Positions 1 through 64,000 of a DNA stretch of 64,000 nucleotides are shown here, in pieces. The position numbers were made by a program, and so were the translations under genes. Below the pieces are notes generated by a model, which ran no database searches, was not told the DNA's origin, and saw nothing but the letters and a program-made list of their open reading frames with translations. This DNA comes from Candidatus Poribacteria bacterium. Lineage in GTDB: Bacteria; Poribacteria; WGA-4E; JAJDTR01. Numbering within the stretch: the first letter of the stretch is position 1; each line of letters starts with the position of its first letter. The stretch covers positions 4,160,001-4,224,000 of the forward strand of contig CBDCTK010000002.1 of the NCBI GenBank assembly GCA_965222225.1. The letters are read 5' to 3'.

Positions 1-921
1 GAGCACCACGATCCTAAACCTACAATTCTCAACGATGACTATCGTAGGGCGCTGTCCGACATTGTGGTGGACCGGTCGCCGGCAGGTACGCTCGGGCGGA
101 CGGTTCTCGCCAGCAAATTGCATATTCTCTTGGACGCTGACCAGGTATGGACACGTGAATATCTTCTTCCGCTTTTTGACCCGTGCAGCGATGACTTCCA
201 AAGTGCGTGGGACGGTTTCGTAAAATGGGGAAAGCTCAATCCTTCGGTCGCTAAAGCCATGACTGATCTATTCCTCAAGGCAGTTACGCGGATCGGCACC
301 GACCTCTTCAACCAACGTGATTCATTCGTAAAACACTACATCGCTATGCTCATAGATTCCATTTATATCGCCGAAGACCCTCTCAGCGAATGGATTCCTA
401 AGATATTCAATCACGGCAGCCAAGATAGTCCTTCTGCCGATAGCGAACCTACGCTTTTTCCCCGCGCCAATCGATCTATTGCGGAGATCTTTGCATCAGT
501 TATGAGTAGCCGCTTACGGAATATGCCTGAAACCGAGCAGCGGGAGTTGTGGGAGCACTGGCTCAAGGATTACTGGCAGAATCGCCTGGAAGGTGTGCCC
601 TCCCCACTTATGTCTAGCGAAGCTAAACTCATGCTCGATTGGCTGACGGCTTTGACTGCGGTATTTCCCGATGCCGTCGCGCTTGCTGTCCAGATGCCAT
701 CGACTTCGTTGGAGCGTACGAGGATTCTATCTTCTCTGGTGAAAAATAGTACATGGTTGAGCCATCCCGATGCGGTCGCGAAGTTATTGATTTATCTGTG
801 GCAATGCGGTATACCGGCACACTATTGGCACTTAGTGCAGAAGATCGTTGCCCCCCTCGTCGAGTCGAAAATCCCGGCAGAACTTCAGCAGAAACTGGAG
901 GACATCAGAATCCAACTCTAG
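1..921 (+). CDS. C-terminal part of a probable SIR2/DUF4020 (Dsr1-like) defence protein, 5' end outside window
   Basis: Frame is open from base 1 (EHHDPKPTILNDDYR...) into the 64..921 ORF. The motif WEHWLKDYWQNRLEGVP matches, from recall, the W..WL..YW..R..G.P signature of SIR2+DUF4020 proteins. The SIR2 domain itself is not in the window. Confidence 0.6.
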   Translation, partial: EHHDPKPTILNDDYRRALSDIVVDRSPAGTLGRTVLASKLHILLDADQVWTREYLLPLFDPCSDDFQSAWDGFVKWGKLNPSVAKAMTDLFLKAVTRIGTDLFNQRDSFVKHYIAMLIDSIYIAEDPLSEWIPKIFNHGSQDSPSADSEPTLFPRANRSIAEIFASVMSSRLRNMPETEQRELWEHWLKDYWQNRLEGVPSPLMSSEAKLMLDWLTALTAVFPDAVALAVQMPSTSLERTRILSSLVKNSTWLSHPDAVAKLLIYLWQCGIPAHYWHLVQKIVAPLVESKIPAELQQKLEDIRIQL

Positions 922-972
922 CAATCAATGTGACCAGTTTCAATCTGATGAATCAGATTGATGACTATTATT

Positions 973-1106
973 GTAGGGTGGAATCTGCGATCAAGCGACT
1001 GAATAAGGAGCGATCAAAGGAATGGATTATGACTGCGATAGGAATCTCTATAGAAAATCCCACGCGATAGAGCTCCCATAGCAAATCGCGTACGATAGAA
1101 AGTCCT
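973..1106 (+). repeat. GTAG-type REP remnant filled with nested copies of the 36-nt element
   Basis: GTAGGGTG is followed by stacked left halves (GATCAAGCGACTGAATA), one intact inner unit at about 1012-1049, then stacked right halves (ATAGAAAATCCC, GATAGAGCTCCC, GATAGAAAGTCCT). Confidence 0.8.
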
Positions 1107-1167
1107 TTGGCGCCAGTAGGGCGTGATTCGATACTGTTCAAATTCGTCGTATTCCGCTCTCGCCTTC

Positions 1168-2079
1168 TTACTTCCCAGCCTTATACCGCGCCACTGGACT
1201 CCGTTCCGACGGTGCCTCCCTCACATACCGCGCCGGCATCGTCGGCTCCTGCCACCGCCCCGCTCGTTGCACCTCCTTCACGCTTGCCCCGGCCTCTGCA
1301 AGCGACACCGCAGACCCGATACGAAGCGAGTGTCCGCTAATCAATCCCGTCACTCCCGCTTCCGCCGCCCGCCGCTGTATCGCCGCGCGCCCCCCCTTCA
1401 CCCCCAGCCGATCGTCAGTCACATGATTCTGGAAGCGTATCCTCCGGAACAAAGCCCCCGACGCAATCCCCGCTCTCGTTCGATACCGCTCTATCAACCG
1501 CCGTGTCGATTCACAGATATACAGATTCTCGCCCTGGTCCTCCCCGCTTGTCCTCTTGCCGTAGACCTGAAGCCCCTCGGCTCTAACATCCTCCACATCC
1601 ACTGCAACCGCCTCCGAGATGCGTAACAGGCAATCGCTCATCAGCCTAATCATGGCGGCATCACGGGTGCCCGCCGCGGTATCTGACGATTCCGCCGCCG
1701 CACACACCCGCTCCACTTCGTGCCACGTAAGCCCGTCTACCTGGCGCCGCCCGCGCCCTTTACCTTCGCCGCGGATATCAGACAATGCGCGAGCGGTGAT
1801 GTCCCCAACCACATTGCCAACCCCACGGTACTCCGCCATCCACTTCACCGCGGACACGACCAGCTTGATCGTCGCCGGCGATTTCCCCTGTGCATACAGA
1901 AACCTGATATATTCCGCCAGCACCGCATCCGATAGGGCACGTCCGTCTAGCCAAGCTTCCAGCTTGCGGCTCGCGTGCTCATACGCCTTGAGCGTGTTAT
2001 CCGCCACGTTTGCCCGAATCTCCTGCCCCGTACCCGCGGCGATTCGCAACCCCCTATCCGATTCCTTGCCTTGCTTCAT
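1168..2079 (-). CDS. Cre-like tyrosine recombinase/integrase
   Basis: RDAAMI..LLRISE (catalytic R), GHSLR (HxxR), GRW and ARYV (catalytic Y); N-terminal core-binding-like region (NTLKAYE...KSPATIKLVVSAV). Confidence 0.9.
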   Translation of the reverse strand: MKQGKESDRGLRIAAGTGQEIRANVADNTLKAYEHASRKLEAWLDGRALSDAVLAEYIRFLYAQGKSPATIKLVVSAVKWMAEYRGVGNVVGDITARALSDIRGEGKGRGRRQVDGLTWHEVERVCAAAESSDTAAGTRDAAMIRLMSDCLLRISEAVAVDVEDVRAEGLQVYGKRTSGEDQGENLYICESTRRLIERYRTRAGIASGALFRRIRFQNHVTDDRLGVKGGRAAIQRRAAEAGVTGLISGHSLRIGSAVSLAEAGASVKEVQRAGRWQEPTMPARYVREAPSERSPVARYKAGK

Positions 2080-2226
2080 GATAAACCCCTCGTCAGATTT
2101 ATACCACCGTTGCCATATTCATCGACCGCCCAAGCCGTCGAGCATAACTGGCACCCCAAGTGAACATGGCAACACGAATATCGTTACATACAGCCAGTGT
2201 TGAGGAATCTCGACCTTTCTGCCTTG

Positions 2227-2596
2227 GAGCCTGTTTGAAAAGTACAGTTTGTAGGGTGCGATCAAAGGAATGAATAATGACTCCGATAGAGATCCCCTGC
2301 GATCAAGCGAATGAATAATAAGCGATCAACTGAACGAATAGTGAAGGAGCAACTGACCGATAGGGAAGGCGGTAGAGATCCCATAGAAAGTCCTGATAGA
2401 GATCCTACCAGCCTCTAAAAGCCCCCAGAGTGGGATCAAGGGAGATCCAATGAGCGAATAGCGAATGCGATAGGGATCCCTGATAGAGACTGCGATAGAG
2501 ATCCTAACAGGTATGTAGCAGCCAACAATGAAAACATGAAAAAACTCTCTACAAATGACCAAAAATGGCTTTGCCACCGATTATTCAAACAGGCTC
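2227..2596 (+). mobile_element. IS5-family-like MITE copy A, expanded by nested 36-nt elements
   Basis: Terminal inverted repeats GAGCCTGTTTGAA / TTCAAACAGGCTC; right flank is TTA, the stop codon of the adjacent gene. Colinear with copy B (16094-16304) apart from inserted units at about 2260-2406 and 2434-2505 and loss of one internal segment. Confidence 0.85.
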
Positions 2597-3567
2597 TTAG
2601 AACACACCCTCCCTTACCATCGTTCGGTTCAACTTCTTCACCACCGCCGGCGTCACCGGATCGTTGTCCGGGAGGAATCCCTCTCCCTTCTTTAGTTTAA
2701 CAGCCGCAACACTGTCCAACTCAGCCAGCTTCTTAGCCCCTTGCACCGCCTTCAGATCGCCCCCGTAGTACTCGTACCAAGGCAGCTTCGCGTTTGTGTA
2801 ATCCTGAGCCGTCGGCGGCTTCCCTGGCGGCTCGCAACCCGTCACTTTGAGGAGCTCCACGCGCTATTCACGATATGAACGAAGCAGCGCGAGCCGGTCG
2901 ACGTGTCCCACGCATCGATGCCGTATTCGTCCTCGTATATCTCCTGCCGCATAAGACCGCCCGGCGCCAACCCCATCCGCGGTTCCTCGCGAAGTACATA
3001 GTAGTCTGCTCTGCTCAGGTTCTTATCAAGTGGCAGTTCCTCGTATATCGACCGCTTCATCGGATAGACAGCAATCTGGAGCCCGCCGTGCTCCGCCTCG
3101 CCCGTTAGCTGCTCCTCCGCCGTGAAACCCTCACCCAGCGGCATCGCCACGAACTGCCGAATTAGCCCCTTCTCCACGCAGAACCCGTCCAACCACGGTT
3201 GACCCGGCACCACCAAGTAATCCTGCCGCTCCCCGCTGAGCTCCTCCTCCCATGCCCCCCCGGTCACCGTGTTGACTTTGCCCGCTGCTATCTTCACCGC
3301 CATCGGATAGTCGCCGTGGAAACAGATCCACATCGCCTCCGCTTGATACATCGGGGTGAACACCCCGCCATGTTTCCTCCACGTTTCCGGCAAGTTATCC
3401 GGGTAGTCGTCCACTCGACTCAGCGGGAATCTCCCAAGCCCCGGCGGCAAATAATGTTTTCGGTTGTCGTCCGGAATCCGCAGCGTACGCTGGAATTCAA
3501 TCGCGAGCTCGGCAAATCCGTATATCTCCGGAAATCGAAATATAATCTAATCGTTTCTCAGTTCAAT
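2597..3567 (-). pseudogene. Conserved hypothetical protein (FQRTLRIPDD...LPPGLGRFPL family), disrupted
   Basis: Upstream frame reads IELRND*IIFRFPEI..IEFQRTLRIPDDNRKHYLPPGLG with an in-frame TAG at 3547-3549 and no ATG. A frameshift near 2860 splits ORFs 2842..3450 and 2597..2860. Confidence 0.8.
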
Positions 3568-4002
3568 AGTTTTTTTCCCGTTCCTAGTCCTATTAGCCAT
3601 AATCATAGACCTCTCTGTTTTTTAATTCCTGATGAGCAAAACACTTCAACACGTAATATGTATTATAACAGGATTTATATAACTTAACAACCGAAAACAT
3701 CAAGCCCTTTCCAATTCAGCCCCGCCGCCCTTGTAGCCCCTCTTCTACGGTCGCAATCCCCCGGCGGACGCGCCCGCTGTTCGTGGCGTGGGGTACGCTG
3801 CACACTGCTATCAAGCCAGCTAGCCGGCGAATACCGAGTGCGGTAGACATCCCCTCCAGCCGGCGCCGCGCAAATACGCCTAAGCAACGGGCAACGGCAA
3901 CCCTCGAAGCGATGCGGGCTGCTTTGGTGTCGTGCCGAGGCGCCGCCCTGCGCCACCAACTGATCGAACATATTGATGGATTGAAAAACGATAAAGCGAA
4001 TG

Positions 4003-4099
4003 GCCAACTGACTGGATAATGAAGGATCCACTGAGATCAACCGACTGATTAGGGAGGACGATAGTAGATCCTGCGCGATAGAGTTCCCATAGAGATTCC
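4003..4099 (+). repeat. Nested 36-nt elements in front of an AATCC..TTCRGACAA repeat
   Basis: CCAACTGACTGGATAATG..GATCC..GATCAACCGACTGATTAGGGAGGACGATAGTAGATCCT..GATAGAGTTCCC..ATAGAGATTCC. Confidence 0.7.
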
Positions 4100-4456
4100 A
4101 TGAATCCTAGTTCGGACAATCCCGTCCCCTTCCCCACTCTCCACCGCTCTCTCAAGTGCAAAAGATTTACGGAGTTGGTAGTTAGAGACTGGCAATATTG
4201 AACAAGCACGTATACGTATGAGTGGGAGTGTAGTTATTTTCTGACACCTGCACATAAACGTGCTATTATACGGTAAGTATCAAGAAGTTCATCCGCTATC
4301 AGGGAAGGGTGGCATACGATAACAGCACACGACACAACAGCGAATTTATTATAGCGCTTCTCTATTGGCTTAGGTATAGTATAATGGGGCGGTTGCAACA
4401 CAGTGGCGATTGATTCGATACATGCAACACATGAAGATAAAAGAAGGGATAAACCA

Positions 4457-6358
4457 ATGACACGCTTTATTTGTATCCTAGCCTTGCTCCTAGGCCTGAT
4501 GACATGGGTATACGCCCAACCCGTCAACATGCCCGACCCAAACCTACGCACCGCAGTGCGCGAATCTCTTGATCTTCCAAATGGCGCACCGATTACGCGT
4601 GATGCTATGCTTCAGTTGATTAAGCTTCGTCCTGGAAGCCGCGGCATTGAAAATCTATCCGGTGTGGAGTTCGCAAAAAACCTCAGAGAACTATCAATCT
4701 GGGGCAACCCCATAACCGATCTCAGTCCTATCGCCGGACTAACTAAGTTGGAACTGCTGTACATGTGGGGGACACCGATTTCGGATATTACACCACTAGC
4801 GAATCTGGCGAATCTGATAAATTTGCGTCTGAACTATTGCAACGTTGCCGATATAAGCCCAGTTGCACATTTGCTTAAACTTGAGAAACTGTCATTAGCC
4901 GGAAATGGGATCACCGACGTTGGACCTCTTGCCAACTTAACGCAACTCCGACTCCTCAACCTCGAAAACAATGGCATTGTGGATGTGCGTCCGTTGGCGG
5001 GCCTGCGTCGATTAGAAACATTAACAATAGAGGGCAACCGTATAACAGACCACAGTCCACTTGATGGATTGTCGTTGGAACACTTTACACATGACCTCGA
5101 AACGCCGTGCGACATGGCGCCGCTTCCTTTGGAGCCTCGTATAGAGAATAGAAACTTCCCCTCCCTCTTTTCCGCCTGGATCGATCGGAATAAATACTCG
5201 GCATACGATTTGATCTTCTGCTGCCCTCGGTTCGAGAGTTGGCTTGTTGAAACGGCCGACGGTTTTCAATTCCGTACCGCGCATTCATCGTGGGATGGAC
5301 CGGTTCAGATACGCGACGGCTACCTAGAACAAAACCCGACTATGGTATTTTTGCACGGACTATCTGTAATTTGGCATGAGCTGGACTCCCTGCCCGAAGA
5401 TTCTCCTTGGTGGCTGCGTGATGAACAAGGGAACATACTTCCAGCCTGGGATATGGGCTTAATGAATCTTAATCATCCGGGTTGGCAGCAGCGGATGATT
5501 GACATAGCGGCGACTATAGATCAATGCGGTTTGTACGACGGGATTTTCATCGACGGCTGGAGTGAATGGCATAACGAACGGCGCGGGCAACTACCGGGGC
5601 AGGTGGCTATTCTCAAAGGGATACGCGAAAGGGTGCGGGACGATTTTCTTATCATGGTGAACACAAATACCTGGACAGCACCGGTGTCGGCACCTTACAT
5701 CAACGGACTGTTTTTGGAATCCGGCTTTCCGGGCGATAGCAACTCACCTGAAGATCTTGAAGAACGTCTGTCGGAACTAGAGGATACGCTGAGATGGGCT
5801 GAGACCACACTGCTGGAGCCTCGAATCACCGGACTCGAAGGAAGCAACTACCGTGACGAACCGCCAGACAACCCAAAGAATATGCGGTGGATGCGGGCGA
5901 CTACCACTTTGGCGCTCACGTTTAGCGACGGTTATGTTGCTTTCCCGTTACGAGGAGGACCTTGGTACGATTTCTGGAATGCCGACCTCGGACGCCCCGT
6001 CGGAGAGACTTTGCAGCTCTATGAACACCGCCCAGGTCTCTACATCCGTGAATTCACGAACGGTTGGGCGGTATACAACCACAGCGGCGCGGCGCAGGTT
6101 GTGACATTGCCGGAAGATGTACAATCAGTAGCTAGCGGATTGAGCAACACGGAACATGCCGTGCTTAACCTGGACGGCGATATTTTTTTGCGGGTGACGC
6201 CGAAGAATCCAGCGGACGTGAACGGGGACGGGGTAGTGAATATCTTGGATTTGACGTTGGTGGCACAGGGGTTCGGCGGCGATCGACCGGGCGCCGATGT
6301 TAACGGCGACGGCGTTGTTAATGTGTTTGATCTTGTTCTCGTGGCAAATGAGTTTTAG
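4457..6358 (+). CDS. Secreted internalin-type LRR protein with putative glycoside-hydrolase-like TIM barrel and C-terminal dockerin
   Basis: Signal peptide MTRFICILALLLGL; PDPNLRTAVRE cap; 22-aa LRRs (L..L.L..N.I.D..PL..L); YDGIFIDGW motif; two DVNGDGVVNILDL dockerin repeats. Confidence 0.85.
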   Translation: MTRFICILALLLGLMTWVYAQPVNMPDPNLRTAVRESLDLPNGAPITRDAMLQLIKLRPGSRGIENLSGVEFAKNLRELSIWGNPITDLSPIAGLTKLELLYMWGTPISDITPLANLANLINLRLNYCNVADISPVAHLLKLEKLSLAGNGITDVGPLANLTQLRLLNLENNGIVDVRPLAGLRRLETLTIEGNRITDHSPLDGLSLEHFTHDLETPCDMAPLPLEPRIENRNFPSLFSAWIDRNKYSAYDLIFCCPRFESWLVETADGFQFRTAHSSWDGPVQIRDGYLEQNPTMVFLHGLSVIWHELDSLPEDSPWWLRDEQGNILPAWDMGLMNLNHPGWQQRMIDIAATIDQCGLYDGIFIDGWSEWHNERRGQLPGQVAILKGIRERVRDDFLIMVNTNTWTAPVSAPYINGLFLESGFPGDSNSPEDLEERLSELEDTLRWAETTLLEPRITGLEGSNYRDEPPDNPKNMRWMRATTTLALTFSDGYVAFPLRGGPWYDFWNADLGRPVGETLQLYEHRPGLYIREFTNGWAVYNHSGAAQVVTLPEDVQSVASGLSNTEHAVLNLDGDIFLRVTPKNPADVNGDGVVNILDLTLVAQGFGGDRPGADVNGDGVVNVFDLVLVANEF

Positions 6359-6510
6359 CCTCGTATATACACCGTCGGCCGCAGCCGCGCGCACTTCGTG
6401 AATTCACGCACGAACTTTAGCTGTTCACGCCGCTTTTTCAGGAATGCCAAATCTTTCGCCTTTTCTTTTTCGCGACGTTGAGCGTCTAATCCATCAACAG
6501 GAATGGCCAT
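6355..6510 (-). CDS. Small basic hypothetical protein (51 aa), below the ORF-track cutoff
   Basis: AGGAGG RBS 7 nt before ATG; MAIPVDGLDAQRREKEKAKDLAFLKKRREQLKFVREFTKCARLRPTVYIRG*; stop overlaps the LRR gene stop. Confidence 0.55.
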   Translation of the reverse strand: MAIPVDGLDAQRREKEKAKDLAFLKKRREQLKFVREFTKCARLRPTVYIRG

Positions 6511-6655
6511 CTTGCTAACCTCCTAAAATGTGTGCCATTAGAATAGCCAAGTAATCAGTTTAATCATAGGTAAACAACAACGGGAACAGCTAACATACGT
6601 AGAAAAGCGCAGAACCAGCCGGTTGGCCCACCTCCCGCCATCGCACCGCACAGCA

Positions 6656-6692
6656 GATCAAACGCCTTGACAATGACCGCGATAGAGTTCTC
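6656..6692 (+). repeat. Single degenerate 36-nt element
   Basis: GATCAAACGCCTTGACAATGACCGCGATAGAGTTCTC. Confidence 0.6.
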
Positions 6693-6743
6693 ATAGTGAT
6701 AGCGTCAGCATGAAAAGCGTCTTTGCTTCAGATTCCTACCAAC

Positions 6744-7070
6744 CTATTTCCTTACCATTACAATTGTATAGATCATCTCCTCTCCAGCCATGGTTGCAGA
6801 AAGATGAGTAAGGTCATAATTTTCGTATATTGGTAGATTGATCTCATTTTCAGCCGCAACGCGATTGGTCTCGACAAGCAACAAATATCGTCTATCCGTC
6901 TTCTCTGTGACTTGAGAAGACTCATCATGAAAGTGATATTTACCAGATGCCGAATCTATATGCCTTCCATCTCTATCCGTTCTCCCAGAATGAGAAAACG
7001 TGAAATCTGAAACGAAAATGATACAAGTAAGAAACGCTGCTATTACGAGCAACAACATCAAGATTCTCAT
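6744..7070 (-). CDS. Small secreted YHYH-domain protein
   Basis: GGAGGGG RBS before ATG at 7070; signal peptide followed by HSGRTDRDGRH...GKYHFH. Confidence 0.75.
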   Translation of the reverse strand: MRILMLLLVIAAFLTCIIFVSDFTFSHSGRTDRDGRHIDSASGKYHFHDESSQVTEKTDRRYLLLVETNRVAAENEINLPIYENYDLTHLSATMAGEEMIYTIVMVRK

Positions 7071-7223
7071 TTTTCCCCTCCATGAAAAGAGGGGCAACCC
7101 ACATAGGCTGCCCCACTGTTGAGGCAGTCCTACATGGCATAAACTCATTGCTCATGATAGGATCTCCCTTTGTTTTGTACTGACGCAGTACCTTTGCGCC
7201 CCCCGAATATCCATTCGGGATCA

Positions 7224-7252
7224 TTGACAGATATTTAGTTAGATGTTATAAA
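7224..7252 (+). promoter_or_regulatory. Sigma70-type promoter (rightward), likely driving an antisense RNA
   Basis: TTGACA-17nt-TATAAA with extended -10 TG; no ORF directly downstream, only hairpins. Confidence 0.6.
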
Positions 7253-7257
7253 AGCAA

Positions 7258-7380
7258 CGGGTGACGCAAGCGAGTTTCCCACTCGCGTACCTTTGCGTTG
7301 CCTATGTCGTTCCTCTGCTTGTAGGTATTCGCAGTACCTGCAGGCAAGAACGGCATTACATCAGTCGCTGAATCTGCCGA
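7258..7380. ncRNA. Putative structured leader/antisense RNA between convergent promoters
   Basis: Hairpins GACGCAA-GCGAG..CTCGC-..TTGCGTT and TGTCGTTC..TGCTTGTAGGTA-loop-TACCTGCAGGCA..GAACGGCA. Confidence 0.45.
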
Positions 7381-7385
7381 TGATT

Positions 7386-7415
7386 ATCATATACGGGTGT
7401 CACGGCTCATGTCAA
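7386..7415 (-). promoter_or_regulatory. Sigma70-type promoter (leftward) for structured leader and YHYH gene
   Basis: Minus strand TTGACA-18nt-TATGAT. Confidence 0.55.
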
Positions 7416-7524
7416 CTCAAAAAAATCTCCTTCTTTGCTGTCTAAAGGATGGGGGTAAGTTCAGTGCGATAGAGATCTCATACATGGCCCTTCCATCTTA
7501 ATCCTACAAGAGATGTCACTAAGC

Positions 7525-7680
7525 GAATCCTAACCCGCGTAATCCATTAATCTGTGTAATCAGCGATTCAGACAATCCCCTCTCCTCCCCATTTACCCCT
7601 CCCTACCCCCTGACCATCAAGCGAGTGATTGGCGAGTGATCAAAGGAGCGAATAGCGACTGCGATAGACAATCCCCTCAC
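7525..7680 (+). repeat. Empty AATCC-rich ..GATTCAGACAA repeat, followed by nested 36-nt elements
   Basis: AACCCGCGTAATCCATTAATCTGTGTAATCAGCGATTCAGACAA is the empty counterpart of 60863-60941. ATCAAGCGAGTGATTGGCGAGT-GATCAAAGGAGCGAATAGCGACTGCGATAGACAATCCC lies at about 7616-7676. Confidence 0.75.
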
Positions 7681-7728
7681 CTCCCTCCACTTCCCACGCT
7701 CACCCCAATGTAAAAAACTTATTAACGC

Positions 7729-7757
7729 TTGACAAATCCGTCCTAACATGATATAAT
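7729..7757 (+). promoter_or_regulatory. Perfect consensus sigma70 promoter upstream of terminase genes
   Basis: TTGACA(7729-34)-17nt-TATAAT(7752-57) with TG extension. Confidence 0.8.
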
Positions 7758-7878
7758 CCCCGATAGTTGCACCACGCGGCATTGATCCGCTTCCACAATT
7801 TCATAGGCATGCGCGCGCGTTCCACCCTAGACATGATATCCGGGAAACCGCGCTGAACCAAGTCTCACGCCTTCATTC

Positions 7879-7939
7879 AGCCCATTGGTGGCTTTACCTG
7901 TTGTCAATCAACAGAAAGCCATCAGTGGGCTTTTTTTTT
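7879..7939 (+). terminator. Long intrinsic terminator/attenuator in the terminase leader
   Basis: 17-bp stem AGCCCATTGGTGGCTTT/AAAGCCATCAGTGGGCT (2 G-U pairs) plus inner CTGTTG/CAACAG stem, then T9. Confidence 0.8.
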
Positions 7940-8055
7940 GGTAGTCGTGGCTGGCCGTAAAACTCCCGTGGTTAGCGATCAGCAGCGCCAAAAGGATATA
8001 TTGGTTCTTACCGGCCGCTGTCCGCCGGCAACTGCTTTATATGGAGAGTTAGAAT

Positions 8056-8589
8056 ATGTGCGAAACAAACGAAACACTCAAAATCTCACACGAAGACCAC
8101 CTAGATGCAATAGTGAACCGCGTCTACGAAAGCTGGGGGACCTCGCAGGTTGTTGATTCCTGGATGGAGAAATATCCCCGGTGGGCACATCTTGGTCGCA
8201 AGATATTTCGAGATGCCGCACGCGTTTCTAATCCTCGGTCTAACAAATTTTCAACCGAATACCGCGAAATATATGAGCGCACATTAGCGCACTATCGTGA
8301 AGAACGCCGCGCACTACTTGAAGCCATAGCTAGCAAGGCTTCAAGCGCAATTTCGCAGATTGTTGAAAGTGTGCGCTCAAACGTTACCAACGTCCCTATT
8401 GACAACGCCCACGACCTGCTTCATCTCTCTCGCGCTATCAACCCCCTTAAGGACATAGCGCTAAAGGCCTTACAAGAGATAGATTATGACCATAGTAACT
8501 CCCATGCCCGCAATACTAACCGAGATGCAGTCGATCGGCTGCTCCGCTACAAAGACTTGGCTGACGAACTCACGGAAGATGAAGGATGA
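8056..8589 (+). CDS. Hypothetical helical protein, candidate terminase small subunit
   Basis: GGAG RBS; 177 aa; overlaps the start of the large terminase. Assignment is by position and size only. Confidence 0.55.
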   Translation: MCETNETLKISHEDHLDAIVNRVYESWGTSQVVDSWMEKYPRWAHLGRKIFRDAARVSNPRSNKFSTEYREIYERTLAHYREERRALLEAIASKASSAISQIVESVRSNVTNVPIDNAHDLLHLSRAINPLKDIALKALQEIDYDHSNSHARNTNRDAVDRLLRYKDLADELTEDEG

Positions 8590-10285
8590 TGAAGCGTTCT
8601 GCCAACTCAGAGCCCATGCCGGCTACGTCTACCCCAATCTCTTTGTCGATTACTACATCAGAAACACCAGCTACCAACTGCTCGCGCTCAAAGATTTCCA
8701 CATCGAAATCCTCAACGCCATCAAACCGGGCGTGTACGGTAAGCAAATAAACGTCCAAGCACCGCGCGGCACCGGCAAGACGACCCTCGTTAACGGTCTA
8801 ATCCCTCTTTGGAGGATCTGCTACAAACACTTCGATCTCGCCATGGATAGACAGCCGGAGGAGTTTATCCTCATTGTCGGTCGTAACGAACGTGCAGCGC
8901 GCCAACGCATAACCGAAATCCGCGACGTTCTCGAACACAACCCCCTCATCCGACGCGACTTCGGCGACCTCGTCGGTTCCCCGTGGACAAAAACCGAAAC
9001 CGACACCCGCAACGGCATCGGGCTGAGACCTCTCGGACGCGGCTCATCCCCCCGCGGCGCCCTCCTCGGCGATGTCCGTCCGACGTTGAAACTGTGTGAC
9101 GACATCGAAGATCCAAAACGCTGCCTCAATCCCGACCTCCGAGAAGAAGACAGGGACTGGTTCATGACCGACTTCATGTACGCCGGCGACCTGGGGAGCA
9201 AACACTCCAACACCATCATCGTCGATACCGTAAAACACCCCGAATCCCTCTCCGAACACCTCCGCGCCCTCCCCGGTTGGCGGACACTGCGGTTTGAAGC
9301 GGTGATGCATCCTGAAGACATCTACCACCCCACCGCCGAACGCCTCTGGAAACAGTGGGACGGATTCTATAGCGATACAACCCTTGACGACGACGAACGC
9401 GAAGAGAACGCGAATGCGTTCTACGCGAAACATCAAGATGAGATGTCCGGCGGCGTGAAGATGTTGTGGCCGGAAAAACTGTCGTACATCCACGTTCGCA
9501 AAGAGATTCTCGAACGCGGCTATCACCGCGTCATGCGCGAACTCCAAAACGACGCGCGCGACCCCGCGATGTCGCTCTTCAAGATGGATGGTGCTATCAC
9601 GTTCTCCGTCATCAAGGAAGGCTTTCGCCGCAGCGACGGGCATGTGGTTCCGTGGCACGACATCGGCGGATTCACCACCTACCTCGACACCATGGGCGGA
9701 CGCGATGCGGTTGCCAACAGCTACGCCTGCGCTGTCGTCATGGCGTGGGAACCGCTGCCCGGCGGCAGTTCCATGAACCCCGACTCCCTCTCCGGCGTAA
9801 ACGGATATATCCTGTCGGCGTGGATGGATCGCGTCGCATTGACCGAGCAAATGGAGCACGCCATCCTCCTCGCACAGCGCGCCGAGGCGATGTTGGCGCC
9901 CGCGTACCCGAAATCCCACTTCGTCTGCGAACAGCGGCCCGACAAAGACGGCACAATAAAGATGTCAACCGACCATGCGTTCCGTGCGATGAACGAGCGC
10001 CACCGCTTTGAACGCAGAATCATGTATCACAAACAGCACCAGAACAAAGAAGATCGAATCGGTACGCTTGAACCCGCGATAGCAAACGGCTGGCTCGCGT
10101 TTAACGAGAAAGACTTGCCGGGCGAGTTTTGGAAACAGTTTCGCCAATTCCCAACCGCCGACCATAACGACGCACCCGACGCCGTCCAAGGCGCCTGTCG
10201 CTCTCGCATCACGACCACCGCGCAACAACGCGTCGATCTATCTGCAGCTCGTCGATTCAACCGCAACCCCGTCGTGAGACTGTAA
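8579..10285 (+). CDS. terL: Phage terminase large subunit
   Basis: Walker A QAPRGTGKTT, GRGSSPRG, Walker B LCDDIED, C-terminal nuclease motif FRQFPTADHNDAPDA. Likely ATG at 8579. Confidence 0.9.
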   Translation: MKDDEAFCQLRAHAGYVYPNLFVDYYIRNTSYQLLALKDFHIEILNAIKPGVYGKQINVQAPRGTGKTTLVNGLIPLWRICYKHFDLAMDRQPEEFILIVGRNERAARQRITEIRDVLEHNPLIRRDFGDLVGSPWTKTETDTRNGIGLRPLGRGSSPRGALLGDVRPTLKLCDDIEDPKRCLNPDLREEDRDWFMTDFMYAGDLGSKHSNTIIVDTVKHPESLSEHLRALPGWRTLRFEAVMHPEDIYHPTAERLWKQWDGFYSDTTLDDDEREENANAFYAKHQDEMSGGVKMLWPEKLSYIHVRKEILERGYHRVMRELQNDARDPAMSLFKMDGAITFSVIKEGFRRSDGHVVPWHDIGGFTTYLDTMGGRDAVANSYACAVVMAWEPLPGGSSMNPDSLSGVNGYILSAWMDRVALTEQMEHAILLAQRAEAMLAPAYPKSHFVCEQRPDKDGTIKMSTDHAFRAMNERHRFERRIMYHKQHQNKEDRIGTLEPAIANGWLAFNEKDLPGEFWKQFRQFPTADHNDAPDAVQGACRSRITTTAQQRVDLSAARRFNRNPVVRL

Positions 10286-10372
10286 AACTATTGCGCAACA
10301 CATAATCTATTGTATTCTTACACATTACTCATTACGGAGGTATTCATACGTAAGGTGAGATTAACCCACTTC

Positions 10373-10560
10373 GCCCTGTAGGAGCGATCAACCGAGCGAA
10401 TAGCGATCAACTGAGCGATTAGCGAAGGCGATAGAGTTCCTCATGTCTGTAGAGAGGAAACGCGCACAATCTTCGCGCTCCAGCTATATGTAGGGTGGAA
10501 TCAACCGAGCGAATAGCGAGGGCGATAGAAAATCCCGCGCGATAGAGATCCTACCAGCCT
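10373..10560 (+). repeat. Two REP-like palindromes, each filled with nested 36-nt elements
   Basis: GCCCTGTAGGAGC[units 10386-10441]CATGTCTGTAG and GTAGGGTG[units 10498-10552]ACCAGCCT. The empty form GTAGGGTGCGCACTGCGCACCAGCCT is at 16118. Confidence 0.8.
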
Positions 10561-10842
10561 TTGAAAGGGCAACGGGCGACAGGCTGTATTGCACTACATG
10601 TTGCCGCCGACTTTTTCTATGCTCAACCAAAAAGACCAGATGGTTAAAATCTCCTCCATTTTCTTCAACGCTTGATTGACACCATCTGTTGTGCCACTTA
10701 AATGTACAAGTCAAGCTAAAGCTCTTCGCAGCCTTTTCGCTTGTCAATATTATCATGCTTTGCTATAATCGAAACCCCCAAAACAAGGCATTGTCAGATA
10801 CATAACCCAAGTTTATCAAACAAAATTGAAAGGAGTAATATC

Positions 10843-12153
10843 GTGAGGAAACTACGTATCATCATCCCGTGCTTAGTTATTGCGTTGTGTATGATGACTT
10901 TATCTGCGGACGCCGATGAAACGTTAACCATTGCGTGGGCAGAGTGGCCGCCAGCGGATTATCTGCAGGAATTGTCCAAGGATTTTACGGAAGAAACAGG
11001 GATTACGGTTGAAGTCGTTAAAATTCCCTGGCCCAGTTTTCAGGATCAGATTTTCACGGCATTTGTCGGCAAGAGTAACCGCTACGATATTGTCATAGGT
11101 GATAGTCAGTGGCTTGGAAGGAATTCTGTGGGAGGGCACTATGTTGAGTTGACGGATTGGATTAACGATAATATCGCGGTAGACGAAATCTACGGCCCGG
11201 CAATGACCGCCTTTGCCGAATATCCGAAGGGGAGCAAAGAGTATTGGGCACTTCCCGCCGAGGTGGACGCCAACGGCTACGTCTATCGTACAGACCTATT
11301 TAACGACCCGCAGGAAATGAATGCGTTCAAAGCCAAATACGGCTACGAGTTAGCTCCACCCAAGACCTACAAAGAGATGAGAGATGTCGCTGAATTCTTT
11401 ACCAGACCGCCGGATCTGTACGGGATAGCGACCTACTTCAGCAAAGAATATGATGGCATTACAATGGGGTTCCAGCAGGTGATGTGGTCATTTGGGGGAT
11501 CATACGGCGATCCGGAGACGCACAAGGTCGATGGTTTTATCAACAGCGAGGATTCCATCAAGGCATTGGAATACTATATTGAACTCACCAAATTTTCTCC
11601 ACCCGATGCTCCAAATTACTATTGGCAAGAAACACTGGATGCCTATAAATCGGGAAAAGTTGCAATGGCGATGGACTATTTCGCGTTCTTCCCCGGCGCG
11701 TTAGATCCGGGGCAGAATCCGATGTATTACGATAAAAGTGACTTCTTCATTGCACCGGCCGGTCCCAAAGGGCATTACATTAGCATCGGCGGGCAAGGGA
11801 TGTCGGTTTCGTCCTACTCAAGAAACAAAGATACCGCCAAGAAGTACATGAAGTGGTTCATGCAGAAGCCGGTACAGGAGAAGTGGGCGATACTTGGCGG
11901 GCTTACACCCCACAAAGAGGTTTTGCAATCCGACACCTTCTTGAATGCCACGCGGTTCAATAAGGCATTTGCGGCGAGCTGCCCATATTTGCGCGATTTC
12001 TGGGCAGTGCCGGAATACGCGGAGCTATTGGAGGCTTGTCAGACAAACTGGAACGCTGCTATTGTAGGTTTGAAATCGGCGAAGGACGCCCTGGATGAAA
12101 TTGCCAGGAAGCATGAAGCCATCTTTGAGGATGCTGGCTACTACGACGAATAA
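10843..12153 (+). CDS. Sugar ABC transporter substrate-binding protein (CUT1)
   Basis: AAGGAG RBS, GTG start, signal peptide; FTEETGITVEV, YRTDLF and PPKTYKE motifs. Confidence 0.92.
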   Translation: MRKLRIIIPCLVIALCMMTLSADADETLTIAWAEWPPADYLQELSKDFTEETGITVEVVKIPWPSFQDQIFTAFVGKSNRYDIVIGDSQWLGRNSVGGHYVELTDWINDNIAVDEIYGPAMTAFAEYPKGSKEYWALPAEVDANGYVYRTDLFNDPQEMNAFKAKYGYELAPPKTYKEMRDVAEFFTRPPDLYGIATYFSKEYDGITMGFQQVMWSFGGSYGDPETHKVDGFINSEDSIKALEYYIELTKFSPPDAPNYYWQETLDAYKSGKVAMAMDYFAFFPGALDPGQNPMYYDKSDFFIAPAGPKGHYISIGGQGMSVSSYSRNKDTAKKYMKWFMQKPVQEKWAILGGLTPHKEVLQSDTFLNATRFNKAFAASCPYLRDFWAVPEYAELLEACQTNWNAAIVGLKSAKDALDEIARKHEAIFEDAGYYDE

Positions 12154-12177
12154 ACTCGGAATCAAGGACAAACTGTT

Positions 12178-12203
12178 AAGGGCAGAATCACCGCTCTGCC
12201 CTT
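12178..12203 (+). terminator. Intra-operon stem-loop after the binding-protein gene
   Basis: AAGGGCAGA-8nt loop-TCTGCCCTT. Confidence 0.6.
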
Positions 12204-12223
12204 CTCTATTCTTTGGGACATAG

Positions 12224-13129
12224 ATGCCACCCACCCGTTTTTCGCGCGGATTAAGCGACTACCAAATCAAGATGATGTTCATCATGCCGACGATGATTTT
12301 ACTCATCTTGATGAATATCTTCCCGCTTCTCTGGTCGCTTTATCTAAGTTTCCACCGATACAAGGCCTCAATGCCAGGGCGACCGCCGAAGTTTATCGGG
12401 GTTCAGAACTACGCTCGCCTGCTTTCAGATCCGGAAATATGGGGATATTTCCAGACAACCGCGTATTTCGTGCTGCTCGCCGTTACCGCTCAATTCCTCA
12501 TCGGCTTTGGGTTAGCGCTGCTACTCAATCGTGAGTTCCGCAACAAGGGATTAATCACAACGCTTCTGCTGTTGCCGATGATGCTCTCGCCTGTTGTCGT
12601 CGGACTATTTTGGCGTTTTATCTTGGCTTCCGACAGATCCGGACTCCTCAACTTTTTTCTAAGCCCATTCCTAAGTGCGCCTATCGGTTGGACAACGGAC
12701 CCCAAGATTGCGATGATTGCCGTTGTGATTGTCGATACTTGGATGTGGTCTCCATTCATGATGTTGATCGCTTTAGCCGGGCTATCTGCTGTCCCGAAGT
12801 ATCTTTACGAAGCTGCGGACGTTGATCGCGCCTCAAATTGGTTCAAGTTTCGATGGATAACGTTACCATTGGTTTCACCGCTATTGCTTATTGCCCTGCT
12901 ATTTCGGACAATGGATGCGTTCAAGATGTTTGATATCGTGTATGTGCTTACCAGAGAAGGCGGGCCCGGAACGGCTACAGAAACAGTGTCCATGAATCTC
13001 TACAAACTCGCATTTCGGAACTATAACACCGGCAAGGCGTGTGCCATGGCGTACATTCTCCTAATTATCATTGTCGCTTTAAGCAACATCTACGTGAAAT
13101 ATCTGAACAAGGTCAAGGCGGAAACCTAA
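12224..13129 (+). CDS. Sugar ABC permease (MalF/UgpA-like)
   Basis: FIGVQNY; EAA loop LYEAADVDRAS; TM helices. Confidence 0.92.
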   Translation: MPPTRFSRGLSDYQIKMMFIMPTMILLILMNIFPLLWSLYLSFHRYKASMPGRPPKFIGVQNYARLLSDPEIWGYFQTTAYFVLLAVTAQFLIGFGLALLLNREFRNKGLITTLLLLPMMLSPVVVGLFWRFILASDRSGLLNFFLSPFLSAPIGWTTDPKIAMIAVVIVDTWMWSPFMMLIALAGLSAVPKYLYEAADVDRASNWFKFRWITLPLVSPLLLIALLFRTMDAFKMFDIVYVLTREGGPGTATETVSMNLYKLAFRNYNTGKACAMAYILLIIIVALSNIYVKYLNKVKAET

Positions 13130-13134
13130 AAATC

Positions 13135-14304
13135 ATGAGGGACGTTGGACGCAAGCATTTGAGTCATTACATCATACTCGCTGTAATCGGGATTGCAGTC
13201 ATCGTATATCTCATGCCAATCTATTGGATTGTTGCCACGTCCCTGAAAGCACCAGGCGACATTGTGACGAAGATGCCCAAGTTTCTGTTCCGGTTAACAT
13301 TAGACAATTATCGGAAATTGATGCCGGCTGAAGTGCCCGGAAAAACTTATATGTTCCTTGTCGAAGCGTTGGTAGGCGCTCTCCTCTTCGCGCTGCCGGG
13401 GCGACTATGGTCAAGATCCCAGACCCCCACTATTAGACAACACGCCGCATTGTTATTGAACCGTCTTTTGGCACTCACCTGCCTCTACATTGTCGTTTCC
13501 ACGCTGAATTACCACTTCTTACTGTTGGCAGTTTATGTGGGAGCCGCATATTGCGTAATTTCCAAAGCCGTGGCAAAGGAGCACCAGGTGCGTTTCGGTT
13601 TCATCAATGTGTCGGTGTTTGCGCTGGTTGCCATCTGTATATCTCTGGCTGACGGCGGATCAAAGTATTTTCACCAACTGTTAAACAGTCTCATTGTCGG
13701 GGTTGGCAGTACCATCCTAGCAGTTGGCCTTGGAACATTTGCCGCTTACGCATTTTCGAGGTTCAAAACAGCGGGAAAAGAGGATTTGCTCTTCTTTATT
13801 CTCAGTACACGTATGCTACCGCCAGTGGTCGTAGTGATCCCTATCTATTTGATGTATAGCGCACTCGGATTGCGCGACACACACGCCGGGCTTATCCTGC
13901 TGTATACCACTTTCAATGTGTCCTTTGCTGTCTGGTTGATGAAGGGTTTCATTGATGAAATCCCGAAAGAGTACGAAGATGCGGCTCTTGTCGACGGATA
14001 CACCCGCTTCCAAACCTTCATCAAAGTCGTCCTACCTCAATCCGTGACAGGAATTGCCGCAACCGCCGTTTTTTGTCTAATCACTGCATGGAATGAGTTT
14101 GCGTTTGCGCTAGTCTTGACGGAGGTGGGTGGCAAGGCTGTAACCGCGCCGCCGTCAATTACGAGTGCGACAGGATCCGGGGGCGTGGACTGGGGTAAAA
14201 TTGCAGCGGCGACATTTGTATTTTTATTACCGGTTGCAGTGTTTACATTCCTAATGAGGAAACATCTCTTACGCGGCATTACCTTTGGAGCAGTAAAGAA
14301 ATAA
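13135..14304 (+). CDS. Sugar ABC permease (MalG/UgpE-like) with a hydrophobic insertion
   Basis: PIYWIVATSLK; EAA-type YEDAALVDGYTR; about 110 extra hydrophobic residues between TLDNY and LLNS. Confidence 0.9.
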   Translation: MRDVGRKHLSHYIILAVIGIAVIVYLMPIYWIVATSLKAPGDIVTKMPKFLFRLTLDNYRKLMPAEVPGKTYMFLVEALVGALLFALPGRLWSRSQTPTIRQHAALLLNRLLALTCLYIVVSTLNYHFLLLAVYVGAAYCVISKAVAKEHQVRFGFINVSVFALVAICISLADGGSKYFHQLLNSLIVGVGSTILAVGLGTFAAYAFSRFKTAGKEDLLFFILSTRMLPPVVVVIPIYLMYSALGLRDTHAGLILLYTTFNVSFAVWLMKGFIDEIPKEYEDAALVDGYTRFQTFIKVVLPQSVTGIAATAVFCLITAWNEFAFALVLTEVGGKAVTAPPSITSATGSGGVDWGKIAAATFVFLLPVAVFTFLMRKHLLRGITFGAVKK

Positions 14305-14365
14305 TCAACTTGGCAATTAACAAACCGCTGTGGCATAGCTGATTGGAGAACATGTCGGTTTCACT

Positions 14366-15481
14366 ATGGCATCCGTAAAGCTAGAGAACCTGACAAAGCG
14401 TTTCGACGACGTTATCGCACTTGACGGCATCAACCTTGATGTTGCCGACCAAGAATTCTTCGTGCTGCTTGGCCAAACCGGTGCGGGCAAAACCACAGCG
14501 TTACGCTGTGTGGCCGGGCTTGAACATGCCGAAGAAGGGGGAATCTTTTTTGATAGCGAGCGGATTGACGACCTTTCCCCTGCGGAGCGTGATGTCGCCT
14601 TTGTGTTTCAATCTCACATTCTCTATCCGCACCTCACCGTCTACGAAAACATGGCATTTCCGCTACACCCGCGTAAACTGTCGACTGACGAGATCGACAA
14701 ACGCGTCAAAGAGATTGCCGCTATGTTACATATCGAACCCCTTTTGGGACGAAAACCCGGTCAATTGAGCGGTGGTGAAACACAGCGTGTCGGGCTTGGA
14801 AGAGCGATGGTTCGTCGTCCGAGATTGTTCTTGATGGACGAACCTATCTCCAACTTGGATGCGAAACTTCGCAGCGAGATGCGCGCCGAAATCAAGTGGA
14901 GACAACGGCAGTTGGGCACGACGATGTTGTACGTCACGCATGACCAAATTGAAGCAATGTCGATGGCGGATCGAGTGGCTGTGTTAGAGGAAGGGAGTAT
15001 TCAACAGATTGGTACACCGATAGACATTTACAATTCCCCCGCCAATCTGTTTGTCGCCGGTTTCATCGGCAACCCGAGCATGAATCTCCTTTCCTGTCAC
15101 CTTGTCGCTGATGGAGATCAATTCTTCGGGAGACTTGCGGGTGGGTTCCAATTCTTGATTACTGACTCCGAAACTGTTCGTACCTTGACTAACTCAGCCA
15201 AGGATGCACGCGTGGTTCTCGGCGTGAGGCCTGAAGATGTGATTGTAAACCATCAAGCGATGCCCGGTGCCACATCCATAGAGATCTACAGTTTTGAACC
15301 CTTGGGTGCGGAGACCATTGTCGAACTAATAATTGGAAAGAATGAGCAAGGTGCAAATCTCATTCTAAGAACGCGAGCGTCGGCTACCCTAAATGTCGAA
15401 ATTGGACAAACGCTCAATATGGCGTTTGTACCTGAACGACTCCATTTCTTCTATCGCGATACTGGACAGGCGATTTGTTAA
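14366..15481 (+). CDS. Sugar ABC ATPase (MalK-like)
   Basis: GQTGAGKTT, LSGGE, LMDEP, YVTHDQ, TOBE-like C-terminus. Confidence 0.93.
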   Translation: MASVKLENLTKRFDDVIALDGINLDVADQEFFVLLGQTGAGKTTALRCVAGLEHAEEGGIFFDSERIDDLSPAERDVAFVFQSHILYPHLTVYENMAFPLHPRKLSTDEIDKRVKEIAAMLHIEPLLGRKPGQLSGGETQRVGLGRAMVRRPRLFLMDEPISNLDAKLRSEMRAEIKWRQRQLGTTMLYVTHDQIEAMSMADRVAVLEEGSIQQIGTPIDIYNSPANLFVAGFIGNPSMNLLSCHLVADGDQFFGRLAGGFQFLITDSETVRTLTNSAKDARVVLGVRPEDVIVNHQAMPGATSIEIYSFEPLGAETIVELIIGKNEQGANLILRTRASATLNVEIGQTLNMAFVPERLHFFYRDTGQAIC

Positions 15482-15617
15482 TAGTCAATCTTGGCAAGTC
15501 TTGATGCACCATGAGACCTCATGCAAAATACTCAGCGTTTAGGTATCTATGGAGGCCCATGCCATTGGGTTGCCTTTACTATATGGTATGAAAAACGATT
15601 TCTGCGGAGATAATCAG

Positions 15618-16665
15618 ATGAAAAGATTACTGCTACTTTGGTTGAGCGTTTCGCTCGTTTTTGTATTGTTTTCGTCGAATACTTTCGCGCAGGACTATAC
15701 CTGATGGAATTTGCCTGAAGGTGCCAAAGCACGATTAGGTAAGGGTGGGCTGTCTGGGAATATCGCGTACTCGCCAGAGGGTCTCGCCTTGCAGTCGCGG
15801 CAACTATTGGTATCTGGCTATATGACGCTCATAGTGGCGCCGAAATTAACCTTTTCAGGGGCCAAGCGCTCACTAAAACCGTAGCATTTAGCCCAGATGG
15901 TTACATCCTCGCTGGTGGGAGCGGTGACGGTACCATCCGTCTGTGGAGTGTGGAAACAGGTGCACACATCCAGACACTCACCGGGCACACCCGAGGTATC
16001 AAAAAGATTGCGTTCAACCCAGATGGTAACACGATCGTGAGTGGAAGTGCGGACAAAAGCATCGCCTTTGGGATGCGAATACAGGCACTCTTAGAGCCTA
16101 TTTGAAAAGTACAGTTTGTAGGGTGCGCACTGCGCACCAGCCTCTAAAAGCCCCGGAGGGGCGGAAGGTGTGTGGAAACACCGAAACCCCGTGCAACCTA
16201 AGCCCCAGCGGGGTGACAGGTATATAGCGGGCAAATTCACAAACATGAAAAACTGTCTTCAAATGACTAAAAATAGCTTTGCTGCCGACTATTCAAACAG
16301 GTTCTTAAACAGACACTTACAGGGCATAGCGATGGGGTGAATAGTGTGGCGTTTAACCCAAACGGCGCGTGCTTGCCAGTGGGAGTTTTGATACAACCAT
16401 CCGTCTATGGGATACGAAAAAAGGCACGCTCGAGCGAACACTCACCGAACATACTGACAAGGTAAGTAGTGTCGCGTTTAGTCCAGACGGTAGTGCCCTT
16501 GCCAGTGGTAGTCATGACAATACAATTCGTCTTTGGGATACTGTCACGCAGACGACAAAACGCACGCTTAGTGGACACACATGGTGGGTTTGAAGCGTGG
16601 CGTTCAGCCCGGACGGTAGCACAATCGCCAGCGCGAGTCATGATGGGACAGTACTATTGTGGTGA
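15618..16665 (+). pseudogene. Secreted WD40-repeat protein, disrupted by stops, frameshifts and a MITE
   Basis: Fragments [44 protein letters not shown][MITE][26 protein letters not shown]. Confidence 0.88.
16094..16304 (+). mobile_element. IS5-family-like MITE copy B (211 bp, unfilled), with TTA target duplication
   Basis: TTA-GAGCCTATTTGAA...TTCAAACAGGTTC-TTA. Removal restores the WD40 frame GTL-KQTLTGH. Contains GTAGGGTGCGCACTGCGCACC and AAGCCCCNGNGGGG palindromes. Confidence 0.92.
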
Positions 16666-16884
16666 ATCAAGTTTACACAAGTTGTCACCGGAAACAGCAG
16701 GGGAGATTCACTGATGCACAAGTATGCCGCTCGTAAGCTGGACACAATTGATCTTGTTAATTCTTTGCCCATGAGTTTGAAGAACTCATTGCCATTCGTC
16801 TTTATGTGATTGTCTGATTATCAGATCCATGTTAAACTTTCACAGAAAGATTTGGCCCACCGTGTAAGAAGGGAGTGAGTCCAT

Positions 16885-18627
16885 ATTCGCAGTTTATTAC
16901 GCCTTAAGAAATACATTGCCCGCCATCGGTTTGCAGTAATTATCAGCCTGATTTCCGTTCTCATCACCAATGCCCTCCTGTTGATTAGTCCCAAAATCTT
17001 AAAATGGACTATTGACGATCTGGAAAGATCCATTCACCCTCGGAAACTCTTGCTATACGCTCTTCTAATCTTTGGAGTTGCGCTGGTCGGCGGTCTAATA
17101 CGGTTCGCGCAGCGGAAGACAATCCAGAGTGTAGCGCGAAAAACCGAATACTACCTGCGCAGCGATTTTTTTGCCCACTTGCAAAAGCTTTCGGCAAGTT
17201 ATTACAACCGCGTTCAAACGGGAGATTTGATGGCGCGAGCAACGAGCGACATGAACGCTGTTCGGATGATGCTGAGTACATCAATTTCATTTACGCTTGA
17301 CGCAATTGTGTTCTTCGGTTTCGCACTGATTATTATGTTGAATATTGATGTCACCTTAACTTTATATGCGCTACTCCCCTACCCGGTACTTGCGGTATTA
17401 ATCCGAGAACTCGGCACGCGAATTCATAAAAGCCATGAGAAAATTCAAGAAGGTTTCTCGGATATGAACACTGCGGTACAGGAGAACTTATCAGGTGTAC
17501 GCGTGGTGAAAGCATATACGCTTGAGGACGCTCAGAAAACTCGATTCCAAGAATTCAACCAGACCTTCGTAAGCCGCAATCGGGTACAGATACGACTGAT
17601 GGCATTTTTTTTTCCGATATTTCGTTTTCTACCCGGGATTGGCGGTGTTGTCCTTTTGTGGGTAGGCGGCATGCGTGTCGTTGATGGCCGGATTACGCTC
17701 GGCGATTTTGTCTCCTTTGGCGCTTATCTGACAATGCTTGTCCGTCCGATGATTATGCTCGGGTTTGTGGTAAACTCCTTCGAACGAGGCGCTGCCTCCA
17801 TGAAACGTATTTCGAGAATTCTTGATGAAAAACCGGACATTTACGATAGTGAAAGTATCAACCGAGGAATCCAAACTATTCAAGGAGCAATCGAGCTAAA
17901 AAATCTCAATTTCGCTTATCAGGACGGAGTTCCCGTTCTCAAAGACATTAACCTCAGAATTGAACCTGGGGCCACGGTTGCCATCGTTGGACCAACAGGT
18001 TGCGGCAAGACAACCCTTGTAAACTTAATTCCACGGATTTATAAAGCCGATCCCGGAACAATCTTCATTGATGGAGTGGACATTCAAGACATTCCCATTG
18101 ACGTGCTTCGCTCAAACATCGGGGTCGTATCACAGGAACCGTACCTTTTCTCCGACTTTCTGCGCAGTAATATTGCGTTTGGCGATGAAGACGCGAGCGA
18201 GATTGAAATCAAGGACGCTGCCCACGCCGCCGATTTGTTAGCACAGATAGAGGAGTTTCCGGATGGCTTGGAAACGTTCTTGGGGGAACGCGGCATAACA
18301 ATCTCGGGTGGACAGAAACAACGCACCGCGTTGGCACGCGCGATACTTGTCAACCCACGTATCCTAATCTTGGATGACGCGTTCGCAAGTGTTGACACGC
18401 ACACGGAGGATACTATCTTGAGCCGTCTCAAGGGGGTCATGGCGAATCGGACGACACTCATCATTTCGCATCGAATTTCGACGGTCAAGGGAGCGGATCT
18501 CATCATCGTTTTGAAAGACGGGGAAATAGTGGAGCGTGGAACCCACGAAGACCTGATAGCGCATAGTGGCATTTACGCGGGAATTCATGAGAAGCAGTTG
18601 CTACAAGAGGAGCTGGAAGGACTTTGA
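16885..18627 (+). CDS. ABC exporter, permease+ATPase (MdlA/YheI-like heterodimer subunit)
   Basis: GPTGCGKTT, ISGGQKQR, ILDD (degenerate site). The open frame extends upstream of the TTG at 16981 to ATT at 16885 behind a GGGAG RBS. Confidence 0.88.
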   Translation: MRSLLRLKKYIARHRFAVIISLISVLITNALLLISPKILKWTIDDLERSIHPRKLLLYALLIFGVALVGGLIRFAQRKTIQSVARKTEYYLRSDFFAHLQKLSASYYNRVQTGDLMARATSDMNAVRMMLSTSISFTLDAIVFFGFALIIMLNIDVTLTLYALLPYPVLAVLIRELGTRIHKSHEKIQEGFSDMNTAVQENLSGVRVVKAYTLEDAQKTRFQEFNQTFVSRNRVQIRLMAFFFPIFRFLPGIGGVVLLWVGGMRVVDGRITLGDFVSFGAYLTMLVRPMIMLGFVVNSFERGAASMKRISRILDEKPDIYDSESINRGIQTIQGAIELKNLNFAYQDGVPVLKDINLRIEPGATVAIVGPTGCGKTTLVNLIPRIYKADPGTIFIDGVDIQDIPIDVLRSNIGVVSQEPYLFSDFLRSNIAFGDEDASEIEIKDAAHAADLLAQIEEFPDGLETFLGERGITISGGQKQRTALARAILVNPRILILDDAFASVDTHTEDTILSRLKGVMANRTTLIISHRISTVKGADLIIVLKDGEIVERGTHEDLIAHSGIYAGIHEKQLLQEELEGL

Positions 18628-18713
18628 ATTGCCCTAGGTTTGTAGTTTGACGACCTCTACCCAGCAACTCCCGTAAGAATGGCCTTCATAGTTTTCATTC
18701 GGAGGATTTACCT

Positions 18714-20516
18714 GTGTTTGGCATGGGTGGTAATTTACATGACTATAGTGAAGAGGAGCAAGATCTTGGCAAAATCTATGACCGCGTACTAATGAGGCGG
18801 TTGGTTTCGTATATGAAACCGTATCGTGTTGAGGTTGTATTGCTGGCATTTCTCGTAGTCGGTGTAATGCTCGCTCAGTTGGCAGGTCCGATCCTTCTTC
18901 AGATTGCAATCGATCAATACATTCAGCCACGAGAACTAGCCGGTTTGGAGTTTATCGCCTTTTTCATGATTGCGGCTATGGTTGCGGAACTTGTGTTCAG
19001 CTATGTAAATGAGTATAGGATGCAGATGCTTGGGCAAAAAATCATGTATGATATTCGGACGCAAATCTTTTCCCATCTGCAAAGGCTCAATGTAAGTTAC
19101 TTTGATCGAAACCCCGTAGGGCGATTGATGACCCGCGTGATGGGGGATGTTCAGGCGCTCAACGAACTTTTTACATCGGGCGTAATTACGGTTTTTGCGA
19201 ATCTGTTGAATATCATTGGCATTATGGCGATGATGCTATTCTTGAATTGGAAACTTGCATTGGTGACGCTGACAGTTCTGCCAATCATCTTCGCTGCAAC
19301 AACAGTTTACCAAGTGTATTCCCGTAGGGCGTTTCGAGATCAACGTAAGCATCTTGCACGGATTAATGCTTTCTTGAACGAGAGCATTCTCGGCATGACA
19401 ACGGTGCAACTCTTTACACAGGAGCGTCGTAGCTTTCTCAAATTTGATGAGCGGAACCGGGAATATTTGCGGGCAAGTCTCAAGACTGCTATCTATTTTT
19501 CCATGTTTTTCCCACTTATTGAGGTAGTTGGTTCTCTTGCAACCGCGATAATCGTGTGGTACGGAGGTGGACAGATTCTACAGAATGCCCTTTCCTTCGG
19601 GGTACTCGTTGCTTTTATTCAATACGCACAACGTTTCTTTTGGCCCATCCGTGACTTGAGCGAACAGTACACGATTTTTCAATCAGCAATGGCTTCCTCC
19701 GAGCGAATCTTCGAACTCTTGGACACTCAACCGACAATCGTTGATGCTGCCGCACCTAAGGAAGTCAACCAATTCACAGGTCGAATTGAGGTCCGAAATG
19801 TCCGCTTCGCTTACCAAAAGGACGATTACGTGCTGCATGATGTATCTTTCAAGGTCGAACCGGGAGAGACGGTTGCCATTGTTGGTCACACCGGCTCGGG
19901 CAAGACGACAATCATTAATCTCCTGTGCCGATTTTATGAACCTAACGAAGGTTCCGTCTTGATTGATGGAGTGGATATCAGGCAGATGCGTCTGAACGAC
20001 TTGCGACGTGCCATCAGTATCGTGCAGCAAAATATCTTCCTGTTTTCCGATAGCATTGAGGAGAATATCCGGCTCGGGAACGAGAGTGTTACCCGCGAAC
20101 AAGTGATTGCAGCGGCGACAGAAGTACATCTTGACAAGTTTGTAAGCAGAATGGCGGATGGCTACGACACAAGTGTGCAGGAAGGCGGCAGCGGCTTGTC
20201 AGTCGGTCAAAAGCAGTTAGTCGCTTTTGCGCGCGCGTTGGTTTTCAATCCCGATATTCTAATTCTTGACGAAGCGACATCAAGCATTGATACCGAGACA
20301 GAACTTCTAATCCAGGATGCGTTGAGTCGCCTTATGGCAAATCGAACCTCAATTGTGATTGCGCATCGACTTTCGACCATTCAGAATGCCGACAAGATTA
20401 TTGTGATGCACAAGGGGCAGGTTCGTGAAATGGGGACACATAACGATCTCTTGCGAAAACGGGGTGTCTATTATCGGCTTTATCAGCTTCAGTATAAGGG
20501 CCAAGAAGTGGGGTAA
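18714..20516 (+). CDS. ABC exporter, permease+ATPase (MdlB/YheH-like heterodimer subunit)
   Basis: GHTGSGKTT, LSVGQKQL, ILDEAT, IAHRLST. Confidence 0.92.
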   Translation: MFGMGGNLHDYSEEEQDLGKIYDRVLMRRLVSYMKPYRVEVVLLAFLVVGVMLAQLAGPILLQIAIDQYIQPRELAGLEFIAFFMIAAMVAELVFSYVNEYRMQMLGQKIMYDIRTQIFSHLQRLNVSYFDRNPVGRLMTRVMGDVQALNELFTSGVITVFANLLNIIGIMAMMLFLNWKLALVTLTVLPIIFAATTVYQVYSRRAFRDQRKHLARINAFLNESILGMTTVQLFTQERRSFLKFDERNREYLRASLKTAIYFSMFFPLIEVVGSLATAIIVWYGGGQILQNALSFGVLVAFIQYAQRFFWPIRDLSEQYTIFQSAMASSERIFELLDTQPTIVDAAAPKEVNQFTGRIEVRNVRFAYQKDDYVLHDVSFKVEPGETVAIVGHTGSGKTTIINLLCRFYEPNEGSVLIDGVDIRQMRLNDLRRAISIVQQNIFLFSDSIEENIRLGNESVTREQVIAAATEVHLDKFVSRMADGYDTSVQEGGSGLSVGQKQLVAFARALVFNPDILILDEATSSIDTETELLIQDALSRLMANRTSIVIAHRLSTIQNADKIIVMHKGQVREMGTHNDLLRKRGVYYRLYQLQYKGQEVG

Positions 20517-21240
20517 TCTAGTCTTATCAACAGGCGAGTCCATTCATTATCCATGCTAATTATCGCTACTACTATATATGTGATTGCACCTGCATCCACT
20601 TGCCGGTGAAACCTTCTTCATCTCACTACAAGTCGGGAAACTCAAGCTAAAGTAACTACGTCCCCACTCCCTCGCATCAATTGAGTCCATCGAATTCTCG
20701 ACGAATTAGGATTTGAAAAACCGTTTTGACGATTCTACCCAAGTCTACGTATATTAAAAGAACGTCAAGCCTGTAGCTCATCGCAATTGTCAGTTTTGGG
20801 CAGGAAGCCGTAAAGCGCTGTAACAACTTAGCTGAAGGATCTTGCACGAAGGCGTCTATCCCATCAAGATATTCTGCACCAAATGCGTTCAGTTGTTTCA
20901 TATATGCCACTGGAAAGCCGTTTATGCCGCATGAAATCCGCTGTCTTGGGCTATCGCCACATTTGGCATAAAATTTGCCCTGTAACGGCGCAGTCAGTGC
21001 TTGACACAATGGTGAGGGCGTTAAAATTTACATCCTAGATTTTTTGAGTTAGCTAACGACAACGTATGTTGTCTTTCAGATCGACTTGGAGTGTTGGTCT
21101 ATTGTGACGTGGAAGTAGGGGGTTATGGAATTGACTTCCCATATTGTGTTACAGATTTCCATGTAAAATCATTGTTTTAACACAGGCTGGCGGAAACGAG
21201 TAGTTGAATGCACGTATGTGAAACTGCTTGAGGCTTAATT

Positions 21241-23268
21241 ATGATTCGTCAATCTAAGAAAACACGTGCTGCAAGAGCGCTTCTCATATCAGCGGTTGTC
21301 CATCTTTTCCTCATGATTGTGTTGACTTTTCTGTTTTACAATAGTGAAAAAGCAGAATTTGACGACGCAATTGGCGTCGAATTTCTTGATAAAGACAATC
21401 TTCAGAAGCCGCGCCGGAAGTTGCTTAAGCCCCCTCTACCCAAACAACTGCTGACACTGCGGAAATCCCAATCCACGACAAGCGATCAACCACGAACTGT
21501 CAAGTTAATTGCATCCTCAAATCCGATTGACGAAACCGCGCGCCGCCTACCCAATTCACTGTTCCGGAACGCGACTACGAATCAGGATAATCCGCAAGAT
21601 CAGCTTCCTGACGTTATGACGGATACACAACGTATCTACAGTCGTGAGGTATCAATCCCTGAATCTGTTGCAAGCCGATTTCAGGAGGATGATGCAGATG
21701 GCGTTAAGAGTTATCGTCAGCGAGTGAGCGGAGAGGGGGCCAATGGACTTCACTCCGTCGAATCAACGGGTGCTTCGGATGTTGGGACAGTGGGAGATCA
21801 ACCGGGGACGGGCCAAGGTGGCACCGGCGGCAAGATCAACGCGAACAACCCTTTTGCCCATGCACTGAAGCGCATTGCCGACCACGTCATAAGCACAAGA
21901 GAAACGGACAAGGTTAACGTGGTCTTCGTGGTCGATACGAGCGCAAGTATGCGGGACAACATCCAACAGGTCGCCAACCACCTGAACATAATGACTGATG
22001 AATTTGATACCATCAAGCTGGAATATTATCTAGGAATGTCCGAATTCAGCGTCCGGCGCGATGGCCAACGCTTAAAGACAGTTTCGTTAAGACCTGATGT
22101 AGGGCTGATTCGTCGAAATATGCAACGCGCGCGACTTAGCGGAGATGAGCATGCGCTTGATGCGCTTGTCGATACTTTAAACTATATGGAATTTCACCCC
22201 GACGCGGACAAGCACTTGGTATTAGTCACGGACGAACGTGCCACGACAAGCTTGGCACTGGAGAACGCGACGGTAGACATGCGCGCGAGGATAATCCGCG
22301 ATTGTCTGAGCCAAGAAATCCATACGAACGTACTTGGTTTCACCGAGCCATTCCAGAAGCAGATTGCCGAAGAAACAGGCGGACTTTGGCAAAAAATCCC
22401 TGGCGGATTACCTCAGGTAGCGTCTTTGCCGACCTCACGTTTAGCTAACGAGAGATTCCTCAAAGTTTTTCGCGACATCGTCAAGGACATTCGGCAGAGT
22501 GGGATCCTTGTGTTTAGCATGGACGTGGAGTTCCAGCATGACTTGGATGCTAAGGGCAACTTGATCTCGAACAGTATCTTACGTAGGTTCAAGAAACATG
22601 GTAGACCTCTGTCCGCGAAAGCGTACATCAAGAGAAATGGGAAAGGTCATAACTGGTTGATTCTTGACGGTCAAACCTCTTATACGATAAGAAAAGTTAA
22701 CGACAAGCTGAACGTTCATCTTGGTCATAGCGTAGAATCGCATTCAACTCCAAGTGTTGTGGATGTTGTAATCATGTTGGATTACAGTCGCAGCATGGGC
22801 GGAAAGTCCGAGGCCGTGATGCTCGGAATCAGTACACTGATTGGCAGGCTCGATCTTCTCTCAATCTCTTATAGAATTCAACTCATCCGTTTTGCCGAAG
22901 CAAAAGATGCAATCAAGTCTGTCGACGGGACTGTTGTCACGCAAGGCTTTGTTACGGAGTCCCAAATCAAGACATTTCTGGAAGCTCCTTTCGGCGGTGA
23001 CGAGCATTTGATTGATGCTATCGTAGAGGGGTTGCCGAAGATTGAGTTTCGCCCTAATGCGGCTCGTGTTCTTCTTGTTCTGACGGATGAGCCAAGCACC
23101 GGTAGTCTTACAGAAGATCGGGCAATCGAAGTCTGTCAATCGCTCGGTATACAAGCGTATGTGATTGGTGATCCTACTGACGTATTTCAACTCGCACTTG
23201 CCGAGCGAACCGGTGGTCGTCTGTTCACAATGTCCAATCACCTGAGCAAGAGATACCCGTACCAATGA
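21241..23268 (+). CDS. Membrane-anchored protein with two VWA domains
   Basis: N-terminal TM (ISAVVHLFL), Pro/Gly-rich stalk, MIDAS motifs VVDTSASM and MLDYSRSM, each with a downstream L(V/L)TDE. Confidence 0.85.
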   Translation: MIRQSKKTRAARALLISAVVHLFLMIVLTFLFYNSEKAEFDDAIGVEFLDKDNLQKPRRKLLKPPLPKQLLTLRKSQSTTSDQPRTVKLIASSNPIDETARRLPNSLFRNATTNQDNPQDQLPDVMTDTQRIYSREVSIPESVASRFQEDDADGVKSYRQRVSGEGANGLHSVESTGASDVGTVGDQPGTGQGGTGGKINANNPFAHALKRIADHVISTRETDKVNVVFVVDTSASMRDNIQQVANHLNIMTDEFDTIKLEYYLGMSEFSVRRDGQRLKTVSLRPDVGLIRRNMQRARLSGDEHALDALVDTLNYMEFHPDADKHLVLVTDERATTSLALENATVDMRARIIRDCLSQEIHTNVLGFTEPFQKQIAEETGGLWQKIPGGLPQVASLPTSRLANERFLKVFRDIVKDIRQSGILVFSMDVEFQHDLDAKGNLISNSILRRFKKHGRPLSAKAYIKRNGKGHNWLILDGQTSYTIRKVNDKLNVHLGHSVESHSTPSVVDVVIMLDYSRSMGGKSEAVMLGISTLIGRLDLLSISYRIQLIRFAEAKDAIKSVDGTVVTQGFVTESQIKTFLEAPFGGDEHLIDAIVEGLPKIEFRPNAARVLLVLTDEPSTGSLTEDRAIEVCQSLGIQAYVIGDPTDVFQLALAERTGGRLFTMSNHLSKRYPYQ

Positions 23269-23334
23269 TGCGGAATAGGTCGTATTTGAAGCATTATTGA
23301 CCAAAATTCAAATCCTATCATACAGGAGAAATCG

Positions 23335-23859
23335 ATGTCGGAAAAATCGTCCGCAAGCACCGAACAGCATCGAGAGGCCGCAGCTGAACAGGGGCCAGTC
23401 AAAGTAGCAATCGTAACCGTGAGTGACACGCGTACTGCGGAAACGGACAAGAACGCCGCCTATCTGCGCGAACAAATAGCTAATGGTGGAAACAGCGCGA
23501 TTGCTTATCGTATTATCAAGGATGAACCGGCTCAGGTGGAGGCAGTTTTGGATGAGATGACGGAGACAGACGCACGCGTTATCCTCTTTAACGGCGGCAC
23601 GGGAATCGCACCTCGTGACACGACCTTTGATGTGTTAAGCCGCAAGCTGGAGAAAACCTTGCCCGGTTTTGGGGAGCTCTTCCGTGTGTTTAGTTACGAA
23701 CAGGTCGGCGCGGCAGCGATACTTTCACGCGCAACGGCGGGAGTATATCATGGGAAGGTAATCATCTCAACGCCGGGTTCAAGCGCAGCAGTGCAACTGG
23801 CGTGGGAAAAACTCATTGGGCCAGAACTACAACACCTCGCATGGGAAGTTGGACGCTGA
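23335..23859 (+). CDS. moaB: Molybdenum cofactor biosynthesis protein MoaB/MogA
   Basis: [42 protein letters not shown]. Confidence 0.9.
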
Positions 23860-23909
23860 AGGGCAGACTTGAGGGTTGGTGGTGTCAAGAGGTTGCAGAT
23901 TCAAATGCT

Positions 23910-24390
23910 CTATTTTCGTGCGAGTTCATAATGAATGAGTTCCAATCCTCCGTATGCATCCGCTTGACTCCGCCCAACTTCAATTAAGCCGCACGAGAGG
24001 TATGTTCTACGAGCAGGTAGAAAAAACGGGTGATATGCGGTCGTCACCTTGGCGCGATGTACTTGGGACAGCAATTCATCCAACCCCATTTGGCCCTGTC
24101 CCTTCCCATATCCTTTGCGACGGTGGAGCGGCACAATGCAGTTGTGACCAAATGATCCAACTTCTGCCCCCTCTGCGTACCAAGATACAAACCCAATCGG
24201 CTTATCGTCGAAGGTACTTATCACTCACTGCTTTGCCGCTTGAATTTGGGCCATCAAACAGATCGTCGTCAGTAGCCTCGAATCCGTGTTTGTAATTGGG
24301 TTTCGCTTCCAACAGGCTCGCATAACTTACGCAAAGCAGTTTGTAGATAAGGCGTCTGTCAAATTGGTCGACCCGTTTGAATTCAATCAT
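23910..24390 (-). pseudogene. GNAT acetyltransferase, frameshifted
   Basis: Two overlapping ORFs (24202..24390 and 23910..24224); acetyl-CoA motif HRRKGYG. Confidence 0.75.
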
Positions 24391-24429
24391 CTGAAATGGA
24401 ATTGCGGCAGATTTCTACGGGGATGCGTC

Positions 24430-25349
24430 CTACCCGTTACGGTATCTCGCCAATATTTCTTGGAGGCCTCTCCGATCCAAGACCTCTTTGTTGACAATAT
24501 CATCCGAAATTTCACCTTGTGAAACCTGAATAACTCGTTGGCAGTTGGTGCGGCCAATGTCTTGGTAGCATTCGTCGGTCATGGCAATGGCGTGCGGCGT
24601 GAGTATGACATTATCAAGCGTGAGCAGTGGGTCGTCCGGGTCAACCGGTTCCTCTCCAAACACGTCAATTCCTGCCCCTCGAATGCCCTTCGTTTTCAGA
24701 GCTTCGGTCAACGCCCCCTGATCGACTATGGGTCCACGTTCAGTATTGATAAAAAAGGCACTGGATTTCATAAGTCTAAATTCACGAGCACCGATTAATC
24801 CGTGGGTCTCCTCGGTAAGTGGACAGCAGACACACACGTAGTCTGCTTCTGCAAGTAGCGATTGCAAGTCCGTAAGCTCTACGTTCAAAGATTTGGCAAG
24901 TTCGGTTGGAGCGTAGGGGTCGTACGCCATTCCCCCGTTACGAACAGCTTTGTCCCTTGCGATGACATGCTTCGACAACGCAAACATTAGGGAGATAATC
25001 CCTTCTGCCACCGGGTGCCGCACACCGCGCGGCGTAATCGCAATCATTACGTTTGCTTCAGTTGCCGCTTGGAGATCGAAGTTATCGTAACCGACGCCAT
25101 GCCTTGCGATTAGGGTCAGATGGTCTGCGCCTTCAAAAGTCTCCGTCGTGTAAACGCCACCAAACGCGATGAATGCGTCAAGCCCGCACATTTCCTTGAG
25201 GGGAACTAAGGTAGATCTGTTTTGATAAAGTGATATTCAATATGTGGTTGCTTCTCAAGTAAATCAAGCCCAATGTCCTTGAAGCGCAATCTACCATCCA
25301 AGTCTAAGAATCTGGGAGCTAATCCGACGCGGAATTTTTCTTTTTCCAT
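24430..25349 (-). pseudogene. D-2-hydroxyacid dehydrogenase (SerA-like), disrupted
   Basis: RHGVGYDN, PLTEET, INTERG, LTPH. The N-terminal part (MEKEKFRVG...) ends in TAG near 25208, and the GxGxxG Rossmann segment is deleted (VRNG|GMAYDPY). Confidence 0.85.
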
Positions 25350-25393
25350 AGCCGTTTCTCTCCATTCAAGCACGACAATTTATCTGCCGTCAA

Positions 25394-26287
25394 CTACAAT
25401 ACTTCACGTACAAACGTGTACATACCTCTCATCCAGAAGGCGTAATAAATTCCATTTGCGTAGCAGAAATACATCGTCTTTAGCATGATGACAACGACAA
25501 GAATGGCAGCGCCGGTCGTTATTAAGAGTATGTCCCGGGGTTGCATCTTCAGAGATCGTAAATATGTACGCTGTTTTCCGACAATATCGGGTGAGAACGC
25601 TCGACTTTCTACAGCTTCCCCGAGATGTGTAGCGCGGCGAATATTGTTGGTCAAAATCGGGCGAAAACTGTTGAGAAGCCCACGAATAATCTGCAGTGGG
25701 TTGAATTGGAAGTAACGAAATCCTCTTAATCGCTGTGATCTAATCACATTTGCCGATTCAGCTGCTATCAGCGGGATATAGTGCAAGCCGGTGTTCACCA
25801 TGAACGCTAGGTTGTAGGGCACACGCAACTTTACAAAAGCCAATAGCAGATCGCGTGGTTGAGTTGACCAGACAATGAAGCACCCGATTGTCAGGGTTGT
25901 ATTGAATCGTAGCGACTGAATTGCACCGTGTAGAAGACCCTCGCGATACACTCGAACGCCTCCGGTCATGCTGCCGATTATCGGAACATCACGTCCTACG
26001 AGGATGAAAAATACTGTACGCGGAGACGCATTGTAGAATATGGCTTGACTGTATATCAATCCCCAGGTGGCAAAAAAAATGAATAAAATGAGCAGTCGGT
26101 ATTGGCGCCAGGATGGAAAAGAGAGTACAATCAACCCAATGCTAATTAGAAAGCAGAACAGTAACGACGTCGCGCTATCAAGCATGATAACGAGAGCCCC
26201 GAAGAACATTAGCATGAGGATTTTGGTGCGCGGATCGAGGTGTGTTATCGACATGTCAAATTGGTCTGGCTGTTCGCTAACCGCCAT
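25394..26287 (-). CDS. ecfT: ECF transporter T component (CbiQ/EcfT)
   Basis: LDPRTK, SQRLRG and ESRAF coupling motifs. Confidence 0.88.
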   Translation of the reverse strand: MAVSEQPDQFDMSITHLDPRTKILMLMFFGALVIMLDSATSLLFCFLISIGLIVLSFPSWRQYRLLILFIFFATWGLIYSQAIFYNASPRTVFFILVGRDVPIIGSMTGGVRVYREGLLHGAIQSLRFNTTLTIGCFIVWSTQPRDLLLAFVKLRVPYNLAFMVNTGLHYIPLIAAESANVIRSQRLRGFRYFQFNPLQIIRGLLNSFRPILTNNIRRATHLGEAVESRAFSPDIVGKQRTYLRSLKMQPRDILLITTGAAILVVVIMLKTMYFCYANGIYYAFWMRGMYTFVREVL

Positions 26288-27933
26288 TTCAATTGAGTCT
26301 TTAGAGGCGCAATAAGCGAAGCATACTCCAGAAGATCCGGATTTGAAAAGGCATCACTTGGTTTCCCGTCGAAAATCAGTTCACCTTGACGTAATAACAA
26401 CATACGTTTCGCGTATTGTAAAGTAAGTTGGGCGTCGTGGGTACAAAAAATCAGCGTTTTATTTTGCTTTTCGACAGTATCGCAAAGTACACCCATCAAC
26501 CGTTGGAGATGACTAAAATCCTGTCCCGCGGTAGGTTCGTCAAGGAGAAGAATGTTTGGGAGAAGCGAGTAGGCTGCGGCGGTTGCTGTTCGCTGTCGCT
26601 GTCCTCGCGAAAGGGAATAGGGAGCTTCATTACCGACACTGTCCAAATCGAATGCTGACATAACTTCCTCGGTCCGCTCCTCAATCTCATAACGAGATAG
26701 TTTAAGGTTTTTAGGACCGTAAGCGACTTCATCGCTTACGGTTGCCGCTTGCAGCAGGAGATCGGGATCTTGAAAGACAATTCCGATTTTTCCCGCCAAG
26801 TTGTGAAGCTTCAAGCGCTCTCTGCTTATGTCTGCAATGAGAATTCGTCCGGTCGTGGGACGAAGTAGCCCGGGAACAGATAAAAGCAGCGTCGTTTTTC
26901 CGGATCCATTTGCCCCCATAATCGCGATTACTTCACCTTTACTAATTTCAAATGAGACATCGCTTAAAGCAGGAATCGCAGTGCGTGGATACTGAAACGT
27001 GAGATTTTCGATACTGGCTAGTACATTTCGCGAATCTTGATGTGATTGATCGTGGCTAGCCAAGCCTGACAAATTTGATATTGGGGCAGATTTGCTTGGA
27101 AATCTATCGGCATGCATAAATATTTGCACAGCTTGATCGACAGTGAGAGGGCGTTCGGGTAGTCCCAACTGTTCCGATATTTCAGCCAAATCGGGAACCT
27201 CCACTCCCAAGTTACGATAAGAGCTGAGGTCTGAAAAGGCTCGATCCACGGGCGAATCCAAGGCGATTTCAGCATGATTCATCAGCCAAACGCGATCGCA
27301 CAACGGGGCAATTTCAGCGACACGATGGGTCGCGATTACAACCGTTATCTCATTCTCGCGGTTCAGCTGTCTGAGGATTTCCAGAATATCGCATGTGCTT
27401 GTTGGGTCGAGATGGCTGGTTGGCTCGTCTAGCAGGAGAATGCGTGGTTGCATTGCGCATAAGCAAGCGAGGGCAACTCGTTGCTTCTCACCGCCGGAGA
27501 GTGTCGAAATTGCGCGCGCCCTAAATCCGGATGGCAGCTTGACCTGTGTCAAGGCGGTGTCGATCCGGGCATCAATCTGAAAGGAGCGAACGCCAAGATT
27601 TTCTAGACCAAAGGCGATTTCATCTTCAACAACCGTGCAGAAAAACTGATCGTCAGGATTTTGAAATAGCAAACCTACGTGTTGACAGATTACTGCTAGA
27701 GGTTGGTCGGCAAGGTTTGTGTCATCAATAGTGACATTGCCAGACAGCACGCCGCCTGACGCGTGAGGGATTAAACCGTTCAAGGTTCGTAACAGGGTGG
27801 ATTTGCCACACCCGGTGGGGCCTGTCAAGAGGATAAACTCGCCGCGCTCGATTTCTGCGTTAATCTTCTTTAGGCTCGGTTCACTGCGACTTGGGTAGGT
27901 AAAACTCGCATCTCTAATCTCAATTTGGCTCAT
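26245..27933 (-). CDS. ECF transporter fused double ATPase (EcfA-A')
   Basis: Two ABC domains: GPTGCGKST/LSGGEKQR/FQNPDDQ and GANGSGKTT/LSRGQRQR. Confidence 0.9.
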   Translation of the reverse strand: MSQIEIRDASFTYPSRSEPSLKKINAEIERGEFILLTGPTGCGKSTLLRTLNGLIPHASGGVLSGNVTIDDTNLADQPLAVICQHVGLLFQNPDDQFFCTVVEDEIAFGLENLGVRSFQIDARIDTALTQVKLPSGFRARAISTLSGGEKQRVALACLCAMQPRILLLDEPTSHLDPTSTCDILEILRQLNRENEITVVIATHRVAEIAPLCDRVWLMNHAEIALDSPVDRAFSDLSSYRNLGVEVPDLAEISEQLGLPERPLTVDQAVQIFMHADRFPSKSAPISNLSGLASHDQSHQDSRNVLASIENLTFQYPRTAIPALSDVSFEISKGEVIAIMGANGSGKTTLLLSVPGLLRPTTGRILIADISRERLKLHNLAGKIGIVFQDPDLLLQAATVSDEVAYGPKNLKLSRYEIEERTEEVMSAFDLDSVGNEAPYSLSRGQRQRTATAAAYSLLPNILLLDEPTAGQDFSHLQRLMGVLCDTVEKQNKTLIFCTHDAQLTLQYAKRMLLLRQGELIFDGKPSDAFSNPDLLEYASLIAPLKTQLKWRLANSQTNLTCR

Positions 27934-27942
27934 CCATTCAAC

Positions 27943-29934
27943 CTAATCTAGACCCTCAATTTGAAATGGGAGAGTGCCAAAGAGCTCTTCGAGATACTGT
28001 TTTATCGTAATTCGGAAGGCATCAAGCGGCTCGGCGACATGATGTCTAAAATCGTGGTGGACATGTTCATATTGTGTATGCACACGGTTCATGAGACTGT
28101 GTACATAATCCCGCATCTCAGGTATACGTTCGCTGTGCGCTTTGGCAAATCGAGACACCACTTCCTTAAACGCACGTAGTTCCGCCTCCAAGTACACTAT
28201 GAATACGGATTTCTGGAAGGCTTCAAGGGCATCCCTCACACCACGCCTGAAATCTCTGTGCACAGTCTCATATTCGGCACGTACTTTAGCCAAGAGTGCT
28301 TGGGCATGCACGCCAATTTCACCGATACGATTAGCTCGTGATTTCACGAATTTAGATGCGCTATCCCTGAAACTTCTTAACTCCGAATGTAGGTATTGCT
28401 TGAAACTGTCTACAGCAATCTGCTGACTTGTGACCTTCTCGTGGTGGTATCCTAGAATTGCAAACAAGACTGCATCGGGTAGTCGCCGAGGATAGCGCAT
28501 GAGGACTTGGCTCAAGAACCAGAGATAAGTCGGCCCTTGCTTGCGCGAAAACAGTTGCTGCCGCAATGACTTCAACAATGCGCCCAATTCCATCTTCCCG
28601 ACACGAACGGTTCGCCTCCTGGGCCGCCAATTCTCGAACAAGGTTAAACATCTTTCAAAATAACCTCTTAGACTGGGTTCATAGAGCACGTTTAGAATCC
28701 GCTTGTACTCTTTTATGAGCACCTCACGGTCAAGTTCGGGGACAAAATTCAACTCAACACTGACATTGTTTCCGCTTGATTCGCCGAGGAGCCTTCCTTC
28801 CGTTTCAAGACGTTTGTATAGATTTGTTTGTTTCAATGCAGTAAGAAGTCCCGCCATTGCCCTAGGAATTCCAGCCTTTTGGATGAAATCAATGTGTGAC
28901 TGAAATTCTTTGTCTCCGTCAAGGCCAACAATGAATCCTGCCGTGGTTTCGAGACCTGCCTCCTGTATCGTTCTTATGGCGCGCAGCAAATAGCTCTCAG
29001 CCGATTCATCCTTACTAGTATTTTGTTGTTTAACCGTTTTCTGTAGGGCCTCGTCATTCGGACTCTCGATTCCCAAGAACGTCATGATAAAGCCTGCGTT
29101 GGCCATACCATCTAGCATACCAGGGATATCAACTAAGTTTACGCTTGTCTCGGTGTAAAGTTGAAATGGGAAGTCCCTAGCTTCCTGCCATTCAGTGATG
29201 GCTGGTAAAAGCCGTATCGCATCACGCTTGTTGCCGATAAAATTATCGTCAACGAGGAACATTGCGCCACGCCAGCCTAGGTGATGAAGCAAATTGAATT
29301 CCGCCAACACCTGATCACTCGTTTTGGTCCGAGGCACTCGCCCGAATAGTTTGGTAATGTCGCAGAACTCACAGTCAAATGGACAACCACGAGAAAATTG
29401 CAGCGCCATCGAGCCGTAGTCCTTGAGATTCACGAGATCATATCTCGGATGTGGCGTCTTCGTGACATCCGGCTTTCTTGGTTCTGTATATACATCCTTG
29501 GCATTTCCACTTGCAAGGTCTGTGAGAAAACCATCGAAGCTTTCTTCGACCTCTCCGAAAAGAAAATGATCTACCCAACCGCCGCGCTCTTGCATTGCAC
29601 TCACAATCTCCTCGCGATAGGAGGTTGGATGAGGTCCACCCGAAACGACAGGTTTATTTGCACGATTGCAGCGCTCAACGACCTCAAAATATGAGTCTTT
29701 TTGGACAATCATGGTGGAGGTAAAAACGACATCCGCCCACTCAAGATCTGCGTCGAGTAGAGGTGCGACATTCATATCAACGACTTTGAGGCAATAATCT
29801 TTAGGGAACAACCCAGCTACGGTCAGTAATCCGAGCGGGGGCATGTTGGATTTCCTGCCGATGAATTGTAAGGCGTAGTTATATCCCCAATAGGAGGGAG
29901 GAAATTCCGGGTAAACCAAGAGGGCATTAGGCAT
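27943..29934 (-). CDS. B12-binding radical SAM protein (DUF4070 type, HpnP-related family) with C-terminal helical repeats
   Basis: PPLGLLTVA, GGPHPT, FSRGCPFDCEFCDI (CxxxCxxC), VDDNFIGN, GIES, GFIVGLD. Confidence 0.9.
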   Translation of the reverse strand: MPNALLVYPEFPPSYWGYNYALQFIGRKSNMPPLGLLTVAGLFPKDYCLKVVDMNVAPLLDADLEWADVVFTSTMIVQKDSYFEVVERCNRANKPVVSGGPHPTSYREEIVSAMQERGGWVDHFLFGEVEESFDGFLTDLASGNAKDVYTEPRKPDVTKTPHPRYDLVNLKDYGSMALQFSRGCPFDCEFCDITKLFGRVPRTKTSDQVLAEFNLLHHLGWRGAMFLVDDNFIGNKRDAIRLLPAITEWQEARDFPFQLYTETSVNLVDIPGMLDGMANAGFIMTFLGIESPNDEALQKTVKQQNTSKDESAESYLLRAIRTIQEAGLETTAGFIVGLDGDKEFQSHIDFIQKAGIPRAMAGLLTALKQTNLYKRLETEGRLLGESSGNNVSVELNFVPELDREVLIKEYKRILNVLYEPSLRGYFERCLTLFENWRPRRRTVRVGKMELGALLKSLRQQLFSRKQGPTYLWFLSQVLMRYPRRLPDAVLFAILGYHHEKVTSQQIAVDSFKQYLHSELRSFRDSASKFVKSRANRIGEIGVHAQALLAKVRAEYETVHRDFRRGVRDALEAFQKSVFIVYLEAELRAFKEVVSRFAKAHSERIPEMRDYVHSLMNRVHTQYEHVHHDFRHHVAEPLDAFRITIKQYLEELFGTLPFQIEGLD

Positions 29935-30081
29935 GTAGCTGCACGTCCAATCTGAGGGATGGAGAATATTCTGGATTTGTTACGATGGCAAGTCTCGACG
30001 CAATTTCCGCAATCAGTTCACTCCGTGAGCCTCTTGCGTAATTCCGGGAACGAGAAATCTTCTTACGATTACTTATCTTCT

Positions 30082-32067
30082 CTAGTTGAGACCTTCCATT
30101 TGCGGGATTGTCACGTGATCGAGATTCGATTTCACGGCATCGCGAAATGTCTCTAAGGAGTCATTCACATTATGTCTGAGATCTGCGTGCAAGTGTTCGT
30201 ATTGTATGTGTACACGCTCCAATAGTTTATGTACATAACTCTTGATTTCATCAACACGATGACTTTGAACTTTGGCGAATCGCGAGATTATCGCCTTGAG
30301 AGCTTCTAGTTCAGTTTTCAGATACTCTTTGAAAACCGATGTCTGGAACGAATCAAGTCTGTCTTGTACGCTATATCTGAAATCCTTGTGGATATCTTCA
30401 TACGCGGTACGGACTCGAGCAAGAAGGTCATGAACGTGTGGACTAACTTCCCCAATTCGATCGCTCTGCGATTGGGCGAGTTGAGCCGCAGTCTCTTTAA
30501 AGGTGTTGAACTCCATCTCAAGGTACTGCTTGAAGTCATCGACAGCTACGGTCTGTCTCGTATTTTTCTCAAAGTGGTAACCCATGACGGCGAGTCGCAT
30601 TGCTTCAGGGAACAGAGACAGATGGTGCCTTAAGACTTTAGCTATATATCGGGCGTAGGCAGGGCCCTGTCGAGAAAACAACTGCCGCCTAATGGATTTC
30701 ATAAAAGCCATAACCTCTGTTTTTCCGATTTTTCTCACGGTGTGGTCTGTGGGCTTCAGATGTTCCAACATGGTGAGGCATCGCTCAAAGTAGTTGCTTA
30801 GGGTAGGATCGTAGAGCGTAGATACAACGCGTCGATATTCTGAGATAAGATGATCTCGCGGTAACTCCGGTTCGAAATTCAACATAACATCCGTGTTGTT
30901 TCCGGTGGATTCATTGAGTAAGCGGCCTTCATTCTCAAGCCGTTGATACAGATTTGTCCCTTTTAGCGCTGTCAACAACCCAGCCATCGCCATGGGGATC
31001 CCCGCTTCTTGAATAAACCGAATATGCGAATCAAACTCCTTGTCGCCGTCCAGTCCAATGATGAATCCACCAGTCACTTCGATGCCACACTCCTGGATTT
31101 TTCGTACGGCTTGGAGCAGATAATTCTCTGCATTTTCCTCTTTGCTTGTGTTCTGTTTCTTAACCGTTTTCTCAAGCGCCTCGTCATTGGGGCTTTCAAT
31201 TCCCAAAAAGACCATGTTGAATCCGGCGTCACTCATGGCATCCAGCATGTCAGGGATTTCGACGAGGTTAACGCTCGCTTCGGTGTACAACGAAAATGGG
31301 AATTGTCTTTCTTCTTGCCATTTGGTAACTTCGGGAAGCAGTCGCATAGCGTCGCGCTTGTTCCCGATAAAGTTGTCATCAACTACGAAAAGCGAGCCTT
31401 CCCAACCGAGGCGGTATAACATGTCAAACTCGGTCAGCATCTGTTCACTCGATTTCGTCCGAGGAACTCGTCCGAACAGCTTTGTAATGTCGCAAAACTC
31501 ACAGTCAAACGGACAGCCGCGCGAGAATTGCAGCGCCATTGATGCGTACGCTTTCAAATCAATCAGGTCATATCTCGGTGGCGGGGTCTTCGTGACATCC
31601 GGTTTTTTTGTTTCCCGATATATCTCTTTTGCTGAACCGCTCTCAAAGTCTGTTAGAAAATCTTCGAAAACATCCTCGACTTCTCCGAAAAGAAAGTGAT
31701 CGACCGTTCCATCGGCTTCCTCTCTAATATTGTCGTAATAGGACGTTGGATGCGGACCACCAGCCACGATGGGAATATTTGCCGCGTTGCATCGCCTAAC
31801 TACCTCGTAGAGTGAATCCTTCTGAACGATCATCGTGGACGTGAAAACCGCATCTGCCCACTCTAAATCAGCGTCCAACAACGGGTTCACGTTCATATCA
31901 ACAACTTTGAGTTCATAATCCTTCGGGAACATGCCTGCAATTGTTAGTAGTCCGAGAGGTGGCATGGCGGATTTCTTGCCTACAAAGTCAAGGGCAAATT
32001 TGAATCCCCAGTACGAAGGAGGGAATTCCGGATAAACAAATAGGGCTTTTCGCATATCTTTCTCCAA
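30082..32067 (-). CDS. B12-binding radical SAM protein (DUF4070 type), tandem paralog
   Basis: Same motifs; closely similar to 27943..29934 over the full length. Confidence 0.9.
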   Translation of the reverse strand: MEKDMRKALFVYPEFPPSYWGFKFALDFVGKKSAMPPLGLLTIAGMFPKDYELKVVDMNVNPLLDADLEWADAVFTSTMIVQKDSLYEVVRRCNAANIPIVAGGPHPTSYYDNIREEADGTVDHFLFGEVEDVFEDFLTDFESGSAKEIYRETKKPDVTKTPPPRYDLIDLKAYASMALQFSRGCPFDCEFCDITKLFGRVPRTKSSEQMLTEFDMLYRLGWEGSLFVVDDNFIGNKRDAMRLLPEVTKWQEERQFPFSLYTEASVNLVEIPDMLDAMSDAGFNMVFLGIESPNDEALEKTVKKQNTSKEENAENYLLQAVRKIQECGIEVTGGFIIGLDGDKEFDSHIRFIQEAGIPMAMAGLLTALKGTNLYQRLENEGRLLNESTGNNTDVMLNFEPELPRDHLISEYRRVVSTLYDPTLSNYFERCLTMLEHLKPTDHTVRKIGKTEVMAFMKSIRRQLFSRQGPAYARYIAKVLRHHLSLFPEAMRLAVMGYHFEKNTRQTVAVDDFKQYLEMEFNTFKETAAQLAQSQSDRIGEVSPHVHDLLARVRTAYEDIHKDFRYSVQDRLDSFQTSVFKEYLKTELEALKAIISRFAKVQSHRVDEIKSYVHKLLERVHIQYEHLHADLRHNVNDSLETFRDAVKSNLDHVTIPQMEGLN

Positions 32068-32155
32068 AAGGTGAAAATCGCTAGTTCAATTACTGTTCAA
32101 TTGTGTACACAGTACACAATAATTTATATCAATTCTTGTTAGTGAAGTCCGGAAC

Positions 32156-32730
32156 TTATACTCTAGCCACACTGCCTTCAAACTGTTTGCCGAGCTGTTT
32201 CTTTGCTTCTTTCAGGCGGCTGTATACAGTGCTTACTGGAATATTCAGCCGCTGACCGATTTCGGATGCGGAATAGCCACACATGTAAAACTCGTAGACC
32301 ACTTGGCGGTACCTCGGGGAAAGCGCATCAACAGCGTACCGAACTTTCTCGGTAAGTCCGCGGTGAAGCGTCGCCAACACTGCCGATTCTTGAAGATTCC
32401 ATGACTTCAACTCGTGGGTCAATCGTGAGATTCTGCACTGCTGGCTTTTTAGCCAATCCTTTGCAGTATTTCGGGCAATCCTGGCAATCCAACCTTCAAG
32501 GTGATATGGCGGCTTCAACTTTCCGATTGCTTGATAGACCTTAATCCATGTTTCCTGCGCTAAATCCTCAATGTCGTGCCTGTTTTTTGTGAAGGCGCGA
32601 ATATTTCGGACGACATGCTGTTGATAACGTTCTACTAGGTCCGGAAATGCGTCTTTACTCCGCTGGGCATTCCTGATTAGGGGGTCAATACATTGATAAT
32701 TCACGGATAATTCACGGATTTCGTATCCAT
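32156..32730 (-). CDS. ECF sigma-70 factor; 5' end disrupted by an 11-bp tandem duplication
   Basis: DLAQETWIKVY (region 2), WIARIARN, EIGQRLNIPVSTVYSRL (region 4). ATG at 32730 is out of frame because ATAATTCACGG is doubled; GTG at 32704 is in frame. Confidence 0.8.
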
Positions 32731-33005
32731 AGTGTTTTATTTGTAGCTGTTACCGATTACATTAAGACGTAGGCTTTCATATAATATAAACGACATTGTC
32801 ACAAGGAATTAGGGGTAGCGTCCAGATTTTTTTCGCACGACTCAATGAAAAGGTTCGCAAAGTAATAACAACGAAATGCACAGTCTCCGAATCAAATTTC
32901 TGCTGCTGCACACAACCACATCATACATGTTATCACAACTTACGTATTATCTCAAGACAAATTTCTTGTTGGAGATTGGTCAATGTGTTAGAATTCTAGC
33001 ATTAG

Positions 33006-34934
33006 TTGTGCCGAATAAGGAGACAAGTGAAGATGCGGCGCCGGACCGAGAAAACAACGCATCATACGAAACATCTACCATTGGGCGTTTTGCACGGGTT
33101 GTATGTGCAATTGTTCCCGAGTTGCCTACTTGGTTTTCTGCTCATTTTCATTCAGCATGCTGCGAAATGTGATGTGACCAATCCTGTCCTTCCTGATGAT
33201 AAGACTACATATCTGATTCGGCAAATTTCCTTCCGGGGAAATAAGAACGTTGATCGAAAGGCGTTGTCAAGGGTATTCGGCGTACTCGCTGGAAAACCCT
33301 ATCACCGTGAAAAAGTAATGGCGGGATTGACGAGAATCATGAGCACATACAAAAATGCCGGATTTGTGTTCGCATCAATTAGTCCCGAAGTTGTACCAGT
33401 GTCCATTGATCAGGTACATGTCCGAATACAAATAGACGAGGGCGATCAAATCCGAACGGGACAGATTACCATGAGTGGGAATAGGTTGTTCCCCACCTCG
33501 GATCTGCAACGTGAGCTAAACCTACAGCATGAAACACCTTTTAGTCAAATTGCTTTGGAAAGTGGAATTGACCGAATTCTAGCACTATATAGTGAACACG
33601 GACACCCGAAGGCACAAATCAATTTATCCGAATTTCAACTCTTGCCTGACCACGGCAAAGTTGATTTTCACCTAAACGTACATGAAGGGGATAAAGTTCG
33701 TATTGGTGAAATCAAGTTCACAGGTCTAAAGAAAACAAAGTCTAGTGTTGTTTTGCGTGAGTTACCCATCGAAGTCGGCGATGTTTTCAATCAGCGTAAG
33801 ATTGACCAAAGTCTTCGACGCCTTACGAATCTTGGATATTTTTACGAAGTGAATCCTTTGGTGCTTGAAGAGGGAAAAACACAAGACACAATAATCTTTC
33901 ACGCGCAAATGACGGAAGCACGCACCGGTCGGTTTAGTGGTATTATCGGCTACGCTCCGCCCTCATCGGAGGTTGACGATGCCCCAAGGCTAACCGGGAC
34001 TATTGAGGCAAGCGAAAACAACCTATTCGGCACTGGACGCAGAGCAAACTTCTTTTGGAAATCGGGCCTGCTCAAAACGCTGCGATTTGGCTATCGGGAG
34101 CCTTGGGCATTCGGAAAACCCGCTAGTATAGGCGTGGAATACGCTCAACTGAAGCAACGGAATCAATTCACCGACGCGGAATCCGAGGAACAATCCGGCA
34201 GTCTGACAATTAGCACACAGATCCACGAGGCTTTTGAAGGTGCGTTGGCAATCTCCTATAAGCGAATTAATTCCGCGGCAGTGGGCCCTTCGCTACCCGT
34301 GCCCACAGGTCCGGTTGATTTGCTTCCTAGCTCCAACCGTTCATTTTCCCAGTTTCCGCGGAACGACTCTTTTGACGTTAAGGCACAGAACGGCGTCAAG
34401 TACGGTGTCACCTTCAGTCTCATGCGCGACAGTAGGAATTACTTTCTGAATCCTACGCGGGGGCGCCGAGATTCGGTGGCTTTTGAGTTTTCGCGAGGAG
34501 ACTTTAGACTCCAAAAGTTGTGGGCGGATTTCCAACAGTACCTTCCAACGTGGCGAAAGCAGGTTATTGCAATTGGTGTGCATGCTGCTACGACTTGGGG
34601 AGCCAACATCCCTCCGACGGAGCTCTTTTACCTTGGTGGTGCGAACACGCTGCGCGGTTATGACGAAGATTGGTTCTCGGGACCACGTCGCGTCTACGCA
34701 AACTTTGAATACAGATTAATTGTTGAGCGTGCCTCAAGAATCTTCATGTTCGTCGATTTTGGATCTGTGACACAGGTCAACCAACCGTCTGTCTTCGACC
34801 CGCTTCGCGTTGGTTACGGTTTCGGCATGCGATTGGAATCGCGAGGGGGTCTGCTGCGTATAGACTACGGACTTGCGGAAGGCAGCTCCGCGCTTCAAGG
34901 CAAGATTCATGTAAATCTCGGAACATCCTTCTAA
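33006..34934 (+). CDS. BamA/TamA (Omp85) family outer membrane protein
   Basis: POTRA-like repeats (I.F.GN), NLFGTG, FYLGGANTLRGY, C-terminal F. Start uncertain. Confidence 0.88.
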   Translation: MCRIRRQVKMRRRTEKTTHHTKHLPLGVLHGLYVQLFPSCLLGFLLIFIQHAAKCDVTNPVLPDDKTTYLIRQISFRGNKNVDRKALSRVFGVLAGKPYHREKVMAGLTRIMSTYKNAGFVFASISPEVVPVSIDQVHVRIQIDEGDQIRTGQITMSGNRLFPTSDLQRELNLQHETPFSQIALESGIDRILALYSEHGHPKAQINLSEFQLLPDHGKVDFHLNVHEGDKVRIGEIKFTGLKKTKSSVVLRELPIEVGDVFNQRKIDQSLRRLTNLGYFYEVNPLVLEEGKTQDTIIFHAQMTEARTGRFSGIIGYAPPSSEVDDAPRLTGTIEASENNLFGTGRRANFFWKSGLLKTLRFGYREPWAFGKPASIGVEYAQLKQRNQFTDAESEEQSGSLTISTQIHEAFEGALAISYKRINSAAVGPSLPVPTGPVDLLPSSNRSFSQFPRNDSFDVKAQNGVKYGVTFSLMRDSRNYFLNPTRGRRDSVAFEFSRGDFRLQKLWADFQQYLPTWRKQVIAIGVHAATTWGANIPPTELFYLGGANTLRGYDEDWFSGPRRVYANFEYRLIVERASRIFMFVDFGSVTQVNQPSVFDPLRVGYGFGMRLESRGGLLRIDYGLAEGSSALQGKIHVNLGTSF

Positions 34935-35088
34935 GCTATCGGCAACACGAAATTGAAACGGATTCGAAGAGAAGAAATGGTAAGGTTGCCCTGCCTGTAG
35001 CACCTCAATCGGAAGCCTGAACCAAAAACAAGAATCTATTTCTAACCAACATTCTTAGCAGATTGGCAACAGCCAACAAGGAGGACGA

Positions 35089-35478
35089 ATGGCAATCAAC
35101 AACATCCACAAAATAGCTTTGGTGACAGACGATGTCGAAGCTGCTGTCAACTTCTATACCCAAACATTGGGGCTTGAAGTCATGGAACGCTTCCCCAACG
35201 AAGACGATGACGACTATGCCTTTCTTAGGGCAGGAGACATCATCCTAGAACTCATGCCGCAAAAAACCACCCAAGCGGATTTAGGTTTCCACCACATTTC
35301 TTTCAAGGTTGACAGTGTGGACGACAGCGCCCAGGAATTGAAGGACAAGGGAGTAGAACTTGAAGAAGAACCGTTCGATGCGGGAGACACCGGAATTCGT
35401 CTGTCATTCTTGAGAGGTCCAAATGAGATGCTTTTGCAATTATTTCATCGAAGTCTGCCAGACTCGAAACAAAGTTAA
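35089..35478 (+). CDS. VOC/glyoxalase family protein
   Basis: IHKIALVTDDVEAAVNFY, ILELM, FHHISFKVD; AGGAGG RBS. Confidence 0.88.
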   Translation: MAINNIHKIALVTDDVEAAVNFYTQTLGLEVMERFPNEDDDDYAFLRAGDIILELMPQKTTQADLGFHHISFKVDSVDDSAQELKDKGVELEEEPFDAGDTGIRLSFLRGPNEMLLQLFHRSLPDSKQS

Positions 35479-35656
35479 ATGATAGTTACAGTGGAGTAAA
35501 TTCGCGCTTTGGGACCCACGTGTCAATTTTGAAGATGGTACCGTTTTTCCAAGTTCACCAACCTTTTTCATCATGCGTTTCCGAGGGTGTCTTCCTCTAG
35601 GAGTTTGAAACAGACCAAGAAGACATTTCACGTAAAATTTACACCACTAAGGTCAC

Positions 35657-36493
35657 TTATTTCTCTCCCTTGCGAACCTTTTCTTGGGTTTTATTATAGC
35701 GTTTCTCCATCTCAGGTACCTGGCATTTCAAATATTCTTGTTCGGAAGACCGTGCCACTTCAAGCGAAGGAGGAATCGGTATATCAATGACTGCAGTGGT
35801 GATTTGATCGTTGCCCCACTTGTAAGCAACAATCTCTCCTTTGCTGATAATGAGATTCAGTCCTACATTTGCTTCAACAATCGGCACGCCGTTCTCCCGC
35901 GCCCGTGCCAAAACAGTTTCGTTCTGTGCTTTGAGTTTGGAACCGTACGAAGGGATAAAAATTAGGGCGGCACCGTCAAGCACGAGCGTGCGCGTGATTA
36001 GTGGATTCCAACGATCATTGCAAATGACAATGCCGGCACGACCAAGAGGAGTGTCAAACGCGCGAAGCGTATTACCAATGCGATTGAAATTCCACGATGG
36101 ATGAGTACCTTCAGCCAACTGAGTTTTATGGTACCTTCCACAAATTTCGCCGTTGTCGTCAATAAACACGCCGCAGTTGTAAACATCGCCACCTAGGCGT
36201 TCGGCAAAACCGAAGCATAAACAGGTATTCAGACTTTTGGCAAGACGCTGGAAACGCCGGATGTAAGGACCGTCGATCGGTTCAGCGATTTCAAGCATCG
36301 CCTCCGCCTTTTCCGGATGGTAGATTACATCCATGATCACGTAACCTTCCAGTGCACCCTCCGTGGTCAGAATCACATGTGGCTTCGCTTTAGCCGCTTG
36401 AACAAAGAATGCTTCCATCTTGTCGGCATTTGCAACTTTATCCCATTTCGCAGGCTTGAGTGAGATGGCTGCCACTTTGACTGAGTTATACAT
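35657..36493 (-). CDS. Carbon-nitrogen hydrolase (nitrilase superfamily)
   Basis: E (TTEG), K (YHKT), C (ICND) catalytic triad. Confidence 0.88.
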   Translation of the reverse strand: MYNSVKVAAISLKPAKWDKVANADKMEAFFVQAAKAKPHVILTTEGALEGYVIMDVIYHPEKAEAMLEIAEPIDGPYIRRFQRLAKSLNTCLCFGFAERLGGDVYNCGVFIDDNGEICGRYHKTQLAEGTHPSWNFNRIGNTLRAFDTPLGRAGIVICNDRWNPLITRTLVLDGAALIFIPSYGSKLKAQNETVLARARENGVPIVEANVGLNLIISKGEIVAYKWGNDQITTAVIDIPIPPSLEVARSSEQEYLKCQVPEMEKRYNKTQEKVRKGEK

Positions 36494-37185
36494 GATTTGA
36501 CTGCCTCATTTGTAACAATGGTATGGGGAATCAATTCGATAGTATGGAAAGTGTCGAGTAATATGACGCTTTTCGCTGAAAACCGAAACCTCAAGTTATC
36601 CGTGGAGTGCATACGGTTCAGAATCATCCTCGGATTTACGTGGAACGATGGATTTTGGCGTGGTCACTCCCTCTTACTCAACACTCATTAAGGCATCCGA
36701 CGTGTTACGGCGTGATTGTAATTTTTCCGATTTCACCCATTGATAGACGCATTTTTTTGCGAATATAGTTCCCAAGCCGGTTGAACCATCGTGGAGATAT
36801 TGCCAACACTTTCTACATCAATGTATTCTAATCGATCCCATTTAAATAATCAAGAAAAATGAGAATCTACGCACCAATTCCGGTGTTCTTTGGTTTCCTC
36901 GTATTAGTTGCGGATGTCTGGGCAATATCTATTGATTTTCTCTTTGATTTTGGTATACTAACGTGAGTTTGAGGCAAGCATACAGTGCCAAGCAGTGCCA
37001 AGATTGGACAGTCAAGGATGCTAACATGGCAAAGTAATGCTTGTTCTTATCTGCAAGTTTCGTAGTTCGGTAAACGTTGTACCATCGATTCACCATAGTG
37101 GAACGTTGGGGAGACGTTTACGAGAATGATTTTGTCACAATACACTTTCAAAAACACGATGTGCGACTTACCAAGGGGAGGGTCT

Positions 37186-38083
37186 ATGGCTATTGACGTT
37201 TGCGCCGACGAAGTATTGGATCTTATTGATGCTGACGCGCAGGTAGAAAAATTGGGCACAGGTTGTCAATTCACCGAAGGACCGGTATGGAATTCAATGG
37301 GTGGATTCCTGGTGTTCAGCGACATTCCCGCGAATCAGATGAAGAAGTGGACGCCTGAATCCGGGATTATCAATTTCCGTGTGCCATCAGGCAAATCCAA
37401 TGGCTTGACTTACGATAGGCAAGGACGGCTTATTTCATGTGAACATGCGAATCGTCGCGTATCACGAACCGAAGTTGACGGAGAAATTGTCACAATCGCA
37501 TCACATTACGATGGCAAGCGTTTGAACAGTCCGAACGATGTTGTTGTAAAGTCGGATGGCAGTATCTATTTCACCGATCCACCCTACGGATTAACCGCAG
37601 AATACGGGATGCTAGGAAAACAGGAGTTAGGTTTTCAAGGAGTCTATCGACTCTCGCCTGACGGCGATAATTTAGCGCTTCTAAGCGCTTCTAATTGATG
37701 ATTTCGATCGCCCAAACGGACTTTGCTTCGCTCCAGATGAGTCAATTCTCTACATCAACGATTCATCGGGTCGGTCGCATGTCAGGGCTTTCGATGTCCA
37801 GCCCGATGGTACAATCGCAAACGGACGACTCTTTGCTGATGTCGTGGGTGAGGGCGGAGCCCCTGATGGAATGAAGGCGGACCAAGAAGGGAATGTCTAT
37901 GCGACAGGCCCTCGTGGTGTTTGGATTTTCGATGCATCCGGGAAGCACCTAGGTGTCATTGAAACACCCGAAGGTGCAACTAATTTCGCTTGGGGGGAGT
38001 CTGACTGGAAGACGCTGTACATCGCGGCTAAGACGTCACTTTATCGCGTAAGGTGCAAGGTTGCGGGAATTCCTGTTTTTTGA
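37186..38083 (+). pseudogene. SMP-30/gluconolactonase, frameshifted by a 10-bp tandem duplication
   Basis: FTEGPVW, NSPND, YFTDP ... PNG, PDG. AGCGCTTCTA is doubled at 37674-37693; removing one copy restores NLALLIDDFDRPNG. Confidence 0.92.
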
Positions 38084-38135
38084 AATCACGATCAATGCCA
38101 AACTGAAATTGTGCCTACTTAACGAAAATGACGAA

Positions 38136-38163
38136 CACCCTAGTTGAATGATCAACTAGGGTG
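38136..38163. terminator. 12-bp stem-loop between convergent units
   Basis: CACCCTAGTTGA-ATGA-TCAACTAGGGTG. Confidence 0.6.
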
Positions 38164-38276
38164 GCAGGCAATATCCAACTTTTGTACTTTACGATATGCT
38201 AGGCTTGTGATAGTATAAAAATATTGGCGGCCATACTTACGACTCATTGACAGAATCTGTACTACAAACCGAATCT

Positions 38277-39076
38277 GAGAGTGTTCACACAAAGATAGAT
38301 AAGGCAATCTTCTGATACCGACGGAAGACCTCTGGGTCGCTCAAAGCAGTCCATAACTTCATGGCATTGTCCACCATCTCAAGTTTCTTGGATACTATTT
38401 TGGTGCGGCGTGTGAATCGTCCAAGATGATGGCGTGTATTGCTGTTATCACGTTTGACTGTTGCTGTCCCTGATTTCCCGATGTGATGACGCTCCGCAGG
38501 AAGTACCTTGGCAAACGCTTCCCAATTGTCAGTGTAATACTGGCAATCACTTAAGTGTTTCACTTTGTCGAATAGCCGTCTGAAGGTATGAGCATCACGA
38601 CCACCGATAACCCAGGCAACGGTTTTGCCTGTTTCACGAGAAACTGCTTTGTGAATCCATCTTTTGTTTTTTTTGACCCGATAAAATGCCACATCTCATC
38701 AAATTCCAATTCACGGGTATTGATTGGAATCTCAGGCTCCGACAACAGGGCTGCTTCCTTTGCAAGCCATTTTTGAACAGTACTTGGCGATACATTAAAC
38801 AAGTTGGCAATAGTGCCATAAGATGCTTTTGCAAGGGAGTAGAGAATTACTGCAAAAGCACGCTTGATGGTGGTTTGAGGGTTGGTTCTCTCGTCTCCCT
38901 CAACGAAATTATAACCGCACGTTTTACAACGGTATCGCTGTTTGGAACGAACGAATCCGTTTTTCGTGACTTCCGAACTTTGACAGTTCTTACAGTTTGA
39001 CATAATATCTCCTTCCTGACCTTTCTGGTTAGTTAGAGGAATTATATCATAAATCTATCTATATGGCAATACTCTC
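38277..39076 (-). mobile_element. IS1-family insertion sequence (InsA 38560..39003, InsB from about 38692 to 38285, -1 frameshift)
   Basis: InsA zinc finger CKNC..KNG..QRYRCKTC plus HTH; DEMW..KKN.RW, YTDNW, NSNTRH DDE-type motifs; A8C slippery site at 38666-38674; short inverted ends GAGAGTRTT. Confidence 0.9.
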
Positions 39077-39120
39077 CAAAATGTAACACTGCCTTTTGGA
39101 TTACATAACGGAATACACGA

Positions 39121-40347
39121 ATGCAGGTAAATCGAGAGCGGTTCCTGGAACAGGGGTACCTAATCCTTCGAAACGTCGTCCCGCCAAATGAGTTGAAGGG
39201 ATTGCGAAAAAGTTACGAGATTCTCGTGGAACGCCAGCGGGCAATATGGGCACGAGATCGATTGCCTGACGACCTGCCCGGCGGCGTTTGGGAGAGTTCT
39301 CCCCAGCCACGATTGATTCTCAATTCCGGAAGAGAGAATGGTTCACCGCTAATCGACCGTGAGACTGCCAATGCAGTGGAGTTCTGGCTTCATGAAAATA
39401 CGCAGGGCGTCAGCAGCCAATTGATGGACGTGAACGACGCCGCAGTCACCGAGATGTTCCTGATGTGCAACCCTGTGCGCGACCGTGGACCTGCAAACTG
39501 GCACCGAGACATCCATCCAATTGACACCGCACCGCTGATGGGTTATATTGAAGACATTAAGGAGAACGGACCTAGCTACGTACAATTGAACATTCCGCTC
39601 TATGATGACGAGGTGCTTTGGGTTGTGCCCGGCAGCCACATCCGACTCAACACCGAAGAGGAGAATTGCCAGTTACTGGAAAATCCGCATGCACCGCTCC
39701 GTAGCGGCATTCAGACGCACTTGGCAGCAGGGGATGGTGTTGTCTACATTACCCCAATCCTTCACTGGGGGAGTAACTACAGCACTAAGCTACGTCGTAC
39801 TATCCACGGTGGATTTGCAAGATGGGGAAGGACCTATTACGAGAATCTGGACTTCGCGCAGTACCTTAATCTCGGAGCGCGCGAAACCATCGAAAGGTGG
39901 GCATGCCGCAGCGCAGAGGCACAGGATTGCACTGAAGCGGCGCTTCGTGCAGTAATTTCCAAAGACGGAACCACATTTCGACAATGTATTGAGAGAATAC
40001 ACCCGGGTGTTGGCGAAAATGGAAAAAGGCTGCAGACAGTTTTCCTGTGTAAAGCCGCCATTCATATTCATTGCACGAAACGCCCCAATCTCCCAATTGT
40101 ACCGGAAGACCTTAGCAATCGGGGAAAGCGGGCGCATTCGCTGACTCTCAATTGGGGGCCACAATTCGCGGATCGCTTTACATTGGAGGAGGCAGACGCG
40201 CTCTGGGCAAGGTTCGAGGGCCTAGATGCCGCACTGCAACAAGATGAAGAACACTTTTCCCCGGGCTTTCAGTCGGGACCAATGCGCTACAACTTCAATG
40301 AGATGCCGGCCGACTTCCATCTCGACGATTTCATCGCAAGCTGGTGA
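39121..40347 (+). CDS. PhyH-like Fe(II)/2OG dioxygenase with C-terminal extension
   Basis: FLEQGYLILRNV, WHRD, VVPGSH, LHWG..RR. Confidence 0.85.
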   Translation: MQVNRERFLEQGYLILRNVVPPNELKGLRKSYEILVERQRAIWARDRLPDDLPGGVWESSPQPRLILNSGRENGSPLIDRETANAVEFWLHENTQGVSSQLMDVNDAAVTEMFLMCNPVRDRGPANWHRDIHPIDTAPLMGYIEDIKENGPSYVQLNIPLYDDEVLWVVPGSHIRLNTEEENCQLLENPHAPLRSGIQTHLAAGDGVVYITPILHWGSNYSTKLRRTIHGGFARWGRTYYENLDFAQYLNLGARETIERWACRSAEAQDCTEAALRAVISKDGTTFRQCIERIHPGVGENGKRLQTVFLCKAAIHIHCTKRPNLPIVPEDLSNRGKRAHSLTLNWGPQFADRFTLEEADALWARFEGLDAALQQDEEHFSPGFQSGPMRYNFNEMPADFHLDDFIASW

Positions 40348-40448
40348 GTGCCTCTGTCATCTGGGTTACTATCAGTTGTATTAACAAGCTATTTCGAGTC
40401 GGGTTATTCGGGTTATAGGGACCGCACGACTTTTGATTCAAGAGCGCT

Positions 40449-40820
40449 ATGGCCGTTGACAAACTGCAGATACAGGAATGGCTGGAGAAATTCCGAGATG
40501 GAACGCTAACGGAAGATGATTTCCAACGGGTGTTGCACCGTTTGAACGATCAGCCCCGAGAAAGAAAAAGACAGCAGAAATTGCTGTATTTGCACACGAG
40601 CACGACTGGCGTAGATTCCGAAGTGCTTGCCATGGCACTAGTGGACAATGGTCAAATCTTTGAGGGGCCGGGAGATCCCGCGGAGTGGCCCTATAACTCA
40701 GTGATTTCGGCAATAGACGATGGATGGCGCGTCATCAAATTCCCCGAAATGGCGCTACTTCTTCAGGAGGATAAAACATTTGGCCTCGGCTGCGAATTCA
40801 TCCTTGAGAAATTGGAGTGA
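40449..40820 (+). CDS. Conserved hypothetical protein
   Basis: Clean 123-aa ORF within the co-directional run; protein-like PYNSVISAIDDGWRVIKFP...CEFILEK. Confidence 0.7.
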   Translation: MAVDKLQIQEWLEKFRDGTLTEDDFQRVLHRLNDQPRERKRQQKLLYLHTSTTGVDSEVLAMALVDNGQIFEGPGDPAEWPYNSVISAIDDGWRVIKFPEMALLLQEDKTFGLGCEFILEKLE

Positions 40821-40857
40821 ACCTACTGCCGTACTTGGTGAATCAGAGGATGTTTCC

Positions 40858-41730
40858 GTGGGCACGCTAACACCACCGCCGCCACACGTAGGAAGTGTGT
40901 ACGATTGCGAACCAACACTTAACGACCAGCAAGTGTTGGAATTCTGCCGCAACGGTTACATGATACTTGAAGGCGTCGTTGAAGATGCAGTGAATCGGCG
41001 CATGATGGCTTTCGTTGAGGCGCATCCGGAACATCAGCCACTCCAAGTCCTAAGTGAAGATTGGTTCGTTGACGGTGTGATTAAGAATCAGCAGGCAGCG
41101 GGGGCTGTACGCTCATTATTGGGTCCGAACTTCAAACTTCCCCAGACATTGTGTAATCACCGTGCCGAGTGCCCTGCCCCAGCACAAGGTTGGCATCGAG
41201 ACGGCGGATCAATCTACACGCCGAGGCTCGATTATCTCCAAGTTTTCTACTACCCTCAGGATACACCGAAGGAGTCGGGACCGACCGACGTGATTCCGGG
41301 ATCACACTTTATGCGAAGCAAGGCGAACTACATGGGACACATTCGCAGCGTGAAGTTAGCCGAATCAACCGCCGCGCCAGCAGGCTCAATTTTTATAACG
41401 GTGTATTCTATCTGGCACCGCAAATCCAAAAGCACGACCACTGGTTTCCGCAACCTATTCAAATACAACTACTGGCGGACATCCCAATCTTGTCGTGATT
41501 GGATTGTCGATCCCGACTTTGATTTTTCTTGGCCCACATTCAATAATAATCCACATTTTGAGCAGTTTAAGTGCGGCATTGCGGCAGCCGAAATGTTCTG
41601 CTGGTTGTCCGGCGAAGTGTACGAACATACAGGCGGCCAGTGTTGGCCATGTGAAGCACCATTCAAACTACCCTTTGACCAAGAGGGATTGCCGCGCGGG
41701 CTGCGACGATATTCGGACTCGACGCACTAA
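40858..41730 (+). CDS. PhyH-like dioxygenase
   Basis: FCRNGY, WHRDG, VIPGSH, IWHR; GAGGA RBS before GTG at 40858. Confidence 0.87.
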   Translation: MGTLTPPPPHVGSVYDCEPTLNDQQVLEFCRNGYMILEGVVEDAVNRRMMAFVEAHPEHQPLQVLSEDWFVDGVIKNQQAAGAVRSLLGPNFKLPQTLCNHRAECPAPAQGWHRDGGSIYTPRLDYLQVFYYPQDTPKESGPTDVIPGSHFMRSKANYMGHIRSVKLAESTAAPAGSIFITVYSIWHRKSKSTTTGFRNLFKYNYWRTSQSCRDWIVDPDFDFSWPTFNNNPHFEQFKCGIAAAEMFCWLSGEVYEHTGGQCWPCEAPFKLPFDQEGLPRGLRRYSDSTH

Positions 41731-41812
41731 ACCCGCCGTGACCAAGTCGAGTATTTGGAGCAAGATACGGATCAAAAACTTAACTGCCCTGATAAAGCCG
41801 GAATTTTAAAAC

Positions 41813-42880
41813 ATGACCACGAGAAACTTAAGCCCACAGCAGATGTTCATCGATCTGGTTAAAGAACACCGACCTGAATGTCAATTTTCCGGAAAGGACC
41901 AAAGGGACTTCTTGGACTGGAAAAGGAGCACGCTACCCAAAGTTCTAGCGACCCTAGGTGAATCACCTCCAGCAGTTGATGCAAACCCTGAGATGATAGT
42001 TGAATGGGAGGACAAGGGATTAATCAAGCAACGTTGGATTATTGACGTTCAGAAACATCTTTCGGCGACGCTACTCGTTAACCTACCGGCAGATTTGAAG
42101 AAAACCGAAAAACGACCTGCGCTGCTGTGTTGCCATGGTCACGGCGCATATGGAAAAGAACCGGTGATGGGTAACGATTCCAGTCCCGACCTGCGTCAGG
42201 CAATCGCCAATAACAACTATAATTACGGTGAAGTCATGGCGCAGAAGGGGTTCGTTACCTATGCCATTGATTGGATTGGCTTTGGCGAGCGAAATGACAA
42301 AAACAAACCCAACCATAACTCGGTCGCCGGAGGGCGGGACTGGTGTAATCTTTACTATCTCCACGCAACCATGCTCGGAATGACGTCAATTTCAATCAAC
42401 GTGGCGCACGGCAAAGCGGCTACGGATGTCGTGATTTCCACGCAGCCTGTCGATGAAGAGCGGTTGGGCGTCATGGGGTTGAGCGGCGGCGGCACCATGT
42501 CACTGTGGATGGCGCTATGCGATGAACGAATCAAAGCTACGGAGATAATCTGCTACAGTGATCTCTGGGCTGCCTTCGGAATCCGCGATGTCAACTACTG
42601 CGGGATGCAGGTTGCGCCCAGCCTTTACAAGTATGTAGATCTCCCGGACCTACAAGGGTTGATTGCTCCCAGACCTTTACTAATCGACATCGGCGTGAAC
42701 GACACATGCTTCAAAATTGATACGGCAATAAAATGCTACCAGCAGTTGTCCAAGATTTACGAGGCGGCAGAGGCGGGCGATCAACTTGAACTAGATTTGC
42801 ATCCCGGTGAACACGGCTGGGGCGGGAATAAATCTGAAGCATTCTTTAGGAAACACGTAGGAGATGCGCCGTCCGAATAA
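41813..42880 (+). CDS. Alpha/beta hydrolase (dienelactone hydrolase/acetylxylan esterase-like)
   Basis: CHGHG, GLSGGG nucleophile elbow, IAPRPLL, GEH. Confidence 0.88.
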   Translation: MTTRNLSPQQMFIDLVKEHRPECQFSGKDQRDFLDWKRSTLPKVLATLGESPPAVDANPEMIVEWEDKGLIKQRWIIDVQKHLSATLLVNLPADLKKTEKRPALLCCHGHGAYGKEPVMGNDSSPDLRQAIANNNYNYGEVMAQKGFVTYAIDWIGFGERNDKNKPNHNSVAGGRDWCNLYYLHATMLGMTSISINVAHGKAATDVVISTQPVDEERLGVMGLSGGGTMSLWMALCDERIKATEIICYSDLWAAFGIRDVNYCGMQVAPSLYKYVDLPDLQGLIAPRPLLIDIGVNDTCFKIDTAIKCYQQLSKIYEAAEAGDQLELDLHPGEHGWGGNKSEAFFRKHVGDAPSE

Positions 42881-43013
42881 ATTCCAATGTCGCGCTTAAA
42901 TGCAAAGCAGCAGATATTAAACAACATAGCCTTATCGAAACTCTCAAGTCAACATAATTTACCGATTTCAGAATTGCAAAAAACTCAAATTTATTACGTA
43001 TGGAGGATTCAAC

Positions 43014-43847
43014 ATGTCTGTTTCATCAACCGGTATTCAGACGAAAAAGGTTGTCACTGACGAGGAAGTTCAGTTCTTTAATGAGAACGGCTATCTGATA
43101 CTTAGGAATGTTTTGAGTTCGGAAGAACAGAAGCGCCTTCGGGATGCATCGCATGCGCTGATGATAAACGGTAACCCGGAACAACCCGCCCCGGATTACG
43201 GGTATCAACCCGGAAGGCGAACGGGAAAGAGCACTCTAAAGCGGATTGACTATGTGGTGGACAAAGACGCCACGTATCGGGTACTGCTGGCACACCCCTA
43301 TATCCTGCGGACTGTAGAGAAACTCACCGGACCGGACCTAATTCCCACGTGGGATGCCATGATTTACAAAATGCCGCATGAGGGCATCAGCGCTCCTTGG
43401 CACCGTGACGCCGCAGTTGACTGCGCCACTGACATTCCGATTTTCAACGTGGATTTCTATCTGGATGAGGCAGATCATGACACGTGCGTGTGGGCAATTC
43501 CGGGCAGCCATCGATGGAGTCAAGAACAGGCGATGAAATACTTCAGAACCGAAGAGTTTAATTTGCCCGAATCACAGCCTATTTACATGCAGCCCGGTGA
43601 TGTACTGTTTCATGAAATTCGACTTCTGCACGGCTCGCCTGTTAATACTTCGCCACGGCTGAGACGAGTCATATACTATGAATTTAGAACCGCTGGAGTT
43701 GAAACTGCACACGGACCGCATGTGCCGGAATATATCCCTCTGAAACAGGATGTTCTTCGGGCATGTATCGAACTGAGGAAGCAAGCCAACTATATACCCG
43801 ACGATGAAGAAGCCTTTGTATATTCCCCTCCTGCCCCGTTTGATTAG
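43014..43847 (+). CDS. PhyH-like dioxygenase
   Basis: FNENGYL, WHRD, IPGSH, PGDVLFH..LLHGS..N...RR. Confidence 0.9.
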   Translation: MSVSSTGIQTKKVVTDEEVQFFNENGYLILRNVLSSEEQKRLRDASHALMINGNPEQPAPDYGYQPGRRTGKSTLKRIDYVVDKDATYRVLLAHPYILRTVEKLTGPDLIPTWDAMIYKMPHEGISAPWHRDAAVDCATDIPIFNVDFYLDEADHDTCVWAIPGSHRWSQEQAMKYFRTEEFNLPESQPIYMQPGDVLFHEIRLLHGSPVNTSPRLRRVIYYEFRTAGVETAHGPHVPEYIPLKQDVLRACIELRKQANYIPDDEEAFVYSPPAPFD

Positions 43848-43931
43848 TTTGACGACCTCCCTGCTGAAGGGTTAGAAACTTACCGATATGTCCATAAGAA
43901 TTATTGGAGAGAATAATGCCTCGGAATTGAG

Positions 43932-45119
43932 GTGAATCGAAGCGTGTCATCCCCCATCTTTGGGGCCCAATTGTCCCAATACTTCAGCTCGGAAGATATT
44001 AATCTTGAACAATTCCAAACCATCTGCGACCAAAACGCAGATTTGGAATTGTACCGATTTGCTGACGGCATCGAACAGAACATTGTCATCTATCAGGGTG
44101 ACAAACTGAGAGAGGGAATGGCTGATGCCGGCGCAGACTCTGAACTCAAGGCGGAATTGGGAAGTTGCCTGAGAGACGGGCCGGGAATATTTGTTATTCG
44201 CGGCGCATATTCCGATACAACTGTCATTGATTGTATGACAGCCGTTTTCATGCAGATTATTGCAGATGAGAAATCATCGCTTGTAGGAGTAGGCGATCAT
44301 TTTGGCGACAACGAACGAATTTGGAACTCTTTTCAAAAGGCTTGTCTCGCCGCTCCCGAATTGTTCATTGAATACTACGGCAATCCGTTGCTCTCTCTCG
44401 CTGTTCATGCCTGGTTAGGTCCTTGCTACCAAATCACCGCTCAGGTGAATAATGTGAAACCGGGTGGAAAAGCGCAATCGCCCCATCGTGACTACCATCT
44501 AGGCTTTCAATCCGTCAAGACTGCGGCGGAATTCCCCGTTCATGCGCACCTCATGTCGCAATTCCTGACGCTGCAGGGAAGTATCGCCCACACTGACATG
44601 CCGACTGAATCGGGGCCAACACTGTTCCTTCCGTTCTCGCATCAATACCCGGCCGGGTATCTAGCCTTCCATGAGGAAGATTTTTCTGCCTTTTTTGATG
44701 AGAACAAATCGCAAGTCCCACTCAACAAAGGAGATGTCGTCTTCCTTAGCCCTGCGTTATTTCATGCGGCTGGCACGAACTTTTCCGATAAAGATCGGAT
44801 TGCCAATTTGGTTCAAATATCATCCGCGTTTGGGCGCCCGATGGAATCCGTCAATCGACAGGCTATGATAGAGAAGATATATCCTATCCTCCTAGACAAG
44901 ACTAAACAGGACGCCATCCCGTCTCGCACCGTACGAGACATCATCGCGGCGGTAGCAGACGGCTATTCGTTTCCGACCAACTTGGACTCGGATCCGCCCG
45001 TCGGTGGTAATGTCCCTTTCACAGCGCAACAGATGATGCACCAAGCGCTGCAAGAGCATTGGCCGCTGCAACGGCTAAAAAACGAACTAAGTCTGTATGC
45101 TCAAAAGCGCAAGGCGTGA
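43932..45119 (+). CDS. PhyH-like dioxygenase (long form)
   Basis: PHRDYH, ESGPT..LPFSH, LFHAAG.N....R. Confidence 0.88.
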   Translation: MNRSVSSPIFGAQLSQYFSSEDINLEQFQTICDQNADLELYRFADGIEQNIVIYQGDKLREGMADAGADSELKAELGSCLRDGPGIFVIRGAYSDTTVIDCMTAVFMQIIADEKSSLVGVGDHFGDNERIWNSFQKACLAAPELFIEYYGNPLLSLAVHAWLGPCYQITAQVNNVKPGGKAQSPHRDYHLGFQSVKTAAEFPVHAHLMSQFLTLQGSIAHTDMPTESGPTLFLPFSHQYPAGYLAFHEEDFSAFFDENKSQVPLNKGDVVFLSPALFHAAGTNFSDKDRIANLVQISSAFGRPMESVNRQAMIEKIYPILLDKTKQDAIPSRTVRDIIAAVADGYSFPTNLDSDPPVGGNVPFTAQQMMHQALQEHWPLQRLKNELSLYAQKRKA

Positions 45120-45211
45120 AGCCTTGTACCGGCGATTGCATAGGCATATTCCAACCAATTCATTACAATGCACTCTGACGAATATCTGTGAGAGTCTTTC
45201 TACTCCTCAGA

Positions 45212-46318
45212 CTACGCGCGAGTTTGCAATCGACGGATTCGGGCAGGCACGGAGTCACCACCAATCTCTAGCGATAGGATGCGCAAACTCCGATCCGAAA
45301 GCGGGAGACTAACTTTCACGCCGCCGTGGCGATGCGACTCCCGCATTGCAATCGCGATTTCTAACGCCTGTCGCGCGTCCTCACCGGAGCACTTAGGCGG
45401 TTCGCCGGTTTCAATAGCGTTAATGAGATCGGCAACGATTGTCAGCCCCATACCCTGTATCCGTACCGGCATAGGGAAAGGAACTTTCGCCGGTATATTT
45501 GCACCACTATAAGCACTGGGTGCCATCTGAATCAGCTCGAACTCCTCCGAGTTGTTCAGAGACCGAACACGTCCGGTCGTTCCGATGACATCAACTTCCC
45601 AAGATGCCGTGCCGCACGGCGTGCCACGGAAATAAGCACGAACATCGTTGTCAAAAGCCATATATCCGTTTCCTTTCAAATCGTTATCGCTCGCGGCAGC
45701 TTCGTCCGACTCCATCTCCCCAAAAACCCACTGGACATCGCCGCCTGCCATATAGCGCAAGATATCAATAGCGTGGCTTCCGTTGTGAGAGAGACCGCAT
45801 TCCGTGTAGACGGTCACCTGCACAATGTCGCCGAGCCGACCCTCGTCAATCAAGCGTCGAGCTTCGCTGAAGAATGGGTTCCAGCGGCGCGCACAGTTCA
45901 CCGCTAGCGCTGCCCCATGTTCTCTGCAGACATCTATCATGTCGTCCGCTTCCTTCAAACTCAACGAGATGGGCTTTTCCGCCCAGATAGCCTTTACTCC
46001 GGCACGGGCAACATCCTGCACAATGATTGGGCGGAGCCGCGCGGTTGTACACACGCTGACAATGTCCAACCGTTCTTCAGCTAACATCTCTCTGTAGTCA
46101 CTATACAGATGGTCGGAGGCAAGTCCCCAACGCTCGCCGAAGATGGCGGCTTGTTCGTCATGTATATCTGTGCCAGCCACTAGCTCGACATTCGGAGCGG
46201 CGTGGTAACTCGGGGCATGGCAATAGGGAAGGAACAAACTGCCGCCACGGGTCATTTCATCATCAAAAGTGCTACCCATGCGACCTAGACCAATTACTCC
46301 AGAACGATAGGTTTTCAT
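45212..46318 (-). CDS. Gfo/Idh/MocA oxidoreductase
   Basis: IGLGRMG, AEKP, H.ID motifs. Confidence 0.9.
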   Translation of the reverse strand: MKTYRSGVIGLGRMGSTFDDEMTRGGSLFLPYCHAPSYHAAPNVELVAGTDIHDEQAAIFGERWGLASDHLYSDYREMLAEERLDIVSVCTTARLRPIIVQDVARAGVKAIWAEKPISLSLKEADDMIDVCREHGAALAVNCARRWNPFFSEARRLIDEGRLGDIVQVTVYTECGLSHNGSHAIDILRYMAGGDVQWVFGEMESDEAAASDNDLKGNGYMAFDNDVRAYFRGTPCGTASWEVDVIGTTGRVRSLNNSEEFELIQMAPSAYSGANIPAKVPFPMPVRIQGMGLTIVADLINAIETGEPPKCSGEDARQALEIAIAMRESHRHGGVKVSLPLSDRSLRILSLEIGGDSVPARIRRLQTRA

Positions 46319-46527
46319 AGCTTTTCTCCAATAGGAATGTTTTCACGCTCCACAAGAATCAAGTTCCGATTTCAGCTCCAATGTTGAGTGTAATATTGCA
46401 GTATCTAGTATTACGGTTGTTTGAACGCATAAACGATGAAACGAATTTTCCGACCTAGATTTGAAACTGGCAAAACATTTCATCATATTATCATGAACTG
46501 TACCATACCACAACGTCATTTCTGGGC

Positions 46528-46556
46528 TTGACTTATCTTATGCCTGTTGCTAAACT
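46528..46556 (+). promoter_or_regulatory. Sigma70-like promoter for the 46650-50919 run
   Basis: TTGACT-17nt-TAAACT with TG extension. Confidence 0.5.
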
Positions 46557-46649
46557 GATTCTGTATGGTTATATCGATTGCTCACCATAGGCGTATTGGT
46601 TACTTAAGAGAAGACAATCCTCCGCACTGTTTTATTACAAGGTTGATAC

Positions 46650-47387
46650 ATGCTAACAGACACAGAGAAAGCTCAGTTGGATAAACAGGGATTTACGCGT
46701 CTGCGGGACGTGATTTCAACTGATGAGGTCAATGAACTTCGTCGGTTGTCGGTGACGCTTGCTGCGGATGAAAGGGCGTCAGGACGCGGGGCGATGTATC
46801 TGGACGATCGCGCTCAACGGGTTTGGAACTTGGTCAACAAAGGTGCACCGTTTGAACGGGCAATTCAGCATCCGCGTATTTTGGCTGCGATGGAATATCT
46901 GCTAGGCGAGGACTGTACGCTAAGCTCGTTTACGGTGAACATTATTAACCCCGGAGCTAATGACGGAGGACTACATATTGACTATCCCCTCCGTTTGATG
47001 CCCGACCCGCGTCCCAGTTTCCCTCTTGTTGCCAACAGCGTCTGGTTACTTGATGATTTCACACTAGAGAATGGAGCCACGCGGTGCGTACCTGGCAGCC
47101 ATCTTCGGCTCGAAGGCGGACCGGAACCCGGGGTCAAATTCGATGATGAAGTGCAGGTCTGCGGTCCAAAAGGATCGGTACTGATTGTCAACGGCGCGCT
47201 TTGGCACGCTTCGTCGGCAAATCACACAGATGGAGATCGCGTCGGTTTGCTCGGTTTCTTTTGTCGCTCGTTTATGAAACCGCAGCAGGACCACCTCAAA
47301 CTGGCTTCGGACGAAGTGATTTCCCGCGCAACTCCCACACTCAGACGGCTGCTTGGCTTTGATTCGATGTCGGGCGCGACGGCATAA
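46650..47387 (+). CDS. PhyH-like dioxygenase
   Basis: LHID, WLLDDFTLENGATRCVPGSH, LWH...N....R. Confidence 0.9.
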   Translation: MLTDTEKAQLDKQGFTRLRDVISTDEVNELRRLSVTLAADERASGRGAMYLDDRAQRVWNLVNKGAPFERAIQHPRILAAMEYLLGEDCTLSSFTVNIINPGANDGGLHIDYPLRLMPDPRPSFPLVANSVWLLDDFTLENGATRCVPGSHLRLEGGPEPGVKFDDEVQVCGPKGSVLIVNGALWHASSANHTDGDRVGLLGFFCRSFMKPQQDHLKLASDEVISRATPTLRRLLGFDSMSGATA

Positions 47388-47507
47388 TCTGTCCTACCTT
47401 TTCCCTACGACAATCCTGAGCATAGACCGAGACTTTTGCCTTGATGGGTTTGAATGCATCTGTTAGAATTTAATTCAATACTATTTTACAGAAGGAAGGA
47501 GCACAAT

Positions 47508-48569
47508 ATGTTAGTCGATTGTCTGCGTCAATCCAACCGTTGCTATGTCATGTTTGCTCTCATAATGAGTCTCACGATTGCAGGGATGTTGACGGCGAAT
47601 GCGGCAGAATCCTTGCCGAGCGGGGATGCGAGCATCTTATCCCCTGACGCCAAGCTGGAAAAGTTATTCGAGGGAGCACATTTCACGGAAGGGCCCGCGG
47701 TTTCGTTTGACGGTACGGTCTACTTTAGCGATATCACCTTTACCTATGAGTCGAGTATGCAGGCAGGACATATTTGGAAGTACAATCCCAATACCGGTGA
47801 AACTACCGTTTACCGCTCACCTAGCGGAATGTCCAACGGCATCAAATTTGATGCTCAAGGTCGGATGATTGTCGCCGAAGGCGCCGACTTTGGCGGACGT
47901 CGAGTTACCCGGACAGATATGGCGACAGGAAAGAGTGAAATCATCGCGGGACTGTACGAAGGGCAGCCGTTTAATGCGCCCAACGACATCACGATTGATG
48001 AGCAGGGACGCATCTACTTCAGCGACCCGCGCTATCTCGGACATGAACCGGTGAATCAACCCGTGATGGGTGTATATCGAATCGACCCGGATGGCTCAAT
48101 TCACCGTATAATCACGGATGCGGGAAAACCAAACGGAGTGGCTGTGTCGCCGGATCAGAGGGCACTTTTCGTTGTCAGTAACGACAACGGCGCGACCGGT
48201 TTAGATCGTCTTCCCACAGGTGCGCCGACCCATAAGGGACGGATGGCACTATTGGCGTATGACTTGGCGGAAGACGGAACCGCAGCATTTCGGGAAGTAT
48301 TGGTTGATTACTACCCACAGGATGGACCAGACGGCTTGGTGGTTGATGTTGACGGAAATCTTTACGTCGCTGTGCGTGATGTTACCCGGCCAGGCATAAA
48401 TGTCTACTCGCCATCAGGAAAAGAATTGGCGCATATTCCAACAGGTGTGCTACCAACGAATGTGGCATTTGGCAGAGGCGACAAAAGTAAAACTTTGTAC
48501 GTCACGGCAGGGAATGCTCTTTACCGGATTAACGTTATGAAAGACGGCTATCATTTACCATCGCAGTAG
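47508..48569 (+). CDS. Secreted SMP-30/gluconolactonase
   Basis: Signal peptide; FTEGP, NAPND, YFSDP, PNG, PDG. Confidence 0.9.
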   Translation: MLVDCLRQSNRCYVMFALIMSLTIAGMLTANAAESLPSGDASILSPDAKLEKLFEGAHFTEGPAVSFDGTVYFSDITFTYESSMQAGHIWKYNPNTGETTVYRSPSGMSNGIKFDAQGRMIVAEGADFGGRRVTRTDMATGKSEIIAGLYEGQPFNAPNDITIDEQGRIYFSDPRYLGHEPVNQPVMGVYRIDPDGSIHRIITDAGKPNGVAVSPDQRALFVVSNDNGATGLDRLPTGAPTHKGRMALLAYDLAEDGTAAFREVLVDYYPQDGPDGLVVDVDGNLYVAVRDVTRPGINVYSPSGKELAHIPTGVLPTNVAFGRGDKSKTLYVTAGNALYRINVMKDGYHLPSQ

Positions 48570-48639
48570 ATGCTTTGTTCCCGAATCTTTTGCGATGCAT
48601 CCCGAATTGCTACGATAACCATGGAGGTGGAATGTACTT

Positions 48640-49671
48640 ATGCCGATTTTTGGCGCAGCGGAGTTAAAACAGACCGTGCACGATGTGTTCTCGCTATTGG
48701 GAGCCACGGGGGACGAAGTGCGGCGACTTCAAGATCATTTGGTCGATAGTAACTTGGCCGGTCACGATTCGCACGGGGTGCGGGTTATACCCAACTATGT
48801 GGACATGATTCGGCGAGGTGATATCGTGCTAGGCGCCGACTTGGGGGTTGTTACGGAAAGTCCCATCCATGCGGTGCTTGATGGTAATTGGGGGGTAGGT
48901 CAACTGATGGGCTGGCGGGCGGCGCAGTTGGTCATCAATAAGGCGAAGCAGAGCGCACTTGCCGCGGTAAGCCTGCGAAATTGCAGCCACCTCGGTCGTC
49001 TCGGCGAATATAGCCAGATGATTGCAGATCAGGGACTAGTCGGATTCGTAACCGTGAACGGGCATGGCGGTGCACAGGGCGTGGCGCCTTGGGGCGGCCT
49101 GGAGCGGCGGCTTTCGGTGAATCCGATGTCCTACGCGGTACCGGCTTCCGATGGAGTCGTTATGATTGACATTTCACCGACGGTTGTCGCAGCCGGAAAA
49201 GTAGCGGTCAAAGCCCTGCGAGGCGAGCCCGTCCCCGAGGGATGGATTGTGGACAGCGAAGGACGATCGACGACGGATCCCAATGCGCTTGAAGGGCCTC
49301 CGCCCGGCAGTCTGATTCCTGTGGGCGGACATAAAGGATTTGCACTTGGTCTTATTGTGGACATACTTTCAGGCGCGCTAAGCGGCGGCGGGTGTAGCCG
49401 TCCGGATACAGATCGTTGGGGCAATGCCACATTCATATTGGCAATCAATCCGGGGGTGTTTGTCGGACAACAGGAATTTGAAACCGAGGTAAAGGACTTC
49501 CTGAATTACGTCAAGTCTAGCCGGGTGGCGCCCGGATTTACAGAGATTCTCATACCCGGGGAGCCTGAGAATCGTGAAAGAGAACGAAGAATGAACGAGG
49601 GCATCTTTGTAGAGCACAAAACATGGGACAAAATTACCGAAATCCTTGATGAACTCAAGGCCAATGCCTAG
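48640..49671 (+). CDS. Ldh_2 (malate/L-lactate/L-sulfolactate-type) oxidoreductase
   Basis: GHDSHG, H.GRLG.Y, NP.S, GGHKG..L, IPGE. Confidence 0.9.
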   Translation: MPIFGAAELKQTVHDVFSLLGATGDEVRRLQDHLVDSNLAGHDSHGVRVIPNYVDMIRRGDIVLGADLGVVTESPIHAVLDGNWGVGQLMGWRAAQLVINKAKQSALAAVSLRNCSHLGRLGEYSQMIADQGLVGFVTVNGHGGAQGVAPWGGLERRLSVNPMSYAVPASDGVVMIDISPTVVAAGKVAVKALRGEPVPEGWIVDSEGRSTTDPNALEGPPPGSLIPVGGHKGFALGLIVDILSGALSGGGCSRPDTDRWGNATFILAINPGVFVGQQEFETEVKDFLNYVKSSRVAPGFTEILIPGEPENRERERRMNEGIFVEHKTWDKITEILDELKANA

Positions 49672-49806
49672 TCCAATAGAGAGCAAACCTACTGTCCTAA
49701 AACCTTCAACAGCCAATCTGATGTGTGCATAAGCGACTGGGAAAACGACGAGACTTCCTTAAAGGATTTCCGCGGTTGAATCGAACCCGTCCAAGGAGTT
49801 CCCCAG

Positions 49807-50919
49807 ATGAAAATCACCAAAGTTGAAGTGCGTGCCGTGGCGCCACCGGTTGACCGTTTTACATGGTCGGACGATCTGCCGGATCAATACTCGACGAACA
49901 CCGTCGTCAGAATCTACACGGACGAGGGCGTAGAGGGAGTCGCCGGCGTCTGGAATGCGACATCATACGATTTCGAGCGCTACACCGCTGAATCAATACG
50001 TCATCTGGCGCCGATATTGGTGGGCAAGGATCCGCTCCTGCGCGAATTTATCTGGCATGAAATCCGGCCGCGGGTGTTTCCTCTTCCGCCTCAGTCGCTC
50101 GCCGCCATCGATATCGCACTGTGGGATCTCGCAGGAAAAGTGGCAGGCATGCCCCTGTACCGTCTGCTGGGAAGCGCGAGAAAATCCATCCTCGCTTATG
50201 CAAGCACCCCACTCTTTGAAGATGTGGCATCCTATCTGAAAAATGCAGAAGCGCTCATCGCCCAAGGTTTCAAAGCAATCAAGTTTCATACGTGGTGTAT
50301 CCCCGAACTCGATCTTGAACTCGCTCGCGCCGTTCGCAAACAGTACCCCGACAACAATGTCGCCTTTATGCTTGACGCCGAGAACAATTACGACCGTGAC
50401 GGGGCGCTGCGGGTAGCCCAAGAGCTAGAAGCGATGGGTTTCACGTGGTTTGAAGCGCCCCTGCATGACTCGGATCTTGACGGATATAGAGAGTTGACCA
50501 GCCGGGTGAAGATTCCCATTATTCCGTCCGGGAATTGGTTTCAGGATTTACATACTTTTAGTGAAGCCATCCGTTCAAAAGCTTGGGGACGGGCGCGTAC
50601 GGACGCCGCGATGATGGGCGGAATAACACAGACGAACAAAGCGATTTCCCTCACCGAAGCCGCCGGAATGAAGTGCGAAATCATGTCGTGGGGTTACAGC
50701 CTTGTCTCGGCAGCCAACCTGCACCTCATGTTGGCACACGACAACTGTACCTACTTTGAGCAGTCAGTGCCCTTTGAGCCGTATGAGTACGGCATGAAGG
50801 ACGTGATTCGCACGCAAGCCGACGGTTACGCTTATGCCCCCACTGGCCCAGGTCTTGGTTTGGAAGTAGATTGGGATGCCATGGAGGCAGCCACGATTCT
50901 TTCCTTCGTTTCGGAGTAA
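49807..50919 (+). CDS. Mandelate racemase/muconate lactonizing enzyme family
   Basis: IDIALWDLAGK..P.Y.LLG, K.K, LDA, WFEAP, PGLG. Confidence 0.9.
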   Translation: MKITKVEVRAVAPPVDRFTWSDDLPDQYSTNTVVRIYTDEGVEGVAGVWNATSYDFERYTAESIRHLAPILVGKDPLLREFIWHEIRPRVFPLPPQSLAAIDIALWDLAGKVAGMPLYRLLGSARKSILAYASTPLFEDVASYLKNAEALIAQGFKAIKFHTWCIPELDLELARAVRKQYPDNNVAFMLDAENNYDRDGALRVAQELEAMGFTWFEAPLHDSDLDGYRELTSRVKIPIIPSGNWFQDLHTFSEAIRSKAWGRARTDAAMMGGITQTNKAISLTEAAGMKCEIMSWGYSLVSAANLHLMLAHDNCTYFEQSVPFEPYEYGMKDVIRTQADGYAYAPTGPGLGLEVDWDAMEAATILSFVSE

Positions 50920-51400
50920 GGCTCACGTACGGAGGCCCACCTCATCGGCAAAGTCCCGTATCAGTAGCATTAGACGCTGGGTTCGTGTCTCGTCATTGCG
51001 ACTAAGAACCTCACGTATGAGACCAAATTTGTCCGGTTTGCGCTAGCGATACTTAGTGTGCGTATTCTATAGAGCGATCTTCTAATCGCGAGGACCTTTC
51101 GCCGACAGAGTTTGCGCTTATAGTTGGTTCGTCGTAACGAGCTTCAATAATTCAGGCGCCCGGCTCCATTCCCATGCTTTGGCTGCCAACCACTCGTTTA
51201 GTTGCCTTTAGACCGCAATATGGCCAGATGTGAATCTAGGTGGCCACTGCGCAATCAGCGCGCGGAGATTTCCTGCCGCATTGCTCCCTCCTTTTTCAGT
51301 ATCAATCCCACTGAACAACTAAATAATTTTGCTTGGTAGGTGAGATTAGGCCGATAATATGCGTCTAACATCCAAACAGCTATGGCTGAGGTAGAGATCC

Positions 51401-54247
51401 ATGCGAACGGAAGATGGTCATATCATTCAAAAATGCCTTGATGGAGACGCCGCCGCATTTGGCTTGCTCGTAGACAAGTACAAAGGTAGTGTGTACGGAT
51501 TGGCTTACGCCAAGCTCGGCGATTTTCACGACGCGCAAGACATGACCCAGGAAGTATTTCTCAAAGCGTATCAGAAACTTCGTACGCTGAAACGGTGGGA
51601 CAAGTTTCTGTCATGGCTTTATGCCATCACTTCCAATTCGTGCAAAGATTTCTTGCGCTCCAAGGCGAGCCGTCCCGATGGAGAGTACGTTACCGACCAA
51701 GAAAAAGAGCGCTTGGACAAGATTTCAATCAACTCTCATCACGAGGACAAACTCCATCAAACGCTCCGGGAAGCCTTGTCCGAATTGCCCGAGATACATC
51801 GGCAAGTCTTGTCCCTTCACTATTTGGGAGGATTGAGTTGCAGAGAGATTGCGCAGTTTCTCGGAATCTCTCCCCATGCGATTGCCATGCGACTCAGCCG
51901 CGCCCGCGCTAAATTGAGGAAGGAGATGTTGACGATGATGCATTCTAGTTTTGACGGACAGAAACTTCATTCCGCTTTCACGCTAAACATCGTTGAGATA
52001 ATTCGACGAACGCAAATCCAACCGAATCCGCAAGTACCCGTCATTCCCATAGGGATTGCCGTAGTCAGCCTACTGACGCTATCAATGTTGTACCTATTCG
52101 TCTCCATCGATCAATTTCCGGCAATTGGTAAACTAGTCGGAGCGCCTATCTTAAGCGAAACCAGAATCGCGGAGGTCGGCGAGATTCCAGTGGATGTGGT
52201 TATGCTTTCAAAGTCGTCGGTTGTTTCGAGTGGCGATGGGAAGAGGGATTTGGAAAGGAATTCACGACAAACGAATGATGTGCAGGCTCTGAATACCCAG
52301 ACCGATGTAGAATCAAGTAGCCTCAATGAACCGATGGCACGTCTCGGCAACGTTACAGTTCGCGAAATAGCCTATTCCCCGGATGGTAGCCTGATTGCCA
52401 TCGCGGGCGCAATTGGAATCTGGTTCTATGATGCCGAATCACTCGTGGAAGTCGGGAGGATAGCACAAGGCGCGAGATATATCGCTTTCAGTCCCAACGG
52501 ACGAATTTTGGCGTCAGGACATTGGTCAGACCGGACTGTTCATCTATGGGATGTAAAGACACGAGAACCGGTTGGACGTTTGGTGTGCGCAGATGATTGG
52601 GGAGCGACCGCCTTAACGTTTGCCCTTGACGGCAAAACCTTGGCTGTAGGCTACGCACATGGAGATGCGAATGGAGTTATTGGTTTGTGGAATATCGGTA
52701 CACAACAACAAACCGCGCGGCTGAACACGCCTGCACGTTACTTGTGGGCTTTAGCCTTCAGTCCTGACGGGCAGTTGTTGGCTTCGGGAGGGCATAAAAA
52801 TGCCGGCATCAGTTTGTGGAACGTGCGGTCACATGCACTCGTGGCGACATTTGAAGGACATAATGAGAAACCCTACAATCATGAAGTTTCGACGGTAGCT
52901 TTTAGTCCAGACGGAGAGACTTTGGCTTCGGGGAGCGCCTTCGATAACACAGTTCGACTTTGGGAGGTAGCGACTGGGAGGCTAGTCGCAAAGTTGTCAA
53001 AGAGTAATCCAAATCAAGAATATCAAGGTGTTAACTCTGTCGCCTTTAACCGGGACGGCACCCTCCTGACATCGTCTGGAGATGACGGTAAAATCCTACT
53101 GTGGGACACTCAAACGTTGAAGCAGATTGGAGTGTTAGAGACAGATGCCGGCAGCGTGTCTTCCATCGCGTTTCGTCCGGATGGAAAAACACTTGTGTCG
53201 CTGAATGGCGGGGATGCAGAATCCGCAAGGCACAAAGGTGGAGACATGACTCTCTGCCTATGGAATGTGAAGACACACGAGCAGATTGCCGCAATGCGGC
53301 ACCATAATGCTGAGATCGAATCAGCGGCACTCAGTCCGGACGGAATGCTGCTCGCGTCAGGGCGTCAAGATGGTGTTGTTGCGCTTTGGGATATGCGCAC
53401 TGAGAAGCTGTCCGCAGCCTTGGGGGGTCACATCGCAACGGTGAAGTCCGTGGCATTCAGTTCCGATGGGACGCTACTGGCTTCAGGCGAGAGAGAGCAC
53501 GCGCGACTGTGGGATGTCCACAAGGGACAGCTGATCGCAGTTTTCAAGCACAGAGCGATCGTGGAATCGGTTGCGTTTAGCCCAAATGGGAAAATTCTTG
53601 CCTGTGTCGATGACACCTGCATACGACTCTGGGACACGAAACGGCAGAAAAGAATCGCAGTGTTGGGGAAACAGCCTCCACGCGAAATTACCACTTTTTG
53701 GGACAGATTGTATGCAAGATTCATAAGCATAGAACCTTTCAGGGACTATCCTGACCCATACGTGAGCACCATACAGTCGGTGGCATTCAGTCCGGACGGA
53801 AAATTGCTGGCTTCAGGAGGGTTTGACAATAAAGTACGCGTGTGGAACGTAGCGAAACGACGGGAAATCTTCACACGAGAACTGGACGAATATAGCGACA
53901 TATATGCTGTTGCATTCAGCCCTGACGGGAAGACGGTGGCTTCGGCCGGAATTCACAGAAAAATCCATTTATGGCACCCGGCGGAACGGAAGTTAATCGG
54001 GACGTTGAACACACAGGGATGGTGCAAAGCACTCGCTTTCAGTCCGGACGGTCGTTTTCTCGCCGCCGGGGCCGAGGCGAAGGTCGGTGTGTGGGATATG
54101 GCAGCACACGCGCAGGTGATGACCCTTGAAGGATGCCAGAGGATAGTTAATTCAGTCACGTTCAGTCGTGACGGTAAAACGCTCGTGGCAAGTAGTGAGG
54201 ACGGTACCATCCGAGTTTGGGATACTAGCGGACTCGGCGGCGATTAG
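51401..54247 (+). CDS. ECF sigma factor fused via a TM helix to a WD40 beta-propeller region
   Basis: Sigma2 (DAQDMTQEVFLKAY), sigma4 (EIAQFLGIS...RLSRAR), hydrophobic segment, more than a dozen AFSPDG/W[DN] repeats. Confidence 0.9.
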   Translation: MRTEDGHIIQKCLDGDAAAFGLLVDKYKGSVYGLAYAKLGDFHDAQDMTQEVFLKAYQKLRTLKRWDKFLSWLYAITSNSCKDFLRSKASRPDGEYVTDQEKERLDKISINSHHEDKLHQTLREALSELPEIHRQVLSLHYLGGLSCREIAQFLGISPHAIAMRLSRARAKLRKEMLTMMHSSFDGQKLHSAFTLNIVEIIRRTQIQPNPQVPVIPIGIAVVSLLTLSMLYLFVSIDQFPAIGKLVGAPILSETRIAEVGEIPVDVVMLSKSSVVSSGDGKRDLERNSRQTNDVQALNTQTDVESSSLNEPMARLGNVTVREIAYSPDGSLIAIAGAIGIWFYDAESLVEVGRIAQGARYIAFSPNGRILASGHWSDRTVHLWDVKTREPVGRLVCADDWGATALTFALDGKTLAVGYAHGDANGVIGLWNIGTQQQTARLNTPARYLWALAFSPDGQLLASGGHKNAGISLWNVRSHALVATFEGHNEKPYNHEVSTVAFSPDGETLASGSAFDNTVRLWEVATGRLVAKLSKSNPNQEYQGVNSVAFNRDGTLLTSSGDDGKILLWDTQTLKQIGVLETDAGSVSSIAFRPDGKTLVSLNGGDAESARHKGGDMTLCLWNVKTHEQIAAMRHHNAEIESAALSPDGMLLASGRQDGVVALWDMRTEKLSAALGGHIATVKSVAFSSDGTLLASGEREHARLWDVHKGQLIAVFKHRAIVESVAFSPNGKILACVDDTCIRLWDTKRQKRIAVLGKQPPREITTFWDRLYARFISIEPFRDYPDPYVSTIQSVAFSPDGKLLASGGFDNKVRVWNVAKRREIFTRELDEYSDIYAVAFSPDGKTVASAGIHRKIHLWHPAERKLIGTLNTQGWCKALAFSPDGRFLAAGAEAKVGVWDMAAHAQVMTLEGCQRIVNSVTFSRDGKTLVASSEDGTIRVWDTSGLGGD

Positions 54248-54336
54248 CGTATTTTTTTACAGACGGTTGCGCTTTAATGCCTAATTTTCAGGCTCGAATT
54301 GGTGGGGGATTTCGATCGTAGTCATTATCCATTCCT

Positions 54337-57300
54337 TTAATCGGTGCCCACCCTACAATTACGCAGCCAGTTTAAACCCAGCGCCGCGCTGCAGACAATC
54401 TTTGGCAGGTCGGCATTCTGGGTCTCCTGTTGCCTCGTATTCCGCACATGCATGTTGTGTTGGCGGTAGAGATGGCTCAAGTTCCTGAGCTGCGCGGTTC
54501 CCGTCACCCCGTTTCGGCGCAGCAGATTAAGTTCTCGGTTGAGGGCGTCCGAAATCGAGCCGCGGAAGGATTCCTCCATCTCCTTGATGCCCTCTCGAAC
54601 GTCTTCGTCGCGTTCCTCCTTAAAGATGAACTGCAATTCCCGAAGCACATAGCGTTGCGCCTGCGTCAACGAAAGTCTATGCCGCCGTTCGGTTTGGCGA
54701 TGTCTGATTTCTTGAGCGAATATCCGCTTGACCCGCATGACGGTCTCGTTGTAATCGGGAGGCAGCCTGCCACCCGGGAGGTCGGGAGTGCACTTGATGG
54801 TGTTGAGGATTCGGGTGATATCTCTCGAGATAATCTCGCCCGCCTCGTCCAAAAGGAAGAGTTGCTGAAATCGACCGGCTTGACAAAACAGATAGACGCC
54901 TCTTGAACTTTTCGGCATGGCGGCGCGGATTCCGTCTCGAAGATTCGCGATTCGTTCAAATTCCTCCGGATCGTCTCGGCGCAACTGCCTCAGCATTTCT
55001 TCCGCCTCGTTAAGGTCCATCAACTCTTCATCGTCATCGAACAGACTCAACTGATCGCCTTTTTGTTCATAGATGGCGTACATCGCATCTGGGTTGAGTT
55101 GCTCGGATTTGTCAAGGATAGCGGCATCCTCGCCTATGGTGTCGTGTATGTCCTGAATGCGGAAGCGCAGTTTCTCTCGCAGCCCCAAATTCCGTTCAAT
55201 GCCGGTTTCCGGGAGAAAGTTAAATCCATAGATTTCATCGTGTTCGCTACCGATACGGTCAATTCGCCCGAATCGCTGGATAAGCCGCACGGGATTCCAG
55301 TGGAGATCGTAGTTGATGATTTTGTTCCCATCCTGTAGGTTTAATCCTTCCGCCAGAACATCGGTCGCGATGAGCATGGACAGCTCCGATTCGCCGCGTT
55401 GGAATCGGTATTCCGGATTGGCTTTCGGCGCGAACCGTCCCACCGCCCGTTCCTTGCTTTTATCTCCGCTAAAGATGACATCAATATCGTCTCGCTCGGT
55501 ATTGGGGTTGAGATTTTCAAACAGATAACGCGCCGTGTCCGCATATTGCGTGAAGATTAGGCGTTTCCCGTCGCGAAGAGGAGACTCGCTTAAGCGGTCT
55601 TTGAGCGTTTGAAGTTTGGCGTCTTGGTCGGGCGTAATCGGATTAACTAGTCCCAAAATCTCACTCAAGAGTTTTATGTCGTTTCCGAGGTGTTCTTGGA
55701 GCAGATTGACATTGAAGTCGGCAATCTCGTATCGTCCCGAAGCCTTCCTTAACTCCTCCATGAGTTCCTGTTCTTCCACGGCGGATGGCTCGTAAAGTAG
55801 CGCCTGAGCCGCGTCACCCGCCGGGACAATTCCGTTTTCGAGTGCCTCCGCGAAGAGTCGGTGTAGGTTGAGCAGTCTGTGAATCGTTTGCCTAAAGGCG
55901 TACACGCTTGACTCAAAACGTTTGAATAGAAGCACTCGCATCAGGCCTCGAAGGTTTGCGCCCGAACTCTGTAAGTTGATATAGGGTTCCTGCTTCTGTT
56001 TAGACTCAACCACGTAGTTCCACAGTCCGTAACGCGCGTAGGTAAGCTCGCCTACCGCGATTGAAGTTGAATCTCCGCGGCGCGGTTTACCCAAGTAGCC
56101 GCGCAACTCATGATAGAGCCCCTGATAGGTGTCCTCGATGCTGTAGGATACGGTTTCCAAAATACGCTTGGGAAAGAATTGCTTGTTTCCGCCGACGAGG
56201 ACGTAAGCCTTCCGATTGCCGTTTAGGTACTGCTGAAATCTGGACGGATCAACGGGTTGTTCGGTCTGAGCATCGAAACCGTACCATCGCAAGATGTGAT
56301 TTCGTGTGCGTCGGATAAGGATGTTGCTCAGTATATCGGGCAGATTCCGCTCACCCTTCTCAATTTTGCGGAAATACTCTCGTATATCGGGCGGGTCTAT
56401 TGGCAGATCGGAGATGTCGTTGGGGTGGAAGAGCTTAATTTGATGGAACACATCCCACGCGCTCTTGTTGCGCGGGGTTGCGGTGAGGAAACAGCAGCGC
56501 CGCCCGGTCCCCAAGAACGACTGGACGACCTTATAGCGTTGTGTATCGGAATGGCGAAAGTTGTGGCTTTCGTCAATGAGCACAAAATCGCGGTCGCGGT
56601 ACATGACATCATCGAGTATCGAGGAGGGTATTCCATCTATGTCCTCACCGACTCGCTCATGCAACTTTCCCATGGAAAGCACGCGGGCGTTGAGGTGATA
56701 GACCTCATTGTAGCGTTCCCACATGTCGACCAGCGGAGCCGGGCAAATAATCAACGGACGCGCATTCTCCGTCCATTCAAAGTGCTTGATGATGGCGGCG
56801 CCGACGTAGCTCTTTCCGAGACCGACGACATCCGAAACAAAGACGCCGCCGTTGTCGCGAATAATCTGCACCGCTTGTCGGACGGCGACCTTTTGGAAGT
56901 CCGCCAACTGTCTGGTAAGGTCATCCGCCCAGAGTAGCTCCCGATCATCCCCGCCTTCCAGTCGGTCTTTGACTAATTCGTAGAGCGTTTTCATGTAAAT
57001 GTCGTAGGGCTTGACGAGTGCGAATCCCCAGGAGGCCTTCATCGCCTCCATCAGGGACTCGTCAAAGTCTTGCGAGTCGTCCCAGAGTTCGTCGAACCAG
57101 CGACCCAGTTCGGCGTGGTTGGCGTTTCCCTGCACGACAACATTAAGCTCGCTGTTGTGATTCAGACCGGACAACGTGAGGTTGGACGACCCGACAATGG
57201 CGGCGCCCTTCTCGTATCGTCCATCTTCGCGATAGTCGAAGATGTAGGCTTTGGCGTGTAGCCGTCCTTTGGTATAGACGCGCACTAAAAGGCGCTTCTC

Positions 57301-57687
57301 GGCGATCATCCGGACTAGCGACTTTATCAGGACTTCGGCTTGGTCAGTCTGATCCATGAATTCAACGGATTCGCTGATGTTTTCCGCGGTGTCTTCCGCC
57401 ATCTGCCGGAGATTCGCCCGTTTGGGGTAAACTTGGGCTTCGGCAATTTCCGCAACCTGTTCCAACCTTTGATGCCCCTCGGCAAGCTGCTCCAGCGTCT
57501 CCAGATTCGTGGTGTTGCCGATCAACAGACGGAGTTCTTTTACACCCTTGAGTTCTTCGGCAATACTCTGGAAACCGGAGAGGAAAAAGTATCCGACTGC
57601 GAACCTCGCCCTCTCGGTTGAGTCAAGAATGAGGCTGATGTGATCGACTAATTTTTCGCTGCGGTTGTCGATGATGTCGTGTGGCAT
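54337..57687 (-). CDS. PLD nuclease + SNF2/SF2 helicase fusion
   Basis: LHAKAY..GSSN (HKD-type), DVVGLGKS, DESH, TATP, FTQY.DT, EGLNLQ, QRFGRIDRIG. Confidence 0.9.
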   Translation of the reverse strand: MPHDIIDNRSEKLVDHISLILDSTERARFAVGYFFLSGFQSIAEELKGVKELRLLIGNTTNLETLEQLAEGHQRLEQVAEIAEAQVYPKRANLRQMAEDTAENISESVEFMDQTDQAEVLIKSLVRMIAEKRLLVRVYTKGRLHAKAYIFDYREDGRYEKGAAIVGSSNLTLSGLNHNSELNVVVQGNANHAELGRWFDELWDDSQDFDESLMEAMKASWGFALVKPYDIYMKTLYELVKDRLEGGDDRELLWADDLTRQLADFQKVAVRQAVQIIRDNGGVFVSDVVGLGKSYVGAAIIKHFEWTENARPLIICPAPLVDMWERYNEVYHLNARVLSMGKLHERVGEDIDGIPSSILDDVMYRDRDFVLIDESHNFRHSDTQRYKVVQSFLGTGRRCCFLTATPRNKSAWDVFHQIKLFHPNDISDLPIDPPDIREYFRKIEKGERNLPDILSNILIRRTRNHILRWYGFDAQTEQPVDPSRFQQYLNGNRKAYVLVGGNKQFFPKRILETVSYSIEDTYQGLYHELRGYLGKPRRGDSTSIAVGELTYARYGLWNYVVESKQKQEPYINLQSSGANLRGLMRVLLFKRFESSVYAFRQTIHRLLNLHRLFAEALENGIVPAGDAAQALLYEPSAVEEQELMEELRKASGRYEIADFNVNLLQEHLGNDIKLLSEILGLVNPITPDQDAKLQTLKDRLSESPLRDGKRLIFTQYADTARYLFENLNPNTERDDIDVIFSGDKSKERAVGRFAPKANPEYRFQRGESELSMLIATDVLAEGLNLQDGNKIINYDLHWNPVRLIQRFGRIDRIGSEHDEIYGFNFLPETGIERNLGLREKLRFRIQDIHDTIGEDAAILDKSEQLNPDAMYAIYEQKGDQLSLFDDDEELMDLNEAEEMLRQLRRDDPEEFERIANLRDGIRAAMPKSSRGVYLFCQAGRFQQLFLLDEAGEIISRDITRILNTIKCTPDLPGGRLPPDYNETVMRVKRIFAQEIRHRQTERRHRLSLTQAQRYVLRELQFIFKEERDEDVREGIKEMEESFRGSISDALNRELNLLRRNGVTGTAQLRNLSHLYRQHNMHVRNTRQQETQNADLPKIVCSAALGLNWLRNCRVGTD

Positions 57688-57702
57688 TTGCTTTCAAGTA
57701 CC

Positions 57703-58311
57703 TCACAGGTTGCCCAAAGTTGTCCATGCTTCATCATAGTTTTCTAGGATTTCCTCACCTTGCCAAGAGTTGTAAATAGCTCGTCCGATTTCCTCAAGCA
57801 TAGATTCATCGTACCACCCGCCTATGTTTGCATGTTCTCGCGCTATAGCAATGAAGTCCTCACGGGAGTGCGGCTTATCCTTGTATTTTTTCGGTGTCTT
57901 GACACCCGCCAATTTCTGTTCTAAAACCTGATAAACTTGCTCAACGGTCATGGAGCGCAAATCAAGATATCCGACTGTCATTAGGAACCCGGGAATCTCT
58001 GTATCGTCAAGACAGACGGGTAGAATATACTCTCGGTATTTCTCGACAAAAGCTCTTGCCCGGGCACTCTCGCGTTCATGCTTTGGCAACCACTTGCGGT
58101 CATAGTGTTCGGACAGGAACATCACGCAGTAATGCGCTTGATTTTGATAAACCGATGACAATTCATCATAGAGATTCTTCCCTTGGAGGTTAGGTTTCTC
58201 ATATTCGTCGTAAAAGACCCGGTAACCTCCCGATTTTAGAAGCCGAGCTAATTCTTTGGCGTGGAGGCGATCTTCTCCAGCAAAGGAAAGGGCGACATCG
58301 TACTTTTCCAT
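57703..58311 (-). CDS. TIR-domain protein (TIR_2) with short C-terminal extension
   Basis: YDVALSFAGEDR, VFYDEYE, FLS..Y..KW..HE (putative catalytic E), YILPV, GYLDLR. Confidence 0.88.
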   Translation of the reverse strand: MEKYDVALSFAGEDRLHAKELARLLKSGGYRVFYDEYEKPNLQGKNLYDELSSVYQNQAHYCVMFLSEHYDRKWLPKHERESARARAFVEKYREYILPVCLDDTEIPGFLMTVGYLDLRSMTVEQVYQVLEQKLAGVKTPKKYKDKPHSREDFIAIAREHANIGGWYDESMLEEIGRAIYNSWQGEEILENYDEAWTTLGNL

Positions 58312-58556
58312 CTTGTGTGCTCCTTCAACGAAACTTGAATACTGACCGCTGTAAGACTAGAGGTGAATGGTTCAATCTTACATCGCCGCTTGTTATGGTC
58401 GATTTCATTTTCGGCAACTGTTTAGTCTAACGGTTTTTCGAATGATGCGAGGAATCGCTTATGATTTTAGCGCGTATTGTTAAACGTATGTCAACCTTAT
58501 TTTTGCAAAGACATTCCCAGCGCTATTATCTACTTTACAAGTTATCGTAGGTATGC

Positions 58557-58799
58557 ACATTCCGCTCCTCTGGAGCGGGAGAGACAGACACTCCTAGGCT
58601 ACAGACATGGACAATCTCTATCGCACTCGTTATTCACTCGCTTGATCCCCGCTGGGGCTTTGGTGCACGGGGTTTTGGCGTTTCTATACACCTTCGGGAT
58701 CTCTATCGCACTCGCTATTCGCTCCCTTGATCCCACGCTGGGGCTTTTAGAGGCTGGTGCGCAGTGCGCACCCTACAAATGTACTTTTCAAACAGGTTC
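58557..58799 (-). mobile_element. Partial MITE copy C with two single 36/37-nt insertions
   Basis: One TIR (TTCAAACAGGTTC-TTA); colinear with copy B; units at 58696-58731 and 58610-58646; ends in a GCTCCAGAGGAGC palindrome instead of the second TIR. Confidence 0.8.
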
Positions 58800-58838
58800 T
58801 TAAAGTATCCTCAACCGCAAGAATCACGCTGTTCAAGC

Positions 58839-59993
58839 TCATGAGAGTGAACTCAGTTGATTGGGATGTTCGGGTTTGGTTCTCGAAAGCACGACTTCTG
58901 CCACCGTTAACCCTTCCTCAAGAAGCGGCTTGACATCGGCAATATCGGAGGCTATCTCGACTGCCGTTCCCTCTTTTGCAGGGGTGCGCAGGAGAACTTC
59001 CCTGCCATCGATCCCTTGATCAGTCAACAATGCGTCGCTATGAGTACTCACGAACACCTGTCGTCGCCGTCTTCGTTGCATCTTCGAAATCAGGGCGGCG
59101 AGTTGCGATACAATGCCGGCGTTCAAGGAAAGTTCGGGCTCCTCCAGTAGGAGGACGGACTCACTTTCAAGAAGCGTCCAAAGTAGCCCCAGAAGACGAA
59201 GTGTGCCGTCAGAAAACTGATCTTCGCGTTGCCAGCCCGCATTTGGACGCCAGTGGGAGTAAAGCGCCTGCAGGTGAGGACGGCCGGTAGATTCGTCACG
59301 GATGAATTCCAACTGCTCAAGCTGAGGCACGGCAAATTTGAGCGCTTGCTCAATAGTTTTTAAGCGTGACCGACGCGTTTTTGGCGTGATGCCCGCAACC
59401 CTCTCAAGAAATCCCTGCCCAAACGGGTCATCCTCAATGGCTCTTCCCTGAATCGAATTAGCAAACCGCAAGAGTTGAGGTACTAAATGAAGGTAAGTCA
59501 CCGTTTGGAGGAAACGCGCGATTTCGCGAAAATCGGCGATGACATTGATCTGCTCAAGAAAGGTCTGCGTCAGTCGATCACGATCGGCTTCATCTTCTTC
59601 GGTTGGCCTAGCTAGGAGTTGCGCGCCGTTTTTCCACACGCACTCATGCGTGAGATAGGTGTGGCGGTGACCTCGTGGTTCTTGTCGAAATCCTAACGAG
59701 TATCGCCAAGTTGCGGAAGTGTCCGCATCGTCTGCAAGATGAATCTCAATCGTAATTTCCGGATCTCTCCGCGCCGCTAGATTTCGGATTTTGGAGAGGC
59801 CGCCCCGGTCCTTGACGGCTTTTTGAAAACCTCCGCCTTCAGACTTTACGACATCTCGGAGAAAACGGAAAATGTCAAGAAGATTCGATTTCCCGGACGC
59901 ATTTGCGCCGACGATGAATTGACGTTCGCTGAGGTGAACATCAATCTCCCGAAAATTTCTCCAGTTCTTGGCGACGAGACGATTAATAATCAT
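58839..59993 (-). CDS. AAA_21/SMC-like ABC ATPase
   Basis: KNWRNF, GANASGKSN, FSDGTLR, LLEEPE, STHS. Confidence 0.88.
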   Translation of the reverse strand: MIINRLVAKNWRNFREIDVHLSERQFIVGANASGKSNLLDIFRFLRDVVKSEGGGFQKAVKDRGGLSKIRNLAARRDPEITIEIHLADDADTSATWRYSLGFRQEPRGHRHTYLTHECVWKNGAQLLARPTEEDEADRDRLTQTFLEQINVIADFREIARFLQTVTYLHLVPQLLRFANSIQGRAIEDDPFGQGFLERVAGITPKTRRSRLKTIEQALKFAVPQLEQLEFIRDESTGRPHLQALYSHWRPNAGWQREDQFSDGTLRLLGLLWTLLESESVLLLEEPELSLNAGIVSQLAALISKMQRRRRRQVFVSTHSDALLTDQGIDGREVLLRTPAKEGTAVEIASDIADVKPLLEEGLTVAEVVLSRTKPEHPNQLSSLS

Positions 59994-60347
59994 GGCGTCT
60001 CCTTAAGTTTTTCTGATTGTCTTCGTGTGCTAAAATCATTTACCTCAGACGCTATATTCGTGTAGATTTCTTTGCTGCTTTGATCACTTTGATGAGGTAC
60101 TCAATGTCTCCAAGAGTGACATACGGCGGTTGCTGCATTGCCTTGATAAGGCGTTGAGCACTCGCATTTTTTCGGTCGGTAGTGGCGCCGATTTATCCTC
60201 AGGTTGTTCGATTAGCATTGTGGCTTGCTGCTGCAATTCCGCTTTTCGCACGGTATCGTTCCTCCGTTTGCCAAATCCGAGGGAGAAGTGGTCTGTTTTA
60301 CGATGCTAAATGCGTAATTCCCATGGTATTGGCTTTTCCCGTTCAGA

Positions 60348-60623
60348 CTAGGAGCGATAGGCTCTGCCACGCTGATAGATGGTTCTAATAATGCACTCCC
60401 GGTTCATTGTGTCTACACTGTAGACAATCCGATAACTTCCGACGCGGTATCGGTATTGTCCACGATACTTGCCCTTCAATTTGACGATGTTTGGTCCGAA
60501 CAGTGGATTCTGGGCTAACAGAGCAATCGCCCGATTTACTCGGCGCTTCATATTGGTATCAAGCGCGTTATAGTGTTTCTCCGCCTCGGCGGTGAATAGC
60601 ACATTAAATATCGCTTTCAACAT
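60348..60623 (-). CDS. RelE/ParE family toxin
   Basis: LAQNP...KLKG....YRYRVGSYRIVY. Start uncertain. Confidence 0.85.
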   Translation of the reverse strand: MLKAIFNVLFTAEAEKHYNALDTNMKRRVNRAIALLAQNPLFGPNIVKLKGKYRGQYRYRVGSYRIVYSVDTMNRECIIRTIYQRGRAYRS

Positions 60624-60834
60624 CAGCCCAACGCTTTAGCCTGCCCGCCTTGACATCCGTTTCCGCACGTTTCAGACTCTCGGCAACTTCCGGGTCACTC
60701 ATTAACTCGTGAGTTGCTTCCCATGCTTCTTTATCTTGAAGATATGCCAGATAGTCATGCGCTATTTTCAGTTTGTCAGCGGAAAGTTGCTCAATTAACA
60801 TTATCGCACGTTGCTTTAACTCGGTTTTGCGCAT
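60604..60834 (-). CDS. Antitoxin partner of RelE
   Basis: Directly upstream and overlapping; EATHELMSDPEVAESLKRAETDVKAGR..W is a typical RelB/YefM-like tail. Confidence 0.75.
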   Translation of the reverse strand: MRKTELKQRAIMLIEQLSADKLKIAHDYLAYLQDKEAWEATHELMSDPEVAESLKRAETDVKAGRLKRWADVESDI

Positions 60835-60862
60835 ACATTTCTCCTTCCGTTTTCTGTGCACT

Positions 60863-60941
60863 TTGTCTGAATCGCGGATTCAGGGATCTCTATCGCACTC
60901 GTTATCCACTCGCTTGATCGGATTAAGGGATTACGCGGATT
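60863..60941 (-). repeat. TTGTCTGAATCGCGGATT repeat carrying one clean 36-nt insertion (60883-60918)
   Basis: Minus strand: TAATCCG[ATCAAGCGAGTGGATAACGAGTGCGATAGAGATCCC]TGAATCCGCGATTCAGACAA. Confidence 0.85.
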
Positions 60942-61060
60942 GAGTTTGCCTGAAGCGCCGATACGCCTTATCAGTTCGCTTAAACTGCGAAGCAGGGCTA
61001 ATTCTCCGTGTAAATTATAGCATACCTTGCGCGGTTAAGGCGGCCGCGGGGTTGTTTGAT

Positions 61061-61243
61061 TCACGCCGCTATTTTAGCCATGCTGTCTAGCGCCTCTGCT
61101 ACATCACGTACCGCAAGAAGGAACGCTTCTATGTCCTCGTCTTTCTCATAATCTTCAAGCGCAACGGAAAGGTATATCTTTGCGTCCTCCGGATCGCGTA
61201 GTTGTTCAATATGAAAGCCTTTGAAGCGTCTATAATTGCTCAT
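61061..61243 (-). pseudogene. Truncated addiction-module antidote protein
   Basis: LRDPEDAKIYL..ALE......AFL.A.RDVAEA, stops before the expected HTH. Confidence 0.65.
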
Positions 61244-61363
61244 TTTCTAACTCCCTAGCAGCTCTGATCGCCCGAACCAAACTGCAACCGAAGCTCAAAA
61301 CCCCGACTCGTGGGTTCGCATCATCACATATTGTCACATATTGTCACAAATTTTCGGGAGAAT

Positions 61364-61389
61364 GTCGCGATTCGGAGATCGCTCCTACA
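61364..61389 (-). repeat. GTAG-family REP
   Basis: GTAGGAGCGATCTCCGAATCGCGAC on the minus strand; a degenerate copy lies at about 51068-51092. Confidence 0.7.
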
Positions 61390-61544
61390 GAACTAGGGAT
61401 CGGAGCGTGTTGCCTGCATCGCGGAATGGCGGGGATTCCATCCTTGATTTGATTAAAGGATTACGCGGATTGAATTCGTTTGAGATGGATAGACCTAGAC
61501 AGCATACCGTCATTTTTCATCTGACTCGGTGAGATACTTCCTCT

Positions 61545-62768
61545 TTAGGTCTTATCGTTATCTTGCAACGATTTTGCGGCGAAAATGGCCAAACGTAATT
61601 CTTCTCCAAAGAGTTCATATAGAGGGGTTTTGCCGCTGAGCGCCTTGCTTTCATTGAGAATAATTCCGACCCCCTCACCCCTACGCTCCAGAAAGTGTCG
61701 CCTTGCTACATGTTTCTTCATATTATCGTCTAGCGTAGTTTCTGACAGTAGGCGAGCGAGCAGTTCGTTACGCGTCGCTTGGTTGTAGGGCAAATCGTCC
61801 ACCGTTAAGCTATTTGCCAATGCACCCGGCGAATAGAGTTCTAGCCGGTCCGTGAACATAAACAGGCGAATTTTCGATCCGGCTTTTGAATAATCTCTAT
61901 GTACAACTGCATTAACCAGTGCCTCAAAAACAGCTCTCATGCTGTATTGCGATCGTTCTATTCTGCCAATCTCCTTGCGAGCGGAGACTTGGTTATATCT
62001 TTCAACAAATTTGAATGCATCCACAATCTGGCGATCCAGCGGTCCCCTAAAATCCTTAGCATCAATCTGGTAGTTCGCATCCTTTTCCACGCCATTGTAA
62101 AATACGGCTTGAATGAAACTGTTATAGAGGTAATCGTCGGGGCTATCATGACACATCAACAGACCGGCTACCGAGGCGCGGTATTCATGACCATCTTTGA
62201 CCAGCAATCGTCTTTTAAGTAGTAAATCTTCTATCTTCTCACGATCAGCCGCATCCTCTGTGATAAATCGCTGATACAGCTTTTCCCTTAATGTTTCTTT
62301 GCGAGTGTTCGGGACAAACTGCTCATCAAAAGAGATTCTATGTGCTTGTGATCGGCTTTGTAACAATCGCGCCAACTGCTCGGTGGCCATCTCTCTTTTA
62401 CTGCTGCCTTGGCGGATGAAATAACCGTTAGATGATTTATGAACAAACGGGCTCCGAGGCACTTCGATTTTTAAGAGATTTTTATTATCAACTTGCAGTT
62501 TTTCTGTAACAATGTGAACCATAGGGTCAATGTTGTCTCCGCATATTTCAACTGCTGTTTTCTCTGTCCTATCAAGATTCTGGCGGTCAATACCGACAAT
62601 TTCACTATCATCGTCAACGCCGATTAGTATCACGCCACCGTTCGCGTTGGCAAACGCAGCGATTTCATCGCCGAGACTCTCTCTGTGATGCAACTCTCTT
62701 TTGAATTCAATCGTTGAGTCTTCTCCCAGATATATTTTTTCAATGAGGTCGGTCAGACTGTCGAACAT
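61545..62768 (-). CDS. AlbA_2/Schlafen DNA-binding domain + RecG-C-like ATP-binding protein
   Basis: GEDSTIEFK, IAAFANANGG.I.IGV.D, EALVNAVVHRDY, SPG.L, ERRGEG. Confidence 0.9.
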   Translation of the reverse strand: MFDSLTDLIEKIYLGEDSTIEFKRELHHRESLGDEIAAFANANGGVILIGVDDDSEIVGIDRQNLDRTEKTAVEICGDNIDPMVHIVTEKLQVDNKNLLKIEVPRSPFVHKSSNGYFIRQGSSKREMATEQLARLLQSRSQAHRISFDEQFVPNTRKETLREKLYQRFITEDAADREKIEDLLLKRRLLVKDGHEYRASVAGLLMCHDSPDDYLYNSFIQAVFYNGVEKDANYQIDAKDFRGPLDRQIVDAFKFVERYNQVSARKEIGRIERSQYSMRAVFEALVNAVVHRDYSKAGSKIRLFMFTDRLELYSPGALANSLTVDDLPYNQATRNELLARLLSETTLDDNMKKHVARRHFLERRGEGVGIILNESKALSGKTPLYELFGEELRLAIFAAKSLQDNDKT

Positions 62769-62913
62769 CGCTCATTCTCCAGATGAATACGCTATTATCT
62801 GCATCACGGATTGGCGGGGATTCCATCCTCGATTCGAAATCGGAATTACTGGGCGCTGCATTCTCAGAAATTGCATTGATTGGATTGGTTAGGACACTGG
62901 TGCTGCCTTCGCG

Positions 62914-63330
62914 TTACCTAGGCGCATCAAATATGAGAAAGACAAAGACGATGAAGGCAATTTCGATTAGGTAGAAGATAACGAACGTGACAGAGAAAAT
63001 TGCCGATACCCAGCTACATTTTGGTTTGTCTTTGTGTTTGAGAAGATCCATCTTAAAGTCGGTATCGGATTGGACTCTGACCTCGTCGTATACTTTTCGA
63101 AATAGCCTTTCTTGCCAAAGGAAATATCCGTTCAAGATCCAAAAGCCCATAACGGGGAGAATCAACGCCAAAGCAAAATAGGGATTCTCAACCTCGTGTT
63201 TAGGGATCAACACCATGGCTGCCACAATAATTATCATGCTCCAACTTTTTACCAAGAAACTGTTTCTTCCTAATCGGTTTATGACAGAATGGGTTATTTT
63301 CAAATTCTCGACTGCCTTTTCAGTGCAGTT
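62914..63330 (-). CDS. Multi-TM protein of the INR..NSF..K.W family (TIR-associated by recall), possibly degenerate
   Basis: VINRLGRNSFLVKSW, FWILNGYFLWQERLFR.VYD. The expected start behind GGAG reads ACG (63330), with TTG at 63303 as an alternative. Confidence 0.65.
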   Translation of the reverse strand, partial: NCTEKAVENLKITHSVINRLGRNSFLVKSWSMIIIVAAMVLIPKHEVENPYFALALILPVMGFWILNGYFLWQERLFRKVYDEVRVQSDTDFKMDLLKHKDKPKCSWVSAIFSVTFVIFYLIEIAFIVFVFLIFDAPR

Positions 63331-63796
63331 CGTGGTTTTTTACTCCAGTATCAAGTTTAGAAGCTGGCGATATATCGGGCTAGTTCATTCTCAGTTTATT
63401 TCCTAGTGTAATCCTTGGCTCGACTTTTTTGCATTCAGCAAGTTTAACAGACCGTGTAGATCAAACCATTCAGAATAACGGGTGAGATTTTAGCAATTTG
63501 GTCTGTTTTGCCGACCATTGAGAAAGTCTACCCTGTGGACGCGAATGCCTGTTTCACCCACCGCGGTGTATCGGGAAAGGTCGCCGGTGGTTTTTCGAAC
63601 AGCCTTTCACCTATCAGGACATACTATCGCCTACGTCGTCCATTCGGTTAATTGGTCGTTTGAAGTTATTTGATTACTACCCATTTAGTCGCTTGATCGC
63701 CATTCACTCCTTTAATCTCATGCTACAAATGTACAAAGTCGATCTTAGGATTTGCCCGACATGCTAAGTTTGGAAAAGCACCGGGCAGGGAGCGGA

Positions 63797-64000
63797 TTAG
63801 TTGTTGGACGAGGTTTCCAAGGCTTTTGTGTGCCCGTTCGTGCCCGGAATCAGCGCTGCCACTTCATCTCCGTCTTCGTTGCCAGGATGGGCAAGAGACG
63901 GGTGATTCCCACCCCCAAATTGTGCGAGGATTCCGCGGAGTTGCGTAATCGCGGTTGCAATATCGGGTGAGTCAATACGCTCGAGTGCGAACGTACTCAG
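63797..64000 (-). CDS. 3' end of an unidentified gene running in from the right edge
   Basis: Open frame LSTFALERIDSPDIATAITQLRGILAQF...SSNN* from the window edge. Confidence 0.5.
   Translation of the reverse strand: MSTFALERIDSPDIATAITQLRGILAQFGGGNHPSLAHPGNEDGDEVAALIPGTNGHTKALETSSNN

Follow-up and report, generated by a model that had tools for sequence, protein, structure and literature searches.

A purine-rich repeat of 35-37 nt, recurrent in the 64-kb window (the whole stretch of 64,000 nt that was analysed), very probably represents a family of non-autonomous mobile elements present in two genera of Candidatus Poribacteria. Host repeats found both empty and filled, independent hits on the same sites, nesting of units within units and an in-frame insertion in a gene all support the very small non-autonomous mobile element that a sequence-only reading of this DNA had proposed. 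The unit would thereby rank among the smallest mobile elements observed in DNA and, outside cyanobacteria, would be the first example of its kind.

Anatomy and distribution of the unit

The unit has the consensus G^ATCAA-NN-GA-NN-G(A/G)A(T/C)A-NN-GA-NN-GC-GATAG-AGATCC(C), where ^ marks the 5' junction. An invariant (G)ATCAA head is followed by a hairpin made of two 2-bp helices, free in sequence but complementary, with a tandem G.A/G.A internal loop between them and a G-N-N-N-A pentaloop as cap; an invariant GCGATAG and a pyrimidine-ended tail that varies by lineage complete the unit. In addition to these helices (2+2 bp with 2x2 loops between), a 3-bp ATC/GAT helix is possible. Neither complementarity nor covariation was found between head and tail, and Rfam gave no match at the gathering score in the 64-kb window.

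The covarying hairpin is new here, having been overlooked by the sequence-only reading. Covariation of the four NN pairs defines a hairpin that contains tandem G.A and exists only on the purine-rich strand, and all four pairs are standard in 317 of 361 units collected without any pairing requirement. For 150 units from loci of other species, in an alignment fitted to the model, 98.0% of cells were paired against 66.4% in shuffles, and both sides had changed in 214 of 556 cells, a value reached by none of 500 shuffles. Stems are diverse, with 91 types among 748 units. Nearest-neighbour folding indicated no special stability (RNA z-scores of -0.02 to -1.37 for five units), and DNA folding of units did not recover the hairpin.

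Window units were sought with regular expressions (head plus hairpin; tails) and with a covariance model, R1, run with filters off (Table 1). At E<=1, R1 returned 17 matches, and 12 of these also passed E<1e-4; ten of the listed units went into building R1 and match it by construction. The unit is present at every place where it had been reported earlier, although that list was incomplete (the minus-strand copy at 54306-54342 was missed), and the 36-nt consensus given then, allowing up to 3 mismatches, matches 58696-58731 and 60883-60918, both on the minus strand, with no match in 100 shuffles. Past the 54-kb point, every copy in the window is on the minus strand, an orientation overlooked before for those at 54-63 kb. 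A multi-copy tyrosine recombinase gene adjoins two of the unit clusters.

Table 1. Units, tails and empty sites in the window (R1, covariance model; ^, insertion point)
Position	Strand	Feature	Evidence
989-1106	+	cluster: two head+hairpin modules (989-1011, 1012-1034), then piled-up tails	R1: 1012-1048 49.4 bits, 989-1011 16.9 bits
1037-1047, 1066-1076, plus degenerate ones	+	tails in the 989-1106 cluster	regex
1456/1457	-	empty paralogous target site, CGGG^GGCT on minus strand, in tyrosine-recombinase gene 1168-2079	paralogue comparison
2260-2296	+	complete unit, stems AG/AT, in apex of host GTAG-REP (GTAGGGTGCG^)	R1 55.7 bits
2301-2406	+	nested cluster: heads ~2301, 2324-2346, 2347-2369; three tails to 2405; host resumes ACCAGCC	R1: 2347-2382 34.1 bits
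2434-2505	+	unit 2444-2480 within stem of outer unit, whose tails are 2482-2505	R1 55.6 bits
4003-4099	+	degenerate heads, complete unit 4035-4071, more tails 4077-4087 and to 4099	R1 46.4 bits
6656-6692	+	degenerate unit	R1 18.9 bits, E 0.066; tail 6681-6691 by regex
7465-7479	+	solo tail (GCGATAGAGATCT), 7468-7478	regex
7554/7555	+	empty site in TAATCC-type host repeat (TTAATCTG^TG); filled partner 60883-60919	site comparison
7615-7674	+	head+hairpin 7615-7637, abutting complete unit 7638-7674	R1 56.6 bits
10383-10441	+	partial head following GTAGGAGCG, then complete unit 10405-10441	R1 54.1 bits
10499-10552	+	unit 10499-10535 in GTAGGGTGG^, second tail 10541-10551; host resumes TACCAGCC	R1 55.5 bits
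16097-16235	+	empty composite host repeat: REP 16118-16138 plus two AGCCCCNNNGGGG hairpins	comparison with filled copies
16127/16128, 16134/16135, 16161/16162, 16213/16214	+	empty sites in composite host repeat 16097-16235	comparison with filled copies
54306-54342	-	unit in 3' arm of GTAGGGTGGGCACCG^ REP	R1 40.8 bits
58611-58647	-	unit after AGCCCCAGCGGG^, in filled copy of composite host repeat (58600-58790)	R1 54.7 bits
58696-58732	-	unit after AGCCCCAGCGTGG^, in host copy 58600-58790 too	R1 57.5 bits
60883-60919	-	clean single unit in TAATCC-type host repeat	R1 58.2 bits
63684-63717	-	degenerate head+hairpin (63695-63717; 3/4 pairs) after GTAGCATGA; further partial head next	regex

The source genome, a MAG of a sponge-symbiont bacterium, carries about 750-870 copies in 545 clusters spread along the chromosome, with stem type AG/AT, for instance, accounting for 59 copies. 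The core pattern has 755 matches there, and GATAGAGATCCC occurs 206 times genome-wide against about 0.3 expected per strand; read backwards as a control, the core pattern had no match across all 176 genomes searched. Among 2.9 million viral contigs, the 11 chance matches to the pattern never had all four stem pairs. We counted 14 carrier genomes (MAGs 88-96% complete), ten in the main genus and four in a second one; a genome holds about 500-1200 copies in the former and about 155-180 in the latter, and all 80 loci among the matches listed belong to Candidatus Poribacteria MAGs. The source genome had neither a detectable photosystem reaction-centre gene (Photo_RC) nor an excess of HIP1.

Empty sites, targets and host repeats

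Genome-wide, we found 143 distinct empty paralogous sites, 18 of which had been struck by at least two stem types; since the stems differ at identical targets, these were independent insertions. With short anchors, 177 of 636 units have an uninterrupted host counterpart; when each flank had to span at least 50 nt, an uninterrupted paralogue was found for 36 of 636. Three empty/filled pairs described earlier in the window held up: GTAGGGTGCG^CA.., empty at 16118-16138 and filled at 2251 and 10490; AAGCCCC..GGGG^CG GAAGGTG, empty at 16161/16162 and filled at 58696-58732; and TTAATCTG^TG, whose two states are given in Table 1. Units are also nested within units, in both orientations, at the loop, the 3' stem or just before the tail, and the layout of the 989-1106 cluster is expected from such nesting. 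One of five recombinase paralogues (C2:460255-461199) bears an in-frame unit and its ORF stays open (315 aa); the other four, including the window gene 1168-2079, are empty. The earlier statement that every copy is intergenic agrees with the window as far as could be judged, where some copies overlap short, probably spurious ORFs, but fails genome-wide, where at least this one unit truly interrupts a gene in frame; crude ORFs, which span 82% of the DNA, contain 169 of 871 units. All empty sites are paralogous, and the suggested search for presence/absence at orthologous positions yielded no clean case, allelic or orthologous, of a single unit present at one site and absent from its counterpart. 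None of five window units within 51 kb of synteny is found at the orthologous position in four congeners, which bear their own copies at other places. Many copies were carried along as host repeats multiplied, and transposition events must therefore be well below the copy number.

A new copy goes directly 3' of a G, usually at S-G^C-R: across the 143 sites, 137 have G at position -1, 123 have C or G at -2, 84 have C at +1 and 119 have a purine at +2. Junctions are exact on the 5' side and sloppy on the 3' side, usually with 0-3 target bases removed (0 in 18 sites, 1 in 40, 2 in 49, 3 in 20 and at least 4 in 16), so that 125 of the 143 sites lose at least 1 nt; the absence of target duplication and the loss of a few bases, seen before in the window, thus extend to the whole genome. 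Insertion favours other units and, in GTAG-tagged REP hairpins, the 5' arm near its apex, on the strand bearing GTAG. GTAG precedes 172 of 734 units at a distance of 1-8 nt, GTAGG is found upstream of 224 units against CCTAC downstream of 59, and the two commonest REPs hold 62 units on the GTAG strand and 5 on the opposite one. There is no GTAG-REP within 30-45 nt of 430 of the 734 units. As had been suggested, several unrelated host repeat families are parasitised, namely GTAGGGTGCGCACTGCGCACC, GTAGGCGGGGCATCTTGCCCCGC, GTAGGAGCGATCTCC, AGCCCCNNNGGGG hairpins and the TAATCC-type repeat.

Orientation, candidate enzymes and possible routes of movement

The sense strand of the unit lies on the negative-GC-skew strand in 589 of 871 units (OR 0.24), a bias that persists in 516 clusters (OR 0.27) and in 341 singletons (OR 0.24) and is matched by that of empty host GTAG-REPs. 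No bias exists with respect to flanking genes (239 units co-oriented versus 224 opposed). The global minimum of the skew falls about 0.1 Mb from dnaA and, by GC skew and dnaA position, the sense strand would correspond to the leading-strand template, an absolute assignment made uncertain by the many sign changes of the skew in this assembly.

No enzyme could be linked to the element, and none is evident in the window, in line with the earlier reading. Y1_Tnp is present in all carrier genomes (10/10 and 4/4) and is not element-specific, since it also occurs in 20 of 27 non-carrier relatives searched (34 of 41 relatives overall). RVT_1 (E<=1e-5) was detected in four of the ten main-genus carriers, including a weak match of 27.5 bits in the source genome, and in two of the four second-genus carriers. 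A RAYT gene (C2:3080254-3080728) and a broken one (~C2:3088860-3089350) both have host REPs on their flanks and no units serving as ends; the units at both loci are inserts in those REPs. The tyrosine recombinase at 1168-2079 has a phyletic pattern different from that of the element.

The best explanation overall, which we advance tentatively, is a tiny mobile element recognised by its shape and moved in trans by a single-strand mechanism coupled to replication. Recognition would involve the shape together with invariant unpaired bases, the intermediate would be single-stranded and replication-coupled, and the activity would come from elsewhere. Taken alone, the single-strand, replication-coupled route has about even chances; that the enzyme is one of the genome's Y1 (HUH, RAYT/IS200-like) transposases is conceivable but rather unlikely. 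RNA-mediated retro-mobility, reportedly proposed by Elhai for SDRs, would have a sense transcript whose RNA hairpin is recognised and whose cDNA is integrated by target-primed or microhomology-mediated joining. This is consistent with the tolerance of G.U-type pairs on the sense strand only (163 G.T/T.G against 18 A.C/C.A cells), with RNA minimum-energy folds that reproduce the covarying helices in three of five units and add an AUC/GAU helix, and with the combination of one exact and one sloppy junction and small target deletions, typical of reverse-transcription-based insertion. However, G.T and tandem G.A pairs are stable in DNA too and, therefore, the strand asymmetry needs no RNA; most carrier genomes, MAGs that are 88-96% complete, yielded no reverse transcriptase, and unit orientation tracks GC skew and is unrelated to neighbouring genes. 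We regard this route as improbable.

Template switching at the replication fork, with no dedicated transposase, seems equally improbable. A nascent 3' end in G (or CG) stalled near a hairpin apex would pair over 1-2 nt with the complementary strand of another unit, copy about 35 nt and return to its template a few bases downstream. The exact 5' junction, with its G at -1 and C or G at -2, might represent microhomology with the (C)G^ATCAA context of the unit itself, and the variable 3' ends, the loss of 0-3 target bases, the sites at or beside hairpin apices and a sense strand that by GC skew is preferentially the nascent lagging strand all fit; yet 1-2 nt of homology is very little for recurrent ectopic switching, and stem pairing and invariant bases in hundreds of copies are left unexplained. 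Highly improbable is that the unit is not self-mobile but a structured motif selected by the host (a protein-binding site or RNA element) and spread solely as a REP/MITE passenger and by local duplication. In-place selection on each copy could produce the covariation, many copies agree in stem type as well as in host (such as AG/AT in GTAGGGTGCG^), and tandem arrays occur (one with five copies of period 34), but such a motif hardly accounts for different stem types at 18 identical sites, nesting in both orientations, the in-frame unit in a single coding paralogue, the units distant from any GTAG-REP, positions that differ between congeners or the absence of gene-directed orientation.

Comparison with known systems

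MITEs are described as 70-300 bp long with 15-30-bp terminal inverted repeats (PMC3733652). On that description the unit is not a MITE, with its 35-37 nt, no head-tail complementarity and no target duplication. REPs carry GTAG/GTGG, 0-2 nt upstream of a hairpin with 7-20 fully paired nt in its basal stem (PMC6006769), and GTAG-tagged REPs/REPINs are mobilised by RAYTs (PMC3733652, PMC3116915, PMC6006769). The unit shares with them its nature as a short, intergenic, non-coding hairpin repeat in hundreds of copies, a putative movement as single strands and, in the source genome, the GC-skew orientation bias, with RAYT genes present. Nonetheless, it is neither a GTAG REP nor a REPIN, since its GATCAA head lacks a GTAG/GTGG tag and there is no 7-20-bp fully paired stem; nor is it a REPIN served by a RAYT, the RAYT genes at the two loci above being flanked by host REPs and not by inverted units. 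Instead it parasitises REPs, entering them at the 5' arm or apex.

IS200/IS605 elements transpose precisely at both ends, each of which has a hairpin, and their active strand lies on the lagging-strand template (PMC6006769). The unit resembles them in lacking terminal inverted repeats and target duplication, in its strand-specific hairpin and in entering 3' of a short sequence on the strand that forms the hairpin; its strong orientation bias may likewise be tied to replication. It differs in having one hairpin instead of two subterminal ones, a target specificity of only 1-2 nt instead of a tetra- or pentanucleotide, a sloppy 3' junction with loss of target bases, and a GC-skew orientation opposite to that of IS608/ISDra2, as judged from the irregular skew of this assembly. 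Integron attC sites are also recognised as folded single strands, with structure conserved over stem sequence and recombination beside a G, three traits recalling those seen or proposed for the unit; however, they measure 57-141 nt, have R/L boxes and sit at cassette ends beside an integron integrase, features not seen here.

The closest known elements appear to be the cyanobacterial SDRs (SDR1-8, Nostocaceae), compared here by description; this analogy, already drawn in the sequence-only reading, is apt as a comparison but membership cannot be claimed. Length and host phylum differ. SDRs are said by Elhai (in 2008) to be 21-27 nt long, shorter than the 35-37 nt of the unit, to form a hairpin backed by compensatory changes (SDR4-6) and to be nested in their own copies and in mini-transposons. 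The unit has a motif of its own (tandem G.A, invariant head, GCGATAG) and loses 0-3 target bases upon insertion. SDRs are reported only in Nostocaceae (PMC5861425; for SDRs in general see also PMC3116915), which belong to a phylum other than Poribacteria, and SDR5 is 21 nt long (PMC13756078). Both are very short, dispersed, non-coding repeats that share a hairpin with compensatory changes and nesting in their own copies. Both also enter a precise point in a short sequence: for SDR5 the insertion point separates nt 3 from nt 4 of GCGATCGC, giving GCG^ATC (PMC4390886), and the left junction of the unit reads (C/G)G^ATCAA.

Anatomy, abundance and distribution of the unit

Each copy of the repeated unit is a short element, placed after a G, whose defining parts are a strand-specific hairpin and a set of fixed unpaired bases. 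The sequence-only reading had proposed a 36-nt repeat, and the repeat is real: its consensus matches two places in the window at no more than three mismatches and none in 100 shuffles, and a regular expression together with a covariance model recovered all the places which that reading named (ten of them were used to build the model). Aligned copies read G^ATCAA NN GA NN G(A/G)A(T/C)A NN GA NN GC GATAG AGATCC(C), where ^ marks the junction, with free variation confined to the four NN dinucleotides, which covary, N1N2 pairing with N7N8 and N3N4 with N5N6. The unbiased count comes from 361 units gathered without any pairing requirement: 317 have the full four standard pairs, and a further 38 and 6 have three and two, respectively. 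Every variable pair occurs in three or four distinct standard forms, and 748 units display 91 stem combinations. An alignment of 150 units from other Poribacteria genomes (139 distinct, from 80 loci), drawn from the best matches of the model and fitted to it, has 98.0% of cells paired versus 66.4% in shuffles and both-sided changes in 214 of 556 cells, a value reached by 0 of 500 shuffles; shifting the partner by 1–3 columns abolishes the signal. The excess of G.T/T.G cells (163) over A.C/C.A cells (18) assigns the hairpin fold to the purine-rich strand. Both GA dinucleotides, opposed to each other, form a tandem G.A internal loop, and the hairpin loop is G-N-N-N-A (GAATA 312, GGATA 238, GAACA 54). 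RNA folding of five window units reproduced the covarying helices exactly in three and added a predicted outer 3-bp AUC/GAU helix; ATC/GAT is nearly invariant (678 of 748 units). Thermodynamic support for the hairpin was not obtained from these five units, whose RNA energies are no better than those of shuffles (z from -0.02 to -1.37) and whose hairpin is missed under DNA folding parameters. We discarded the idea that the GATC of the head closes a helix with that of the tail, as the two show no covariation, the head being invariant and the tail variable. No copy of the unit in the window matches an Rfam family.

The metagenome-assembled genome (MAG) carrying the window, G000, has a 5.70-Mb assembly in two contigs with 49.8% G+C. 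It contains 206 occurrences of the 12-mer GATAGAGATCCC versus ~0.3 expected per strand and 755 of the core pattern TCAA-N2-GA-N2-G-N3-A-N2-GA-N3-CGATAG, and its contig C2 (CBDCTK010000002.1) holds 871 head-plus-hairpin copies in which none of the four pairs is missing; the reversed core pattern, used as a control, occurs in none of the 176 genomes searched. When one genome was scanned for each prokaryote species, at least 80 loci matched, and the 80 listed all belonged to Candidatus Poribacteria, in sponge-symbiont MAGs. Within this phylum, 21 of 176 genomes have at least one core-pattern match and 155 have none. All ten genomes of the window's genus carry the unit (508–1194 matches), as do all four of a second genus from a different family of the same order (155–179 matches), in which head, hairpin, and GCGATAG are the same and the tail is mostly TCTTC-like. 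The remaining genomes are sparse (one with 17 matches, one with 5, two with 2, and three with 1) and could reflect transfer or MAG contamination. Carriage by phages or plasmids was rejected, the 11 pattern matches in IMG/VR being all due to chance and none having four pairs. G000 is not a cyanobacterium, since a search for a photosystem reaction-centre gene in it returned none, the cyanobacterial octamer GCGATCGC is close to chance (120 versus 87 expected), and the listed loci are all from Poribacteria.

Targets, junctions and strand

Empty counterparts identified with 10-nt anchors exist for 202 of 734 units, representing 182 distinct events and 143 unique paralogous target sites, on which the target statistics are based. 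The base preceding the unit is G in 137 of the 143, itself preceded by C in 82 and G in 41, and the empty site continues with C in 84 and A in 35 at +1 and with G in 69 and A in 50 at +2. The 5′ junction is exact, invariably G^ATCAA, and the 3′ junction is loose, with unit ends ATC, ATCC, ATCCC, ATCT, or ATCTT; because the +1 base is often C, one base may be common to the unit end and the target. The claims of the sequence-only reading that targets are not duplicated and that some lose a few bases both hold, with no duplication at any of the 143 sites and losses of 0 nt in 18, 1 in 40, 2 in 49, 3 in 20, and at least 4 in 16, counts which assume that the unit ends in CC(C) and among which some of the largest may be anchoring artefacts. 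The strings most commonly lost are CG, A, C, and CA. With long flanks (at least 50 nt on each side, at least 85% identity, at most 8 gaps), an uninterrupted paralogue was found for 36 of 636 units.

The preferred targets are the apices of REP hairpins, on their GTAG strand, and other units. Of 734 units, 172 lie 1–8 nt 3′ of GTAG (peak at 5–6 nt), a position in the 5′ arm or apex of GTAG-tagged REP hairpins. Upstream, GTAGG is within 30 nt of 224 units, against 59 units with CCTAC in the 45 nt downstream, and 430 of the 734 have no nearby GTAG-REP tag. The two commonest REPs contain 62 units on the GTAG strand versus 5 on the opposite one, S-G^C-R being present on both strands; many of those 62 are amplified copies, yet more than 20 stem types are involved. 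Units nested within other units are found after the first loop G, after the loop, in the 3′ stem, and before GATAG, and therefore heads and then tails pile up at several places (see table); units also occur, in the opposite orientation, at the G^C step of GTGCGATAG. Eighteen target sites are occupied by units of two to four different stem combinations and, judging by these stems, were hit independently. Units are depleted from coding sequence (169 of 871 lie within crude ORFs that cover 82% of the DNA). Among the host repeats, a composite one combines TTGAAAAGTACAG.., one GTAG-REP, a pair of AGCCCCNNNGGGG hairpins, and GACAGGTAT...

Unit orientation follows replication, not transcription. With respect to their two flanking crude genes, 239 units are co-oriented with both, 224 opposed to both, and 121 and 118 mixed, which reveals no bias. 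By contrast, measured against local GC skew in 100-kb windows (computed either with the units masked or from ORFs alone), 589 of 871 units have a sense strand that coincides with the negatively skewed one (OR 0.24, p ~1e-23; OR 0.31 with ORF-only skew), a bias that persists in majority-scored clusters (516; OR 0.27) and in singletons (341; OR 0.24), and that is shared by the GTAG strand of empty host REPs (OR 0.07–0.24). The best DnaA match is at 2.61 Mb and the global cumulative-skew minimum at 2.51 Mb; plus-strand and minus-strand units number 166 and 85 on the arm left of the origin (0.9–2.5 Mb), 55 and 89 at 2.6–3.1 Mb, and 17 and 36 at 0–0.8 Mb. On a conventional reading, the sense strand would mostly be the leading-strand template, with the sequence of the nascent lagging strand; repeated sign changes of the skew past 3.1 Mb make this absolute assignment uncertain. 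The repeated reversals of cumulative GC skew on C2 between 3.1 and 5.6 Mb suggest many inversions or assembly joins at repeats.

Location and nature of the features discussed (bare coordinates count within the window; C2 coordinates are those of the contig)
Location	Strand	Feature	Remarks
54306-54342	-	Additional unit	Absent from the sequence-only reading; found by regular expression and covariance model
989-1106; 2301-2406; 2434-2505		Piled heads, then piled tails	Nested units
16097-16235		Composite host repeat, ~140 nt	
58600-58790	-	Composite host repeat	
~2229-2530		Composite host repeat	
7525-7575; 60920-60945		Host repeat of TAATCC-like heptamers	CGCGTAATCC, TTAATCC..; end GATTCAGACAA
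14305-14366; 15479-16787; 57687-57703		Intergenic regions	Content varies strongly between congeners
1168-2079	-	GC-rich tyrosine recombinase, 303 aa	XerC/D-like (NCBIfam scoring)
4403-6358	+	Leucine-rich-repeat protein	GC-type dockerin end (NCBIfam)
8486-10285	+	ORF	Weakly terminase-large-subunit-like (NCBIfam)
51401-54247	+	ECF sigma factor	Fused to ~750 further residues (NCBIfam)
54337-57687	-	Protein of 1116 aa	Phospholipase-D and SNF2-helicase parts, like anti-phage DrmD/PLD (NCBIfam)
C2:460255-461199		Tyrosine-recombinase paralogue, ORF open, 315 aa	37-nt unit after CGGG, replacing GGCT
C2:602775-603212		Second DnaA-like gene	
C2:3080254-3080728		RAYT, 157 aa	Between inverted host REPs that happen to contain units
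C2:3088861-3089350 (locus L126, ~260-750)		RAYT-like gene, TAG-broken	Flanked by inverted GTAGGAGCGATCTCC..GTCGCGA REPs, which likewise happen to contain units
L058:5796-5968		Five head-to-tail copies, 34-nt period	Locus of another Poribacteria genome

Mobility and candidate enzymes

The tyrosine recombinase of the window belongs to a G000 family of five close paralogues (79–100% amino acid identity) accompanied by more distant and broken copies. In one paralogue a unit adds 11 codons in frame, and the four others, the window's own among them, are empty at that site; because this coding family has four intact members, insertion is the only sensible reading of the difference. Along 51 kb of synteny with four congeners (genes 70–90% identical), none of the five window units there has a counterpart at the orthologous place, and the congeners bear units or composite repeats where G000 has 4–126 nt between genes, a comparison which shows turnover of unit positions between congeners. 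No clean allelic or orthologous pair differing by a single unit was found among the congeners or the contigs of public runs: the site at 60883-60919 can be aligned in the congener G005 no further than the host repeat, differing loci differ by whole composite repeats, i.e., turnover, not a clean single-unit event, and the Logan contigs of four out of 24 public runs (one of the four RNA) break at repeats, their joints linking paralogous repeats, not alleles. The RNA run has high depth in the repeat bins of its contigs, which does not show transcription. Intergenic DNA differs in other ways as well, a 1.3-kb stretch of the window being missing from G005, and G005, G009, and G008, all congeners, having inserts of 255–440 nt (repeats or unrelated DNA) where G000 genes abut. 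In the head-to-tail array of L058 the tail ATCCC directly joins CAAACG, and the head therefore lacks GAT; a head variant of G000, CCTCAA (14 copies), looks like the same kind of tail-head fusion.

The window's recombinase itself looks like a mobile gene in its own right, with close homologues (68–76% identity) in three genera of the order. Units are near four of the five paralogues but at inconsistent places, and we rejected the recombinase as mobiliser because its phyletic pattern differs from that of the unit, such close homologues being present in genomes of group g6 with 0 units. The unit is also unlikely to be the end of a larger insertion sequence: a repeat of 400 nt or longer is present within 1.5 kb of 92 of 545 unit clusters, and in the top-ranked cases inspected its end lies at varying distances from the unit. 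Contig C2 contains several IS-like families at 97–99.9% identity (1.27 kb in ~47 copies, 1.06 kb in ~23, 1.0 kb and 0.8 kb in ~10 each), which with the REPs and units make a very repeat-rich symbiont genome. Y1_Tnp, the IS200/RAYT-type HUH transposase, is encoded by 34 of 41 relatives, including 10/10 and 4/4 carriers of the two genera and also most non-carriers. One Y1 protein of G000, 257 aa long, is encoded at C2:2563961-2564705. The 157-aa RAYT gene is bracketed by inverted AGCCCC..GGGGCGACAGGT modules of the composite host repeat, forming a REPtron, and by their flanks both RAYT loci are REPtrons of the host REPs, not of the unit. RVT_1 (E<=1e-5) was detected in 4 of 10 genomes of the main genus (at 27.5 bits in G000) and in 2 of 4 of the second genus.

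Routes of movement and known small elements

These observations would fit a folded single strand recognised by a protein acting in trans and moved by a replication-coupled single-strand route. Y1 transposases would be its likeliest suppliers, since no other obvious single-strand, hairpin-reading enzyme is present in every carrier and since the host REPs have the same orientation bias. The loose 3′ junction, the single hairpin, and an orientation that, by GC skew, would be opposite to the one described for IS608/ISDra2 (PMC6006769) count against a Y1 route. An RNA-mediated route, as proposed for the small dispersed repeats (SDRs) of cyanobacteria, would fit the tolerance of G.U pairs and the asymmetry of the junctions; it is weakened by the lack of a reverse transcriptase in most carrier genomes and by a unit orientation that bears no relation to transcription. 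Template switching at the replication fork fits in part, being compatible with both junctions and strand while leaving the conservation of the unit unexplained. Our boldest reading is a tentative one and, taken as a whole, rather unlikely: the unit would be a REP hyperparasite, a 36-nt self-folding single strand recognised purely by its tandem-G.A hairpin and a few fixed bases, and inserted at the fork into the apices of hairpins, whether through the action in trans of a Y1 transposase associated with REPs or through a novel replication-coupled copy-in.

If this hyperparasite reading were true, no smaller mobile DNA would be known outside cyanobacteria, and the unit would be a tractable system in which to study the movement of SDR-like elements. 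The Poribacteria case has several advantages: each of 14 genomes carries hundreds of copies, the structure is sharp and its covariation plentiful, the target rule is defined, orientation is biased in line with replication, and Y1 transposases, always present, contrast with reverse transcriptase, mostly not; the question can therefore be tested with oligonucleotides and purified proteins. In practice, these repeats break short-read assemblies of Poribacteria, can enter genes in frame, and enlarge and reshape intergenic regions between congeners. They are of high interest for researchers on mobile DNA and on sponge-symbiont genomes.

Cyanobacterial SDRs were reportedly described in 2008, and how sequences of 20–40 nt can be mobile is said to have been open since; to our knowledge, later work neither took them beyond a single family nor supplied a mechanism. 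Nostoc SDRs are often embedded in tandem heptamers, a setting that may be comparable to that of the unit in the host repeat of TAATCC-like heptamers. SDRs are the closest known things to the unit, as they are also tiny, dispersed, nested, and structure-conserving, and also have a fixed insertion point within a short word (GCG^ATCGC for SDR5; PMC4390886); they are reported in Nostocaceae only (PMC5861425). In the literature on Poribacteria (titles and abstract openings) we found no description of such repeats, and literature matches to the 11-nt motif strings of the unit were due to chance only. By their defining features, REPs, MITEs, and standard IS200/IS605 derivatives do not include the unit. 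It differs from SDRs, compared by description, in length, phylum, and junction behaviour and probably in sequence; it is a second, probably unrelated case of tiny mobile DNA, in an uncultivated phylum of sponge symbionts.

Follow-up and report, generated by a model that had tools for sequence, protein, structure and literature searches.

To our knowledge, terminases are normally found only within phages, gene transfer agents or satellites. The stretch of Poribacteria DNA analysed here (64,000 nucleotides, hereafter the window) therefore raises a key question: does an intact terminase gene pair that is followed by neither portal nor capsid genes represent the debris of a prophage, or is it a packaging module that is maintained in its own right? 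The initial annotation proposed a stand-alone module behind a structured leader. The comparisons with related genomes presented below support this proposal, with a conserved leader that is probably gated by a terminator.

Structure of the cassette

Window positions 7729-10285 correspond to a cassette of ~2.6 kb consisting of a promoter, a leader, a terminator, ORF177 and TerL. All of the components originally listed for this interval (a consensus promoter, a structured leader, a hairpin with T9, a 177-aa ORF and an intact TerL) were confirmed, and the further stem described downstream of the terminator is present in the sequence. The features are as follows:

7616..7675, with more copies at ~10380-10530, no strand assigned: genome-wide interspersed repeat (blastn), outside the cassette
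7703..7728, + strand: 5' edge of cassette homology; the sequence upstream is the genome-wide interspersed repeat
7729..7757, + strand: sigma-70 promoter TTGACA-17-TATAAT, 12/12 positions, with an extended -10 TG and a conserved spacer (-35 TTGACA at 7729-7734, 17-nt spacer, -10 TATAAT at 7752-7757)
7765..7939, + strand: leader RNA of ~175 nt, its start deduced from the promoter
7879..7939, + strand: intrinsic terminator, a 17-bp hairpin (7879-7930) followed by T9 (7931-7939)
7953..8016, + strand: second stem, GGCCGTAA (7953-7960) / TTACCGGCC (8008-8016), between the terminator and the ORF177 start
8056..8589, + strand: ORF177, TerS-like partner, 177 aa, with a GGAGAG ribosome-binding site at 8043-8048
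8486..10285, + strand: TerL, large terminase, 599 aa, matching phrog_38 (E 1.5e-53, residues 47-591)

A CCCCAATGT box located ~20 nt 5' of the -35 element is kept in most genus copies (MAFFT alignment of 20 leaders). Searches with the promoter 29-mer, allowing up to 6 mismatches, recovered this genome's four cassettes only, with 0 matches in 2 Mb of shuffled sequence, and no second promoter-like site was found between the 7729-7757 promoter and the ORFs. A scattered regulon using the exact 29-nt promoter was not detected, as no other gene in this genome has it; this confinement to the cassettes speaks against a switch shared with other genes here.

The interspersed repeat is present in at least 134 copies in the genome (blastn). 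As originally described, TerL is followed not by portal or capsid genes but by copies of this repeat and a sugar-type ABC operon. The unit at this ABC site is at most 4.4 kb long, lies between genes conserved with genome G002 and contains no integrase. The integrase at window positions 1168-2079 is a separate module that is located elsewhere in sister genomes, and an integrase common to copies A and D was rejected as a part of the cassette for being such a separate module. No tRNA gene was found in window positions 1-20000. The idea of a terminase acting as a transposase was also dropped: the cassette ends show neither terminal repeats nor target duplications, and conservation across species is seen at some sites.

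TerL and its small partner

Comparison of 20 genus copies favours 8486 as the TerL start, since every one of them begins at this column, where Pro and LI are also conserved; the Met at 8579, by contrast, varies among them. TerL had no Pfam family at E 0.01 and no match among PDB sequences (phmmer). In an alignment of 44 copies, P, R and K of the motif PRGxGKT, which we take to be Walker A, are invariant, with the second G and the next Thr nearly so, and the Asp-Asp of LKLCDD, presumably Walker B, is invariant as well. The same is true of D370, E451, D531 and D534 (numbered as in the 568-aa form), which we assume by analogy to be the catalytic acids of an RNase H-like nuclease. Substitution rates across relatives fall in the purifying range, with a median dN/dS of 0.139 for TerL (range 0.053-0.283, 190 pairs; dS up to ~2) and 0.226 for the TerS-like proteins within types (33 pairs). 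TerL has evidently kept its ATPase and nuclease motifs intact. Its best relatives in viral contigs show at most 33% identity (IMG/VR), and none exceeds 60% in GenBank phages.

ORF177 and TerL overlap by 104 nt in different frames, and a small + strand ORF abuts TerL at 37 of 44 loci. One of these positional equivalents, type c9, matches the TerS family phrog_4102 (E 9.5e-11). ORF177 itself had no match among Pfam and PHROG profiles, TerS families included, and its comparison with the c9 TerS alignment gave a probability of 0.1 (hhalign); its relatives are restricted to Poribacteria and lack a Pfam domain. The nearest named clusters in the ESM Atlas (Terminase_5, DUF2280 and Phage_Mu_Gp27; scores 0.90-0.91, with a low shared-feature count) are a weak lead towards TerS families. 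In the AF2 model (pLDDT 75.5), four short N-terminal helices are followed by long helices at residues 67-109 and 118-147. Foldseek returned nothing at E <1 for this model, and the VIA-align matches to the TerS structures 2ao9 (Z 4.8), 4xvn (4.4), 7uxe (4.0) and 2cmp (3.7), which appear among many HTH proteins, are under the tool's stated noise level.

Copies of the cassette and their exchange

Another important question is whether the locus is peculiar to one strain. This Poribacteria genome has four intact copies, with TerL amino acid identities of 100, 92, 86 and 82%, and one TerS-only remnant. Cassette matches were detected in 18 of 41 related genomes, including eight of the nine other genomes of the genus (2-8 each) and 4/4 genomes of a genus from another family; some copies in sister genomes are broken. 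Sister species carry cassettes at matching sites, so the locus is not strain-specific. Nor do close homologues lie in complete prophages: among sampled relatives with more than 35% identity, most lack a neighbouring portal, and those that have one are five genus copies that close a head cluster (see below).

In five lineages, the TerL stop marks the exact end of cassette homology between lineages. Genomes G000, G002 and G005 have a cassette at the ABC site (a broken copy in the last), whereas the site is empty in G001, G003 and G009, and matching chromosomal sites carry different cassette lineages in different species. TerS type co-varies with TerL clade, while the genus copies show 79-92% identity in TerL versus 13% to 93% in the small subunit. 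A 1.6-kb stretch comprising the leader, TerS and the 5' end of TerL is 97-100% identical between two species, one gapped window excepted, and its flanks are only 84-87% identical in the same two species. Moreover, TerS is 100% identical at two sites of one genome, and the leader reaches 99% identity where TerS shows only ~80%. Such mosaic similarity makes it possible to state that cassette copies recombine and that, judging by these comparisons, they are kept and exchanged by sponge-symbiont bacteria.

This pattern could also be produced by a selfish minimal satellite, a pac-terS-terL unit that lacks an integrase, is packed in helper capsids and enters by homologous recombination through its flanks. 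The variable presence at the ABC site, the site-swapped lineages in which TerS type follows TerL clade, the nearly identical 1.6-kb stretch within more divergent flanks, the broken copies, the TerS-only remnant and the integrase-free unit all agree with such an element. However, gene conversion among resident copies also fits the pattern, as the TerS sequences shared by two sites of one genome indicate, and the element has no close viral-contig relative, the best being the ≤33% noted above. We consider this reading rather unlikely, although it overlaps with the explanation preferred below and the two are not mutually exclusive.

A head cluster in sister genomes and its loss here

The initial annotation raised the possibility of a dispersed system resembling a gene transfer agent (GTA), with portal, capsid and tail genes elsewhere in the genome. 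A portal relative occurs once per genome in 8/9 sister genomes, and in seven of these eight it is followed, 5.5-18 kb further along the same strand, by a TerL copy. In 7/9 sister genomes, a podovirus-like head cluster ends with one of the cassettes, in the order capsid candidate, structural protein, internal virion protein, portal, several genes, leader, TerS and TerL. Relatives of the capsid candidate and of two adjacent genes were found upstream of the portal in all four genomes examined, and PHROG matches identified the structural protein (E 3e-6) and the internal virion protein (E 1.3e-11); tail genes were not recognised in the sister head clusters. Small proteins of 74, 211, 216, 210 and 175 aa are also encoded there. 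Upstream of the capsid operon of the cluster, the terminase-leader terminator hairpin recurs two or three times, with 83-84% identity to the terminase leader over ~158 nt in three of four genomes and 69% in the fourth. This arrangement traces the cassette family back to the packaging operon of such a podovirus-like cluster.

In the genome studied here, which is 94.9% complete in two contigs, no portal or capsid gene was found within 9 kb of the pair or elsewhere. The absence of the portal rests on protein queries and on the profiles Phage_portal, SPP1_portal and phrog_156; genome searches with Portal_Mu and P22_portal were uninformative, as the Portal_Mu control was silent and P22_portal missed the portal-bearing genome G001. 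Twelve head-cluster proteins of G001 had no match in this genome at E 1e-5. The sole relic of the cluster is 70 aa of the gene that follows TerL (C2:2001977-2002186), located beside syntenic flank genes, and the head cluster has evidently been deleted from this genome. Thus, the GTA-like proposal is supported insofar as sister genomes have a cassette within a head cluster whose capsid operon bears the same hairpin, but the cluster is lost here, and of the unlinked structural genes that had been envisaged, only an orphan HK97-type capsid fragment was found (230 aa, C2:561243-561935). A second genus (4/4 genomes, one portal query), where 5-8 cassettes occur, likewise yielded no portal, with intact cassettes present. 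Since intact cassettes occur in this genome and in the second genus without detectable head genes, they are probably independent of any resident head cluster, a point against the explanation preferred below.

Could the cassette simply be a decaying prophage remnant, functionless today? The loss of the head cluster, the TerS-only remnant, the orphan capsid fragment and the broken sister copies are what decay would leave behind. On the other hand, none of the four copies is broken, dN/dS stands at 0.14 for dS values of up to ~2, the catalytic residues are all kept, the terminator covaries (see below) and the cassette end falls exactly at the TerL stop in every one of the five lineages. A recent remnant, which had been offered as the simple alternative, is rejected because of the four intact copies, this dN/dS, the matching sister sites and the end of homology at the TerL stop, and we regard decay as very improbable.

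The leader and its terminator

The leader accompanies the gene pair at the level of nucleotide homology in at least 12 genus copies, and a conserved box, ACCGCGCTGAAC, is visible in the alignments at 7847-7858. The fold of a 295-nt leader segment has z = -2.87, with 0 of 200 shuffles as good. Rfam families were not found in the leader; the lone Rfam match is a chance snoRNA-like similarity within the ORF177/TerL coding overlap. The terminator scores 106.7 bits with covariance model R1. Its T-run is kept in 20/20 genus copies, and RNAalifold analysis of 11 copies predicted 19 pairs in the hairpin, eight of them with compensatory changes on both sides. Among cassettes with only 35-58% TerL identity, the order of promoter, ~180 nt and hairpin with T9 is clearest at L034, L041 and L054, and a hairpin with a T-run is also present at L035, L036, L043 and L046. 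A conserved hairpin and U-run thus lie between the promoter and the genes, as in leaders of the antitermination type. For the second stem, partial nucleotide conservation was seen in L018, L029, L003 and L022.

In contigs from RNA libraries (four runs, two studies), pieces of ORF177/TerL occur at depth 3-13 and neighbouring genes at 12-80, figures from which starts, ends and levels are not readable and for which DNA carry-over or paralogues are also possible sources; none of these contigs spans 7755-7905.

The promoter and terminator might instead delimit an independent small-RNA gene, with TerS-TerL expressed, if at all, in some other way. A discrete unit of ~175 nt with a conserved box and loop would suit such a gene, as would a leader that is up to 99% identical beside a TerS of ~80%. 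Nevertheless, the leader always accompanies the gene pair, there is no alternative promoter-like site before the ORFs, and the hairpin also occurs directly 5' of the capsid gene and of other TerS genes. A separate small-RNA gene thus appears hardly credible.

Test for an association with defence genes

An anti-phage factor had also been suggested; tests for a link between the cassettes and defence genes were negative. PADLOC gave no match for ORF177 or TerL. Specific defence hits were obtained for 12/110 ORFs near cassettes versus 10/110 in random regions of this genome, that is, without enrichment; the comparison covered 110 of 250 ORFs near 41 cassettes and 110 of 128 ORFs from 20 random regions, with generic ABC, protease and HEAT matches removed from both sets.

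These negative results count against interference with phages, in which a variable TerS would recognise the DNA of related phages or compete for procapsids, leaving phage DNA cut or unpackaged. The combination of a conserved TerL (79-92%) and a variable small subunit (13% to 93%) nonetheless resembles the diversification of specificity subunits, intact cassettes persist in genomes without head genes, and a terminator gate would silence a dangerous nuclease before infection. We hold interference as the main role to be possible but rather improbable, on a par with the selfish satellite.

A possible mechanism and its significance

The explanation that we prefer, and to which we give about an even chance, is that the cassettes are antitermination-gated packaging modules with a switch common to head genes. 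In this scheme, the hairpin would be the switch shared by head genes and cassettes, and transcription from the constitutive-looking promoter would halt at the terminator unless an antitermination factor acted. This hypothetical factor could be supplied by the resident head cluster or by a related infecting phage; once it was present, TerS and TerL would be produced alongside heads, each TerS variant would select its own DNA, and TerL would cut that DNA and pump it into capsids. In the present genome, the cassettes would be workable only with capsids from an incoming relative of the ancestral phage. Captured capsids would then be diverted to host DNA, which amounts to transduction, with phage interference as a side effect. 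A broader and more tentative version, which we think less probable than the gated module itself, is a distributed Poribacteria packaging system with one domesticated head cluster, exchangeable TerS-TerL cassettes and one terminator switch, in which the cassettes of headless genomes seize the capsids of infecting relatives.

The significance of the locus lies in a packaging cassette of two genes that has multiplied, passes between species and is under selection, and whose gate is common to capsid genes, yet which survives in genomes without capsid genes. If cassettes load DNA into capsids, uncultivated sponge symbionts would have a new way of transferring genes or of interfering with phages, and the cassettes would offer a natural example of swapping of the DNA-selection subunit of a packaging motor. 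If the distributed system is real, its targeting modules would plug into a common machine for gene transfer. A full-text literature search, judged by titles and the beginnings of abstracts, revealed nothing on orphan or stand-alone terminase cassettes, Poribacteria included, among the papers listed.

Comparison with known systems

The closest protein relationship is with the terminases of the phrog_38 lineage, those of the Mu-like Bacillus phage BalMu-1, Paenibacillus phages and D3112-like Pseudomonas phages, which are 25-27% identical over 90-94% of the length. They belong to the same protein family and likewise have a small gene upstream, but they sit within complete phage genomes.

Regarding control, the lambdoid late operon has a constitutive promoter, PR', and a terminated 6S leader of ~190 nt, and Q antitermination opens the late genes, terminase included. 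The cassette is similar in its consensus promoter with a conserved spacer and in the short terminated leader directly 5' of packaging or capsid genes. Unlike in the lambdoid case, neither a Q-like gene nor a qut-type pause site was recognised here, and recognition may reside in the conserved hairpin.

PICIs bring along an integrase as well as replication and regulatory genes, but of the terminase they encode TerS only and borrow the TerL of the helper. The cassette unit, in contrast, is at most 4.4 kb long, lacks integrase and replicase genes and specifies both terminase subunits. In SaPI/PICI satellites and in lateral transduction, an own terminase specificity subunit redirects helper capsids to own and neighbouring host DNA (PMC12829572). 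The cassette resembles these satellites as a chromosomal element with its own putative terminase specificity subunit, which would likewise redirect capsids to such DNA.

Multi-locus GTAs such as RcGTA (PMC5026251) likewise keep phage-derived head and packaging genes in the chromosome, with several unlinked loci seemingly under one control, as appears to be the case here. A further likeness to GTAs is that sister genomes show signs of vertical retention at one locus; a difference is that the present genome is without head genes, and no tail genes were seen. RcGTA has one terminase, located within its main cluster, whereas these Poribacteria have 2-8 scattered cassettes of the terminase operon, which recombine and differ in their small subunits.

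Architecture of the window cassette

The window cassette is composed of the following elements:

7729-7757: sigma-70 promoter (TTGACA, 17-nt spacer, TATAAT), a perfect match with an extended -10 TG
after the promoter: leader of ~175 nt, closed by a hairpin and T9
7879-7930: 17-bp hairpin, the terminal part of the leader
7931-7939: T9 run, directly 3' of the hairpin
7953-7960 / 8008-8016: second stem, between T9 and GGAGAG
between the second stem and ORF177: GGAGAG ribosome-binding site
8056-8589: ORF177, the 5' partner of TerL
8486 (start): TerL, 599 aa, matching phrog_38 (E 1.5e-53)

The consensus promoter, the structured leader ending in a terminator and the intact TerL reported in the initial annotation were all borne out by the sequence and the phrog_38 match; a profile search gave no Pfam match for TerL, and no second promoter-like site was found between the promoter and the ORFs. 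The TerL start is most likely at 8486, with a 104-nt overlap with ORF177, because all 20 copies of the genus begin at one alignment column with conserved Pro and LI residues. The Met at 8579 is unconserved in this alignment (n=20).

Downstream of TerL lies a sugar-type ABC operon, and the repeats on both sides of the cassette belong to a single genome-wide interspersed repeat present in at least 134 copies in G000, the genome carrying the window. This repeat is 55-60 nt long (GATCAA..GAATAGCGA..GCGATAGA..), occupies 7616-7675 and about 10380-10530 in the window and, counted by eye, lies no more than ~150 nt past the TerL stop in ~13 of the 20 genus cassettes.

Distribution and selection

Is the pair a scrap of a phage, as the simplest alternative would have it, or part of something larger? 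Against the first reading, the G000 assembly (5.70 Mb, 2 contigs, 94.9% complete) contains four intact TerS-like/TerL pairs (copies A-D; TerL identity 100, 92, 86 and 82%; ORF177 identity 100, 93, 29 and 50%), and matches were detected in 18 of 41 related genomes; the window pair is a member of a family. The closely related proteins on record bear the label Candidatus Poribacteria. Matches were found in 8/9 other genomes of the genus (2-8 each), in all four genomes of a genus from another family (5-8 each, 35-58% identity) and in 3/7 genomes of a third genus (~33% identity). Close relatives were absent from IMG/VR (best 33% or less) and from GenBank phages (25-27%). Between copies A and B, nucleotide homology covers 2.8 kb; it begins ~500 nt before ORF177 and ends with the TerL stop. 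A single ORF177-only remnant without TerL, in two pieces, is located at C2:2388068-2388771; an IS1595-family transposase lies ~2 kb upstream of it and a signal peptidase gene ~100 nt downstream.

Forty further loci were taken at ±9 kb, and all ORFs were clustered. The sole neighbour kept throughout was a small plus-strand ORF abutting TerL (37/44 loci), which falls into several unrelated-looking types, one of them matching a PHROG TerS family (E 9.5e-11). Five loci are linked to a head cluster, three are distant relatives bearing a portal gene, and 36 are orphans.

The proposed dN/dS analysis gave a TerL median of 0.139 (range 0.053-0.283; 190 pairs among the 20 genus copies, dS 0.3-2) and a median of 0.226 for the small ORFs (33 pairs, compared within types). 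Across 44 copies there is no variation at the Walker A Lys, at the Walker B Asp-Asp or at four acidic positions in the nuclease half. Some copies in other genomes are broken, indicating cassette turnover.

The leader and its terminator

The T-run is present in 20/20 cassette leaders of the genus, and 8 of the 19 predicted hairpin pairs show compensatory changes among the 11 copies without a loop insertion. The remaining nine leaders (L003, L017, L019, L020, L022, L024, L026, L030 and L031) carry an insertion of ~110 nt in the terminator loop, rich in GGTCACTGG-like repeats, whose distribution cuts across the TerL lineages. A 29-mer covering the promoter with its conserved spacer matches all four G000 cassettes at ≤4 mismatches and, in a whole-genome scan at the same threshold, nothing else in G000. 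Cassettes of the other family (TerL 35-58%) have the same layout, with a consensus promoter, ~180 nt and a strong hairpin plus T9, most clearly at L034, L041 and L054. No Rfam family matched the leader.

A covariance model combined with motif and ORF scans placed the hairpin element at three further positions in G000. A second leader-gated cassette type and a site of the capsid-operon type were recognized:

C2:692940-694539, minus: second cassette type, copy 1; hairpin and T9, then a 164-aa TerS
C2:5623779-5625380, plus: second cassette type, copy 2; hairpin and T9, then a 164-aa TerS
C2:2936599-2938395, minus: capsid-operon-type hairpin and T-run, then, ~350 nt on, a 432-aa ORF

The 164-aa TerS at C2:5623973 matches phrog_6299 (E 3.7e-18), and the other was judged its paralogue by inspection of the sequence. 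Each is coupled to a protein of 310-317 aa, which takes the place of TerL and belongs to a Poribacteria-only family (39 clusters) without a Pfam domain. The 432-aa ORF resembles PKD-domain proteins encoded within or next to the head cluster in the sister genome G005.

Cassette sites and exchange

The genes flanking the cassettes downstream are unremarkable core genes (ABC transporter, nuoABC, a nuoF-like gene, uppS). The cassette sites of G000 are also occupied in sister species, though one site often carries different TerL lineages in different species. The TerL tree comprises five genus lineages, which covary with the type of small ORF, and between lineages no homology extends past the TerL stop codon. 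Identity at the nuoA site is 83% for TerL and 91-97% for the flanks; at the nuoF site it is 92% for the cassette and 83-88% for the flanks. Cassette identity profiles are mosaic, so cassettes recombine both among genomes and inside a single one: two species with flanks of 84-87% identity share a 1.6-kb stretch (leader, small ORF and 5' end of TerL) at 97-100%, one gapped window excepted, and in one genome the small ORFs of two sites are 100% identical.

The site beside the ABC operon carries a cassette in G000, G002 and G005 (broken in the last) and none in G001, G003 or G009, and synteny breaks at 10724-10726 in 5/5 comparisons. Some 1.7 kb before ORF177 lies an LRR-dockerin gene that G002 keeps at this position; therefore, the unit at this site is ≤4.4 kb and lacks an integrase. 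The gene (4403-6358) encodes a 651-aa protein of a large paralogous family, with leucine-rich repeats and GHL15 glycosyl-hydrolase-like and dockerin domains. The tyrosine integrase at 1168-2079, together with a neighbouring ORF of about 200-330 aa, makes up a 2.5-kb module (1163-3624), which also occurs at unrelated positions of four sister genomes (74-81% identity) and beside copy D, and is probably a mobile unit separate from the cassette. The segment 6669-7355 (ORF134, minus strand) shares 89% identity with the DNA immediately before another cassette, in G009, and 79% with DNA of the unoccupied ABC site in G001; it resembles a roaming fragment with a tendency to lie beside cassette sites.

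The head cluster and its loss

In the three relatives of ~33% identity, a P22-like portal lies 3' of TerL (Pfam E 1.8e-10; phrog_156 E 7.6e-15). Searches with this portal revealed a 36%-identical, single-copy relative in 8/9 sister genomes, followed in 7 of these 8 by a same-strand TerL 5.5-18 kb downstream, and none in G000 or the four second-genus genomes. The podovirus-like head cluster spans ~18 kb in G001 (L168+L031), G002 (L026+L169), G003 (L170+L019) and G005 (L021+L171). In G001, its genes lie on one strand, a short ORF excepted, in this order:

417-aa capsid candidate
278-aa ORF, then 74-aa ORF
331-aa ORF, PHROG structural protein (E 3e-6)
717-aa ORF, whose G005 counterpart matches internal virion protein (E 1.3e-11)
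one short minus-strand ORF
211-aa ORF, then the portal
five further ORFs
leader, small ORF, TerL, then 527-aa ORF

This order is unusual in that the capsid candidate precedes the portal and the terminase comes last. Two or three copies of the cassette terminator hairpin stand ahead of the capsid gene; over ~158 nt, their identity to the terminase leader is 83-84% in three of four genomes and 69% in the other. The cassettes are therefore scattered copies of the head cluster's packaging operon and bring its control element with them.

The earlier suggestion of a dispersed GTA-like system is upheld in part: one cassette is linked to the head cluster in sister genomes, but G000 has lost the cluster. 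None of 12 G001 head-cluster proteins matched G000 at E 1e-5, proteins of the distant portal-bearing loci matched nothing there but TerL, and the 527-aa gene survives as a 70-aa remnant (C2:2001977-2002186) beside syntenic flank genes. An assembly gap may be considered instead of loss, the assembly being 94.9% complete. The suggested search for unlinked head genes recovered only an orphan 230-aa HK97-type capsid fragment (C2:561243-561935; Pfam Phage_capsid, E 7.5e-15), around which no further phage genes were recognised.

Possible function

A role in anti-phage defence lost its main prop when tested: matches to specific defence models were obtained for 12/110 sampled neighbour ORFs near cassettes versus 10/110 from random regions, and PADLOC matched neither ORF177 nor TerL. 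Contigs from RNA libraries reach ORF177 and TerL at low depth and were not counted as evidence of transcription. Four lines of evidence mark ORF177 as a putative TerS: where it lies, the coupling to TerL, a helical structural model and weak language-model hints at TerS families; profile and fold searches left this assignment unconfirmed. We propose that the terminator would be overcome by a putative antitermination factor, either produced along with the heads or supplied by a related phage, that the TerS variants would then choose the DNA and that TerL would load it into capsids.
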